A stretch of DNA of 64,000 nucleotides from Macrostomum lignano (lineage: Eukaryota), in assembly GCA_002269645.1 (NCBI GenBank), contig NIVC01001416.1, positions 1 through 64,000 on the forward strand, in the 5' to 3' direction. This document shows, one piece after another, positions 1-64,000 of this stretch (positions are counted from its first letter, which is position 1; each line of letters opens with the position of its first letter). Under the pieces are notes generated by a model. That model was not told the DNA's origin, ran no database searches, and was given only the letters and a program-made list of their open reading frames with translations. Made by a program: the position numbers and the translations under genes.

Positions 1-446
<446 letters not shown>

Positions 447-940
447 CAGCATTCAGAGATTTGAGTCGGGTGGGTGAGCACAGGAGAGGCTGCAGCAGCC
501 CCAGCAGCGGGTCCCAGACTTATTGAATTAATCCCCTGACAGCCGCCCATCTTCCAGCCGCCTTTCCAGGGCAGTGACCGCGGCGCCCCCACAGCCGCAG
601 TCTCCCGCTTTGCTCAGCTCAGCGGATTTCACTTTCCTGTCCACTCTGGCAGACTCTGTTTCTTCATCTCCGAAGTCTCCCAATCCCAGGCCTCCTATTT
701 TATCCTATTAGTTTTATGGCGCCCCAGGCTCCGGGTGCAAAGAAGAATATTTTTGTGAGCTCATACTAACAGTAATAAGAAGAATAATAATAATAAATAT
801 CGCTGTCAATATCCCCTCTGCATCCTGCATCCTACTTGGCCCAACAGTATAGCCCCAATACGTAATCCTTTGATGTTGAGTTTTAGCTCAGTAATTACTA
901 TTAATTAGCGAGTGAGCCTTCGTTCAGGCATCCGTTCCGA

Positions 941-1010
941 CTCAGTCTGGCTGAGTCTGGCTGAGTCTGGCTGAGTCTGGCTGAGTCTGGCTGAGTCTGG
1001 CTGAGTCTGA
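941..1010. repeat. 10-bp tandem repeat (ctgagtctgg), ~7 units
   Basis: Direct reading of the sequence. Confidence 0.95.
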
Positions 1011-1374
1011 GTCTGGGCTCATATTCGTACTTCCCCCCTATTTGCAACTCGCGCTGTTGCAGACATTTCCCATGGGTTGGCGGCCGCAGCTAAAAGTATC
1101 AATTTATCCGGCTTGAACTCCGAGTCTGCATCCTGAATGATTGATTTCCGCGGATGCATATTGGTGTGCATATGTGGGCGGGTTGCTGCTGCTAATGCTC
1201 CTTAATTATTCCGGTCTTTTGGAGATAAGAACAGCTGAGCAGACTGTAGGACATGTACTGTACAGCAAGGGTGATGAGTCTCACTTGGATTCCTGCAGAC
1301 ATTTTGTACAGCCGAGACTAACACAATATGGAAGTCTAAAATGCATTACCGAGATAGGAAGTTTCTGCTGCTTA

Positions 1375-1850
1375 AGCTACAGAGAGGGCGCCAGCTACAG
1401 AGGAGGCGCCAGCTACTGAGGAGGCGCCAGCTACAGATGGGGGCCAGCTATAGAGGGGGCGCTAGAGATACAACAGGCGCCATTACAGAGGGGGCGCCAG
1501 CTACAGAGGGGGCGCCAGCTACAGAGTGGGCGCCAGCTACGCTACAGAGGGGGCGCCAGCTACAGAGTGGGCGCCAGCTACAGAGAGGGCGCCAGCTACA
1601 GAGTGGGCGCCAGCTACAGAGAGGGCGCCAGCTACAGAGAGGGCGCCAGCTACAGAGAGGGCGCCAGCTACAGAGAGGGCGCCAGCTACACAGAGGGCGC
1701 CAGCTACAGAGTGGGCGCCAGCTACAGAGTGGCGCCAGCTACAGAGTGGGCGCCAGCTACAGAGTGGGCGCCAGCCACAGAGTGGGCGCCAGCCACAGAG
1801 GAGGCGCCAGCTACAGAGTGGGCGCCAGCTACAGAGTGGGCGCCAGCCAC
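1375..1850. repeat. 18-bp minisatellite (gggcgccagctacagagt/g), ~25 units, some of 17 bp
   Basis: Direct reading; produces the ATEWAP/GRQLQS/GASYRV ORFs in all three frames. Confidence 0.95.
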
Positions 1851-1902
1851 AAAAGTCCCTGAGACTGCTTCTGAAAGCTGGCTACATCAAGCTGCTTGTC
1901 AG
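1835..1902 (+). CDS. Possible coding exon fragment (SGRQPQKSLRLLLKAGYIKLLV), product unknown
   Basis: Protein-like open frame leaving the repeat and ending at a strong donor (gtcag|gtgagt at 1902/1903); no family recognised. Confidence 0.3.
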
Positions 1903-2665
1903 GTGAGTGAGTGCATGGCTGAGCTTGCCATCAACCGAATCCCAGCCATTCTTGTCGGGTTTCATCCATGTACTCGCGCTGTCGAAGAAGAGTGAGAGAA
2001 ATTGTAGCAAGCGGATGGAGAAACGGGAAAGTCTGAAGTGACCTGAAGGATGCTTAAACGGCAAGAAACACAGTGCATTTGCCACCCCATAATTTCCTGC
2101 AGAGCACTCGGAGAGAGGACTGCATGTGTTTCGCCATTCTGTTTCAAGCTTCTTTGATCGCACGGGCAAGGAGTGTGGGGTGGCAGCGGAGCCCTTTTAA
2201 TTCCTTCCCCATTTCCCTCTATTTTTCACTGTATTGATTGATTCGCAAGCTGACATCGATTTTCCCAGCCTTGGGTCGCGGCCTCTAGTAATGGTATGGT
2301 TGTTGGTTTGGAGGCCTCTGACTTTCTTTTCATTTTTTAAAAAACCTAATCAATTATTCATCTAAGCTAACAAACCGCGAAGTAGCTCTCAAGTTTTTTG
2401 ATGAAAAAATGGCTTTAGAAATTCTTGATTGGATTTTTTTAAAGGAGTACAGTAGCTCACAAGCTTTAGTCCTGGGTAAACATAGCAATAGATTGAAGTT
2501 GGAAATATGGAATCCGTAATCCTAAAGTTAATTAGTTTCGAGAAATTAGGAAAGTTTTTAAAAGTTCGTACTATGCTTATTAATACTAACTAGTCGAACA
2601 ACAATGCCCTTTCAGATGCTTGTCCTTCTATATCACCAGACTGTAGCCTCTCCTATAATTAAAGC

Positions 2666-2945
2666 GTCACGTGACTCTGGCTGACTCGAATGTACATTTT
2701 ATTTAACTTTCTCTCGCAACTAAGTGTCCCGTTATTGCGGCAGAAATGAATGTACATTCGATCAATCTATAATGTACATTGTACAATAAAAAAGCTGCTT
2801 TACTTTCTCTCAACTACATGTAAGTGTCACGTGACTGCAGCAGAAATGAATGTACATTCTAGCCCTCTAGTGCATTAAACTGTTAAAATTGGCTTTACTT
2901 CTCTCGCAAATAAGTGTCACGTGACTCCTGCGGCAGTGAATGTGT
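2666..2945. repeat. Degenerate ~55-bp repeat (3-4 copies, variable spacers) containing three GTCACGTGAC E-box palindromes
   Basis: tttactttctctcgcaactaagtgtcacgtgactgcggcagaaatgaatgtacatt-like units; GTCACGTGAC at 2666, 2826 and 2916. Confidence 0.7.
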
Positions 2946-4947
2946 ACATTGCATTATCCTCCTACGTACATTTAACAATCGAACTAGACACGCGAGTCAG
3001 TTCAGCAGAGTCTTGAATTCTACAATATGTCCCAGTAACTGACTGCTACTCCAGCTCCCTAAATCAGTGTATAAATAGAATTACGAGCTTAGACCTGAGT
3101 GCCTTGCAAAGCAAATTAATCTGGCCCTTCGAAAAGTACGACCTTCTTTCTTTTTTCTGCGTGACTGGTACCGAGTAGTCCTTATCCTAAGGCTGAGAAG
3201 TATTCATCCCAAGCCCGTCGTCACTTATAGGTGCAAAAATAGACTAATAATAATACAGGCCGTAAAAACACACACTGGAAAGACAAACTGCTTGCCCGGC
3301 TGAAAGGAGATGAAAAGACAGTGAGAATATAAAGAAGAAGATTATCGATTTCCTACAGCCTTCTTTTTGTGTTTGCCCCCGATCGATATAAGCTGATCAG
3401 CGGGGTGCTTCAAGGGGCTGAGCCAATTCCTCCCTTCGATGATGAATCGCCACTGACTCGCGTAGATTCTCATGTAGATTTTTTGTTTCAAGCATTTTTG
3501 TCCTCTACTTGCGGAACCTCCCCGCCACTAGTTGCCAATTAGTGGGACCTGCATGGCTTCTTAAGTCATTAGCTATTCTAGTCCCCGCAAAAAAAGCATG
3601 CAACAAACAAACCTTTAGTAATGTGCTCTATCTATAGCTGCTGGTTTTAAGTAGCAATTCTCATCTGGACTAAAAGGTCTACGAAAAATAGTGCAGCTCA
3701 TTAAGGACTGGGGCTACGAAGGTGAGATCGGTTTTGAAGTGCACGGAAGATGCCAGCCCCAACGAAGGGGCAGAGAGGCGGAAGTTGGACGTCAGTTTAG
3801 AGGGCTCCGACACTGGTTTTGAGAGGATGCTGACGCATTGACGGTACTCCCGAAAATTTTCTTATTATTCCCGTCTCTGGTGGTGTTTTTTGTCTAGCGC
3901 GGATTTCTCTATGGCAAATCTCCATTTCGCGCTGGGCAAAAATCCGTTTAGACAACAGCAAAGAGTTGGGGAGTAGCCAAACCCTAATGATATCTAATTG
4001 CATCGATCGAAGCACCTGAAAAGTTTGCCTCAAAGTGGACAAGTCCAGAAGTTATAGGTGAGATATTGAAAATTGAGTGCAGAGAAAACTGAAAACTTCC
4101 TGAATCGCCTGTGGATTTTAAATAAGAAACTTTAGGTCAGTGTAAAGTGTCTTTGCAAGCTCGTACTTTAGGTGTCCAAGAACAACCCTCTTGAGAGAAG
4201 ACAATCCGACTGACTGAAAGACCATCTAATATAAGAGGAGCACTTTGAAAATCAACTTTGAAGACAGAGTGCAATATTTAGTGCCACTGGGAGCTGAGCA
4301 GCTGAACAACTGTGCTGTCAAAGTGCGCAGCCAGCCCGGAGGGTAGATGCAGTATCGGACGATGATGTGGCAAGAGAGAAAAAATCGAACAGACCACGAC
4401 AGAAATCGAAAGAGAGAGAGAGAGAGATCGAGCGAGAGACAGACGACTATATAGCGTCTCTCAATTTTCAGGCAATTTCTTCTCGACCAAATCGAGAAAA
4501 TGTTCGCTAGAGAATCCAATATTCGGTGTAGCCAATTGCAATTCTGATCCACTCTGCTCAGCCCATCAGCTGGCTCAGCAGAGTGGTGGAGTGACAGTCC
4601 GAAGGGTACTCAAAGAGCTCAGATGACGCGGCTTTTCTGTGTCAAGTTAAATTTGATTGTAAATGACGTAAAATTCATAGATGCCAGACAACTTGCTGCG
4701 GAATTACGTGTTGGGCCTATTTTTGATTATCTGTACATGTACGTGAATTTGTAATGCACATCATACGAGTATATAAGCTACATCTATTACAGCCAAGCAC
4801 AGTACAAATCGAATAATATACAATTAATTTTTATCGCTTTTTGTATGCTCTATGTTGCATGACGTTTCAGAATTCCAAACTATCTGAAGCCCCTGGTGTT
4901 AAAGCCATTTGGTGCCCCTTGGTGCCCCACCTGCACTCAACACCCGC

Positions 4948-5208
4948 CTATCTTGGGAGAAGGTGGTTGAAGACCTCATACCCTTCGAGATCGGCTGCGA
5001 TCCCAGAGCCGCCAGCCCTGACTTGCACCATCCGGTCGAAGTACTCAGCTCCGAATGCGTAAATATCCGGCGGCTGAGAGCGTAGAACTTCGCGCGCAAA
5101 GCTCTCGAGTAAAGCTTGGAATCCTTTCGGTATGCGTAGCGTACGCTTTTGCTCGGCTGCGCTGCTGTCAATCCGTGCATCAGGATGGGCTGCTTCAATG
5201 CTGGACAT
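4948..5208 (-). CDS. RIIa-type dimerization/docking (D/D) domain protein, Sp17/ropporin/CABYR-like; probably the first coding exon
   Basis: LRIPKGFQALLESFAREVLRSQPPDIYAFGAEYFDRM matches the Sp17-family D/D motif (IPxGFxxLLExLAREILRxQPxNIxxFAAxYF); ATG at 5208 directly after an AG; probable donor gaagg|gtatga at 4982; later exons not resolved. Confidence 0.85.
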   Translation of the reverse strand: MSSIEAAHPDARIDSSAAEQKRTLRIPKGFQALLESFAREVLRSQPPDIYAFGAEYFDRMVQVRAGGSGIAADLEGYEVFNHLLPR

Positions 5209-5475
5209 TGCTGGCTAGCCGTACTAGTTCTGAGATTAAATGTCTAGGAATGAAGAAAAATAATGCAAGCATACATAAAAAGCTATTTAAAACTTGGCTT
5301 TTGACAGAGATGTAATATTTTACATTTTTCGAAGCTATAGGACAAACTAAACTATTTTTGCAGAGGTGACCTTTACTCATGCCGCCGGTGATCCAGCATG
5401 ATTTGCGTTTCCATGCAATTTATTTCGCTATGATCCAGACAATCAATTGAAATTGAATTTGACTAAAAATGTGTG

Positions 5476-5865
5476 CCTAGAGGACATTCTGTTTCTCAAA
5501 CTTAGCAGATCTTGTCTCTGTGCCATTCTTAGCAGATCTTCTCAATCTGCTCGATTCTTGCAGGATCTTCTAAGAAGGGAGGTAAACTTGTTTTATCATT
5601 AATTTGGCTAAAGTGCTCTACATGTAGCTTTATTATTTTTTATTTTATGGCAAAATGGGACAATAAATTTAATAAAATATGCGATTCGAAGCTATACAAA
5701 GATATAAGTTAAGATCTTGTACGATGTAGCAAGTCGCCCAGATCTGGTAGGTATACCTAAGTATTATCATAGCGAAGATCTTGCACGTTCTTGCAAGTAG
5801 TTGCGCAGCAACCCAAGAAGATAGATAAGATCTGTTAAGAATCAACAAGCCAATGTCTTCTAGGG
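5476..5865. mobile_element. Small MITE-like element, possibly CMC/EnSpm type
   Basis: Terminal inverted repeat cctagaggacatt ... aatgtcttctagg (12/13) and many internal aagatct sub-repeats; TSD not evident. Confidence 0.45.
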
Positions 5866-6272
5866 ATATAAGGCTACTACATGAATAATGTATATGCCCG
5901 CGAGTTACCCAACCATTGATTTCAAATAGCTAATAATAAATAGTATTACATTCCAATTGTTTTTTGGAAATTTCATTTCTTTTGCTATAAATAAACCTCA
6001 GCCGATTTTTAACATTTTACTCTACAATTAAACATAATTCATAATGATTTAATACTCTATAGCGTTTGCAATAGAATAGAAACATATGTGCTTGCAAACA
6101 ATTTTGTCTGAAACTAAGGCGACAAAGAGACATAACTTGATGATTTCAAAGTTTAATTGTTATGAAAATATTTAATTACATTACAGCTAATTGTGTCGAA
6201 ATCCTGCAATAATCAATTAAGTAGCGTTAAATAAATTCATGTCAAATTCTGTCTGCATCGCACACATCATAC

Positions 6273-6361
6273 CTGGTGATCTGGGCTTCTGAACTCGTTA
6301 TGTTCCGGCACGCTGTTGTTGAGTTTGAACGTGGCATATGGTATCACGGCTGGGGATGCTC
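6273..6361 (-). other. Putative orphan exon (89 nt)
   Basis: Minus strand tttaaatgcag|...gatcaccag|gtatga; one open frame (ASPAVIPYATFKLNNSVPEHNEFRSPDHQ); could be a 5'UTR exon of the D/D gene. Confidence 0.3.
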
Positions 6362-9300
6362 CTGCATTTAAATAATTATCGTGCAGCAAGTCAAAAATCA
6401 GAATTTAAAGTTTATATGCTTATGAAAAAAAGTTTATAAATTTTAAATAGTTAAGGCAGCAATTTTTTGTGTATCCATATTACTTACTAAAAAAATTTCA
6501 ATTTTTGTTATACATGTCTTGCAACAAAAAAATTTTCTTTGAGTTTCAAAAACTCCCGAAATTATTTTAATAAAAGTCAATATGATTAGATAGCCCTTTG
6601 ATTTGCCCTGCGGCCTGCGCTGCGACATGCTGCGTGCTTAGTAGCCAGCCTCAGTAATAGAATTTCATCTCCTTTGTCCGTCAAGTTTGATTCATCCTTT
6701 TGTTTCGGAGATTATCAATATTAACCTCTTATTTATTATCTGGATATCTAGACATTTATGTTAAGCCCACTTTGAACTTTATCATGTCTCATCATGACTA
6801 TTGACTAGGCGGGCTGGTCGCTGGGCCTAGCCTAGGCCCTAGGCCTATGCTATGGAAATGGGATGGGCTAAGTTATGACTAGCCTAAATTGACCATTGGG
6901 CCTTGTCTGATGAGTTCTGCTTGTCTATTTATGAAACTTTCAGACTTTCATTTTCAAGAACTTTAGTCTTTAGGCCCTATTTTTAGCTATTTTACTATTT
7001 TAGCTTCATGTAACTTTTAACATGTATTTGGCAGTGCTTATGCTTATCTGATCCCCATAGGTGGTGGGAGCTTGCAGCATCAAGGGCATATGCTTCCCCA
7101 GAAAATGAGTTCACGCGGTAATTTTTAGTGCTTTTTCTGATTTTAGGCCCTAACTAGCAGTTACAAAGGTGCCCCCTTGCCCTGTGCCTGGTGCCCCCCC
7201 CCTAAAATATTAGGCTCCGCCGCCTTGCTGATCCCTAAGGTAGGGCCTACCATAGGAATAGTTTCTCTCCTATTCCTATGATACTATAGGCCCCTACTAG
7301 GAAGGAATTTTTTGTTTATCCACATGAATCATATATAGGCCTACATAACTAAAACTGAATATTAACTGATAATTGTTAATAAGCATTAATCCCTTGAAAT
7401 TAATATAGAAAATATAGAAATCTTGTACTTTTTTCCAAAATAGTCAATAGAATTCATAATGCACTGTTTGCTTTTCCATCTTTTTTAATTTTAGTGAAAC
7501 ACAGAGTTCACTAGTTATCCAAGCAATTAAAAAACTAAAACACTAATAAATAATAATTGTAAAAGCTTGTATATCAAATACTATTCAAAGTAAGTATAAG
7601 ATAAAAAAATTATTTATTTATTTGAAATTTAAAGGCAAATTAGTTAATAAAATAAAGATTATTTCAGAAACATTAGCAAGTGCAGCAGAAATTTACAAAA
7701 TATTATAAAAGAAGTGAATCAAAGCAATCAATTTTTAGAAGTAGGCAATAAAGTTGACAATTTCAATTCACTATTAAAGTTTGTTAGTAAGAAGTTATTA
7801 TATTTGCATTCATGCATAAACTATGAAATTAATTAATCATTTAGGTAAATTCAAATATATTGATGATGTTGTAACTTCTTATTAGACTTATATTTTTGTT
7901 CTTTCTTTGCATCATTGGCAATTGATATCAATAACATTAACAATGATTAAATAAATTTGTTTTTAACTCACAAAGTTATTAAAATGAATTTATTAGTCTA
8001 TTAGTGCAAAAAATCTTAATAGCAGTCTAATAATATTAATGAAAAGTCTTAATGCTTATTTATTAATGGATTAATGCTTATTAATGGACTGGTACCCAAC
8101 ACTGGTTATTATACTGTGATAAAACTATAAGTAACAAACTAAATTATTCTTTATAGTAGCTGTAAAAAAAGTAGGTGATTGATTTAGATGGCCATTATTT
8201 TGTTTCTTAAAGTTATTCCATATTAAAAAAATTCAGTTTGGAGGAAGGTTCAAGAAACCACAAGAACATTCTAGACAATTGAATATTATATTATAAATAT
8301 TTTAGTAGTAATGGTACAGGGTATTATTAGCATAATTGCCAATAAATTTTGTTAGGCTTATGGTGCAATATATAGCTAATTATTGAAGTTGTGCCCATTT
8401 GTTTTAGAATGATTTGAAAGTAGGGCTTTGGCATAAAATAGGTTTACATAAAGGTGACCAGTATAGCTAGCATTTAGATTAAGATATATTAGCTTTAGAT
8501 ATAACATTTAAATGATATGATCTATATATTAGTACTATGATCTATATATTATCAAGAATTTGTTTGTTTAAAATATTTTTAATGCTAGAAAGACTTGCTA
8601 ATTTAACTTTTATTTATTATTATGAAAGGTAGCAATAGTCATAATACTAATAGTAACAGATTTATTCATCTTGTTTATCTTAATGTTTGCAATTTTTTGG
8701 CATAGTATACATTTCTAGCTATAAAAATGGCAACAAGATTCAAAACACAAGACAAAAATACAGGGTATAAAATGCTATTTTCATAGGGGCATATAGTAAA
8801 AAAATAGGTTTAATGAAATTTTATTAGTAAATAAAGCAATATATATTTTTCTTTATATCTAAGTGTTTAGTTTATGATGTTACTTTTATATGGATGCTTG
8901 TTTAGTTTATTTCATTTGTAGAGAAACATTTATTTTGAATTATAAAAAATCTTAGCTTTAGGTTTATTTAGATCTAACTTTTTAAAATTTCTGTGCTATA
9001 CCTAAATTATAATAAATTAGAAATTAAATAAATTGTTTAAATTTAGAAAGTGAATATCTAGTATTTTAGGATCTGTGTAGTTTAAATAGTATAAGCTAGG
9101 TTTTTTCAAGTTCCAAAACTGTAGTGTTGAACTCAAAACTTAAACTCAAAATGCCATTTAGCATCAATAATGTCTACCAACATTGATAGTTAAAGAAGTC
9201 TACAGACTGCTCAAAATTGAAAATCAATGGAAGTCTTAAAATCTCAGTAATTAAAATTTTTATTCTTCAAATAAGATATGAATTGCAAAAATTACATTTA

Positions 9301-9544
9301 TTCAATATGGTATCCAGTTCATAAAAAACAGGGTGCCAATTTGATATCTGCAGTCCAAATTCAGAATGCCAAAATTAAAGTTGATGTGTGATAACATATG
9401 CTATAGCAAAAAGACCCAGTCTAGCAGATATTAAAATAAGCATGCTTAAAAACAAAGGTTGAAGAATTTTCCAATTAACCTGGCAATATTAAATTCCCAT
9501 TTAAAGCCATTGGCTGCACCTGTAAATTCCAAGACTGCCTGTTC

Positions 9545-11426
9545 ATGCCCAGACGAAAGTTATCAACATCTATGGGCCTGTTGTCATGTTTTGGCGCAAG
9601 ACGAGTACCCAGCAAGGTAATGCTGCTGAGTATGGCTACATTTTTTAAATCTTTTTTACTCATATCTGATCTAAGAAACCATGAATTGATCCTTAATTTT
9701 ATATTTCATTTTTAAGTCCCCAAAACAGTGAAATTAAGAAGTTAGTAGAAGTTATAGAAGTTAATGCTCTCAGTTGTACTGAACTAAATCCCTCCCAGAT
9801 CGCACAATCAAGCTAAAATCCCTCCCAGATCTCACAGTAAAGCTAAAATCTCTCCCAGATTCCATAATCAACCTAAAATCTCTCCCAGATCCCACAGTCA
9901 AGCTAAAATCTCTCCCAGATTCCACAGACAAGCTAAAATCCCTGATCCCAAATCCCACAATCAAGCTAAAATCTCTCCCAGATTCCATAATCAACCTAAA
10001 ATCTCTCCCAGATTCCATAATCAACCTAAAATCTCTCCCAGATCCCACAGTCAAGCTAAAATCTCTCCCAGATTCCACAGACAAGCTAAAATCACAGATC
10101 TCACAATCAAGCTAAAATCTCTCCCAGATTCCATAATCAACCTAAAATCTCTCCCAGATCCCACAGTCAAGCTAAAATCTCCCAGATCCCACAGTCAAGC
10201 TAAAATCTCCCAGATCCCACAATCAAGCTAAAATCCCTGATCCCATATCCCACAATCAAGCTAAAATCCCTCCCAGATCCCACAATCAAGCTAAAACCCC
10301 TCGCAGATCCCACAGTCAAGCTAAAATCTCTCCCAGATCCCACAATCAAGCTAAAATCTCCCAGATCCCACAGTCAAGCTAAAATCCCTCCCAGATCCCA
10401 CAATCAAGCTAAAATCCCTCGCAGATCCAACAAGCAAGCTAAAATCCCTGATCCCAGATCCCACAATCAAGCTAAAGTCCCTCCCAGATCACACTCCAGA
10501 CTTCTTAGTATCAAAAGAACTAACTCTAATATAACAGTGTGTACTTTCATTCCCAGCGCCGGCCAATCGATCCCAGCATGATCGGCGATCCCGTGGATTT
10601 TCGACACACCGGCCACATGGGCTGCGGTGCCGCGGCAGATCTTGACGTGAGTTCCCTTTACCTGCCTTCCTGTCCGCCTCTCTGCATCCTATAAAGTGCG
10701 AAGTCTCATTCTTTTCAGATGTCCAGCTCCGGCGCTGACTCTTCGCGTTTCGGTGGAATCTCCAGTCCAGCTGCGGCTGACGGTAATAACCCGACTCGAG
10801 ACGGCGGCGTTGGAGGCGGCAGCGGCGGCGGCGGTCCCTCCAGCGGCCGGTACATCGACTTGGCGGCGTTGCGCGAGAGAAACTTCGATTTGGGCCAGTT
10901 GAGCGCGCACTTCTCCGGTCCCAGCGTTGGAGGCGCCAGGTGAGCCTGTGGGGCGGATTGGAGGGGCGGAACTGGTTGGGGAAATGGATTCGAGGGGTGG
11001 AACTGGTTGGGGAAGCGGATTCGAGGGACGGAACTGGTTGGGGAAGCGGATTAGAGGGGCGGAACTGGTTGGGGAAGCGGATTCGAGGGGCGGAACTGGT
11101 TGGGAAAGCGGATTGGAGGGGTGGAACTGGATGAGGAGCGGATCTGAGGGGCGGAACTGGTTGGGGAAGCGGATTGGAGGGGTGGAACTGGATGAGGGGC
11201 GGTACTAGTGTGGAATAAAATGCAGTGCTGCACCGCATTGGGCAGGCAAGCGTCCCGAGGCCCTGCACTGCCGAAGCCATCAGCAGGCGGCCCACTGGAC
11301 ATCACCAACTGCTTCCTGACTGGAAGCGGCAGCGGGGTTAGGGGCGGCAGAGGCGATGGCGACTGTATAAACAGCAGCGGCAGCGATGCGGGCGGATTGG
11401 ACCTATCTGGACTGCAGGACCAATAA
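9545..11426 (+). CDS. CDC42SE: CRIB-motif protein, CDC42 small effector (SPEC/CDC42SE)-like; exons 9545(or 9572)-9616, 10557-10646, 10719-10939, 11246-11426
   Basis: Hand-spliced: MPRRKLSTSMGLLSCFGARRVPSK|RRPIDPSMIGDPVDFRHTGHMGCGAAADLD|MSSSGADS...GGAR|QASRGP...LQDQ*. RRPIDPSMIGDPVDFRHTGHMG aligns with the CDC42SE motif RRRIDRSMIGEPxNFxHxxHxG. All junctions are GT-AG with compatible phases (0,0,2); the last acceptor is weak. Confidence 0.8.
9785..10490. repeat. ~30-bp minisatellite (aagctaaaatctctcccagatcccacagtc), ~23 units, fills most of CDC42SE intron 1
   Basis: Direct reading. Confidence 0.95.
10950..11203. repeat. ~31-bp G-rich minisatellite (gaggggcggaactggttggggaagcggattc), ~8 units, fills CDC42SE intron 3
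   Basis: Direct reading; starts ~10 nt after the donor at 10940. Confidence 0.93.
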
Positions 11427-14342
11427 TATCGCTTTTAAGGCCGTTGTGTGTTAATACTAAAGATCAATTCTAGCGTGCAAGTGTGTAAAGTTGCTTATAT
11501 TAATTGGATTGATGGATAAGTTTTTGGTTGGCAAAAAAGCGCCTGAAAATTCCATTGCGTATCTCTGCTGCTGCCTGCTTGCTTGCTATTGTTGCCTTGG
11601 ATAGTGTATCGAAATTTCTGTTAATTTTATTGTGTCATTTTAAAGCTTTGAAAACGTTTTTGTCGCTCAAATTGCGCTACTGCCTACTTACGGGTCTGCA
11701 GTAGTAATAATATTCATTCATTTTTTAATTAGTGATTTTTAATTGCTTCTTGTGTTTTAATCCTGATTGGAAAATTTTAATTTTAGGTGTTGCCGTGTGT
11801 TTATTTTGTTTTACCGTAGTCGATAAGTTGTGTATTGTTCGGTAAATATTCGCAATGCTTTTATCCGTGAAATACTGCACGTACAGCCCCTGTTTGGTTT
11901 CTTGTGATGCACATCCGGGCTCTTTTAACAGGCTATAAAAGTGCATTCTGTTCTTTTTTGTTTGCTGTTATCTACGAGCTATCATCTACGAACACATTTA
12001 TTGAAAATATAGAATGACAATTATTTTTGCTACAATTTTGCTTGCACGTTCTTCTGTTATTGTTGTGTATATATTAATCATATCGATGGCTTATATAAAA
12101 CTTTAAAAAATACTTAGAATATTTATTGTTGTGGTCAAAATTGTTGTGATCCTGTCCTAATTAGTATGGCATCAATAAACATACATGTATACCTCGTTAT
12201 CGTCATGCGCTGATTTTTGACCCGCATTAGGTAATTGATGACGCATTATTTCGGTGAAAAAATTACCACCCGTGACAATGCCTATCCTAAAGTATATTAA
12301 TGTGCAGCTATTTCTATAATACACTCACTAACTCCGTATTGATTTTTTACTTTTAGTTGATTGATTTCAGTCAAGCATGTTTAACGTTTAAATTAGCAAA
12401 ATACTAATGAAATTCATCCATCCAACTAAAGCTTTGTGTATTTCTGTTTTGGCAACTACTTATGCTACATTTTTACTCTACATTTATTTATTATTGCTCT
12501 TATTTAATGCGAGTAAACTCAATCCCTAAACGAAGCGAGTTGTGTTTTTACTATTAGTAGTATGCGAGTACAAAGATGGATATATTTACTAGCATCGCTC
12601 ACTTAGCGTCTAGCTAGTGAGATGTATGATTACAAAAATATTTATTTACGCACACATTCTTTTATTTAAATTCGCATATAAATCGTTTTATTACCTCCGC
12701 TAACAGCTTGAGTGCATGCAGTATATTTTATTAGAATTTTTACTAATAGCTAGGGTTAAGACCAGAAAATTAGTTGTTTAGTTAGCCAGAGGCTTATTTT
12801 CTTTGCGTGTTTTGGGTTGGACTGCAAGTTAGTCGAAAGATTATCGATTTTTAACGGCTCTTTTTCCAGCCTGTCCACCCACGGACCAATCGGGAGGTTG
12901 TTTACTTTTATGGTCGGTCTTCTGAACCCCGCCCCGCCCCGCCCCATTTTAATTGCTGACAGCAGTGACAGGCTTACAGGCCGTAATTTGACGTAATTTT
13001 AAAGTTATCGATTAACTAACTGGCTAGACTTACATTTACTCCTGCAAGCCACTGATCTTTTCAAACCCTTTGCCTATTTTAATTGTTTTTAGCTAACGGG
13101 GAGCCCCTGGTATTTGATCGATTCACTGGCCAGCCGATCCTTTCATTTTCTTTTCTACGTTATTTTTCAACCCCCATACCCATTTTAATTGGTTCTGGCT
13201 AGTGGCTTCGCCTTCGGTTTGACTTTAGGGTTAAGGGTTGACCAGCCCCTCTAACCTCTCCGGCTATAAACTTTATCAGCGTTAATTACGATCAAATTAT
13301 CAGTCGGACTGACAAAACGACGTTAGCAGCTTAAAAAATAATGAAATGAATCTTTTTAATTTTTACAAGAACATTGTTTTAATGCACGAGTACATGTATA
13401 GTTGTGCTGCTTTTCTGCCTCCGCCCTTACTGCTTCCGTGCGCGCTAGATGACAGAGACAGCACAAACATTCAGGCCATTTCTGTCTGTGCTTACATGTA
13501 GTACTTCGGTTATTTACCTGTCTTAGTATCTAGCAATCTTTCATGTTAACTGCGTGCTTTGCTAACATTACGAATTTGGCTTGTTTAAAGATATTTTTGT
13601 TGTTTCTTTTTGTTTCCAAAGATTTTCGTTGTGTTTAAATTTGTTATTTTGTCTGCTTTTATCGCTATATAGACGAAATGGACAAAAGGACAGAAAACTG
13701 TAATGAACTGTTTACTGCACGTGTCCATTAATTGTGCACCAGTAGTTGAATTATTAAATTTTTACGTAGCATCAAGTATAAGTGTAATATATAAATAAAT
13801 ATCCTTCCTGTCTTTGATCAAAACGGGTGAAAATAAAAACAAAAACTTATTCTGTGACGCCTTTTGTATTATAATTAATTTACTTATTTCTTTTCATCAC
13901 TGGAGTAAAACCGTGTATTAGGTGAAAAATTGCCTAGAATTATTAAAAGATTAGTGACAATATATATAGGATTACAAATTGCGAGCAGTCGTTTAAATTG
14001 AGTTTCATGCAATTTAGCAAAATAGATAAGCGTTAATAACCTTAGCAAATCCGCGTGAGCAATAGGAAATAATATGGACTCGATCAAGTCGGTCGTCAAA
14101 GAAATATTCTACCTGTTTAGCATTCTGAACAAAGTTAACCTACGCTCGTATCTGTATAATAAATTAGCTATTATGGCGATAGCAAATCATAAATTAGAAA
14201 ATAATAAAAAATAGTAATAAAATAAGTTCAAGTATGTTTTCAAATTTAGTGTGTTCTGAGCCTCTTTGTAAACTTATTATTTCAAGTTCGAAATGTCTTC
14301 TCTATCTACTAACAGGTAGCCGTTCAGTAGTGAGTCGCCACT

Positions 14343-15326
14343 TCAATCGTCATCCTCTTCATCTTTTTTACGCTGCTCCGCTTCTCTGGCCAGCCGTTCG
14401 ACCCGGTCGTTGTGCCGGCCGACTCGTTTGATCGTTTCGGCTTCCTGCTTCTGAGGACGGGTTAAAAATTTAGTAAACACCTTCAATGCAGGATGGGCTT
14501 AAAGCTGATTTCGAACCCAAGTAGGTGTACATGTATATCCTAAAATGCCTAATAAGCGTAAATTTCTTGCTAAAAGCCTTGCCGAGACTGCAGGGTATTC
14601 TAGCTAATGACCTTGCCGAGACTGCAGGGTATTCTAGCTAATGACCTTGCCGAGACTGCAGGGTATTCTAGCTAATGACCTTGCCGAGACTGCAGGGTAT
14701 TCTAGCTAATGACCTTTGCCGAGACTGCAGGGTATTCTAGCTAATGACCTTGCCGAGACTGCAGGGTATTCTAGCTAATGAGTTAATGGCCTTGCTGGGC
14801 TTCCGGCAAACTTTATTTTGAGTTTTTTCTGTCAAATTGTTTTTAGAACTTTAACGGCAACAGGCTACTAGAGTGAGTAGAAATGATAGGAAAATACCAG
14901 TGTTTAGTTTTTATTTGCTTATAGCACTATGGAGGGCGTAAGTTAAACTTTTGTAAAAAGGCATCATGGTAATGGTTTCGGGAACCTTTAAAATCGCCTT
15001 TAATACGAGCTTATGTCTCGCTAACAGGAAACTTGCCTAAAAGAAGTGATGAGAGTTGAAATTGAAAGCCACAGTAAGCTTTGTTTTACCTTTCTTCTGG
15101 CCTCTGCCTCTCGTTGCCTTTTGGCAATCAAATCCGGCGTGGTTGGCCTGGCGTCATCGCCCAGCCTCCGTTCCAGGTGGTGCGGCTTGCGACTTCGCGG
15201 CGTCACGTTGCCGCTGTCCAGAGCGACTTCAAAAGCAACTCCACCGGATTTCTTCTGCGTTGAAGAAGAAGACGATGGCTGCTGCTTTTGCTGTGGCTGC
15301 TTTTTCTGTTGTTGCTGCTTCGACAT
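14343..15326 (-). CDS. Stathmin-domain protein, 114 aa; exons 15326-15090 and 14450-14343
   Basis: SGGVAFEVALD...PTTPDLIAKRQREAEARRK|KQEAETIKRVGRHNDRVERLAREAEQRKKDEEDDD* parallels stathmin SGQAFELIL...[22 protein letters not shown]; donor aag|gtaaaa, acceptor cgtcctcag|, phase 0. Confidence 0.8.
14577..14781. repeat. 34-bp minisatellite (ccttgccgagactgcagggtattctagctaatga) x6 inside the stathmin-like intron
   Basis: Near-perfect units. Confidence 0.95.
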
Positions 15327-15887
15327 GTTTCGATAAAATTTTTGTATTTTGTATTAAACTCGTATCCTATGGATCGGGATTGATTGTTAAATCAGTCTCA
15401 ATTGTCAGTTGCCTCCCGGCTGGATCCTCATCCCCCATACATACCTGTTTTGAACGCAGGACAAGTTGGAGTCTCATCCTCATCCCTCTGCAGTGTGGTG
15501 TACAGTCCAATGTGTCTCTCAGTCTGCCCTGCCTGTCTGTCCCTCCCCCTTACCGTACCGTACCATTGCTAAGCGCGCTATAGTTGCGGAATTTTCTATA
15601 CAGTTTTTTTCTGCTACCCAATGCGACCTTGCCTACGCGAGGATCATTGACTATTCATCGCTCTGAGGGAACCTTTTCCTATACAGGCTATGTAGTAGAA
15701 AATCAACTCAAGGTATAGTTGCCCTGCTGCTTCTCAGCTACTATTGAACCGCGTGACCTACGCTCCGACAGTCGTCACGCCAGGCTTTTACGTGTGCAGT
15801 TTTATAGTATAGCTCGTGTTTTTAGATGCCGCCATTGCATTGCAGTATATATTCTGTGCCTGCTTGTAGTTCAGTGCTTTGACACCA

Positions 15888-16340
15888 AATGGGAGAGAGG
15901 GAAGTGAATGGGAGAGAGGGGAGTGGATGGAAGAGAGGGAAGTGAATGGGAGAGAGGGGAGTGGATGGAAGAGAGGGAAGTGGATGGAAGAGAGGGAAGT
16001 GAATGGGAGAGAGGGGAGTGAATGGAAGAGAGGGGAGTGGATGGAAGAGAGGGGAGTGAATGGGAGAGAGGGAAGTGAATGGGAAAGAGGGGAGTGAATG
16101 GGGGAGAGGGGGTGAATGGGAAAGAGGGAGGAGTGGATGGGAGAGAGGGAAGTGAATGGGAGAGAGAGAGGAGTGGATGGGAGAGAGGGAAGTGAATGGG
16201 AGAGAGAGAGGAGTGGATGGGAGAGAGGGAAGTGAATGGGAGAGAGAGAGGAGTGGATGGGAGAGAGGGAAGTGAATGGAGAGAGGGAAGTGAATGGGAG
16301 AGAGGGAATTGAATGGAGAGAGGGAAGTGAATGGAAGAGA
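15888..16340. repeat. Purine-rich ~19-20-bp minisatellite (gaatgggagagagggaagt)
   Basis: Direct reading; source of the PLSPIHF/GREGSEW ORFs. Confidence 0.93.
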
Positions 16341-16859
16341 GGCCATATAGCACTTAGTTTGCAAGGTGTCGAGAGCTTCTGGTGTACAGTAAACGAAGTT
16401 GGCTTATTTGTCTGTTTCGTTTAAATAAAATTAATATTTAAATACTAATACTGAATAGCAAATTCCTAGCGAAAAAACTGGTTTGGACAAAGTGACTCAG
16501 AACAAAGTGCCAAGTTGTACCTGCAAGATGCAACTCGTGCACCTAAAGCACGCACGCACCATTCGTATCACACACAATGGACTTAAAAAGGCAACGAAGC
16601 TTTCATTATTCTGCAAGACTGCCGTCAAGACCGCACAGGCAGGCACGGCAAGCGAGTACACAATCGTACCTGGTAAAGGGCTTGCTGAATCGTGCTCTTG
16701 GACAATTAAACCAGCTCGTACACGATCTACTGTGTCTCTTTCACCTGCTTGGAAGCTGAATCCTTTCTCGTGGATATATAATATCTCATTTACTAGCTCA
16801 GTGCCTGCATAAACAAATTTTATAACAAGCCATTAAATCTATTTAACATTGAAGCAACT

Positions 16860-17309
16860 ATGAAGTTCAGCCAAGCGTCTTTGCTGTTGCTAGCTCTGCT
16901 GCTGGCTCTGGTGCTGCAGCAGTATTACTGCGCCTCGGCCGGTCACTGCAATCGCTGCACCAGACGTTACCGTCCAGTGTGCGCCAGCGGACGCACCTTC
17001 CGCAACGCCTGCTTGGCTCGTTGCTCCGGCTCTGTTAACTTCGTTCGGGGTCGCTGCCTCTGTCTGTGCCCGCCCGGCTCAAATCCGGTGTGCTCATCTA
17101 GCTCTGGCAGGACCTATCGCAACGCTTGTTACGCCAAATGCGCCGGCGCCACGGAAACCACGCCGGGACGGTGCTCCGACTCCGGCAAGACCGGCTGCGC
17201 CTCCTGCTCGAACTGGTTGCGGCCAGTGTGCGCAAACGGGAAGACCTACAGGAATTTCTGTCATGCTCTGTGCCGCGGCGTCAAAAGCTATCACCACGGA
17301 GCTTGTTGA
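16860..17309 (+). CDS. Secreted three-domain Kazal-type serine protease inhibitor, 149 aa, intronless
   Basis: Hydrophobic signal peptide followed by three C-x2(1)-C-x5-PVC-x3-5-GxT(Y/F)xNxCxAxC-x10-GxC modules. Confidence 0.92.
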   Translation: MKFSQASLLLLALLLALVLQQYYCASAGHCNRCTRRYRPVCASGRTFRNACLARCSGSVNFVRGRCLCLCPPGSNPVCSSSSGRTYRNACYAKCAGATETTPGRCSDSGKTGCASCSNWLRPVCANGKTYRNFCHALCRGVKSYHHGAC

Positions 17310-17913
17310 TCTGTATAACAATCAGTGGGACATTAATATTTTCTAAAACAAAAAAGTCTGCCAAATGTCTCATTTTCTGTAATGATTTTTAAAGTTTATC
17401 GACTTTCAAATAAGTTTTCTTTAAAGAAAAGTCTTTATTAGCTACGTAGCAAAAACCGAATGATACAATGCAGTCTTCAAAGAATACATGTAATTTAGAA
17501 AACATTGTTTGCCGACCTACATCTGCAGCTTGTAATCAAAGCAAAAATTAGTCAGAGGTTTTACTGTTTCAGTGTTCGATAATAAACCCTGGAAGCTGTA
17601 TTCTATGGAAAAAGGAAGCGGACAAGTCGACTAATTATTTTTTACTTGAGTAGATACTACATAGAGTTTTACTACGCACGGTTCTAACTTTGGTTACTGA
17701 AAGTAGCAGTATCTACGAGTACAATCTATTTTAACTAAAAGGTTTAAAAACACACAAAATATATGGTAGGCTAGTAGGAATTCATTTCTAGAAATAAAAT
17801 CAAATTTAACTGTAACTAATTCTCTACTTAAGGCAGCATCTATACAATTGCAAGAACATCTTCTCTGTCCAGGCTAATTTGTCAAGAACTGCACATGCGA
17901 TGATTTTCATCAT

Positions 17914-18174
17914 TCAGCGCCTGACCGGGATGCCAACCTCGGCTCGGCAGATCCCCGGCTTTGTAATCCAATCGCCATTGCACCTGGCGTGACACGCGTT
18001 CCTGTAAACGATTCTCCCTTTGAAGGCGCACACAAACTTTATCTTGGTTGGGCAGCTCCGTAGACACCTAGCAACAGCAGATTCACTTCTGCGAGCATGT
18101 CTTCTAGCGGTTGCAGTTGATGCAAACAATGCGATGGCAAGGGCTGCGATAATCAACAAGCAGAGCAGTCTCAT
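17914..18174 (-). CDS. Secreted single-domain Kazal-type inhibitor, 86 aa (true start MRLLCLL at 18174)
   Basis: Signal peptide MRLLCLLIIAALAIALFASTATA, then CLRSCPTKIKFVCAFKGRIVYRNACHARCNGDWITKPGIC. Confidence 0.85.
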   Translation of the reverse strand: MRLLCLLIIAALAIALFASTATARRHARRSESAVARCLRSCPTKIKFVCAFKGRIVYRNACHARCNGDWITKPGICRAEVGIPVRR

Positions 18175-18824
18175 TATCTTTGTTTTCTCATGCGATCTAT
18201 AGGGCCTACAGCTGTGTATGCAGTGCGGACTTGTCAGGCTTTTTGTTCTTTTATAGTTGCTTGAGAGCGTCCAACCTTGTGAATGTTGAATGAGCTTCGA
18301 AAAATAATTCTCAACCTCAAGTATCACTGCAGATTTTGTTCAAGACGAAGGATTGTGTTAAAAATTCATTGCTTTACTGTGCATCTACTTATTGGTATCT
18401 CTTTGGACAATAAGGATAATAAACGCAGTTATTACATCCTGGATTTATGAAAAAAATAGCCATGTTGTCATTTAGCTAGATTTTTTCTTTTCAAGATGAA
18501 GGATTTTTAGAGACTGCTGGAGCTGGCTCGAGTCGGAGAGAAATCACGGATGTAAACATTAGTCGAAAAATTAAAAAAAAAACCAGACAGTATAGCAGCT
18601 GTAGAGGCCTCCCTCAGCCCGTAGCGGCAGGCAAGCAGAATAGTAACTACTCAAAAAAATTGTCAAGCCGTTTTATTCGTGTACTACTAGAATGGACGGA
18701 TGCTTGCTTTTGCAGTAGCACCTAAACCAAACCATGGATTATACTTGCTCGAATTATCGAGTTTTCACAATTTATTCAATGCATAGGATGTGTTTAGCTT
18801 CAAGCCCTTATTCTACATCTGCTT

Positions 18825-18878
18825 GATCGGGGGTTCGATTCCCGATTCCACTGGAACAATTTGTGTCATTGAGCAGGA
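18825..18878 (+). mobile_element. Truncated tRNA-derived SINE, broken by a (TACTA)n tract (18880-18950)
   Basis: ggttcgattccc B-box followed by ctggaacaatttgtgtcattgagc, matching the fuller copies at 26.6 and 38.8 kb. Confidence 0.7.
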
Positions 18879-19159
18879 ATACTATACTATACTATACTAT
18901 ACTATACTATACTATACTATACTATACTATACTATACTATACTATACTATAAATATACACGATCTTGTAGCCCAAAGAGGCACTCAAGGACTACTTAACA
19001 ACAACAAAGTTGTTAAGTAGTCCTTGGAGGCACTGCTGGTTTTAGAGCTAGAATGTGATCTCAATAAACAGAAGCATCTCCCCCGGTCTTGTCATTTGTT
19101 TCGCCGCTGTCTGAAGGCAGAAGATAACCGGTGCTTAGAACATCATAAAACATCGCGTT

Positions 19160-19480
19160 ATAGACGAATTGCCCGGCGTGATTTGCCCGTCGAGCTTTTC
19201 CCGCCGAGGTTTGCCCGCAATGATTTTTTACTGCAGCGCATTTAGCCATGCGGCAGATTTTGTCTGCATTTCTTCACCAATGAAGTTTTAATAAAGAGAT
19301 TTATCCGATCAAAACGTTTTGATAGTAACTGCATATCAAATGCATAATTTTTTTTTGGGGGGGGGCAATGCAGACAGATTCCAGCTGCCAAATGCGCTGC
19401 AGGAAAAAGCATTGCGGGCAAACCTCGGCGGGAAAAAGCTCGGCGGGCAATTTTTCTGCGGGCATTTCTCGTGCTCCCGT
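19160..19480. mobile_element. Inverted-repeat (MITE-like) element present in unit 1 only
   Basis: ttgcccgtcgagcttttcccgccgaggtttgcccgcaatg...ctgcagcgcattt is inverted by aaatgcgctgcag...cattgcgggcaaacctcggcgggaaaaagctcggcgggcaa. Confidence 0.65.
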
Positions 19481-20641
19481 ACATTATATATAGTTCAAAT
19501 ATTTTGTTAAGCATATGTACAAATGTAGTTAAGTGTATTGTCATAGCTCGTAGGTAAATATATATCAGTACTAAAATTGAGGTAAAAAACTTTGAGCAGC
19601 AATTAACGGGTTTTATATCAAGGATTGAAAGAAACCAGGAACACATTCCCCGCGCCTTGTCCTGAGAATGTTTCAAATTCCTTGACAATAATTTCTCCTA
19701 GAAAAGTGTAGTTTGTTTACATGTACTTCTGGTGGGCCATTGTACTTTTAAACTTAATTATTTAGTGCACGCAGACTCTACCGCTACTGTAGCTATACGA
19801 AACATTCCATTCCAACTCGGTTTGAAATGCCAAATTAAGAACAGTGTTGAGCAAAGTTCCGGCACTTCCGGCACTTTTAGTACCGGAAGTTACTTTTTGA
19901 TAAGTCCGGTCCTCCGGTACTTGAAAATGAAATTTTATGTGCCAAACAGCCCATTTAATTAGCACTAAACATTTAGTGCTAAAAGTTGCACAAAAGCGCA
20001 AAATTTTCACCAAAATACTCGTCGTAAATTTATAAAAAGGTAAAAAGAGGTGATCATGTGGTTTTGTAAGTTGAAGCACGTTTTTAAGCATCATAGAATC
20101 AGACTGAAGTAATTATTGGTAGGATCACTAGTAGTATATCAGAACGCTACATTCGTGATTCGTGGAAATCTTTTGAAGACCGATTTCTTCATTTCGATGT
20201 TCGTGCAGGACGACACGAGTGATGCATTCTAAGAGTGTTTTGACTTTTAACTATTTTGAGGCTAATTTATAATTTTCTAATTGCAACGCAGAAGCACTCA
20301 TCAATCAAGTTACTTAAAGTCTTGTGCACTGGTCTGTCTATCAAATTCCAGCCATTTGTTGTCCTGGCATCTTTTTTCTTAATTGTCAACTGGTATTTCC
20401 AAGGCTGCCAGAAGATTATTATTGATTCTAAACGAGTCAGCAGCAGGGACAACTAAAACCCTCGGGACGCGAAACGAGCCAATTCATGGCAAAAAATCTG
20501 AGGGGCTCGCTTAAAAGTATTGTTCTATGGCTTTTTCAAGTCTTCTCTGCTATCAGGCAAATTAAAATTGCTTTAGCTGCGGCCAGCAGTGAAGCTAAGC
20601 TGAACTATATCAAGAGAAGCATTTTTTATTCACTTGATGAA

Positions 20642-22688
20642 ATGCCAAGAAAGTGCAGCGTAATTTCCGTGCTCGTCAAATTACAACTCTGAAGCCGTTC
20701 GAACACGGACATTTGCGTTTCCCAGAGATCCACAGGAGCGAGAGCGATGGAGAAAGGCGCTGCCAAATATTCTCCAGGTAAGAAACCAGATCATTTGCTG
20801 TCATTACTGCTGCATAATTCCGCTTCAATTCTGCATGCCAGTCTCGTCCAAACAACTTGAAACCCAAAATTTATTAGTTTAGAGTGACTGACAATATGGG
20901 CGTGTGCGTAAAGCATTGGCCAAGCGATGCTCCAATGCCAATGGTCAAGAAAAACTCTACCGAAAGGCCAATTAATCCTCCTTCTATTTTTAATGGAGTT
21001 CCTAGCTCGTGTTTTGTTCAGAACCAAGGTACGTAACTTAAAGATTGCTCAACACTTAGCGTCTATATCGATTTTGCCGCTCACAATTATCTTACTTTTA
21101 TTTTTACTCTTATTTTAGACCAGGACCGACAGGCCGAAAAGCGCGGTGTTCTTTCTGACGCGAGGTGCGGCGACATCGATGAGATGGACGCTTTTCAGCT
21201 GCTTGATTTTTTGCCGGCATGGGAAAGTTTTCGAGCTGAGGTGAAAAATTCGGATGTCGTATCTCGACATGCACTGAACACAGCTATTCTGAACGAAGAC
21301 GTTTACTTGTTTACGTTAGATAAAGATGGAGACCTGTCTGCACGGGAGTCGGAATTCTTCATGCTGTTCGATTTCGTTCACATTATCAAATGCATTCGCA
21401 ACAATTGGCAAATGGAAGCGAATGGAATTCTAAGCTTTCAACCTCCTGGCGCTGACAGACAGATATCCGCTAAATGGTCAGACGTGGTACGCCTGTACCA
21501 AATGGAGAAAGACCACGTAGTCAAGCGCACATGTCTAACTCATGAGGCCTGTTATCCCACAAGCATTCAGAAAACTAAAGTCAGTCTCGCTCTCCAAGTT
21601 CTCGATGAAAGGGTTGCCGCTGCATTGAAGTGTGATGGATACTCAGACACTGCGGAATTTATCAAAACCATAGTGAGATTCTGGAAAATTGTCTATTGTA
21701 AAAATCCTGATCTACACGCACGACTACGGGATCCGGACAGGCGACCAGTCTATTCCGTTCAAGATGAAAGCATACAATTTCTTAGCGCGCTCGCGGATTC
21801 GTTTGATTCGACACATTGTGGAAAAGGCCGAGCTCGCCATCATTCATTGACGCCCGAGACTAAGTCAGCGCTAGTAAACTCACTGCGCGGAGCCTGTGAG
21901 ATGTGTGAGGTTCTTTTGTCCGACCCACGAATCAGCTACGTTCTGCTGGCTGACTTTCACAGTGATCCACTTGAGGCTGAGTTTGGCGTGTATCGCCCAA
22001 AGAGCGGCGGCAACTACTATGTATCTGTGGAGCAAGTGCTGCTCAGTGCTCGACTCCGACGAATGAAATTATTCGCATCCCTTGAATTAGCAGACTACAA
22101 GCACGATCGGAGCAAATGTTGCAATGAACAGCTGAATGAAATTGAACTGGCGACCATTGATAATTGTGCTGCTAAATCAGAGGAGCTTTCCATTTCGGAG
22201 ATGGCTTCGCTCTACACTATATCGCAGGTAAGCTGGATATTAATTAAAATTTAATTCACGAGGTTTTACACAATCTCATAAAAACAATTCAAACCGTGCT
22301 TTATTGGAAATTGACAGGTTATACAGCGACTAAAGAAGGCATCAAAGGAACAGATTTGATATCAGAGACGAGCATTCCAGCCAGCGAATTCACTGAAGAG
22401 TTATCTCGCGGAAAGCTTTGTCATCCTCCACAATGGCTGTTAGACTTATCCTGTCTCTGCTACAGCAGTTTTATTCTGCACTCTCCTACGTGCGCAACTC
22501 GCGTGCAGAAGCTGTTTTATGTTATTAAGGACTTTTACTTTCCAACTAAGACACAGTTCAGCATGGACAGTGTGTCCCGTCGGCTAGCCAACGTTTTTTT
22601 CAAAGGATTAGTAAGACGCTCGTCAAAACTCCCACCAATACCGACGACATCCCATGATGGAAAGCTTCGGAAGTTAGATGCTCAGTAG
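20642..22688 (+). pseudogene. THAP-domain P-element (THAP9-like) transposase, defective; exons 20642-20777, 20878-21028, 21119-22227, ~22319-22688
   Basis: THAP motifs MPRKCSV..CSSNY..FAFPRDPQERERWRKALP / VTDNMGVCVKHWP / PPSIF, then FDFVHIIKCIRNNW and SDPLEAEFGVYRPKSGGNYY. There is a +1 frameshift near 20665, a probable +2 near 22215 (LYYIAGY disrupted) and an apparent in-frame internal deletion before the FD..H motif. Confidence 0.85.
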
Positions 22689-22764
22689 GTGAAGTTCCAG
22701 CGTTTCCTTTATGTACGAGCTACTGACTGTTTGTGTCGTCTTGTCCTTGGAGTTCCGTATTTGC

Positions 22765-23035
22765 TTCTATCTTCTTGCCGTTGGAGTTTCATCTTCGCTT
22801 TCATCCTTTATCTTCTTGCCGTTGGAGTTTCATCTTCGCTTTCATCCTTTATCTTCTTGCCGTTGGAGTTTCATCTTCGCTTTCATCCTTTATCTTCTTG
22901 CCGTTGGAGTTTCATCTTCGCTTTCATCCTTTATCTTCTTGCCGTTGGAGTTTCATCTTCGCTTTCATCCTTTATCTTCTTGCTGTTGGAGTTATATCTT
23001 TGCTTTCATATTTTATCTTCTTGCCGTTGGAGTTT
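22765..23035. repeat. 41-bp tandem repeat (~6.5 units) in the 3' part of the P-like element
   Basis: tatcttcttgccgttggagtttcatcttcgctttcatcctt units. Confidence 0.92.
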
Positions 23036-24091
23036 TTTTGTTGATATGGCGGTTACTTTATTGTAAATACATTGTAATTATATCACTGGTTCCTATTCTT
23101 TAAATTAAATACTCGACATTGCCTCGCTTTACTATTTAATCTAACCGTTAATGCCTGATAGCAGAAAAGACTTGAAAAAGCCATAGAACAATACTTTTAA
23201 GCGAGCCTCTCAGATTTTTTGCTATGAATTCGCTCGAATTTCGCATCCCGAGGGTTTTAGTTGTCCCTGGTCAGCAGTGTACAAAAGTATACTTACACTA
23301 CACTACACTACACTACACTACAAAGCATAGCTGCTGTAAAACTACAGCACAATACTACAGGAATTGTTCGCAGTAGGGCGACGAAGAATGACTCACACAA
23401 AACAAAAGTATCTTGAAGTATTCTACACGTTGTGACACACCTATTGGACAAAACTTATCGATTCATACATACTTGTGAAGAGTCAGAATCAATATCTGAA
23501 AATCGACCTTCAAATTTTTTCTGCTAATCGTAGAAATACTGCTAATCCTTGTTTTGTACGAGGGTTTGCTTATCCACTTAAATTTTGGATGCGATAATAA
23601 TAAAAAATACAATGTAGCATCTTTATTTGAGGAATAAAAGCATGTTTAACTCTATACCAACACATTGTTTGTTTTTTTCACAAAAAAATGTTTGAGCACA
23701 TTTTAATTGGCGGTTCTTTAAAATTATAAAGGACCGGTAACGGAACAAGTGCCGGAAGTTCTTTTTCTTGGAACCGGAATTTACTTCACAGATTAAGAAT
23801 TGTTTAACCAAACTACAGTGTACGAGCGTATACTCGTATAGCCAATTCTTCGTGATAGTCTCTATATATTTAAAAGCAAAAAAGGTATTCTATTCTAGTG
23901 TTCTATAACTAGTCGAGTCACTGTTTAGAGTCGAAGGTATGAGCTGAAAAGTTACGGCAGCTTACACTTAGTGCAGCACGTTTTTTCACCAATCTCTCAA
24001 ATACGAGATACCAGATAGATAATTCAATAGTTCAGGATAAAAAATAGTAACCGTATTAAAAAATAGCGTTTTCTGGTTGTTAAACATATTT

Positions 24092-24410
24092 CAGTCGCGA
24101 GTTGGGCAAACTTTTTTACCACAAGGGCCAGATAAAGAATCCAGCTCCGGGCTGATTAAAAGCAGATTAAAAGAGAAAAGAGGAGAGATGGGAGGAAGGA
24201 TAGAGAGGGAGGATGGGGAGAGAGGAGAGGGGAGAGAGGAGAAGAGAGAGGGGATAGAGGGGAGGAGAGAGAAGAGAGAGGAGAGCTGAGAAGAGAAACA
24301 AGCCTTGAGCGGGCCGGATTGCTATTGTGAAGTTTCAAATTAACCGACTGCCGGATAGAGAGGCTTCGGGGGCCGCATGTGGCCCGTGGGCCGGAGTCTG
24401 GTGACCCCTG
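24092..24410 (-). mobile_element. hAT-Charlie (MER58-like) MITE with internal GA-rich tract; also at 39604-39922 and ~50999-51306
   Basis: Reverse complement reads caggggtcaccagactccggcccacgggccacatgcggccc ... tatctggcccttgtggtaaaaaagtttgcccaac, the MER58-type end signature. Confidence 0.7.
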
Positions 24411-24555
24411 TCTTAAAATAATAATTATGGCGCGATCTATCATAGACTGGGAAAAGTAATTCTACTGCAGATGTCAGAGTTTCAAATTTTCAGTTTAGAT
24501 TTTGCAGTTTATATACGCGATTTTGCGACTAAAATGTAATGTGGCTTTACGAAAG

Positions 24556-26029
24556 CTACCAGAAACCGTACGAATAATAACACCTGTAGTCAGTGACAGC
24601 GGCCGTATTGTAATCTTCATCATCTTCGCATCTGCATGTCTTGAATTTGGCTCTCTTGGAATTGCAATGCCGCCAAGACTGCCAGCTGCTCCAGTCACTC
24701 CAGCGGCACGAGGGACCGGCTTGTCTTTGCCACCATTCTCGTGAACAGCTGTTTGACGAGCTCCTGATGCAGTCGTTGTAGGTGCGAGTCCTACTTCGCA
24801 AAATTTTATAGTTATATTTGCAGTCCTTGTACCAGTTGCCCCAGTTGCCCCACTCACACCAGGCAGTGAAGGCAGTGTCCGACTCGCTGCTTACCTCCGG
24901 GCCAGCCGACGCGCCGATTGGAGTGGAGCAGCCGCATTTGCGGACTCTCCTTCGAGTGAACTGCCGGTTGCATCCGGGATCGTAGTTGTTCGCGTAGTAC
25001 GAAGACTTCCTATAGCCTTTGTCACTCGTCCACTCGTTCCAGCCTTGCCAGTTGCACCAGTTCCAAGTCTTCGGGGAATAAGGACAATTAACAATATTTG
25101 CTATACTACTGAAAGTAGCCCTGTTTTTAAATAAAAATTAAATCCAGCAACACCTTAAAGCTTACATGGGTGATGTTATCAACCGCGGCCGTCTCGATGG
25201 TCTCAGGCGGCCTGTCAATCGGACAGCGGCAGCTCCTGGACCGGTGCCTGCTGTTCCAGTTTCCGCAGACCAGGCTGCCTTCGGACGAGTCGGTGGCCCA
25301 CTCGGACCACTGGCACCAGCTGATGAAGCTGCCCTGCGTCTGGCTTTTGTCCTTCGCACCCTGACACCAGCCGCTCACGGAGGCCCCTTCATCGGTTGGG
25401 CAGGTGCACTGGCGGACGCGGGTTCGATTCACAAGCGCGTTGCAGATGTCGGAATCTCCGGTCGCACCAGAGGCGGTGGCCCAGTTGGTCCAGGACTGCC
25501 AGGTGCAGATGTCTGAGCAGGAGAAGTCGGTGTGCTTTCATGAATCAAAGTATCCAGGAAACTGCTCGATTAAAGACCCACTCACCGTGGTACAGAGTGA
25601 CAGAAGACCCACTCACCGTGGTACAGAGTGACAGAAGACCCACTCACCGTGGTACAGAGTGACAGAAGATCCACTCACCGTGGTACAGAGTGACAGAGGA
25701 CCCACTCACCGTGGTACAGAGTGACAGAAGACCCACTCACCGTGGTACAGAGTGACAGAAGACCCACTCACCATGGTACAGAGTGACAGAAGACCCACTC
25801 ACCGTGGTACAGAGTGACAGAATGAGTGATAGCTGGCGTTCATCCCCACCGGACCCACCAGCTTGATGGAGCCAGGACTCAGCGCCACGGCTGAGACCGC
25901 GGACTCGTTGGGACCGCCGATTCCCGACGGCAGACGATCAGACGCGTTGAAGTTGAACTCCCTGACTGTGGAAGCGTCGGTCAGCCGTGCCGCAGTCAGG
26001 AGTAGTAAGGTCGCCACCGAGAGGCCCAT
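24556..26029 (-). pseudogene. PAN + TSR secreted protein, copy 1; ~171 nt of exon 1 (PAN cysteine core) deleted, giving a frameshift and early stop
   Basis: ATG at 26029; the sequence jumps from MNAS into the 31-bp repeat (SYHSFCHSVPR*); exons 25512-25166 and 25068-24556 remain open. Confidence 0.85.
25575..25820 (-). repeat. 31-bp splice-donor minisatellite, ~8 units (copy 1)
   Basis: acccactcaccgtggtacagagtgacagaag; the minus strand contains cacg|gtgagt. Confidence 0.95.
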
Positions 26030-26163
26030 CAGGCTGTGCTTGCTGAAGTTGCCGATTGCTGTGTTGCTGAGTGACAAAACTTTTCTCTTCTGCTTCTGGC
26101 CCGTCTCCCGCCCCGGGCTCAGCTGTTTTATGCACCGGCTTGATGCGTCTCTTTGTTTTGTTG

Positions 26164-26177
26164 GTTGCCATGGAAAC
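26164..26177. promoter_or_regulatory. Candidate RFX X-box upstream of PAN-TSR copy 1 (also at 43113-43126 for copy 2)
   Basis: GTTGCCATGGAAAC matches the 14-bp X-box consensus GTYNCYATRGNAAC and lies ~135 bp upstream of the ATG. Confidence 0.55.
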
Positions 26178-26578
26178 AGCGCTTTTGGGCGATTCCGTGG
26201 GCGGCTACGGAGGTGGGAGAAGCTAAATAAAAATTGCACAGGAATTCAGACGCTGTCAATGCGGAATGACTCTGAGAAGCCAGCATCCGTTATTTTCTGA
26301 TCGCAAATAGGGAAAAAATCCGCGAATCCATTCCAGACCATGTTTCCCATCAGGCATTCGACAAAATTTAGTCAGTTTTACCTGTTGCAGATCCGGGTTG
26401 CTGAAAAAACAGTACAGAATAAATTAGCACTCACCAAATAACGATTTATCCTGTCATCCCAGCTGGATCGCGTGTAAGCCTAGGTTCGGGAAAAATGTTC
26501 TAAAGATTCGTGCAGGTATTGTTACATGTGCATGCGGATTGAAACAAAAAATATGAGTATAAAAAACTAAATAACTTT

Positions 26579-26800
26579 TAGAGCGTCCGACTCACGACTT
26601 GAAGGTCGGAGGCTCGATTCCCGACTTTACTGGAACAATATGTGTCCTTGAGCAAGAGACAATTAACTCTGCATTGCTTCAGTTCACCCAGGTGTAAAAT
26701 GGGGGCTAGCATTAGCTGAGGTAATTGAGGGTGTGTGGCGAACCCCCAGTCCTTGGACTGAACAGCCGTACGCAGCCTTCAGCGGCGACGCCCCTGAAAC
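26579..26800 (+). mobile_element. tRNA-derived CORE-type SINE (5'-truncated)
   Basis: tRNA-like head agagcgtccgactcacgacttgaaggtcggaggctcgattccc followed by tgtgtccttgagcaagagacaattaactctgcattgcttcagttcacccaggtgtaaaatggg, resembling the MIR CORE domain. Confidence 0.75.
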
Positions 26801-27325
26801 CCTTTGAGCGCTGTGCAAAAAAGTACAAATTCTGTAATCTGGGAGTTTCTGCTCTCCCAATATAGTGCTTTTTCAAAGCTTTTCTCGAAGAAATTGAGTG
26901 CACGCTAAAGTCATTGAGGCATTGATGAAAAATTTGAGAATCCAGTGCTTCTTCTGATTCCGCTGTCAATGGTGTCAGAATAAACATTCAAGACCACAAA
27001 GCATACGTATTGTTGGTAATCAAGTCAGCATATCGTTAGAAGATATTGATCAATAGACCAGATCAAATTATGAACTTAAAAATAGCCTGAAATCGACGCC
27101 AAGTTTATATGATATTTGAAAACAAATTAAAGCATTTTTTGTCTTTCTTTCTATTTTTGGCTTGCATAACACACAGTTAGCATACTACTCATAGTAGAGC
27201 GCGTGGACGGTAGCAACGCAGGCAAACTCCCCGGCAGAGACCTGAGCAGTGGCGTAATTGTCAGTCTCCGGGTTGCCGACACTGCGGCTAGCAACCGCGG
27301 CTGACTGACCTCTCTTTGGTCCACA

Positions 27326-29531
27326 TGATGTAACCACGCTCTGGTCGCGGGATAGGGCATGGGAACTTTTTCGAAAGTGCCTCCTATCCCGTGCACCCTC
27401 TGCACAGAGCTGTCGAGACTCGGCCAGGTCTCCGACCGGGCCTGGAGACTCCCGCTCTGCTGCACCCCTCCTGCTGCCTTGGTCCCGTCTCCCCTGCCGC
27501 CACACCTGCCTTTCCGGAGCCCCCTACCCCTTTCTGTACCTCCCCCTCTACCCTATCTCTTCTGTTTTCCGCCCTATTCTTCCTGTACTTTCCCTATCTC
27601 CCCTCTTTTTTGTCTCCCTCTGCACTCTTTTCCTGCGCTGTCCCCTCTTTCCCTGTGTCTACTTACAGTATTTTGTGTGCTCACCGTCTCCCCATCCCCT
27701 CTCAAACTCCCAAACGGTGACGCAAGTCGTGTGACCCCCTCTCCCCCTCGGTGACTCATCGATGACTCATCCCCCTCTCTTGCGCAACCTTTTCTCACGC
27801 CATTGTTCTCCTCCCCAAATTTCTCATGCGACACCCTCCCCACCTCCGCTTCTATTGTTCTCGTTTTTGCTTCTTTTGTTCTCTCGACCCCCACCAATTA
27901 TCACATTTTCTCCGATTTTCTCTTTCTTTTGTTCTCGTTTTCGCACCTAATTATCACCTTTTCCCCAATGTTTACTTTTCCATTGTTCTCAGTTCTCCCC
28001 AATTATCCCCGTTTTCCAATTCCTTTGTTCTCGACCCCAGCCCTATTGTTCTCAATGTTTGCTTGCGCAATACTTTCACGACCACCCGCTGCGCCAATTA
28101 TCCCCCCACCCCACCTCCGGATTGCGCAATTTCCCGATTTCTCATGTTGCTATGCCGGTCTCATGCTTCTCATCATGACTCATTCTGACGTCATTCTGCC
28201 GGCAGCCAATCAGAGAGAGGGAGCCATGGTAACGACCTTGAGGAGGCGGCTGTGAGGTCTATAAAAGGAAGCGATTTCGGCATGAGAATCCTCAGACTCT
28301 TCCTCTTCTCGTCCTTCTTTGGACTTGCTGTCAGATTGAGTTCTGACCCATTCGTCTATAAGACGAATCCCTGCCGGTCCGCGGTCTGTTACCGCCAAGT
28401 TATCCTTAGCTCCCCAAGTGAGCTCGCCTATCGGCCAGCGGTCTGATACCGCCCAGCATCATCAGCATCGCCTGATCTACATCAGCGCCTCGTCGCTCCA
28501 GCGCATCGCCGCTTCACTGTCTGCCTGACTGCAGCCTACAGCCGTCCTCGGTCACTCCGCCTCTCTCTCTCTCTGTGCAGCTGCCGGTAAGTTCCTGTTA
28601 CTAATTTGTGCTCTAATTGCCTTTGCTTATCCGGGGTTTGCCTATTTTCCATTGTCTGATTAGAGAGCTGAGCCAATTGTGATACCGTAGCTTTTTGCTG
28701 TATTTTACTCAATAGTGAAGCCGCCTAATTGCCTAATTATTCGCCTAGAGGCCTAATTACTAACTACTAACTAACTTCATCATTATTCAATCTTTCACCA
28801 TCATTTAACTCATGGCTTGCTAAGCCTTTCTCCCGGGGTGGCAAAGCATAAGGAAGTTTGGGTAAGCTAATGGCCTCTCCCCGTGCAAAGCCCGCCTGTG
28901 TGAGTGCGTGCGGCGGGTTCGTGAGTGCGTGCAGTGGAGGGTGATTAGCGAGTTTTGGCACAGAATGGCAGTAGGAAGGTTGCAACCCCATGCTAACGCG
29001 TCCCTTCGCCCTGAGCAATCTAAACTAGAGACAGTACATGTTCGCCTCATACTACTCTTAGTAATCAAAGTCGCAAGTCAGCCTCGCTCACAGCCACAAA
29101 GGATCCCCTGCTGAGAAATCCTCCAGGATTGAGCCCAGAGTTCCCGATCATGCCCCAAGCAGAGTCCCTGTACTCGGCTGCATGCGTCTCCCCTGTTAGC
29201 CTAAACCCCCTGGTAACCAATCCAGGCGGGGCTCTAGCCTCGAGAGGTCTGGTAGAAAGATCCAGGTGCGCCAGGTCACATAGAGTGGTGGCAGCCATAC
29301 CATGACCGAGTGACCAACTATTGCACCTTGGCTACAGGTGGGGTCCATGTGGGTCCTTGGCCCTCTGGTCACGAAGCGCTACCAAAGCTACTAATCATGT
29401 GGGCGGGACAGTCTGGTGCTGGAGGTCCGTCAGGTCATTGCCCGGTCATAGGCAGCCTACGGTCATTGCCCCCTCTAGCCAAGCGTTCGTCTCTCAATAG
29501 GAGCGGACAGGCGACAAGGGTGGTTACATCA
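27326..29531 (+). mobile_element. Solo LTR, 2206 bp, Gypsy-like (4-bp TSD CACA)
   Basis: 12-bp terminal inverted repeat TGATGTAACCAC ... GTGGTTACATCA; caca on both sides; internal TGACTCA x3, TGACGTCA (28186), CCAAT (28206), TATAAAA (28260); no long ORF. Confidence 0.8.
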
Positions 29532-29535
29532 CACA

Positions 29536-30985
29536 CCCGTTCCTGACGGCTTGGCCCGAAATCGGGCCATAGAAATTTTTTTTCTTGCAATGCTCACACC
29601 TTGAAACAGATTTTCTGTTTCAAGCAAATATACATGGGTTCTGTCGCCAGTTTCGACTCTGATACTTCGTCGAGTCTGTATTCCACCGCTGATGAAACTT
29701 TCGAATGGTCTGAGGACGATGAGATGAACATCGCTGAGAACAACGAGCAAGCCGGTGGGTGGTACATGGTTCCACCGACTGAGAACAACAGGCCATCAGC
29801 CCTACCTGATTTTCTCGGAACACCTGGCATCCGACCAGACTGGCAGCCTCCACAAACTGCTGATGGAAACGAAGATGCTTTCCTAAAGCTATTTCTTTCC
29901 AGACCAGTTGTTCGAAGACCTCAGCAATTGGACAAACAGAGGCTGCACTGCCGAAGCAAGTGTTGAAATGGCGGGACTCAATGACGGATGAAGTTCGTAA
30001 GTTAGTGGGAATCGTGCTTTTGATGGGTGTCGACAAGAAGCCGGAAATCGCCAACTAGCTCGTACTGGTCAACCGATCCAGCGTTTCATTGCCCCCTTCT
30101 GGCCAAGCCATTCTCGCTCTCAAGAGACCGCTTCAAGCAGCTGCTGTCCTGCCTGTGTTTTTACAACTGCGCTGAAGCTTTAGGAGACGGCCCTCTGGCA
30201 AAGATGGAGCCCTTTCTGCACAGCGTAAAGCATCTGTGCAGCAACAATTACATGCCACGGCAGCGACTGTCGGTTGACGGGGCGGCAGGGGGTGTTCGTG
30301 TTAGAGATGGCGAGGATTCGCAATCAATCCAGGGACCCGGTCTCTCAGCTCCTAGACCTCAGTCCTAGCACAAACGCCCCTCGAAATAAAATAATATACT
30401 TTTTGCATTATCGTGGATAGAAATTACATTATTCCGTACTTAATTTGGAGTTATAATAAATTTATATGCTTTTTGTTTTTAGATTACCTGTTTCTTTCTA
30501 GTTTTCTAAAAGCTTTCTAAAATCAACTCCACAGAAAATGACGTGACAGCGTGACAATTGTGACAGCTTCCCTCCAGTTTCAACCAGTAAAGAAATGACC
30601 CCACTTCACTATGTTCTAGTATGACTTAAGTCGTTAACTTTTAAACAGAAGAAAAATATATGAATATTTGAAATTACTTTGTTTTGTTACAGTCTATCTT
30701 TTCTAAGTGCGTTTTCACTATCGCTTTTGACGCTCTAGATAAGACTTTAGACATTCAAAATAAGACTGCATAGGATCGCAAGCAAGGCCAGGCTAGCCAC
30801 GGCCAGAGCAAGCCCAGTCTTGGCTGCAGGAATGGCTTGGCCATAGACTAAAAAATGGAATATCAAAATGAGAATAAGACACTCAGACACTGAATGTCTA
30901 AAGTCTTATCTAGAGCGTCAAAAGCGATATCTTTCTTATTGGCCACTACTTGACCCGGTTTCGGGCCACATAAGTCCAGAACGGG
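29536..30985 (+). mobile_element. Internally deleted piggyBac-like element (5' part of the transposase retained)
   Basis: Ends cccgttc...gaacggg with shared tggcccgaa(a/t)(t/c)cggg subterminal motif; decayed PGBD N-terminus (FLKLFL, EVRKLVGIVLLMG, YWSTDP, LSRDRFKQLLSCLCF, MPRQRLSVD). Confidence 0.8.
30721..30927. mobile_element. ~207-bp MITE, ~36-bp TIR, TA flanks; present in unit 1 only
   Basis: tcgcttttgacgctctagataagactttagacattca ... tgaatgtctaaagtcttatctagagcgtcaaaagcga; absent from the unit 2 site near 44722. Confidence 0.75.
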
Positions 30986-33900
30986 TGTGCCAATTTTGCT
31001 GGTTTTTTGGCCATAGATATAACAAAAATTCCCCGTTGGGTTTGGGTGTTGAGGCATAACCCGAATTCGGGCCATCCGTCTGCTCATGGTTAACAAAGGC
31101 AACGCATCTGAACAATTGAACAATTTTTTCTCAGCAAAAGTCAGCAGAGCGAGGCCCCAGCAGTTTTTTCCGAGGACTAGCGACACGTATGTTAGCATGG
31201 AGCGGAGACTGAGAGAGGTTCAGTTCTCCCTGCAACTTTTCTTGTTGAAGCTTGTGCAGCAACTCATTAGACAAGCTGTGTGTATAGCTAAGCTACAGGA
31301 GCATTTTGGGCCTAGGAGCAGGGCCTCTTTGAATTACCTGCTGAAGCTTATTATTATATACTGAGGAAATTTGTCACGATACTGTGTTAAACAAGAAATC
31401 TTTCTTCGGTTTACCTGAGTTTGTATGCCAGCTACTAAACCTATTAGACTAAATTTTTGGAAGGTTCTATATATTCAAAGTTACCACCCCAGGCCCAGTC
31501 TTAAGAACATAATTCTTGTAGTTATAGTATTCGTATTTTATTATTAGTTGTCACTAGGTGGCACACAATTCAATGCGTTTACAATTCATCGATCGCATTG
31601 ATATTTTAAATGGTACTACATAATGACTGCGCATTGCTGGAACATGCAAGCCTTTTGTTCCACGTAACTATAGTTATTATTATTCCCATTCTAATATATA
31701 CAAGGCAATAGCCACTGCAGCTGCCCTTCCTGGAAACTGTATTACTGTATTAGTCCTAAACGTCAGCTATTTTTCCTGATGTACACCTGGTCTTTAATTC
31801 CTTTCGTCTATGTACACTAATACACTAATGTACACTAATGTACACTAATACACTAATACACTAATGTACACTAATGTACACTAATACACTAATACACTAG
31901 TACACTAGGTACGTCCTCGTACCTACTTACTCTTTCAAAACTTGCAGGACACAACTATACGCGTAGTGTACGTAGTTTACGTACGTGTGACGACTGCATG
32001 GCTTCCTCTGGTCTCTCAAAATGTACATGCCAACAATTCAATTCCTATGGAGAAGTCTAGAAAGCCAGCTGCCAGACCAATAGGGTTAGAATTGGTGACG
32101 CACGCATAGAGAGAACAATTAACATTTTAAAGACTTTTTCACAAGCAGCTCTCCTTATCTGCTTCAACAAAATTTTAAACTACATGCATGCCTGACATCG
32201 GCCCCCCTCTGACGCGAGGTTTAAAAAAGGCTTGTTATAACTGTTGCTTTTCAAATGCAATTGCTTTCCAATCACAATGGACTAAATCTCTAAGGTTTGT
32301 CTACAGCCTGAATGCCTGAACCGATTTTTTTCTAACTTGCTTTATTCAATTGCAAATTCTTGTGAGATTGTGTGGATTTAATTGTATTGAAAAATTCGAA
32401 TGGGAAGATGGCTAAATATTCGAAAAACGAGTTTTCCCAATGCTTTCAATTGGAGGCTAGAAAAGGTCAAAATCTTGACTAACTGAATAGCAATTCCAAT
32501 TAAGATTGCGCCACAACTTTTCTCTCTTCATTGTGTAGTAGGCCTCAGTACTGGATGCAGCAAGGGAGAGGAAAATAATGCTCAGTGGCGGCGTGTGTAC
32601 ATTCTGCTCTGGCTGACTGCATAGACAATTGCTATTTATAGATTTCACTCAATTTTGCATTGGCTCTGCCTGCACAACCTGTGCACACTGAGCAGCCTAT
32701 CACTGCTATGTATTTGACTGCAGTGCCGAAGCATTTATGGCTGATTTTTGCGCCCAGTAGACGGAATAGCCGCAGTGTAGGCACTAGGACTAGGTTTAGG
32801 CTAGGCGTAAGGTCCAAGGTTCGAGTCTGCCTCCTCGGCGGAGGATTAAAATTAAATTAATTTATTCATTTATAGCTTCGGGCTCAACTAATAGGAATAT
32901 TTTTGTTGAATTCGCAACGCACACTTAATGAATAATTTTTGCCATACAAAATTATTCAAATTTACTAAGCAAATTTGATTTGTAAAAAACTGCTTTGAGC
33001 ATTACTCATCGCATCAATGGGTATTGCCTAGCTCCATGAAAGTATCAAATTGCTAAGCTGCTAAATTTATTGTTAAAATGAAGGCTGAATTGTGAAAAAA
33101 CTGCCGATATGTATCGAAAATTGATTAGTGAACCGTAATAAATGCTGAGAAAAAATTAAGATTCTTGAAAGGATCCTTTATTTTTCAGTTTGCTGAGGAT
33201 ACTAAGGAGACGGCCGAGAGGAGAACTGCAGATGCTGAGGGGAACTGCAGATTGGCGAAAAGGTCATTCATGCAGACTGCAAAGGGGACAAACTGAAAAC
33301 TGCTGAGGTAGTTCCTCCAGACTTTTAAGCATATAGCTGAAAACTGCTGAGGGGAGCTGCTTGGAGGATTGGTAGACTTCTGAGCAAGACAACTCTCAGA
33401 GAGGATAGGATAGGAAGACATCAGTTTCAAAACTGTACAGTTTAAGTGATTAAGTGCAGGTTGTTTAGGGGATTACTGTGGACTGCTGAGTGAATTATTA
33501 TGGTTTGCTGACGGGACAGTTCTAGGCTGCTGAGGGGATAAATGCTTAATGTTAATGAAAGTTATAGACTGCAAGGGGATAACTCCAGGCTGCTAAGATA
33601 ATGACTGCAGTCTGTTTTGTGGGATTAGAAGGGATAATTTCAGGTTGTTGTGGGCATATCTCAGGAATTGCTGAGATGTCATGGCTTTTTGGGGCAATTT
33701 CTGAGATTTCAAGGCCCATGGGGAATTGCTGATATGCCATGGCTTACTGGAAGAATTGCTTGAATTGAGGTTTCAAAGGCTTATGGGGGGACTGCTGAGA
33801 TTGCTTTCTTTTGGGGGATGCTTGCTATTTAGGAATGAAGGTATTGCTTAATGCTGATTTGTGCAAAACACTGCCGATATGTATCGAAAATTGATTAGTG

Positions 33901-35080
33901 AACCGTACTACATTGTGAGCAAATTTTTATTGTTGAAAATATCATTGCAGTTTGCTAAGCAGGATACTGAGGAGCCGGCCGACAGAAGAACTGCAGATTG
34001 TCAAAAGGTTCATTGCAGACTGCAAAGGGGACAAACTACAAACTGCTAAGGTAGTTCCTCCAGACATATAGATCATATCGTCTGGAGGATCATATCATAG
34101 ATGTAAAGATGTGAGATGTGCAGACGGAGTTCCTCCAGACCATATTCTTTGCTCTTTTATCTTTGCTCCCGACTTATGAGCGTATAGCTGCAAACTGCTG
34201 AGGAGGTAACTGTGGACTACTGTGACTGCTGAGTAAATTATTGTTTACTGTGGGGACAATCCTAGGCCGCTAGAGTATGACTGAAGCCTGTTTTTTGGGA
34301 TTGGAAGGGATAATTTCAGGTTGTTGTGGAGACATCTCAGGAATTTCTGAGATGTCAAGGCTTATTGGTTGATTTGCTGAGATTTCATGGCTTTTTTGGG
34401 ATAATTTCTGAGATTTCAAGGCTCATGGGAATTGCTCAGATGTCAAGGCTTACTGGGGGACTTGCTGAGATGTCAAGGCTCATGAGGATGGCTGAATTGT
34501 TGAGATATCAAGGCTCATGGGGGATGGCTGAATTGTTGGGGGGAGGGGGTTAGGTTGTTGAGCGATTGTCAGATCGTCAAGTAGGACGGCTCAAGTAGCT
34601 CATTTAATTCAGATAGTAAAAAGTACATACAGGTGATGCTGAATTCTGCTGGTAGGAAATACCAGCGTATTTATTAAAGGTTTGATTCTTTGAGTTAGGC
34701 TAATAAAGAGGGGGTCAAAGGCCGTCAGGGATTGGCATATTGAGCTCCTGCTGCGGACCAGAGTATGCCCAGGCCAATGACGATATGCACTAAGAGTTTG
34801 TGCTTGAAAGGATAAGCACTATTTGCTGATTGAAAAAGGGTTTTGGGCTAATGAAAGAAACTTTTTTGCTGGTGAAAGTTTTGATTCATAGCAATTTATT
34901 TTTTTCAAAATGAGGAAAAGTAATTTTTGATTAATTGAAATGAAAAATAATGGAACGTTACTGTTGGGCCAAAATAAAGACCACCTGGTGTCATTTTAAA
35001 GCCCCCCAGCGGGGGGCTAAATGGCTAGTCAGATATACAAAAAATGAAAACTATATGTATATTTATATATATATATATAT

Positions 35081-35722
35081 GCAGTCTGTATCAGTTTCAA
35101 TTAAAGTCAACATAGTTTCACAATCTAAATCTAGCTAGTCTCGTGCAATGCTTCCACGCAGAGTTACAATTCAGCTGTGACGCAATCTATTTCAGAATCA
35201 GCATTCAACCAGTCAGTTTTTTCTCTAGCACTCATACAATGCTTTTCAAGTCGAAAGTTCTGCTTGACCTTTACAAAAAGCATGGTTTTCGAAAATTTAA
35301 TGCCTTTAGCATCGAGCAATTTCTTAGGCAAGATGCATGTACCGAGACGCGGAAATTTCTTCCATTGGCTTCATGTAAAATAGCCGTATTGTCGTCGTTT
35401 AAGTGAACGCGTTGTCCGATTTTTTTTCAAATTTGCACCATTCGATCAGAAATTTTCGCGTCTCGGTACATGCATCTTGCCTAAGAAATTGCTCGATGCT
35501 AAAGGCATTAAATATTCGAAAAACATGCTTTTTTGTAAAGGTCAAGCAGAACTTTCGACGTGAAAAGCATTGTATGAATGCTAGAGAGAAAACTGACTGG
35601 TTGAATACTGAAATAGATTGCGTCACAGCTGAATTGTAATTCTGCGTGGAAGCATTGCACGAGACTAGCTAGATTTAGATTGCGTAACTATGTTGACTTT
35701 AATTGAAACTGATACAGACTGC
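35081..35722. mobile_element. Foldback MITE, ~275-bp TIRs and ~90-bp spacer; second copy in the opposite orientation at 49287-49930
   Basis: gcagtctgtatcagtttcaattaaagtcaac ... gttgactttaattgaaactgatacagactgc; no TSD recognised. Confidence 0.8.
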
Positions 35723-35984
35723 CCGAGAAATTGATTATGTAATAACTGCTATGCTTGGAGCATTAAAAGTTTGAAATTTATATATAAGTTATAAAATTCA
35801 TGTTACCATAACGATGCGAGCTAGCTTACATGTGAACAGACTGAACTGCAAATGCAGCGACGTGGGTTCGAAATTTTAGAGTCTAGAGATTTTTATTAAA
35901 TTTTTTAACGTCAAGAAATCTAAAGAAACTTTAAAAAGCGCCGGATTAAAAACAAGAAGCGTCATGTAATTCATAAAAATAATC

Positions 35985-38297
35985 TCAAAGCAGATCTTCA
36001 ATAATCTCATAGTAGCTCTCCAATAATCTCATAGCAGCTCTCAAACAGTCTCATAGCAGCTTTGCAATAATCTCATAGCATCTTTTTAACAATCTCATAA
36101 CAGCTCTTCAATAATCTCATAGCAGCTTTGCAATAATCTCATAAAAGCTCTTCAATAATTTCATAGCAGCGCTTCAATAATCTCATAGCAGCTCTTAAAT
36201 AATCCCATAGCAGCTTTGAAATATTCTCATAGCAGTTCTTCAATAATCTCACAGCCGCTTTGCAATAATCTCATATCAGCTTTGCAATATTCTTATAGCA
36301 GCTTTGCAAAAATCTCATAGCAGCTCTTCCATAATCTCATAGCAGCTCTTCAATAATCCCATAGCAGCTTTTAAGTATTCTTACAGCAGCTCTTCAATAA
36401 TCTCATAGTAGCTCTCAAATAATCTCATTGTAGCTCTTTAATAATCTCATTGTAGCTCTTTAATAATCTCATAGCAGCTCTCCAATAATCTCATAGAAGC
36501 TCTTCAAAAATCTCATAGCAGCTGTCAAACAGTCTCATAGCAGCTTTGCAATAATCTCATAGCAGCTTAGTAATATTCTTATAGCAGCTTTGCAATAATC
36601 TCATAGCAGCTCTTCCATAATCTCATAGCAGCTTTGCAATATTCTCATAGCAGTTCTTCAATAATCTCACAGCCGCTTTGCAATAATCTCATAGCAGCTT
36701 TGCAATAATCTCATAGCATCTTTTTAACAATCTCATAACAGCTCTTCAATAATCTCATAGCAGCTTTGCAATAATCTCATAAAAGCTCTTCAATAATCTC
36801 ATAGCAGCGCTTCAATAATCTCATAGCAGCTCTTAAATAATCCCAAAGCAGCTTTGAAATATTCTCATAGCAGTTCTTCAATAATCTCACAGCCGCTTTG
36901 CAATAATCTCATATCAGCTTTGCAATATTCTTATAGCAGCTTTGCAAAAATCTCATAGCAGCTCTTCCATAATCCCATAGCAGCTTTTAAGTATTCTTAC
37001 AGCAGCTCTTCAATAATCTCATAGCAGCTCTTCCATAATCCCATAGCAGCTTTGAAATATTCTCATAGCAGTTCTTCAATAATCTCACAGCCGCTTTGCA
37101 ATAATCGCATATCAGCTTTGCAATATTCTTATAGCAGCTTTGCAAAAATCTCATAGCAGCTCTTCCATAATCCCATAGCAGCTTTTAAGTATTCTTACAG
37201 CAGCTCTTCAATAATCTCATAGTAGCTCTCAAATAATCTCATTGTAGCTCTTTAATAATCTCATAGCAGCTCTCCAATAATCTCATAGAAGCTCTTCAAA
37301 AATCTCATAGCAGCTGTCAAACAGTCTCATAGCAGCTTTGCAATAATCTCATAGCAGCTTAGCAATATTCTTATAGCAGCTTTGCAATAATCTGATAGCA
37401 GCTCTTCAATAAGCTCATAGCAGCTCTTCAATAATCCCATAGCAGCTCTTAAATAATCTTATAGCGGCTTTGCAATAATTTCATAGCAGCTCTTCCATAA
37501 TCTCATAGCAATAATCTCATAGCAGCTTTGCAATAATCTGATAGCAGCTTTGCAATAATCTGATAGCAGCTTTACAATAATCTCATAGCAGCTTTGAAAT
37601 ATTCTTATAGCAGCTCTTCAAAAATCTCAATGCAGCTTTGCAATAATCTCATAGAAGCTCTTCAATAATCTCATAGCAGCTCTTCAATAATCTCATAGTA
37701 GCTCTCAAATAATCTCATAGCAGCTTTGAAATATTATCATAGCAGCTCTTCAATAATCTCATAGCAGCTCTTCAATAATCTCATAGCAGCTCTTCAATAA
37801 TCTCAATGCAGCTCTTCAATAATCTCATAGCAGCTTTGCAATATTCTCATAGCAGCTCTTCAATAGCCTCATAGTAGCTCTTAAAAATCTCATAGCAGCT
37901 CTTCAATAATCTCATAGCAGCTTTGAAATAATCTAATAGCATCTTTGCAATATTCTCATAGCAGCTCTTCAGTAGTCTCATAGTAGCTCTTAAAAATCTC
38001 ATAGCAGCTTTCAAATAATCTCATAGTAGCTCTTTAAAATCTCATAGTAGCTTTCAAATAATCTCATAGTAGTTCTTTAAAATCTCATAGTAGCTTTCAA
38101 ATAATCTCATAGTAGCTCTTTAAAATCTCATAGTAGCTTTCAAATAATCTCATAGTAGCTCTTTAAAATCTCATAGTAGCTTTCAAATAATCTCATAGTA
38201 GCTCTCAAATAATTTCATAGCAGCTCTTCCATAATCTCATAGCAATAATCTCATAGCAGCTCTGCAATAATGTCACAACAGCTTTGCAATAATCTCT
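35985..38297. repeat. 22-bp satellite (caataatctcatagcagctctt/ttg), ~100 units with recurring higher-order blocks
   Basis: Direct reading; diagnostic variant units recur (gcatcttttt at ~36078 and ~36716; cagctgtcaaacagtctc at ~36518 and ~37311). Confidence 0.97.
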
Positions 38298-38680
38298 TGG
38301 GGGAATTACTGAGATGTCAAGTCTTGAGGGATTGCTGAGATGTATAGGCTTGGGGGAATTACTGAGATGTCAAGTCTTGGGGGATTGCTGAGATGTCTAA
38401 GCTTGGGGGAATTACTGAGATGTCAAGTCTTGAAGGATTGCTGAGATGTATAGGCTTGGGGGAATTACTGAGATGTCAAGTCTTGGGGGATTGCTGAGAT
38501 GTCTAAGCTTGGGGGAATTACTGAGATGTCAAGTCTTGGGGGATTGCTGAGATGTCTAGGCTTGGGGGAATTACTGAGATGTCAAGTCTTGGGGGATTGC
38601 TGAGATGTCTAGGCTTGGGGGAATTACTGAGATGTCAAGTCTTGAGGGATTGCTGAGATGTATAGGCTTGGGGGAATGGC
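38298..38680. repeat. 53-bp (27+26) dimeric repeat; related units at 33640-33800, 34330-34530 and 48120-48440
   Basis: gggggaattactgagatgtcaagtctt + gagggattgctgagatgtataggctt. Confidence 0.9.
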
Positions 38681-38789
38681 AGAAATGTCAAGGGAAGATC
38701 ATGATTTATTGAAGGATTTGCATGATTTGTCTAGGCAATTTATTCACTGCATAGAATGTGTTTAGCTTCAAGCCCTATTCTACATCTGC

Positions 38790-39040
38790 TTGGTCGGGGA
38801 TTCGATCCCACTGGAACAATTTGTGTCCTTGAGCAAGACACTTAACTCTGCATTGCTTCAGTTCAGCCAGCTGTAAAATGGGTGCCAGCATTAGCTGGGG
38901 TAACTGAGTTTGTGTGTGGCGACCCCCCCCCCCCCGACCTTGGACTGAACAGTCGTACGCAGCCTTCAGATGCGCTGCGCAATAGCTGCGGCTGAGCTGT
39001 CGGTTGCACGTCTGCCCATTATGGCACGTTTATGAAAAAA
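38790..39040 (+). mobile_element. CORE-type SINE, most complete 3' end in the window
   Basis: ggattcgatccc...tgtgtccttgagcaagacacttaactctgcattgcttcagttcagccagctgtaaaatgggt...ccttggactgaacagtcgtacgcagccttcag, ending at an A-run. Confidence 0.75.
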
Positions 39041-40067
39041 GTACATGGTATAGTTCAAATATTTTGTTACGCATTTGTAGTTAAGTGTTTTGTCACAGCT
39101 CGTAGGTAAATATATTAGTACTAAATATAAGGTAAGAATAAGGTAACTTAATAACGTAAGGTACTAAATATAAGGTAAAAACTTTGTGGGTAATTAACGG
39201 GTTTTACATCAAGGATTACAAGGAACCAGGAACACATCCCGCGCGCCTTGTTCTGAGAATGTGTAACCAAATTCATTGACAATAATTTCCCCTAGAAAAC
39301 TGTAGTTTGTTTCCTTCTGGTGGCCACGTTACTTTTAAACTTCATTATTTAGTGCATGCAGTCTCTATTGTAGCTATAGGAAACTCGTTCCAACTTGGTT
39401 TGAAATGCCACATTTTAGGAATTGTTTAACCAAACTACAGTGTACTCGTAAGAGCGTATAGCCAATTTTTCGTGATAGTCTCTATATATTTGAAAGCAAA
39501 AAGGTAACTATTCTTATAAATAGTAGAGTCACTACTGTCTAGAGTTGAAGGTGAAATAGTAACCGTATTAAAAAATAGCGTTTTCTGGTTGTTAAACATA
39601 TCTCAGTCGCGAGTTGGGCAAACTTTTTTACCACAAGGGCCAGATAAAGAATCCAGCTCCGGGCTGATTAAAAGCAGATTAAAAGAGAAAAGAGGAGAGA
39701 TGGGAGGAAGAATGGGGAGAGAGGATGGGGAGAGAGGAGAGGGAAGAGAGGAGAAGAGAGAGGGGATAGGGGGGAGGAGAGAAAAGAGAGAGGAGAGCTG
39801 AGAAGAGAAACAAGCTTTGAGCGGGCCGGATTGCTATTGTGAAGTTTCAAAGTAACCGACTGTCGGATAGAGAGGCTTCGGGGGCCGCATGTGGCCCGTG
39901 GGCCGGAGATTGCTGACCCCTGTCTTAAAATAATAATTATGGCGCGATCTATCATAGACTGGGAAAAGTAATTCTACTGCAGATGTCAGAGTTTCAAATT
40001 TTCAATTTAGATTTTGCAGTTTATATACGCGATTTTGCGACTAAAATGTAATGTGGCTTTACGAAAG

Positions 40068-42978
40068 CTACCAGAAACCGTACGAATAATAACACCTGTA
40101 GTCAGTGACAGCTGCCGTATTGTAATCTTCATCATCTTCGCATCTGCATGTCTTGAATTTGGCTCTCTTGGAATTGCAATGCCGCCAAGACTGCCAGCTG
40201 CTCCAGTCACTCCAGCGGCACGAGGGACCGGCTTCTCTTTGCCACCAGTCTCGTGAACAGCTGTTTGACGAGCTCCTGATGCAGTCGTTGTAGGTGCGAG
40301 TCCTACTTCGCACAATTTTATAATTATATCTGCAGTCCTTGTACCAGTTGCCCCAGTTGCCCCAGTCACACCAGGCAGTGTAGGCAGTGTCCGACTCGCT
40401 GCTCACCTCCGGGCCAGCCGACGCGCTGATTGGAGTGGAGCAGCCGCATTTTCGGACTCTCCTGCGAGTGAACTGCCTGTTGCATCCGGGATCGTAGTTG
40501 TTCGCGTAGTACGAAGACTTCCTATAGCCTTTGTCACTCGTCCACTCGTTCCAGCCTTGCCAGTTGCACCAGTTCCAAGTCTTCGGGGAATAAGGACAAT
40601 TAACAATATTGGCTTTATCCTACTGAAAGTAGCCCTGTTGCATTTTTAAATGAAAATTAAATCCAGCAACACCTTAAAGCTTACCTGGGTGATGTTATCA
40701 ACCGCGGCCGTCTCGATGGTCTCAGGCGGCCTGTCAATCGGGCAGCGGCAGATCCTGGACCGGTGCCTGCTGTTCCAGTTTCTGCAGACCCGGCTGCCTT
40801 CGGACGAGTCGGTGGCCCACTCGGACCACTGGCACCAGCTGATGAAGCTGCCCTGCGTCTGGCTTTTGTCCTTCGCTCCCTGACACCAGCCGCTCACGGA
40901 GGCCCCTTCGTCAGTGGGGCAGGTGCACTGGCGGACGCGGGTTCGATTCACAAGCGCGTTGCAGATGTCGGAATCTCCGGTCGCACCAGAGGCGGTGGCC
41001 CAGTTGGTCCAGGACTGCCAGGTGCAGATGTCTGAGCAGGAGAAGTCGGTGTGCTTTCATGAATCAAAGTATACAGGAAACTGCTCGATTAAAGACCCAC
41101 TCACCGTGGTACAGAGTGACAGAAGACCCACTCGCCGTGGTACAGAGTGACAGAAGACCCACTCACCGTGGTACAGAGTGACAGAAGACCCACTCACCGT
41201 GGTACAGAGTGACAGAAGACCCACTCGCCGTGGTACAGAGTGACAGAAGACCCACTCAATGTGTTACAGAGTGACAGAAGAACCACTCAATGTGTTACAG
41301 AGTGATAGTGTAGAGATCTCCAGAGGCATTACATGCAGACTACTGTAAGTAGTAACATAAAAATGCGAAAAACTTGAATGTTGTAAAAACTGCAAATTGT
41401 CATACTCTATTTTTAAAGACCACGAAAGCAACAAATGACCATCTTTTGCAACACTTAAATTTAGAACTCCGAATATGGTATTGACGCTCAAACCTAATGT
41501 ATTCCATAGGGGCCAAATTTCCAAAGCGCTAAACTGTCACCTACTAAAAATAAGCTGTTTCTCAAGAATTTTTCCTATAAATACAAGCCAAAATCCGAGC
41601 TAAAAATCTCAGACTCGGAGCAGCCTCTAAAGATCTTGGAGCTTGCTGGAACAGCTAAACGAGGCTACATCTCTGAGAGAGAAGTAAACCAATTGGTGAG
41701 CCGTTGCTCGAGCCTTTGTTATTGATTTTGAGAGCGATTTATTGCCGGCCGCTACTGTCCAGTCGATTTGACTGAGTTCATTGAATTTGAGGCCTCCCAT
41801 TTTCCTAAAGGATTGGATAGGATCTGCGGACCGATTCCGATACCCTTAGAGGATTATCGATTGATTGATTTTGGTTATCCTAGATTAACCGATAGGAGCA
41901 CACGACTCCGATTCCGTTAGATCTAGAAGAAGACGCCCCTCTTGGAGGTCCTCGTGATTATTACAGAAAGTTGCTTTTATTATAAGGGCGCATCGTTGAT
42001 ATTGATTACTGAGCTTAAGGCCTATATTGATTTGCATTCGAGAAATACTGCGACGTCGCCTGATTTGATCGTCACGCTCTCATTCGGCCGATTCGAGTCT
42101 CCAAGAAGATTCCTCCGGAGAAGAAGAAGAAGAAGAAGAATTGAAGAAACGAGCTCAGAGAACCTGCACTACACAGAAGAGGAGCCCGCGACAGTAAGTG
42201 ATCACTTTATTTTGTTTCCAGGCTTAGGGTCTGGAAGTGGGAGTTTTCGGGAGACTGATCACCTCCCGAATCAACTCTTCAATAGAAGACCCACTCACTG
42301 TGTTACAGAGTGACAGAAGAACCACTCACCGTGGTACAGAGTGATAGAAGACCCACTCACCGTGGTACAGAGTGACAGAAGACCCACTCACTGTGTTACA
42401 GAGTGACAGAAGAACCACTCACTGTGGTACAGAGTGACAGAAGAACCACTCACCGTGGTACAGAGTGATAGAAGACCCACTCACCGTGGTACAGAGTGAT
42501 AGAAGACCCACTCACCGTGGTACAGAGTGACAGAAGACCCACTCACCATGGTACAGAGTGACAGAAGACCCACTCACCGTGGTACAGAGTGACAGAAGAC
42601 CCACTCACCGTGGTACAGCTTGACGAAGGCGGCTTCCCCAGCCGTGCCGTTGCCAGTCCAGTAGGTCTCGAACTGTCCCTGGTCAGCCAGGTGGCACAGG
42701 CCCGCACTGGCATTGAAGTAGTACGCGTGGCAGAAAGCCCACGCCCTGCACTTGGTCGCGCACTGGAGACTCCCCAGCAAGCTGGCGTTCATCCCCACCG
42801 GACCCACCAGCTTGATGGAGCCCGGACTCAGCGCCACGGCTGAGACCGCGGACTCGTTGGGGCCGCCGATTCCCGGTGGCAGACGATCAGACGCGTTGAA
42901 GTTGAACTCCCTGACTGTGGAAGCGTCGGTCAGCCGTGCCGCAGTCAGGAGTACTAAGGTCGCCACCGAGAGGCCCAT
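40068..42978 (-). CDS. Secreted PAN/apple + five TSP1-like (WxxWxxW) repeat protein, copy 2, intact, 409 aa; exons 42978-42609, 41031-40685, 40580-40068
   Basis: Signal peptide MGLSVATLVLLTAARLTDA; PAN-like QCATKCRAWAFCHAYYFNASAGLCHL; modules WQSWTNW..RTRVRQC, WCQWSEW..RHRSRIC, WCNWQGWNEW..RRRVRKC, WCDWGNWGNW..RSRTRT and WSDWSSWQSW..KFKTC. GT-AG junctions have phases 1 and 0, and exon lengths 370+347+513 keep the frame. Confidence 0.88.
41094..42617 (-). repeat. 31-bp splice-donor minisatellite of copy 2 (~7 + ~11 units), split by a solo LTR
   Basis: Units at 41094-41308 and 42282-42617. Confidence 0.93.
41309..42281 (+). mobile_element. Solo LTR, 973 bp, Gypsy-like (4-bp TSD ATAG)
   Basis: TGTAGAG ... 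CTCTTCA termini (6/7 inverted); atag at 41305-08 and 42282-85; TATAAATA at ~41576; absent from the other two arrays. Confidence 0.85.
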
Positions 42979-43547
42979 CAGGCTGTGCTTGCTGAAGTTG
43001 CCGATTGCTGTGTTGCTGAGTGACAAAACTTTTCTCTTCTGCTTCTGGCCCGTCTCCCGCCCCGGGCTCAGCTGTTTTATGCACCGGCTTGATGCGTCTC
43101 TTTGTTTTGTTGGTTGCCATGGAAACAGCGCTTTTGGGCGATTCCGTGGGCGGCTACGGAGGTGGGAGAAGCTGAATAAAAATTGCACAGGAATTCAGAC
43201 GCTGTCAATGCGGAATGACTCCGAGAAGCCAGCATCCGTTATTTTCTGATCGCAAATAGGGAAAAAATCCGCGAATCCATTCCAGACCATGTTTCCCATC
43301 AGGCATTCGACAAAATTTAGTCAGTTTTACCTGTTGCAGATCCGGGTTGCTGAAAAAACAGTACAGAATAAATTAGCACTCACCAAATAACGATTTATCC
43401 TGTCATCCCAGCTGGATCGCGTGTAAGCCTAGGTTCGGGAAAAATGTTCTAAAGATTCGTGCAGGTATTGTTACATGTGCATGCGGATTGAAACAAAAAA
43501 TATGAGTATAAAAAACTAAATAACTTTTAGAGCGTCCGACTCACGAC

Positions 43548-44240
43548 TTGAAGGTCGGAGGCTCGATTCCCGACTTTACTGGAACAATATGTGTCCTTGA
43601 GCAAGAGACACTGCGTTTTTACAACTGCGCTGAGGCTTTAGGAGATGGGCCTCTGGCAAAGATGGAGCCCTTTCTGCACAGCGTAAAGCATCTGTGCAAT
43701 TACATGCCACGGCAGCGACTGTCGGTTGATGAGACACTCGTTTTGTACAAGGGCAGAGTTGCTTTTAAACAGTACATTCCAACAAAGAAAAGTAAATATG
43801 GAATTAAAATGTCTTGTATCTGTGAGAGTGAGAGTGCGTACTTATGGAACTTCATCGTCCACACATTCCCTGAGGTCAATAATCAGTTCGGTGAAGGCCT
43901 CGGGTGTCAGGACTTGACGATGAGTGCGAAGGTTGTTGCAGAACTGTGCCGCGGTTTGCTGTATCTTGGACACCACGTCTTCACCGACCGTTGGTTTACG
44001 TCTCAGCGGCTGGCTACTTGGCTGCTGCAGCATGATACACTGCTAACCGGGATAGTACGGAAAACCGCGGTATCCCAGCTGAACTGCAAGCTGCCAACCT
44101 ACATCCGACTTCACCTGGTTACAGATAGTCCAGAAATTGTCCTGGTTACAGAAACTACTAATATGGGACGTAGGAATCAGAAAACAGTAGAAGAGGGTAG
44201 GGTCATGAGCACAGGGGTAGAGGTGAGGGAATTACAATAG
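43548..44240 (+). pseudogene. piggyBac transposase core fragment fused in frame to a SINE remnant
   Basis: LSVDETLVLYKGR..QYIPTKKSKYGIK (first catalytic D) and HVFTDRWFTS (second D); the N-terminal ~20 codons come from the SINE (43529-43610); the third D region is missing; element end gaacggg at 44776. Confidence 0.88.
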
Positions 44241-47200
44241 GAAGGGGCGGATTCGCAGAGTGATAACCGCAGGCGCAGAGACGGGGCGGCAGGGAGTGTT
44301 AGTGTTAGAGATGGCGAGGATTCGCAATCAATCCAGGGACCCGGTCTCTCAGCTCCTAGACCTCAGTCCTAGCACCAACGCCCCTCGAAATAAAATAATA
44401 TATTTGTTGCATTATCGTGGATAGAAATTACATTATTCCGTACTTAATTTGGAGTTATAATAAATTTATATGCTTTTTGTTTTTAGATTATCCGTTTCTT
44501 TCTAGTTTTCTAAAAGCTTTCTAAAATCAACTCCACAGAAAATGACGTGACAGCGTGACAATTGTGACAGCTTCCCTCCAGTTTTGACCAGTAAAGAAAT
44601 GACCCCACTTCACTATGTTCTAATATAACTTAAGTCGTTAACTTTTAAACAGAAGAAAAATATATGAATATTTGAAATTACTTTGTTTTGTTACAGTCTA
44701 TCTTTTCTAAGTGCGTTTTCACCATCTTATTGGCCACTACTTGACCCGGTTTCGGGCCACATAAGTCCAGAACGGGTGTGCCAATTTTGCTGGTTTTTTG
44801 GCCATAGATATAACAAAAATTCCCCGTTGGGTTTGGGTGTTGAGGCATAACCCGAATTCGGGCCATCCGTCTGCTCATGGTTAACAAAGGCAACGCATCT
44901 GAACAATTGAACAATTTTTTCTCAGCAAAAGTCAGCAGAGCGAGGCCCCAGCAGTTTTTTCCGAGGACTAGCGACACGTATGTTAGCATGGAGCGGAGAC
45001 TGAGAGAGGTTCAGTTCTCCCTGCAACTTTTCTTGTTGAAGCTTGTGCAGCAACTCATTAGACAAGCTGTGTGTATAGCTAAGCTACAGGAGCATTTTGG
45101 GCCTAGGAGCAGGGCCTCTTTGAATTACCTGCTGAAGCTTATTATTATATACTGAGGAAATTTGTCACGATACTGTGTTAAACAAGAAATCTTTCTTCGG
45201 TTTACCTGAGTTTGTATGCCAGCTACTAAACCTATTAGACTAAAGTTTTTGGAAGGTTCTATATATTCAAAGTTACCACCCCAGGCCCAGTCTTAAGAAC
45301 ATAATTCTTGTAGTTATAGTATTCGTATTTTATTATTAGTTGTCACTAGGTGGCACACAATTCAATGCGTTTACAATTCATCGATCGCATTGATATTTTA
45401 AATGGTACTACATAATGACTGCGCATTGCTGGAACATGCAAGCCTTTTGTTCCACGTAACTATAGTTATTATTATTCCCATTCTAATATATACAAGGCAA
45501 TAGCCACTGCAGCTGCCCTTCCTGGAAACTGTATTACTGTATTAGTCCTAAACGTCAGCTATTTTTCCTGATGTACACCTGGTCTTTAATTCCTTTCGTC
45601 TATGTACACTAATACACTAATGTACACTAATGTACACTAATACACTAATACACTAATGTACACTAATGTACACTAATACACTAATACACTAGTACACTAG
45701 GTACGTCCTCGTACCTACTTACTCTTTCAAAACTTGCAGGACACAACTATACGCGTAGTGTACGTAGTTTACGTACGTGTGACGACTGCATGGCTTCCTC
45801 TGGTCTCTCAAAATGTACATGCCAACAATTCAATTCCTATGGAGAAGTCTAGAAAGCCAGCTGCCAGACCAATAGGGTTAGAATTGGTGACGCACGCATA
45901 GAGAGAACAATTAACATTTTAAAGACTTTTTCACAAGCAGCTCTCCTTATCTGCTTCAACAAAATTTTAAACTACATGCATGCCTGACATCGGCCCCCCT
46001 CTGACGCGAGGTTTAAAAAAGGCTTGTTATAACTGTTGCTTTTCAAATGCAATTGCTTTCCAATCACAATGGACTAAATCTCTAAGGTTTGTCTACAGCC
46101 TGAATGCCTGAACCGATTTTTTTCTAACTTGCTTTATTCAATTGCAAATTCTTGTGAGATTGTGTGGATTTAATTGTATTGAAAAATTCGAATGGGAAGA
46201 TGGCTAAATATTCGAAAAACGAGTTTTCCCAATGCTTTCAATTGGAGGCTAGAAAAGGTCAAAATCTTGACTAACTGAATAGCAATTCCAATTAAGATTG
46301 CGCCACAACTTTTCTCTCTTCATTGTGTAGTAGGCCTCAGTACTGGATGCAGCAAGGGAGAGGAAAATAATGCTCAGTGGCGGCGTGTGTACATTCTGCT
46401 CTGGCTGACTGCATAGACAATTGCTATTTATAGATTTCACTCAATTTTGCATTGGCTCTGCCTGCACAACCTGTGCACACTGAGCAGCCTATCACTGCTA
46501 TGTATTTGACTGCAGTGCCGAAGCATTTATGGCTGATTTTTGCGCCCAGTAGACGGAATAGCCGCAGTGTAGGCACTAGGACTAGGTTTAGGCTAGGCGT
46601 AAGGTCCAAGGTTCGAGTCTGCCTCCTCGGCGGAGGATTAAAATTAAATTAATTTATTCATTTATAGCTTCGGGCTCAACTAATAGGAATATTTTTGTTG
46701 AATTCGCAACGCACACTTAATGAATAATTTTTGCCATACAAAATTATTCAAATTTACTAAGCAAATTTGATTTGTAAAAAACTGCTTTGAGCATTACTCA
46801 TCGCATCAATGGGTATTGCCTAGCTCCATGAAAGTATCAAATTGCTAAGCTGCTAAATTTATTGTTAAAATGAAGGCTGAATTGTGAAAAAACTGCCGAT
46901 ATGTATCGAAAATTGATTAGTGAACCGTAATAAATGCTGAGAAAAAATTAAGATTCTTGAAAGGATCCTTTATTTTTCAGTTTGCTGAGGATACTAAGGA
47001 GACGGCCGAGAGGAGAACTGCAGATGCTGAGGGGAACTGCAGATTGGCGAAAAGGTCATTCATGCAGACTGCAAAGGGGACAAACTGAAAACTGCTGAGG
47101 TAGTTCCTCCAGACTTTTAAGCATATAGCTGAAAACTGCTGAGGGGAGCTGCTTGGAGGATTGGTAGACTTCTGAGCAAGACAACTCTCAGAGAGGATAG

Positions 47201-48954
47201 GATAGGAAGACATCAGTTTCAAAACTGTACAGTTTAAGTGATTAAGTGCAGGTTGTTTAGGGGATTACTGTGGACTGCTGAGTGAATTATTATGGTTTGC
47301 TGACGGGACAGTTCTAGGCTGCTGAGGGGATAAATGCTTAATGTTAATGAAAGTTATAGACTGCAAGGGGATAACTCCAGGCTGCTAAGATAATGACTGC
47401 AGTCTGTTTTGTGGGATTAGAAGGGATAATTTCAGGTTGTTGTGGGCATATCTCAGGAATTGCTGAGATGTCATGGCTTTTTGGGGCAATTTCTGAGATT
47501 TCAAGGCCCATGGGGAATTGCTGATATGCCATGGCTTACTGGAAGAATTGCTTGAATTGAGGTTTCAAAGGCTTATGGGGGGACTGCTGAGATTGCTTTC
47601 TTTTGGGGGATGCTTGCTATTTAGGAATGAAGGTATTGCTTAATGCTGATTTGTGCAAAACACTGCCGATATGTATCGAAAATTGATTAGTGAACCGTAC
47701 TACATTGTGAGCAAATTTTTATTGTTGAAAATATCTTTGCAGTTTGCTAAGCAGGATACTGAGGAGCCGGCCGACAGAAGAACTGCAGATTGTCAAAAGG
47801 TTCATTGCAGACTGCAAAGGGGACAAACTACAAACTGCTAAGGTAGTTCCTCCAGACATATAGATCATATCGTCTGGAGGATCATATCATAGATGTAAAG
47901 ATGTGAGATGTGCAGACGGAGTTCCTCCAGACCATATTCTTTGCTCTTTTATCTTTGCTCCCGACTTATGAGCGTATAGCTGCAAACTGCTGAGGTGGTA
48001 ACTGTGGACTACTGTGACTGCTGAGTAAATTATTGTTTACTGTGGGGACAATCCTAGGCCGCTAGAGTATGACTGAAGCCTGTTTTTTGGGATTGGAAGG
48101 GATAATTTCAGGTTGTTGTGGAGACATCTCAGGAATTTCTGAGATGTCAAGGCTTATTGGTTGATTTGCTGAGATTTCATGGCTTTTTTGGGATAATTTC
48201 TGAGATTTCAAGGCTCATGGGAATTGCTCAGATGTCAAGGCTTACTGGGGTAATTGCTGAGATGTCAAGGCTTACTGGGGGAATTGCTGAGATGTCAAGG
48301 CTCGAGTTTAATTGCTGCGATGTCGATGCTTACTGAGGGAATTTCTGAGATGTCAAGGCCTACTGGGGGAATTGCTGAGATGTCAAGGCTCATGAGGATG
48401 GCTGAATTGTTGAGATATCAAGGCTCATGGGGGATGGCTGAATTGTTGGGGGGGAGGGGGTTAGGTTGTTGAGCGATTGTCAGATCGTCAAGTAGTACGG
48501 CTCAAGTAGCTCATTTAATTCAGATAGTAAAAAGTACACACAAGTGATGCTGAATTCTGCTGGTAGGAAATACCAGCGTATTTATTAAAGGTTTGATTCT
48601 TTGAGTTAGGCTAATAAAGAGGGGGTCAAAGGCCGTCAGGGATTGGCATATTGAGCTCCTGCTGCGGACCAGAGTATGCCCAGGCCAATGACGATATGCA
48701 CTAAGAGTTTGTGCTTGAAAGGATAAGCACTATTTGCTGATTGAAAAAGGGTTTTGGGCTAATGAAAGAAACTTTTTTGCTGGTGAAAGTTTTGATTCAT
48801 AGCAATTTATTTTTTTCAAAATGCGGAAAAGTAATTTTTGATTAATTGAAATGAAAAATAATGGTTACTGTTGGGCCAAAATAAAGACCACCTGGTGTCA
48901 TTTTAAAGCCCCCCAGCGGGGGGCTAAATGGCTAGTCAGATATACTAAAAATGA

Positions 48955-50216
48955 ATGAGACTGTTTGAGAGCTGCTATGAGATTATTGGAGAGCTACTAT
49001 GAGATTATTGATGATCTGCTTTGAGATTATTTTTATGAATTACATGACGCTTCTTGTTTTTAATCCGGCGCTTTTTAAAGTTTCTTTAGATTTCTTGACG
49101 TTAAAAAATTTAATAAAAATCTCTAGACTCTAAAATTTCGAACCCACGTCGCTGCATTTGCAGTTCAGTCTGTTCACCTGTAAGCTAGCTCACATCGTTA
49201 TGGTAACATGAATTTTATAACTTATATATAAATTTCAAACTTTTAATGCTCCAAGCATAGCAGTTATTACATAATCAATTTCTCGGGCAGTCTGTATCAG
49301 TTTCAATTAAAGTCAACATAGTTACGCAATCTAAATCTAGCTAGTCTCGTGCAATGCTTCCACGCAGAATTACAATTCAGCTGTGACGCAATCTATTTCA
49401 GCATTCAACCAGTCAGTTTTCTCTCTAGCATTGATACAATGCTTTTTACGTCGAAAGTTCTGCTTGACCTTTACAAAAAATCATGTTTTTCGAATATTTA
49501 ATGCCTTTAGCATCGAGCAATTTCTTAGCCAAGATGCATGTACCGAGACGCGAAAATTTCTGATCGAATGGTGCAAATTTGAAAAAAAAATCGGACAACG
49601 CGTTCGCTTAAACGACGACAAGACGGCTATTTTACATGAAGCCAATTGAAGAAATTTCCGCGTCTCGGTACATGCATCTTGCCTAAGAAATTGCTCGATG
49701 CTAAAGGCATTAAATATTCGAAAAACATGCTTTTTTGTAAAGGTCAAGCAGAACTTTCGACTTGAAAAGCATTGTATGAGTGCTAGAGAAAAAACTGACT
49801 GGTTGAATGCTGATTCTGAAATAGATTGCGTCACAGCTGAATTGTAACTCTGCGTGGAAGCATTGCACGAGACTAGCTAGATTTAGATTGCGAAACTATG
49901 TTGACTTTAATTGAAACTGATACAGACTGCATATGTATATATCTCATATATATGCAGTCTGTCTGTACCATAACGATGTGAGCTAGCTTACATGTGAACA
50001 GACTGAACTGCAAATGCAGCGACGTGGGTTCGAAATTTTAGAGTCTAGAGATTTTTATTAAATTTTTTAACGTCAAGAAATCTAAAGAAACTTTAAAAAG
50101 CGCCGGATTAAAAACAAGAAGCGTCATGTAATTCATAAAAATAATCTCAAAGCAGATCTTCAATAATCTCATAGTAGCTCTCCAATAATCTCATAGCAGC
50201 TCTCAAACAGTCTCAT
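48955..50216. repeat. Nested inverted duplication: outer arms 48955-49205 / 49966-50216 around the foldback MITE
   Basis: The left arm is the reverse complement of the satellite start and its flank; both arms carry gatgtgagc where unit 1 has gatgcgagc. Confidence 0.85.
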
Positions 50217-50893
50217 AGCAGCTTTGCAATAATCTCATAGCATCTTTTTAACAATCTCATAACAGCTCTTCAATAATCTCATAGCAGCTTTGCAATAATC
50301 TCATAAAAGCTCTTCAATAATTTCATAGCAGCGCTTCAATAATCTCATAGCAGCTCTTAAATAATCCCATAGCAGCTTTGAAATATTCTCATAGCAGTTC
50401 TTCAATAATCTCACAGCCGCTTTGCAATAATCTCATATCAGCTTTGCAATATTCTTATAGCAGCTTTGCAAAAATCTCATAGCAGCTCTTCCATAATCTC
50501 ATAGCAGCTCTTAAATAATTCCATAGCAGCTTTTAAGTATTCTTACAGCAGCTCTTCAATAATCTCATAGTAGCTCTCAAATAATCTCATTGTAGCTCTT
50601 TAATAATCTCATAGCAGCTCTCCAATAATCTCATAGAAGCTCTTCAAAAATCTCATAGCAGCTGTCAAACAGTCTCATAGCAGCTTTGCAATAATCTCAT
50701 AGCAGCTTAGCAATATTCTTATAGCAGCTTTGCAATAATCTGATAGCAGCTCTTCAGTAAGCTCATAGCAGCTCTTCAATAATCCCATAGCAGCTCTTAA
50801 ATAATCTTATAGCGGCTTTGCAATAATTTCATAGCAGCTCTTCCATAATCTCATAGCAATAATCTCATAGCAGCTTTGCAATAATCTGATAGC
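50145..50893. repeat. 22-bp satellite, unit 2 copy (~34 units), truncated at the unit 2/3 junction
   Basis: Same order of variant units as the start of the 36-kb array. Confidence 0.95.
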
Positions 50894-51428
50894 AAAAAGG
50901 TATTCTATTCTTATAAATAGTAGAGTCACTACTGTCTAGAGTTGAAGCTGAAATAGTAACCGTATTAAAAAATAGCGTTTTCTGGTTGTTAAACATATCT
51001 CGGTGGCGAGTTGGGCAAACTTTTTTACCACAAGGGCCAGATAAAGAATCCAGCTCGGGGCTGATTAAAAGCAGATTAAAAGAGAAAAGAGGAGAGATGG
51101 GAGGGAGGATGGGGAGAGAGGAGAGGGGAGAGAGGAGAAGAGAGAGGGGATAGAGGGGAGGAGAGAGAAGAGAGAGGAGAGCTGAGAAGAGAAACAAGCC
51201 TTGAGCGGGCCGAATTGCTATTGTGAAGTTTCAAAGTAACTGACTGCCGGATAGAGAGGCTTCGGGGGCCGCATGTGGCCCGTGGGACGGAGTCTGGTGA
51301 CCCCTGTCTTAAAATATAATAATAATTATGGCATGATCTATCATAGACTGGGAAAAGTAATTCTACTGCAGATGTCAGAGTTTATATACGCGATTTTGCG
51401 ACTAAAATGTAATGTGGCTTTACGAAAG

Positions 51429-53517
51429 CTACCAGAAACCGTACGAATAATAACACCTGTAGTCAGTGACAGCGGCCGTATTGTAATCTTCATCATCTTC
51501 GCATCTGCATGTCTTGAATTTGGCTCTCTTGGAATTGCAATGCCGCCAAGACTGCCAGCTGCTCCAGTCACTCCAGCGGCACGAGGGACCGGCTTCTCTT
51601 TGCCACCAGTCTCGTGAACAGCTGTTTGACGAGCTCCTGATGCAGTCGTTGTAGGTGCGAGTCCTACTTCGCACAATTTTATAATTATATCTGCAGTCCT
51701 TGTACCAGTTGCCCCAGTTGCCCCAGTCACACCAGGCAGTGTAGGCAGTGTCCGACTCGCTGCTCACCTCCGGGCCAGCCGACGCGCTGATTGGAGTGGA
51801 GCAGCCGCATTTGCGGACTCTCCTTCGAGTGAACTGCCGGTTGCATCCGGGATCGTAGTTGTTCGCGTAGTACCAAGACTTCCTATAGCCTTTGTCACTC
51901 GTCCACTCGTTCCAGCCTTGCCAGTTGCACCAGTTCCAAGTCTTCGGGGAATAAGGACAATTAACAATATTGGCTTTATCCTACTGAAAGTAGCCCTGTT
52001 GCATTTTTAAATAAAAATTAAATCCAGCAACACCTTAAAGCTTACCTGGGTGATGTTATCAACCGCGGCCGTCTCGATGGTCTCAGGCGGCCTGTCAATC
52101 GGGCAGCGGCAGCTCCTGGACCGGTGCCTGCTGTTCCAGTTCCCGCAGACCAGGCTGCCTTCGGACGAGTCGGTGGCCCACTCAGACCACTGGCACCAGC
52201 TGATGAAGCTGCCCTGCGTCTGGCTTTTGTCCTTCGCGCCCTGACACTAGCCGCTCACGGAGGCCCCTTCGTCAGTGGGGCAGGTGCACTGGCGGACGCG
52301 GGTTCGATTCACAAGCGCGTTGCAGATGTCGGAATCTCCGGTCGCACCAGAGGCGGTGGCCCAGTTGGTCCAGGACTGCCAGGTGCAGATGTCTGAGCAG
52401 GAGAAGTCGGTGTGCTTTCATGAATCAAAGTATACAGGAAACTGCTCGATTAAAGACCCACTCACCGTGGTACAGAGTGACAGAAGACCCACTCGCCGTG
52501 GTACAGAGTGACAGAAGACCCACTCACCGTGGTACAGAGTGACAGAAGACCCACTCGCCGTGGTACAGAGTGACAGAAGACCCACTCACCGTGGTACAGA
52601 GTGACAGAAGACCCACTCACCGTGGTACAGAGTGACAGAAGACCCACTCAATGTGTTACAGAGTGACAGAAGAACCACTCACCGTGGTAAAGAGTGACAG
52701 AAGATTCACTCAGCCTGGTACAGAGTGACAGAAGACCCACTCAATGTGTTACAGAGTGACAGAAGAACCACTCACCGTGGTAAAGAGGGACAGAAGATCC
52801 ACTCACCGTGGTACAGAGTGACAGAAGACCCACTCACCGTGGTACAGAGTGACAGAAGATCCACTCACCGTGGTACAGAGTGACAGAAGACCCACTCACC
52901 GTGGTACAGAGTGACAGAAGACCCACTCACCGTGGTACAGAGTGACAGAAGACCCACTCACCGTGGTACAGAGTGACAGAAGGCTTACTCACCGTGGTAC
53001 AGAGTGACAGAAGACCCACTCACCGTGGTACAGAGTGACAGAAGACCCACTCACCGTGGTACAGAGTGACAGAAGACCCACTCACCGTGGTACAGAGTGA
53101 CAGAAGACCCACTCACCGTGGTACAGAGTGACAGAAGACCCACTCACCGTGGTACAGCTTGACGAAGGCGGCTTCCCCAGCCGTGCCGTTGCCAGTCCAG
53201 TAGGTCTCGAACTGTCCCTGGTCAGCCAGGTGGCACAGGCCCGCACTGGCATTGAAGTAGTACGCGTGGCAGAAAGCCCACGCCCTGCACTTGGTCGCGC
53301 ACTGGAGACTCCCCAGCCAGCTGGCGTTCATCCCCACCGGACCCACCAGCTTGATGGAGCCAGGACTCAGCGCCACGGCTGAGACCGCGGACTCGTTGGG
53401 GCCGCCGATTCCCGACGGCAGACGATCAGACGCGTTGAAGTTGAACTCCCTGACTGTGGAAGCGTCGGTCAGCCGTGCCGCAGTCAGGAGTAGTAAGGTC
53501 GCCACCGAGAGGCCCAT
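51429..53517 (-). pseudogene. PAN + TSR secreted protein, copy 3; nonsense codon in exon 2; exons 53517-53148, 52392-52046, 51941-51429
   Basis: ctgacactagcc versus ctgacaccagcc in the other copies = TGG>TAG at 52247-52249; the rest is open. Confidence 0.85.
52455..53157 (-). repeat. 31-bp splice-donor minisatellite, ~22 units (copy 3)
   Basis: Direct reading. Confidence 0.95.
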
Positions 53518-54424
53518 CAGGCTGTGCTTGCTGAAGTTGCCGATTGCTGTGTTGCTGAGTGACAAAACTTTTCTCTCCTGCTTCTGGCCCGTCTCCCGCC
53601 CCGGGGGTCCAGGCCTTATGCGCATCGGATGCCTGCCTTCGCTTCTATTTGTTTTGTTGCCATAGCTAGCAGCAAACAGTAGGGGGGAAGCAGGTGCTGA
53701 CTGTGGAGAGATGGAGGGAGGGCGATGATCCTGGCAGGCTATACATGAAGGTATAGCAAAGCTAAGCGCTCATGGTTAACAAAGGCAACGCATCTGAACA
53801 ATTCAACAGTTTTTAACTCAGCAAAAGTCAGCGGAGCGTGTCCCCAGCAGTTTTTTTCCGAGGACTAGCGACACGTATGTTACGAGCTAGCATGGAGCGG
53901 AGACTGAGAGAGCTGGTTCAGTTCTCCCTGCAACTTTTCTTGTTGAAGCTTGTGCAGCAACTCATTAGACAAGCTGTGTGTATAGCTAAGCTACAGGAGC
54001 ATTTTGGGCCTAGGAGCAGGGCCTCTTTGAATTACCTGCTGAAGCTTATTATTATATACTGAGGAATTTTGTCACGATACTGCATGTGTTAAACAAGAAA
54101 TTTTACTCCGGTTTACGTGAGTTTGTATGCCAGCTGCTAAACCTATTATACTGAAGTTTTAAGTCACTATTCCTAAACTTCTGCTATTTGTCCTGATGTA
54201 CACCATATTCCTTTCATTCAGTCTATGTACACTAATGTACATGTACCTACGTACTCTTGCAGGACTTGCAGGACACAACTATACGTAGTTACGTACGTGT
54301 GGCTTCCTCTGGTCTCTCAAAATGTACATTCCAAAAATTCAATTCCTATATAGAAGTCTAGCTAAAGCCGCCAGACCAATAGGGTTAGAATTAGTGACGC
54401 ACGCAGAGAGAACTAATTAACATA

Positions 54425-55171
54425 TAGCATTTTGCAGCCCATTTGGGCTTACGCGCATTTAATTTAATCCAAGATATGTTTGCCAATGTAACAGAGCTTT
54501 TGTCTATGGTAGCAAGGCTGGCGCAGCGGCATTTAATTTGGTCCAACAAGCATCCATTTGGTCCAAACACTCGTGAGCCATTGGACAAACTCTTGCCTTC
54601 TCTCAACCGTCTTCAGGTTGTTGCGCACCGCTGGAATGTCAGCGTCTCTACCAGCAATTTTCAGTTACTTTTCCAGAGCTCTGCTGATAGTCGAAATCTG
54701 ATAACCAACTGGAGCTGTTCCCTCAACTTCTGCTGCATTTTCTGAAACGTCAACAAAGGGTTCGTCTCCACTGCATCGAGTAGCAGTTGGACCTGAGGCT
54801 CTCGAGCAAATTTCCTAGGCGATTGCCACCCTTTCGCAGGCAATCTCTGCCGGCAGAGTTTCAAGGCGCTGCTGGATGCTGTAAACCACCTTTTCTTTTA
54901 CATTCAGCGACCTTGCAATGTCCTTTGGGTGTCTACCTCCGTCGAGTGCTTCGATCACAAGCCAATGACATTCGTTCAACAGCCTAGCATATGGTCCACA
55001 ATTCTGGGACTGAGCTGCAAATGAACTAAATGGACCAAATTGATGCTTGTTGGACCAAATTAAATGCCGCTGTGCCAGCCTTGCTACCATAGACAAAAGC
55101 TCCATTACTTTGACAAACATATCTTGGATTAAATTCAATGCGCGTAAGCCCAAATGGGCTGCAAAAAGCTA
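54425..55171 (-). mobile_element. Tc1/IS630-superfamily deletion derivative, ~170-bp TIRs, TA TSD
   Basis: ta|tagcattttgcagccc ... gggctgcaaaaagcta|ta; decayed HTH transposase N-terminus (IEALDGGRHPKDIARSLNVKEKVVYSI; LLLDAVETNPLLTFQKMQQKL); empty site in units 1 and 2 (~32125, ~45920). Confidence 0.8.
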
Positions 55172-57430
55172 TATTAAAGACTTTAATTCTATATCGGTTT
55201 AAGACTATATATAGCTTGAATTAGCTGATATACAAAAATGCATTCTTATTTGAGCCAGCGTGTGGGAATGAAGGCAGTCGTGCAGGAATTAAATAATCTA
55301 TGGCCAAATCTCCACTGTTTTACACATTGACATCGTGCAGGAATGACACTCTCCGCTCCTGCACGCAAACAATTTATTTAAAATTGTACGCGAATGTATG
55401 GAGAGGAGAGAGAATGTACACAGAGAGTGTGGAGGGAGGAAAGAGAGAGGCGGGGGTTAAAAATAAATCGATTTTTGTGCTTTTTTATTTCACGCCGACA
55501 TATAAAATTAATTCAGTGAAGGGGGAGAATGGCTCTAATAAGAATGAAATTCATGAACGCTTACGAATGCGTCAATGGCAAAAGCACGAGTGCTTTATTG
55601 TGCTTTGGCCATAGACGCACGAGTAAGCGTTCATGAATTATGATGTAACATATTGCGCGGTAGGCCATAGCTCTAATGATTTCGTCCAAGCCGTATGTAC
55701 ATGTACGTTGTCTTCACCCTGCAAGGGAATCCATGCAGATTCCTCGATTCTCCGATGACCAAATCAGATGACTGCCCACCCGGCCGGCCCCACTGCTTTT
55801 CATCTACATGTACATGTATCACAACAACGCGCGATACTGCTTGAAATCATTCACAGTAGGCGGTGGTGTCCGTTTTTATCTCATTCCTATCGCCTAATTT
55901 TCTCACATCATGTGACACATTTTTTCAGATTGCAACCCTTGGAATTAATTAGCCGAACCAATTATAATCAAAACCCTTTTTCTATGGTCAATCACAGAAG
56001 TACACGATCGACAAGCTGTAATAGGCTACTTTTGCTAGCTAGGCGACTCTCAATACATGTACATGCACATAAAATACATCATAAATGTATTTCCCGTTTT
56101 CCACATCACGCGGACTCCGGCTCACCTTTAATTCCCGTGATAGTTCAACCTCCCTCGGTCCCGCGCGGACTGCCAGACCATAACGCCATTCGCCCTGAGA
56201 TCTCCCTGAACCTGAAGACAACATATACTGCATGTATGCATACATGCATCAGCATTAATTGCGTTCCTCTCGCTAATGCAGTCCAAGTTAATAAAGCTAC
56301 GAGTATATATATGATTTATATTTACTTAATCATTTTTTACCTCCTCTCAAACAGGACCCAGAAAGATTTGTACATATGCACACAGGGGCGTCGCCGTGGA
56401 TTTTATGGTGGTAGGACAAATTAAAGCGAAAAATTATCATGTGCATGACAAATTTCCTAAAATTTCATTATTTTCAGAATCGGCGCTGCAGGCACTCATT
56501 TTGGCGCCGCAGGCAGTCATTTTGGCGCCGAAGGTGCTATATTTTGGCGCCGTGAAGAAAAATTATTGATTAACACAATGTCACTATAGGTAGGGTGGGG
56601 GACAAAGCATTGGCATGTCCCCCCTCTCATAGCTTTTACTTTGGGGGGACATGTCCCCGCTGTTCCCCCCCCCCCTCGGTGGCGACGTGCCTGCATGAAC
56701 TTGTACATGTAATACTTTAGTACAAGTTAATTTGATCTAACCTGCTGGCCAAAGTGCCAAAGTTGCCAAATCCCAGATTTTAGGGGCTTAACAGAGTCGA
56801 AGCGACCTATATAAAGTGCAAGGCTTAAGGGAAGGTAACAAACTACATGTAAGTGGATTGCATGAATGAAGTTTTTTAAAAAGTGCTTAATTGCTTTACA
56901 TTTGGATCAGTACATAAATAGAAATAGAAATTATAGAATTTGTTTAAGTCAATCTTAGGCTTCGTTTTTCCGAAACCCTTGCGGTTTAAAAAACTGCATT
57001 TTTAACCTTTTTGGCCTTTCTGTGTTTTCAGTAGAGGGTTGGCAGTCTTAATAATACTAAATAGCCCTGTAGAAGCGTTATGTTAATATGTTGGTTAGTG
57101 AAAAAATTGCAAGGTGATGATTCGTTTGAATAATAGGAAGGAAATAAGAAAAGGGAAAAGTGAGAAGAATTGGCGATGCGATGCGCCTGCTGTATTAAGA
57201 TATAATTTGACTATCCGAAAAGTTCTAGAAAATAGACTTAGAAAGTACTATCTATATACAAGTATACAAGTTTTATACAGTATTTTACAGTATAACAAAT
57301 CCAAAGGGCAGATAAACTACGGATAATTTTACTGATATTGAATATGCTATTTAATGTAATAAATTAATTATTTACTATTTATAATATGTACGTTATGAAT
57401 AAGCTGCTGACTCAAAGAAGCTTCTAGAAA

Positions 57431-58463
57431 GGGTGCGTTCGAGTGACTTAAAATGACTTAAACTGCCATTTTAACGTCCTTAGTAAAACAAATGTTAAGC
57501 AGACTAAATGTAAAAATAATCTAGGTAAATGATAGTCAAATTACAATTAAGAATTGATTCAATTTCTAAAACCGGTCTAAGATTAAAAAAACGTCGCCTA
57601 TACTTCTTCCAACTCAACCTGAACGCCTAGGCACCGTTTTAACTTCGCTCGCAATTACCACATTTAATCATAATTGAATATTTTGTATTCTTCACCTTTG
57701 TTCTATCATTTGCTTTCACGTCCTTTTGCTCAGTTCGCTGCCCGTCATTATAGTCTTTGAATAATTGCTTAGTACTAATATTGTTTATTTATTAATTGTT
57801 ATTACGTAGTAGTTTATTTGGACTTGGAATATAGTCACTATTACAGCTTGGTTCTTATTCTTCAATATAGTATCTGAGTCAATATGATTTAACCAAAGTG
57901 AATAATTCCTTGGTATTACAATAGCTACGGAATAAATAGAAAGACAAAACTATAACATGAAGTTCACTCAGATACTATATTGAAGAATAAGAACCAAGCT
58001 GAAAAAGTACAAAACTCCAATAGAAAAATAATAACAGTCAGTAGCAACAATAATAGTGCCTATATTCCAAGTCCAAATAAACTAAGTAATAACAATTAAT
58101 AAATAAACAATATTAGTACTAAGCAATTATTCAAAGACTATACTGACGGGCAGCGAACTGAGCAAAAGGACGTGAAAGCAAATGATAGAACAAAGGTGAA
58201 GAATACAAAATATTCAATTACGATTTAAAAATGTGGTAATTGCGAGCGAAGTTAAAACGGTGCCTAGGCGTTCAGGTTGAGTTGGAAGAAGTATAGGCGA
58301 CGTTTTTTTAATCTTAGACCGGTTTTAGAAATTGAATTAATTCTTAATTGTAATTTGACTATCATTTACCTAGATTATTTTTACATTTAGTCGGCTTAAC
58401 ATTTGTTTTACTAAGGACGTTAAAATGGCAGTTTAAGTCATTTTAAGTCACTCGAACGCACCC
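57431..58463. mobile_element. PIF/Harbinger-like MITE, 1033 bp, ~450-bp TIRs, 3-bp AAA flanks
   Basis: aaa|gggtgcgttcgagtgac ... gtcactcgaacgcaccc|aaa; arms align along their length. Confidence 0.8.
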
Positions 58464-59860
58464 AAAGAGAATGAAAGTTTGACTTTTAGAAATTTCGAGA
58501 AAGTTCGCGTCTGCACCAGAATGGTAAATTGCAGAATGAGCTGTAGATTCCACTAACTTTAAGTAAAGTGCAGTGAAGTGCACTAGATCTATATATAGGT
58601 CAGGCTACAATTAAAGCTAAAACAGAAGGAAATGTTTATTATATAATATAGTTCCATCATAGTATCTACTATCTCCATAATATAAGACTTGAAGATTTAT
58701 ACCTAATACAAATTGCTACCAATAGGATATAAATGAAATATATAAACTAATTATAACTATACTATAGCTTATTATAATCTATTTAGACATTTAGAGCTAT
58801 GGTCATCTTGGTGTGTGGCTATCTTGGACTCTTGGTCATATGCCAGAACCATCTCTAGTTCAGTTGCCATAAATTGGCATAATGCAAATCCAGAATCATA
58901 CAATAAATTTCTTTATATATCTTTTTCATATAGTTATATTGCTAATTTGCTATAATCTATAGCTAAATGTATTTTCATTTTAGCTATTCTAATCTAACTA
59001 GAATAGCTATTCTATTCTAAAAATTACAATTTTTGTCTTATATTTAATGTTTTATTTCAAGTTAGTAGAATCTGTCATTCTAAAATGTATTATTCCACTG
59101 TGCACAGATTCTGCATTTTATTGTGCTATTCCATTCCAATTCTTATAGATTTTGCATTTTACTAGGTATTTTTTATAATACTAGGCCTAGCTAGGCAACT
59201 TTCTAAAAAAGTAGGTCTAAAGATTAAAGAATATAGCATTATTTAATTTTGCAATACTTGCAATTATAATTGATTCAATAAGTTGCATTGCTTTCATTTT
59301 AAAAGAAATACTCCATATTAATTCAAGAATATTTGCCTTTATTAGAGACTTAAATAAGGGTCTCTTAACTAGGGGTATAGCCAAGGGGGCATCAGGAACA
59401 TACATATGCAACCCCCCTGATTTACACTAGCCATGCAACTTACTTTTTGACCAAAAATGCAATTTACCCGTGAAAGAAAACCTAACACAATTTTAGGTAA
59501 ATGGCAAGAGTAACTATGACTATATTATAAGGGCTAAATGCCTCATCATCTAATTAGTACTATGTCTGTATTCTTTAGGCTAGGCCTAGGCATTTTTGCA
59601 ACTTATCCCTGGTCTATCACAATTTATGGTGGCCAGATTGGCTAGGTCGGCCAGCAATTGCGCATGCATGATCAGGAACTTTGCAATGTAAATGTAATCA
59701 ATTGAATTTAAGAATAAAAAGCAAAATAATCTATAGGGTTCTGCTATAACCAAATTTTTCCTGTATCCATATCTATAGTCATCTCAAATATTTTCCATAG
59801 CCTATCCATATCTATAGCTAGTAAACTTTCTATAACTGTTATACAATGTCACATGCTTGG

Positions 59861-60016
59861 GCGCAACCTTGGGATTCACTCGGCCATTTCTATTGGCAAC
59901 ATACACATGTAAGTCGCTATTGGCTGAGAGTAGTCACGTGACTACTATTCTGTCCAATAGCAACATACATGTGTGTGTTGCCAATAGAAACAGCCGAGTG
60001 ATTCCCAAGGTTGCGC
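59861..60016. repeat. 156-bp near-perfect palindrome centred on agtagtcacgtgactact
   Basis: gcgcaaccttgggattcactcggc..tttctattggcaaca ... tgttgccaatagaaacagccgagtgattcccaaggttgcgc. Confidence 0.88.
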
Positions 60017-62290
60017 ATGTATGCAATGTCAAGACCTAGACCTTGATAGATGCCCTAAAGAGGCAGCTAGATGCTGCATGTGATATTTAGAGTATGTAGC
60101 AGTCTAGATAGCAAGACCAATGCCACATTCTATATGAGGGCACACCTGATGCAACCTTCTGACCTGCTATGCAGGCGACAACTTCAACTAGCTAGCCATG
60201 TCATCCAGTTTAAGACCTGCTGCCTTGTTAGAGACCTATATAAAGTGATGAGCACTTGATCAAGCTGTAGGGACTACCCAAGCAAGGCCAAAAGCAAATG
60301 TCCTTTCTTCCATCCCTTCTTCCCTCCTCTCCCATCTTTCCTTCCCTCTCCCCTCTCTTTCCTCCCCTCTTCCCTCTCCTCTCTCCCCTCTTTTCTTTCC
60401 CCTTCTCACTAGTTTCTCTATCTCTCCTCTCTTCTTTTTCTTCATTCTTTCCTTTTGTATTATTTAAGTAACTAAATTAACAAAATCTCCAATTCCTACC
60501 AATAGGTAGGAATTATCTTGGAATTACCTACCAATATCTGCGGCAGCGATGGCCTACTTATCAGTTGGTTTTCAAGAAGCCTCCTTTGCAATCTAGCCTT
60601 CTTTGATAGTGGTAGATGCTAGGCAGCTTCCTTATCATCTTTATTCATCCTAACTTAAGCCCCTACCATCCCAACAACAATGTGCATATGATGTCAAAAG
60701 TGTTGTTTTTTGATCCCAGGGACTTAAGAGCTCCTTTGTATTGAAAGTGATAATATATCTTAACTTTATTGCCCTATTCCAACCTCAATGTGCATGTAGT
60801 GTCAAACATTTCTGTCTTTGTTGCTTAAGTCCCTGATTCTAGCAACTTGAGAATTCCCTTCATATTGAAAATGAAAAGATTCATCTTAAATTTAGCCCCT
60901 AACATCCCAACCCTATCCTAGTCCCCGACTCTAGGGAATTAGAAATCCCTTCAAAAGTGAAAATATTCATCTAAACTTTAGCCCTACCACCCAATCCTAA
61001 TGTACATATGGCATCAAAACTCTCTATTGTTTAAATCCCCAAATCCACAAAATTAGGAGCTCCCCCTAGGCCTGCATTGAAAGTTAAATCTTTCATTTTA
61101 TAGCCCTTACCCATAGTCAGGAAGGAGGCCTACATAACAATTTTTTTGGGCATACATTTGATTATGGCTGACAAACTTGGCATATACACTGGTGACACTA
61201 GCATACATTTTTACTTCTGTCACTACCTGGAATACAATATTTACCAAATGTAATTTTAACATAAAGGTAAGAATAATAAAGTGTAAAAAATGAAAAATGT
61301 TATTTTTTTTAAAACATATAGTTTAATATTGCAAAACTTTTAAACTAAAAATCAATTAGTATAAAATACAATAAATAAAGCATTAGTTTTTATTTTTGTT
61401 TTAAAAAGTGACTGCATAAAATTTTAAAATAAAGAATGCTTAATTTTCGTTTTTGTATGATATAGTGAATTCAGCTAAGTTTAAGTCATTAGTTATCATT
61501 GCACACCATGCACACAAGCTTTCTGTTCTGCAAAACTCTTTTTTTCTGTGTACATGTTAGGAAACACTTGGTAAAATGTTAGAAAAGCATTGAATTTTTA
61601 GGAAAAAATCATAAAGTTAAATGACTTTATTAAGAATAGCTTGTCTAAGTTTAATGACCTTTTTAAGAAAAGTTTGGCATACACTTACATTTTTGGCATA
61701 TAATCAGCCATCCCCAAAAATCACTCCGGCATACACCTGCCACCTTCTTGCCTATGGGCCTTTACCAGGCTACTACCCAACCATAGTGTGTATGTGGCAT
61801 TGAAACACTTTGTTGCTAAGTCCCCAAATCCATGCAGGGACTTAAGAGCTACCCTTTGAAAGTAAAAACATTCATCTTAACCTAAGCCCTTACCACCCAA
61901 TCACAACATGGACATGGCATTGGCAATCTATGTTGATGCTTAAGTCCTAACTTCTAGTCCAGGGACTTATAAGTTTCCTTCACTTTGAAACTAGCAACAT
62001 TCATTTATTTCTACTACCCTAACCCTATCAAATCAATAGCTCCAATGGTCTTTCAATTCTCAATTGAGTGCTATTACTAGATATGGGAAATATATGTTCT
62101 AGTAACCATATCCACTGTATCCATATGCTTTGCCAAAAAACCTCCATATCTGTAACTTCCCATAGCAGTATCTATAGCTACAGTGGAACTCTAATAATTA
62201 ATATATATATAAAAAAGTATGTTTATAGAGAAAAAAGACTTTACATAATATATATATGTAATTATGTATATGTAATTATATGTAATTATG

Positions 62291-62331
<41 letters not shown>

Positions 62332-63171
62332 GGCTTTCATTAGGATAATAATAAACTATGCCATATTTTCTTTGAAAACACAAGTAAGAAAGTATACTTT
62401 AAATTTTAACAAAATTATTATTCTTTTTTTCAACATATTAGCTTTGTTCTCATTAGTTAGAAAGCAACCTTTTAACAGGTTAAATTATGTTTAGTTACAA
62501 GATAATAGAAATAAAAAATAATAATAATATAAATAATGACTAAAATGTTTTTTATAGTCTTCTCTACACATTTTAGGCTTAAGGCTAACTTTTATATGTA
62601 GTGTTACAAAGATTCAGGCTATTGTGCTTATGCTTATATTAATTAGACTTTTTTATCAGTATAGATAAAGGATAAAAAGCTTTAAAATGTTATATTAGGC
62701 TAGGCATGCACATTGGTTAAATAAAGAAAATTTACTTTATTTATATACATATATATATATATATAAGTATATAATGGACAAAGTATGTTCCAAAAAGTTG
62801 AAATTTAGATAAAAAAGTTTTATAACTTTTTATTATTTGACCAATTGTCAAAAGTAAGGTGTATTCTACTTAGGCACATGAAATTCATAAAATAGAATTA
62901 AAAAATACAAAAAAACTTAAAATCTCATCAGATTTGTTACCTTTGTCTTATTCTTATTTGTTTTAATTATTGAGTCTTATAGCAACTATAAGTTGTATTT
63001 TTCCTGTTTTAGATGCTAAAATTTCTGGTGTCATTCATGCTATTGTTTTTATTGCAACAAATAAACCATTAACTAAGATAGTTATGATTTTCCTGGACTT
63101 ATAACTAATTTGCATTGTGTTAGCAGTATACAACCATACAATTTGCTGCTAAAAGATAGTAAAATTTCACC

Positions 63172-63529
63172 ATGAGTGCTGACAGTCATGTGCACTTTGA
63201 CCCGAGCCAACTTCCTCATCACAATCTGGAGATTATAGTTGAGCAAAACAGCATCGACGACGCCATGGATGTTCACCTTGGCTTCCTGCAGGTTGATCAC
63301 ATTTATAGCATTGAAGTGCCAATCAGCCACAGCCTTGGCCAAAATGTGCAGTGTAGTCAGAATTTATTTGTCCGACTGTTGAATGTGCAAGCCTCATCTG
63401 AGCCTGACTTGGACACATTCACCTTTGAGTTGTTTGCTCATAAAGAGAGACTTATGCAAGAGGTGGCTGTGCTTGAAAATCCTGACACTGGCAAGAGTAT
63501 GGCGGTGAAATTTCACGCCAGAGTGCTTG
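63172..63529 (+). CDS. C20orf27: UPF0687 / C20orf27 (ADISSP)-like protein, first coding exon; the remainder was not found in the window
   Basis: SHVHFD, VHLGFLQVDHIYSI, AHKERLMQE and VKFHARVL align with human SHVHFD, VKVGFLKILHRYEI, AHKEGVLKE and VTVQARVM; donor cttg|gtgagt at 63529. Confidence 0.85.
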
Positions 63530-64000
63530 GTGAGTATCGCTTTTACTGTAATATTGTGAGGAAGTAAAGAATGAGAACAATAGTTTAACCTATCACTCAT
63601 TAACAGTGTCTTACTTATTTATTACATAAGAAGAATGGCTGGGGCTGCATTCATCTTAACTTAAGCCCCCACCCATAAAAATAAAGGCTCCAATGGTCTT
63701 TCAAGTCTTTTAAGTCTCAGATATGGGGAACTAGATATGTTACATAATCTGTATGTTATCTGTCTTAAAAATCTGCTGTGTCCATAACTTCCTATATAGT
63801 TGTATCTGTATTATTTAGCACCTTAACTCTAGTAGGTAGGTAGCTAGGCGTAGTAGAAGTGGTCGATACAAAGAACTGTCTATGGCTAAAACTCTATTAA
63901 CTGTCTGGAACTTTCTGAAGTTTATTTATAGAAAAATAGTCTATGGTAGTTGGTGGGGGCTCCGCCCATTTATGAAGGAGTAGCAAGGACCCAAGTGTCT

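Follow-up and report, generated by a model that had tools for sequence, protein, structure and literature searches.

A tandem gene cluster of Macrostomum lignano predicted to encode a secreted protein with a PAN domain and five TSR-like tryptophan-ladder modules

Background

In thrombospondin type-1 repeats (TSRs), the tryptophan side chains of one strand interleave with the arginine side chains of the neighbouring strand. The apicomplexan microneme adhesins (MIC4; MIC2/TRAP) employ apple and TSR modules in extracellular adhesion. At the level of gene structure, a minisatellite in the human interferon-induced gene 6-16 (IFI6) supplies multiple splice donors. Here we describe, in a free-living flatworm, a locus that can be compared with each of these systems. 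Contig NIVC01001416.1 of M. lignano (assembly Mlig_3_7), whose first 64,000 nucleotides form the window analysed, carries three minus-strand tandem copies of a three-exon gene. With a probability of roughly 0.6, we read the locus from its sequence as a lineage-restricted M. lignano gene for a secreted protein with PAN and divergent TSR modules, which would have undergone tandem segmental duplication, gathered recent pseudogenes and evolved by birth and death under purifying selection.

Gene model and predicted product of copy 2

Copy 2 is the intact gene. Its exons and introns, all on the minus strand, are as follows (a slash marks the splice junction):
40068..42978, minus: copy 2, intact gene, exons 1-3 and introns 1-2
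42978-42609, minus: exon 1, encoding signal peptide, linker and PAN; donor CACG/GTGAGT, phase 1
42609..42846, minus: PAN/apple-coding part of exon 1, approximately aa 45-123
42608-41032, minus: intron 1
41031-40685, minus: exon 2, encoding modules 1-2; acceptor ctcctgctcag/, donor CCCAG/GTAAGC
40684-40581, minus: intron 2
40580-40068, minus: exon 3, encoding modules 3-5 and the stop; acceptor ttattccccgaag/

All splice sites are consensus GT-AG, and the spliced model of 1230 nt, free of frame-disrupting changes, gives a predicted product of 409 aa, productive splicing of intron 1 being assumed; it agrees in length and features with the spliced product of the original prediction. The product has an even number of cysteines (26), together with 26 tryptophans, 13 WxxW motifs and 7 NxS/T sequons. 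An alternative upstream acceptor, cagtag/GAT (40619), was rejected, as it would yield 422 aa with an odd 27th cysteine and is disrupted in copy 1.

The sole hydrophobic maximum is at residues 1-19 (MGLSVATLVLLTAARLTDA/S), and the T-D-A/S cleavage site fits the -3/-1 rule. There is no transmembrane segment, and the C-terminus is not hydrophobic and carries no GPI signal. Secretion of the predicted protein is thus supported by its sequence (N-terminal signal peptide, no transmembrane or GPI signal), and the secretory architecture proposed originally, with its many sequons, stands.

The PAN/apple domain

The single PAN-like module proposed from the sequence is real, since it matches genuine PAN_1 repeats significantly. 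Among 1.84 billion representative sequences, phmmer found only PAN_1-repeat proteins, all matched through aa 44-107 (E 3.6e-36 to 6e-12). The best match was DgyrCDS14473 of Dimorphilus gyrociliatus (E 3.6e-36); the others were the M. lignano WSC-domain protein A0A1I8IQU1 (E 1.8e-12) and the related sequence P0003 (E 6.2e-12). A Pfam scan of two of the matches, P0001 and P0002, identifies the stretches concerned as PAN_1 (E 2.7e-144 and 9.4e-29). The Pfam PAN_1 profile (PF00024) alone is sub-threshold on the product itself (aa 72-104, E 0.004, 17.4 bits where the gathering cutoff is 21.4). The best PDB match of the segment is the apple domain of Toxoplasma MIC4 (E 0.07), and the core cysteines C73, C77, C83 and C95, which follow the PAN pattern of a helix CxxxC paired with two strand cysteines, align with those of MIC4 and of M. 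lignano PAN units.

The tryptophan-ladder modules

The remainder of the product consists of five modules of the form CxWxxWxxW(xxW)...C...RxRxRxCxC, with four cysteines each in about 35-60 aa. In the five-module alignment, which bears out the prediction of five Trp-ladder modules without CSxTCG, the W6, W9, W12, R, C and C columns are invariant. Three to four tryptophans recur at i, i+3 spacing, and some 15-25 residues further on come three basic residues in alternate positions and then a cysteine.

The likeliest reading of these modules is as TSRs that have diverged very far and become shorter. Homology with TSRs is weakly supported by the register of the motifs and a weak profile-profile match. 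Aligned by hhalign with 10 canonical TSRs, the tryptophan ladder, the middle cysteine and the RxRxC segment fall in register (P 2.4e-4 to 7e-5), with an hhalign probability of 44-64%. A rerun scored 22.9; 200 shuffles of the columns gave 9.2 +/- 2.4 and at most 19.4, and the reversed control also scored lower. When the modules were used in a profile search of the PDB, the top 8 matches were to TSR proteins without exception, namely ADAMTS-5, properdin and BAI1, but none was significant.

A rather unlikely alternative is that the five modules are an independent Trp/Cys/Arg-rich repeat, convergent or of a novel fold, and not homologous to TSRs. Such a repeat would account for the lack of any match at E<=10 to Pfam TSP_1 (PF00090) or other TSP1-type families, with the whole protein or with single modules, and for the lack of any match to the modules at E<=10 in sequence searches. 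The count of four cysteines instead of six, the missing CSxTCG and the modest hhalign probability point the same way. The AlphaFold models are uninformative, with a pLDDT of 32.6 for the full-length protein and of 60.5 for module 2; the module model has only two strands, located where the W and R segments lie, and Foldseek found no match, to TSRs or otherwise, which would also suit an independent repeat. Against independent origin, the spacing of tryptophans, basic residues and cysteine in all five modules is exactly the layered-core rule of TSRs, the hhalign score lies above every shuffle and the reversed control, and the top PDB profile matches are without exception TSRs. Of the features of TSRs, the modules show the order and spacing of W, R and C, and lack a match to the TSP_1 profile, the six cysteines and CSxTCG. 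Read as divergent TSRs, the modules would have their Trp/Arg stack pinned by two disulfides instead of three and, because CSxTCG is missing, have no POFUT2 O-fucosylation site.

Disabled copies and the splice-donor minisatellite

The two other copies, also on the minus strand, are pseudogenes:
24556..26029, minus: copy 1, PAN part of exon 1 deleted
26029-25831, minus: copy 1 exon 1 remnant, nt 1-199, codons 1-66 only
25512-25166, minus: copy 1 exon 2
25068-24556, minus: copy 1 exon 3
51429..53517, minus: copy 3, exons ungapped, nonsense codon
53517-53148, minus: copy 3 exon 1
52392-52046, minus: copy 3 exon 2, with TGG>TAG (W172*) at 52249-52247
51941-51429, minus: copy 3 exon 3

The limits of the locus coincide with gene ends, 24556 being the final base of the copy 1 stop codon and 53517 the A of the copy 3 ATG. 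Each copy also carries a minisatellite whose 31-bp unit, CTGTACCACG/GTGAGTGGGTCTTCTGTCACT, joins the final 10 nt of exon 1 to the 21 nt with which intron 1 starts. As the unit spans the exon 1/intron 1 junction, the 5' splice site is repeated in every unit, and the exon 1 donor is reiterated 8-23 times across the copies:
25573..25822, minus: copy 1 minisatellite, 8 units, containing the end of the deletion in exon 1
42284..42618, minus: copy 2 minisatellite, 5' block, 11 units
41306-42283: copy 2 intron 1 insertion of about 950 bp, separating the 5' and 3' blocks
41092..41305, minus: copy 2 minisatellite, 3' block, 7 units
52453..53157, minus: copy 3 minisatellite, 23 units

Intron 1 of copy 2 begins with 11 tandem copies of one strong donor. 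Of its 18 reiterated donors, the first alone keeps the frame; the repeats cannot give in-frame isoforms because all the others shift the frame or meet a stop.

In copy 1, exon 1 breaks off at 25831/25830 and gives way to the array of 31-bp units. The first donor left to it (25802) has phase 2, which puts exon 1 out of frame with exon 2, and all later donors come after a stop. On the preferred reading, copies 1 and 3 are both recent pseudogenes; a deletion that passed through the minisatellite of splice donors disabled copy 1, and a nonsense substitution and the loss of the upstream region disabled copy 3. Homology upstream of copy 3 stops 88 bp before the ATG (at 53605), and the upstream region shared by the other copies is absent beyond that point. 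The minisatellite, the insertion of about 950 bp, the mosaic divergence described below, the upstream loss of copy 3 and the possible redundancy of the assembly had no place in the original prediction.

Divergence between the copies

For the three pairs of copies, dN/dS is 0.25, 0.24 and 0.21 (dS 0.035-0.065; Fisher p 4e-4, 2.6e-3 and 2.3e-3). A ratio of 0.21-0.25 in all pairs shows that the frame is genuinely coding and that purifying selection acted on it. All cysteines are conserved among the copies, as are all tryptophans except for the W172* lesion of copy 3. The amino-acid changes listed earlier between copies 1 and 2 (F/Y, E/D, K/R, L/V, Q/E, G/S, L/R, G/R and S/I) are all present, and L9V, S35P and H239Q can be added; numerous as the changes are, the ratios speak for purifying selection and not for diversification.

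It might be supposed that copy 2, too, has lost its function or its expression, and that its frame is open only as a leftover of constraint that acted until recently, in a decaying cluster of a dying orphan family. Two of the three copies are already dead, intron 1 of copy 2 has the insertion and the 18 donors, and downstream of the copy 2 stop there is no canonical AATAAA, only TATAAA at +43. Nor was an identical or similar protein found in collections of 5.8 and 15 billion proteins, including transcript-derived and UniProt M. lignano sets, among them the UniProt M. lignano proteome as represented there. We consider such decay unlikely, given that the frame of copy 2 is undisrupted over 1230 nt between consensus splice sites, that dN/dS is about 0.2 in every pair, those with copy 2 included, and that introns of about 1 kb are average for M. 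lignano (PMC5730564).

Tandem units and the assembly

Self-BLAST resolves three tandem units, at 24042 to ~38300, 39484 to ~50900 and 50881 to ~54160, with duplication units of about 15.5 and 11.4 kb and a 22-bp satellite at the end of each. The features outside the genes are:
35978..38296, no strand: 22-bp satellite (AATAATCTCATAGCAGCTCTTC) closing unit 1, from self-BLAST
50140-50895: its counterpart closing unit 2
44725..48303, no strand: spacer block of duplication unit 2, equivalent to 30934-34516 in unit 1
42979..43610, minus: upstream/promoter region common to copies 1 and 2, at 26030-26661 in copy 1

The spacer block, in which no gene was recognised, differs from its unit 1 equivalent by 0.28% substitutions, and the upstream regions of copies 1 and 2 diverge by 0-0.4%. 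Along the units, identity forms a mosaic ranging from 94.7 to 99.6%. The units differ in structure as well: upstream, a 3.6-kb insertion corresponds to a stretch of 0.67 kb, a 1-kb segment is inverted, and the closing satellites measure 2.3 and 0.75 kb.

The M. lignano DV1 line has extra large chromosomes. The tandem arrangement is read from one assembly, Mlig_3_7, itself known to be redundant: the genome paper counts 180 Mb of non-repetitive sequence in duplicated blocks that are >=95% identical (PMC5730564). That the three copies are alleles or homeologues of a locus with one or two copies, strung together by mistake when the PacBio reads were assembled, would suit this redundancy, the overlap of the end of contig NIVC01001680.1 with 14860 to ~20100 of the window (~99.8% identity) and the unit borders in satellites, typical places of mis-joins, but is very unlikely, since the copies differ beyond single-nucleotide variants (lesions, 8/18/23 minisatellite units, insertion, inversion, satellite lengths) and their mosaic identity fits paralogues exchanging sequence better than stacked haplotigs.

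On the preferred reading of a true tandem family, self-BLAST, gene models and lesions uphold the proposed triplication, in which one copy is intact and the other two were disabled independently, and two pseudogenes beside one intact copy fit the birth-and-death evolution suggested for it. Tandem families of lineage-specific genes for secreted proteins are common in the M. lignano genome, as are redundant blocks. The locus is a compact birth-and-death example, in which a splice-junction minisatellite marks the deletion breakpoint.

Possible function and comparison with known systems

Full-length relatives were not recognisable in public databases. The copy 2 product, predicted to consist of a signal peptide (approximately residues 1-19), a linker of about 25 aa, PAN (approximately 45-123) and the five modules, would be an N-glycosylated, disulfide-rich extracellular binding protein. 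The ligand of its PAN domain would be a glycan or a protein. The basic Trp/Arg ladders would form a rod that attaches to anionic glycans or to matrix, and their WxxW motifs may be C-mannosylated. The product may act in adhesion, mucus or gamete recognition. A bolder and improbable version would have the modules form a hitherto unrecognised, macrostomid-restricted "mini-TSR" class, a Trp/Arg ladder with four cysteines and no O-fucosylation motif, fused to PAN in an expressed secreted protein for lineage-specific extracellular recognition (gland secretion, egg/sperm interaction or substrate binding), with the donor minisatellite acting both as a copy-number-dependent throttle on splicing and as a hotspot for copy-killing deletions. 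Gland secretions (adhesive, seminal and eggshell) are under active study in M. lignano, and copy 2, if expressed, adds an unannotated secreted protein to this flatworm model. Current understanding is not overturned, as the domain types are known and the gene is lineage-restricted.

The copy 2 product shares with its PAN_1 relatives the core CxxxCxxxxxC...F/Y-x-F/Y-N...GLC-x-L, and is 38% identical over 42 aa to M. lignano PAN units. It has a single PAN, not an array as in A0A1I8IQU1 and DgyrCDS14473, and no WSC or SUEL lectin partner. With the microneme adhesins it has no significant homology, the resemblance being one of architecture only; unlike them, it comes from a metazoan and lacks a transmembrane segment, cytoplasmic tail and vWA domain. 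As in IFI6, a tandem repeat lies across an exon/intron boundary with a 5' splice site in each unit, but the 31-nt unit of the M. lignano gene is not a multiple of 3.

Like the TSRs of thrombospondin-1 (TSR2/3), properdin, ADAMTS-5 and BAI1, the modules show RxRxR after a WxxWxxW ladder, with a cysteine immediately behind the basic residues, and they likewise stand in a tandem array within a predicted secreted protein, with WxxW motifs of the C-mannosylation type. They differ in being shorter and in having four cysteines (CxW...C...CxC) where TSRs have six. Should copy 2 be expressed, it would show how far the Trp/Arg ladder of TSRs can be pared down, to two disulfides and no CSxTCG, with its geometric signature kept.

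Tandem arrangement of the locus

The gene cluster is real and had been accurately described in the original prediction. Self-BLAST of the window resolves three tandem units (24042 to about 38300, 39484 to about 50900 and 50881 to about 54160), and each holds the same three-exon gene on the minus strand, referred to as copies 1, 2 and 3 in the order of the units. The window is the first 64 kb of the 147-kb contig NIVC01001416.1, where the Kazal-type ORF of 16860-17309 lies at the same coordinates, and NIVC00000000 is the Mlig_3_7 assembly (GCA_002269645.1) of the free-living flatworm Macrostomum lignano (PMC5730564). More than half of Mlig_3_7 is repetitive, with tandem and simple repeats making up 15% (PMC5730564), and this repeat-rich assembly is the backdrop for judging any “triplication”. 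Structural differences between the units argue for real paralogues, in a tandem order known from one redundant assembly. An instance of that redundancy is NIVC01001680.1, also from Mlig_3_7, where a segment at the contig end (296304-301544) overlaps window positions 14860 to about 20100 at approximately 99.8% identity; the overlap carries the Kazal gene and ends short of the three-copy cluster.

The locus appears to be one of ordinary tandem birth and death, and the gene itself joins familiar kinds of extracellular module in a combination restricted to its lineage; the proposed role in adhesion, mucus or gamete recognition is an inference. A matching protein is absent from the protein collections, including the UniProt M. 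lignano proteome, and so the gene is unannotated there, which does not show it to be silent. Searches of the Macrostomum literature on thrombospondin, PAN or seminal fluid yielded only adhesion-protein papers, on the giant Mlig-ap1 and Mlig-ap2 proteins.

One intact and two disabled copies

Copy 2 has a frame that is open from end to end, with the modelled exons listed below (a slash marks the splice junction).

Exons of copy 2
42978-42609, minus strand: exon 1, from the ATG to the donor CACG/GTGAGT, phase 1
41031-40685, minus strand: exon 2, acceptor ctcctgctcag/, donor CCCAG/GTAAGC
40580-40068, minus strand: exon 3, acceptor ttattccccgaag/

The predicted product has 409 aa, the very length first reported. 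It has a hydrophobic N-terminus with a cleavage-type site (T-D-A/S) and no second hydrophobic segment beyond it, together with 7 N-x-S/T sequons, 26 Cys, 26 Trp and 13 WxxW motifs. A 422-aa model that uses an upstream NAGNAG-type acceptor was rejected in favour of the 409-aa one, because the Cys count is odd in the longer model and even in the shorter, and because copy 1 has a 2-nt indel within the 39 nt that the longer model adds.

The other two copies are disabled independently, as had been claimed. Of exon 1, copy 1 retains no more than the initial 199 nt: a deletion that removes 171 PAN-coding nt and the authentic donor terminates inside an intronic 31-bp array, into which the sequence passes straight at the breakpoint (25831/25830). 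The first surviving donor (25802) is in phase 2, exon 2 requires phase 1, and a stop precedes every donor after it. The exons of copy 3 are ungapped, but codon 172 is changed from TGG to TAG (52249-52247), a plain substitution and not a homopolymer error; in self-BLAST, the resemblance of copy 3 to the other copies ends 88 bp upstream of the ATG.

A minisatellite carrying the splice donor

The original prediction missed the minisatellite described here, as well as the mosaic divergence and the unit structure. Intron 1 opens with a 31-bp minisatellite, the unit of which joins the final 10 nt of exon 1 to the initial 21 nt of the intron. Since the unit spans the exon-intron junction, the strong donor CACG/GTGAGT is repeated in every unit.

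Minisatellite arrays in intron 1
25573-25822, minus strand: copy 1, 8 units
42284-42618 and 41092-41305, minus strand: copy 2, 11+7 units
52453-53157, minus strand: copy 3, 23 units

As a unit of 31 nt is not divisible by 3 and there is a stop in each frame, only the first donor would lead to a productive mRNA; the extra donors are a plausible source of mis-splicing. Selection on the reiterated donors was rejected, as unit-to-unit variation is not lower at the GT donor positions. The copy 2 array is divided within intron 1 by an insertion of approximately 950 bp (41306-42283), in which transposon hallmarks were sought and neither terminal inverted repeats nor a recognisable ORF was found; it has no other copies in the window.

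Coding constraint and mosaic divergence

Pairwise dN/dS, calculated by the Nei-Gojobori method, is 0.25 for copies 1 and 2, 0.24 for copies 1 and 3, and 0.21 for copies 2 and 3, with dS among the copies of 0.035-0.065. Non-synonymous changes are too few, significantly so for every pair (Fisher p of 4e-4, 2.6e-3 and 2.3e-3), Cys residues are unchanged in all copies, and the sole altered Trp is W172, the site of the copy 3 stop. This deficit, in combination with the Cys and Trp conservation, shows that purifying selection has acted on the reading frame during most of the copies' separate history, which is evidence against a chance ORF. Every amino acid difference previously listed between copies 1 and 2 is present, but the diversification hinted at on their basis is countered by such selection, all three ratios lying within 0.21-0.25.

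Divergence between the first two units is mosaic. It is 0.37% in the promoters of copies 1 and 2 (26030-26661 versus 42979-43610), 0.28% in a 3.6-kb spacer block (30934-34516 versus 44725-48303), and 2.5-3% in the transcribed region (24056-25512 versus 39568-41031). Sites at which one copy is the odd one out are clustered along the gene. Together these patterns suggest sequence exchange between copies, by gene conversion or unequal exchange, and not a simple two-step duplication.

Unit borders and neighbouring features

Each duplication unit is closed by a 22-bp satellite, AATAATCTCATAGCAGCTCTTC, found at 35978-38296 (about 105 units) and 50140-50895 (about 33 units). Other features of the window are as follows.

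Neighbouring features
38296-38692: 53-bp repeat, 7.5 units, right after the first 22-bp satellite
35059-36054: 1-kb segment adjoining the satellite, inverted in unit 2 (49953-48955)
43548-44240, plus strand: piggyBac transposase fragment directly upstream of copy 2 (DDE_Tnp_1_7, E 8e-25)
29601-30368, plus strand: segment upstream of copy 1 sharing sequence with that fragment
21184-22254, plus strand: P-element/THAP9-like ORF, a transposase remnant (Pfam TNP-like_GBD, E 3.6e-8)
16860-17309, plus strand, and 17914-18327, minus strand: head-to-head intron-less ORFs, 7 kb from the cluster
63172-63567, plus strand: exon-like ORF with DUF4517 (C20orf27 family, E 2.8e-21)
57431-57843 and 58051-58463: 413-bp inverted repeat, 97% identity, spacer of about 200 bp
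1373-1851, 9786-10494, 14564-14781 and 22764-23035: further tandem arrays

A Pfam scan of one ORF upstream of copy 1 (29601-29966) gave no match. Both head-to-head ORFs have hydrophobic N-terminal segments and Kazal-like Cys spacing; 16860-17309 contains about three Kazal-like units (Pfam Kazal_1, E 2.2e-6), and 17914-18327 has no significant match in Pfam. The DUF4517 ORF probably represents the opening exon of a gene, conserved among metazoans, that runs past the window, and the inverted repeat probably belongs to a foldback or long-TIR element. The further tandem arrays, the first two with periods of roughly 18 bp and 30 bp as judged from self-BLAST offsets only, are typical of the repeat-rich M. 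lignano genome. Scanning the window for Rfam families and tRNAs returned nothing.

The PAN module

Directly scored against Pfam PAN_1, the product reaches 17.4 bits, below the cutoff of 21.4. Run exhaustively against 1.84 billion cluster representatives, phmmer matched only three proteins, each solely through residues 44-107.

Proteins matched by phmmer
Protein of the annelid Dimorphilus, about 20 PAN repeats: E 3.6e-36
M. lignano WSC-domain protein A0A1I8IQU1: E 1.8e-12
P0003, a related sequence: E 6.2e-12

The first two were scanned, and the matched stretches in both are strong Pfam PAN_1 domains. Over 42 residues the segment is 38% identical to M. lignano PAN units and shares their four core Cys in alignment, and its closest sequence match in the PDB is the apple domain of Toxoplasma MIC4 (E 0.07). 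These matches to true PAN_1 repeats make the PAN assignment well supported in spite of the sub-threshold Pfam score, and we accept it.

The Trp-ladder modules

The structural interpretation proposed for the product was largely right, its PAN part more securely than its TSR-like part (TSR, thrombospondin type-1 repeat). When the five modules are aligned, six columns (W, W, W, R, C and C) are invariant, and the consensus is CxWxxWxxW...C...RxRxRxCxC. As predicted, the modules lack CSxTCG and have WxxW/RxR motifs. Pfam and sequence searches were negative. TSP1-type Pfam families gave no match at E<=10, a search of 5.8 billion proteins gave none with the whole protein, with the five-module profile, or with the TSR-like region at E<=10, and phmmer found no relatives of the modules among the 1.84 billion representatives.

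Against the PDB, the top ranks of the module profile are all TSR proteins (ADAMTS-5 at E 0.088, properdin and BAI1), none of them significant. Aligned by hhalign to ten canonical TSRs taken from PDB alignments, the modules have the W-ladder, central Cys and RxRxC in register (P 2.4e-4, probability 44%). On repetition the score was 22.9; 200 column-shuffled controls scored 9.2 +/- 2.4 (maximum 19.4) and a reversed-alignment control 16.9. Structure prediction was uninformative. AlphaFold gave a pLDDT of 32.6 for the full-length protein without an alignment; for module 2, with an alignment built from the internal repeats, it gave 60.5 and a pair of strands coinciding with the W and R segments. 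A Foldseek comparison of the module 2 model with the PDB returned no meaningful match. TSR-like identity is plausible but unproven, and the modules, which we do not place in PF00090, are probably highly divergent, shortened TSRs.

In established TSR structures, the defining geometry is a Trp at each third residue of one strand, opposite alternate Arg residues on the next. All five flatworm modules conform to this Trp/Arg rule; they lack the six-Cys arrangement of TSRs and the O-fucosylation motif CSxTCG.
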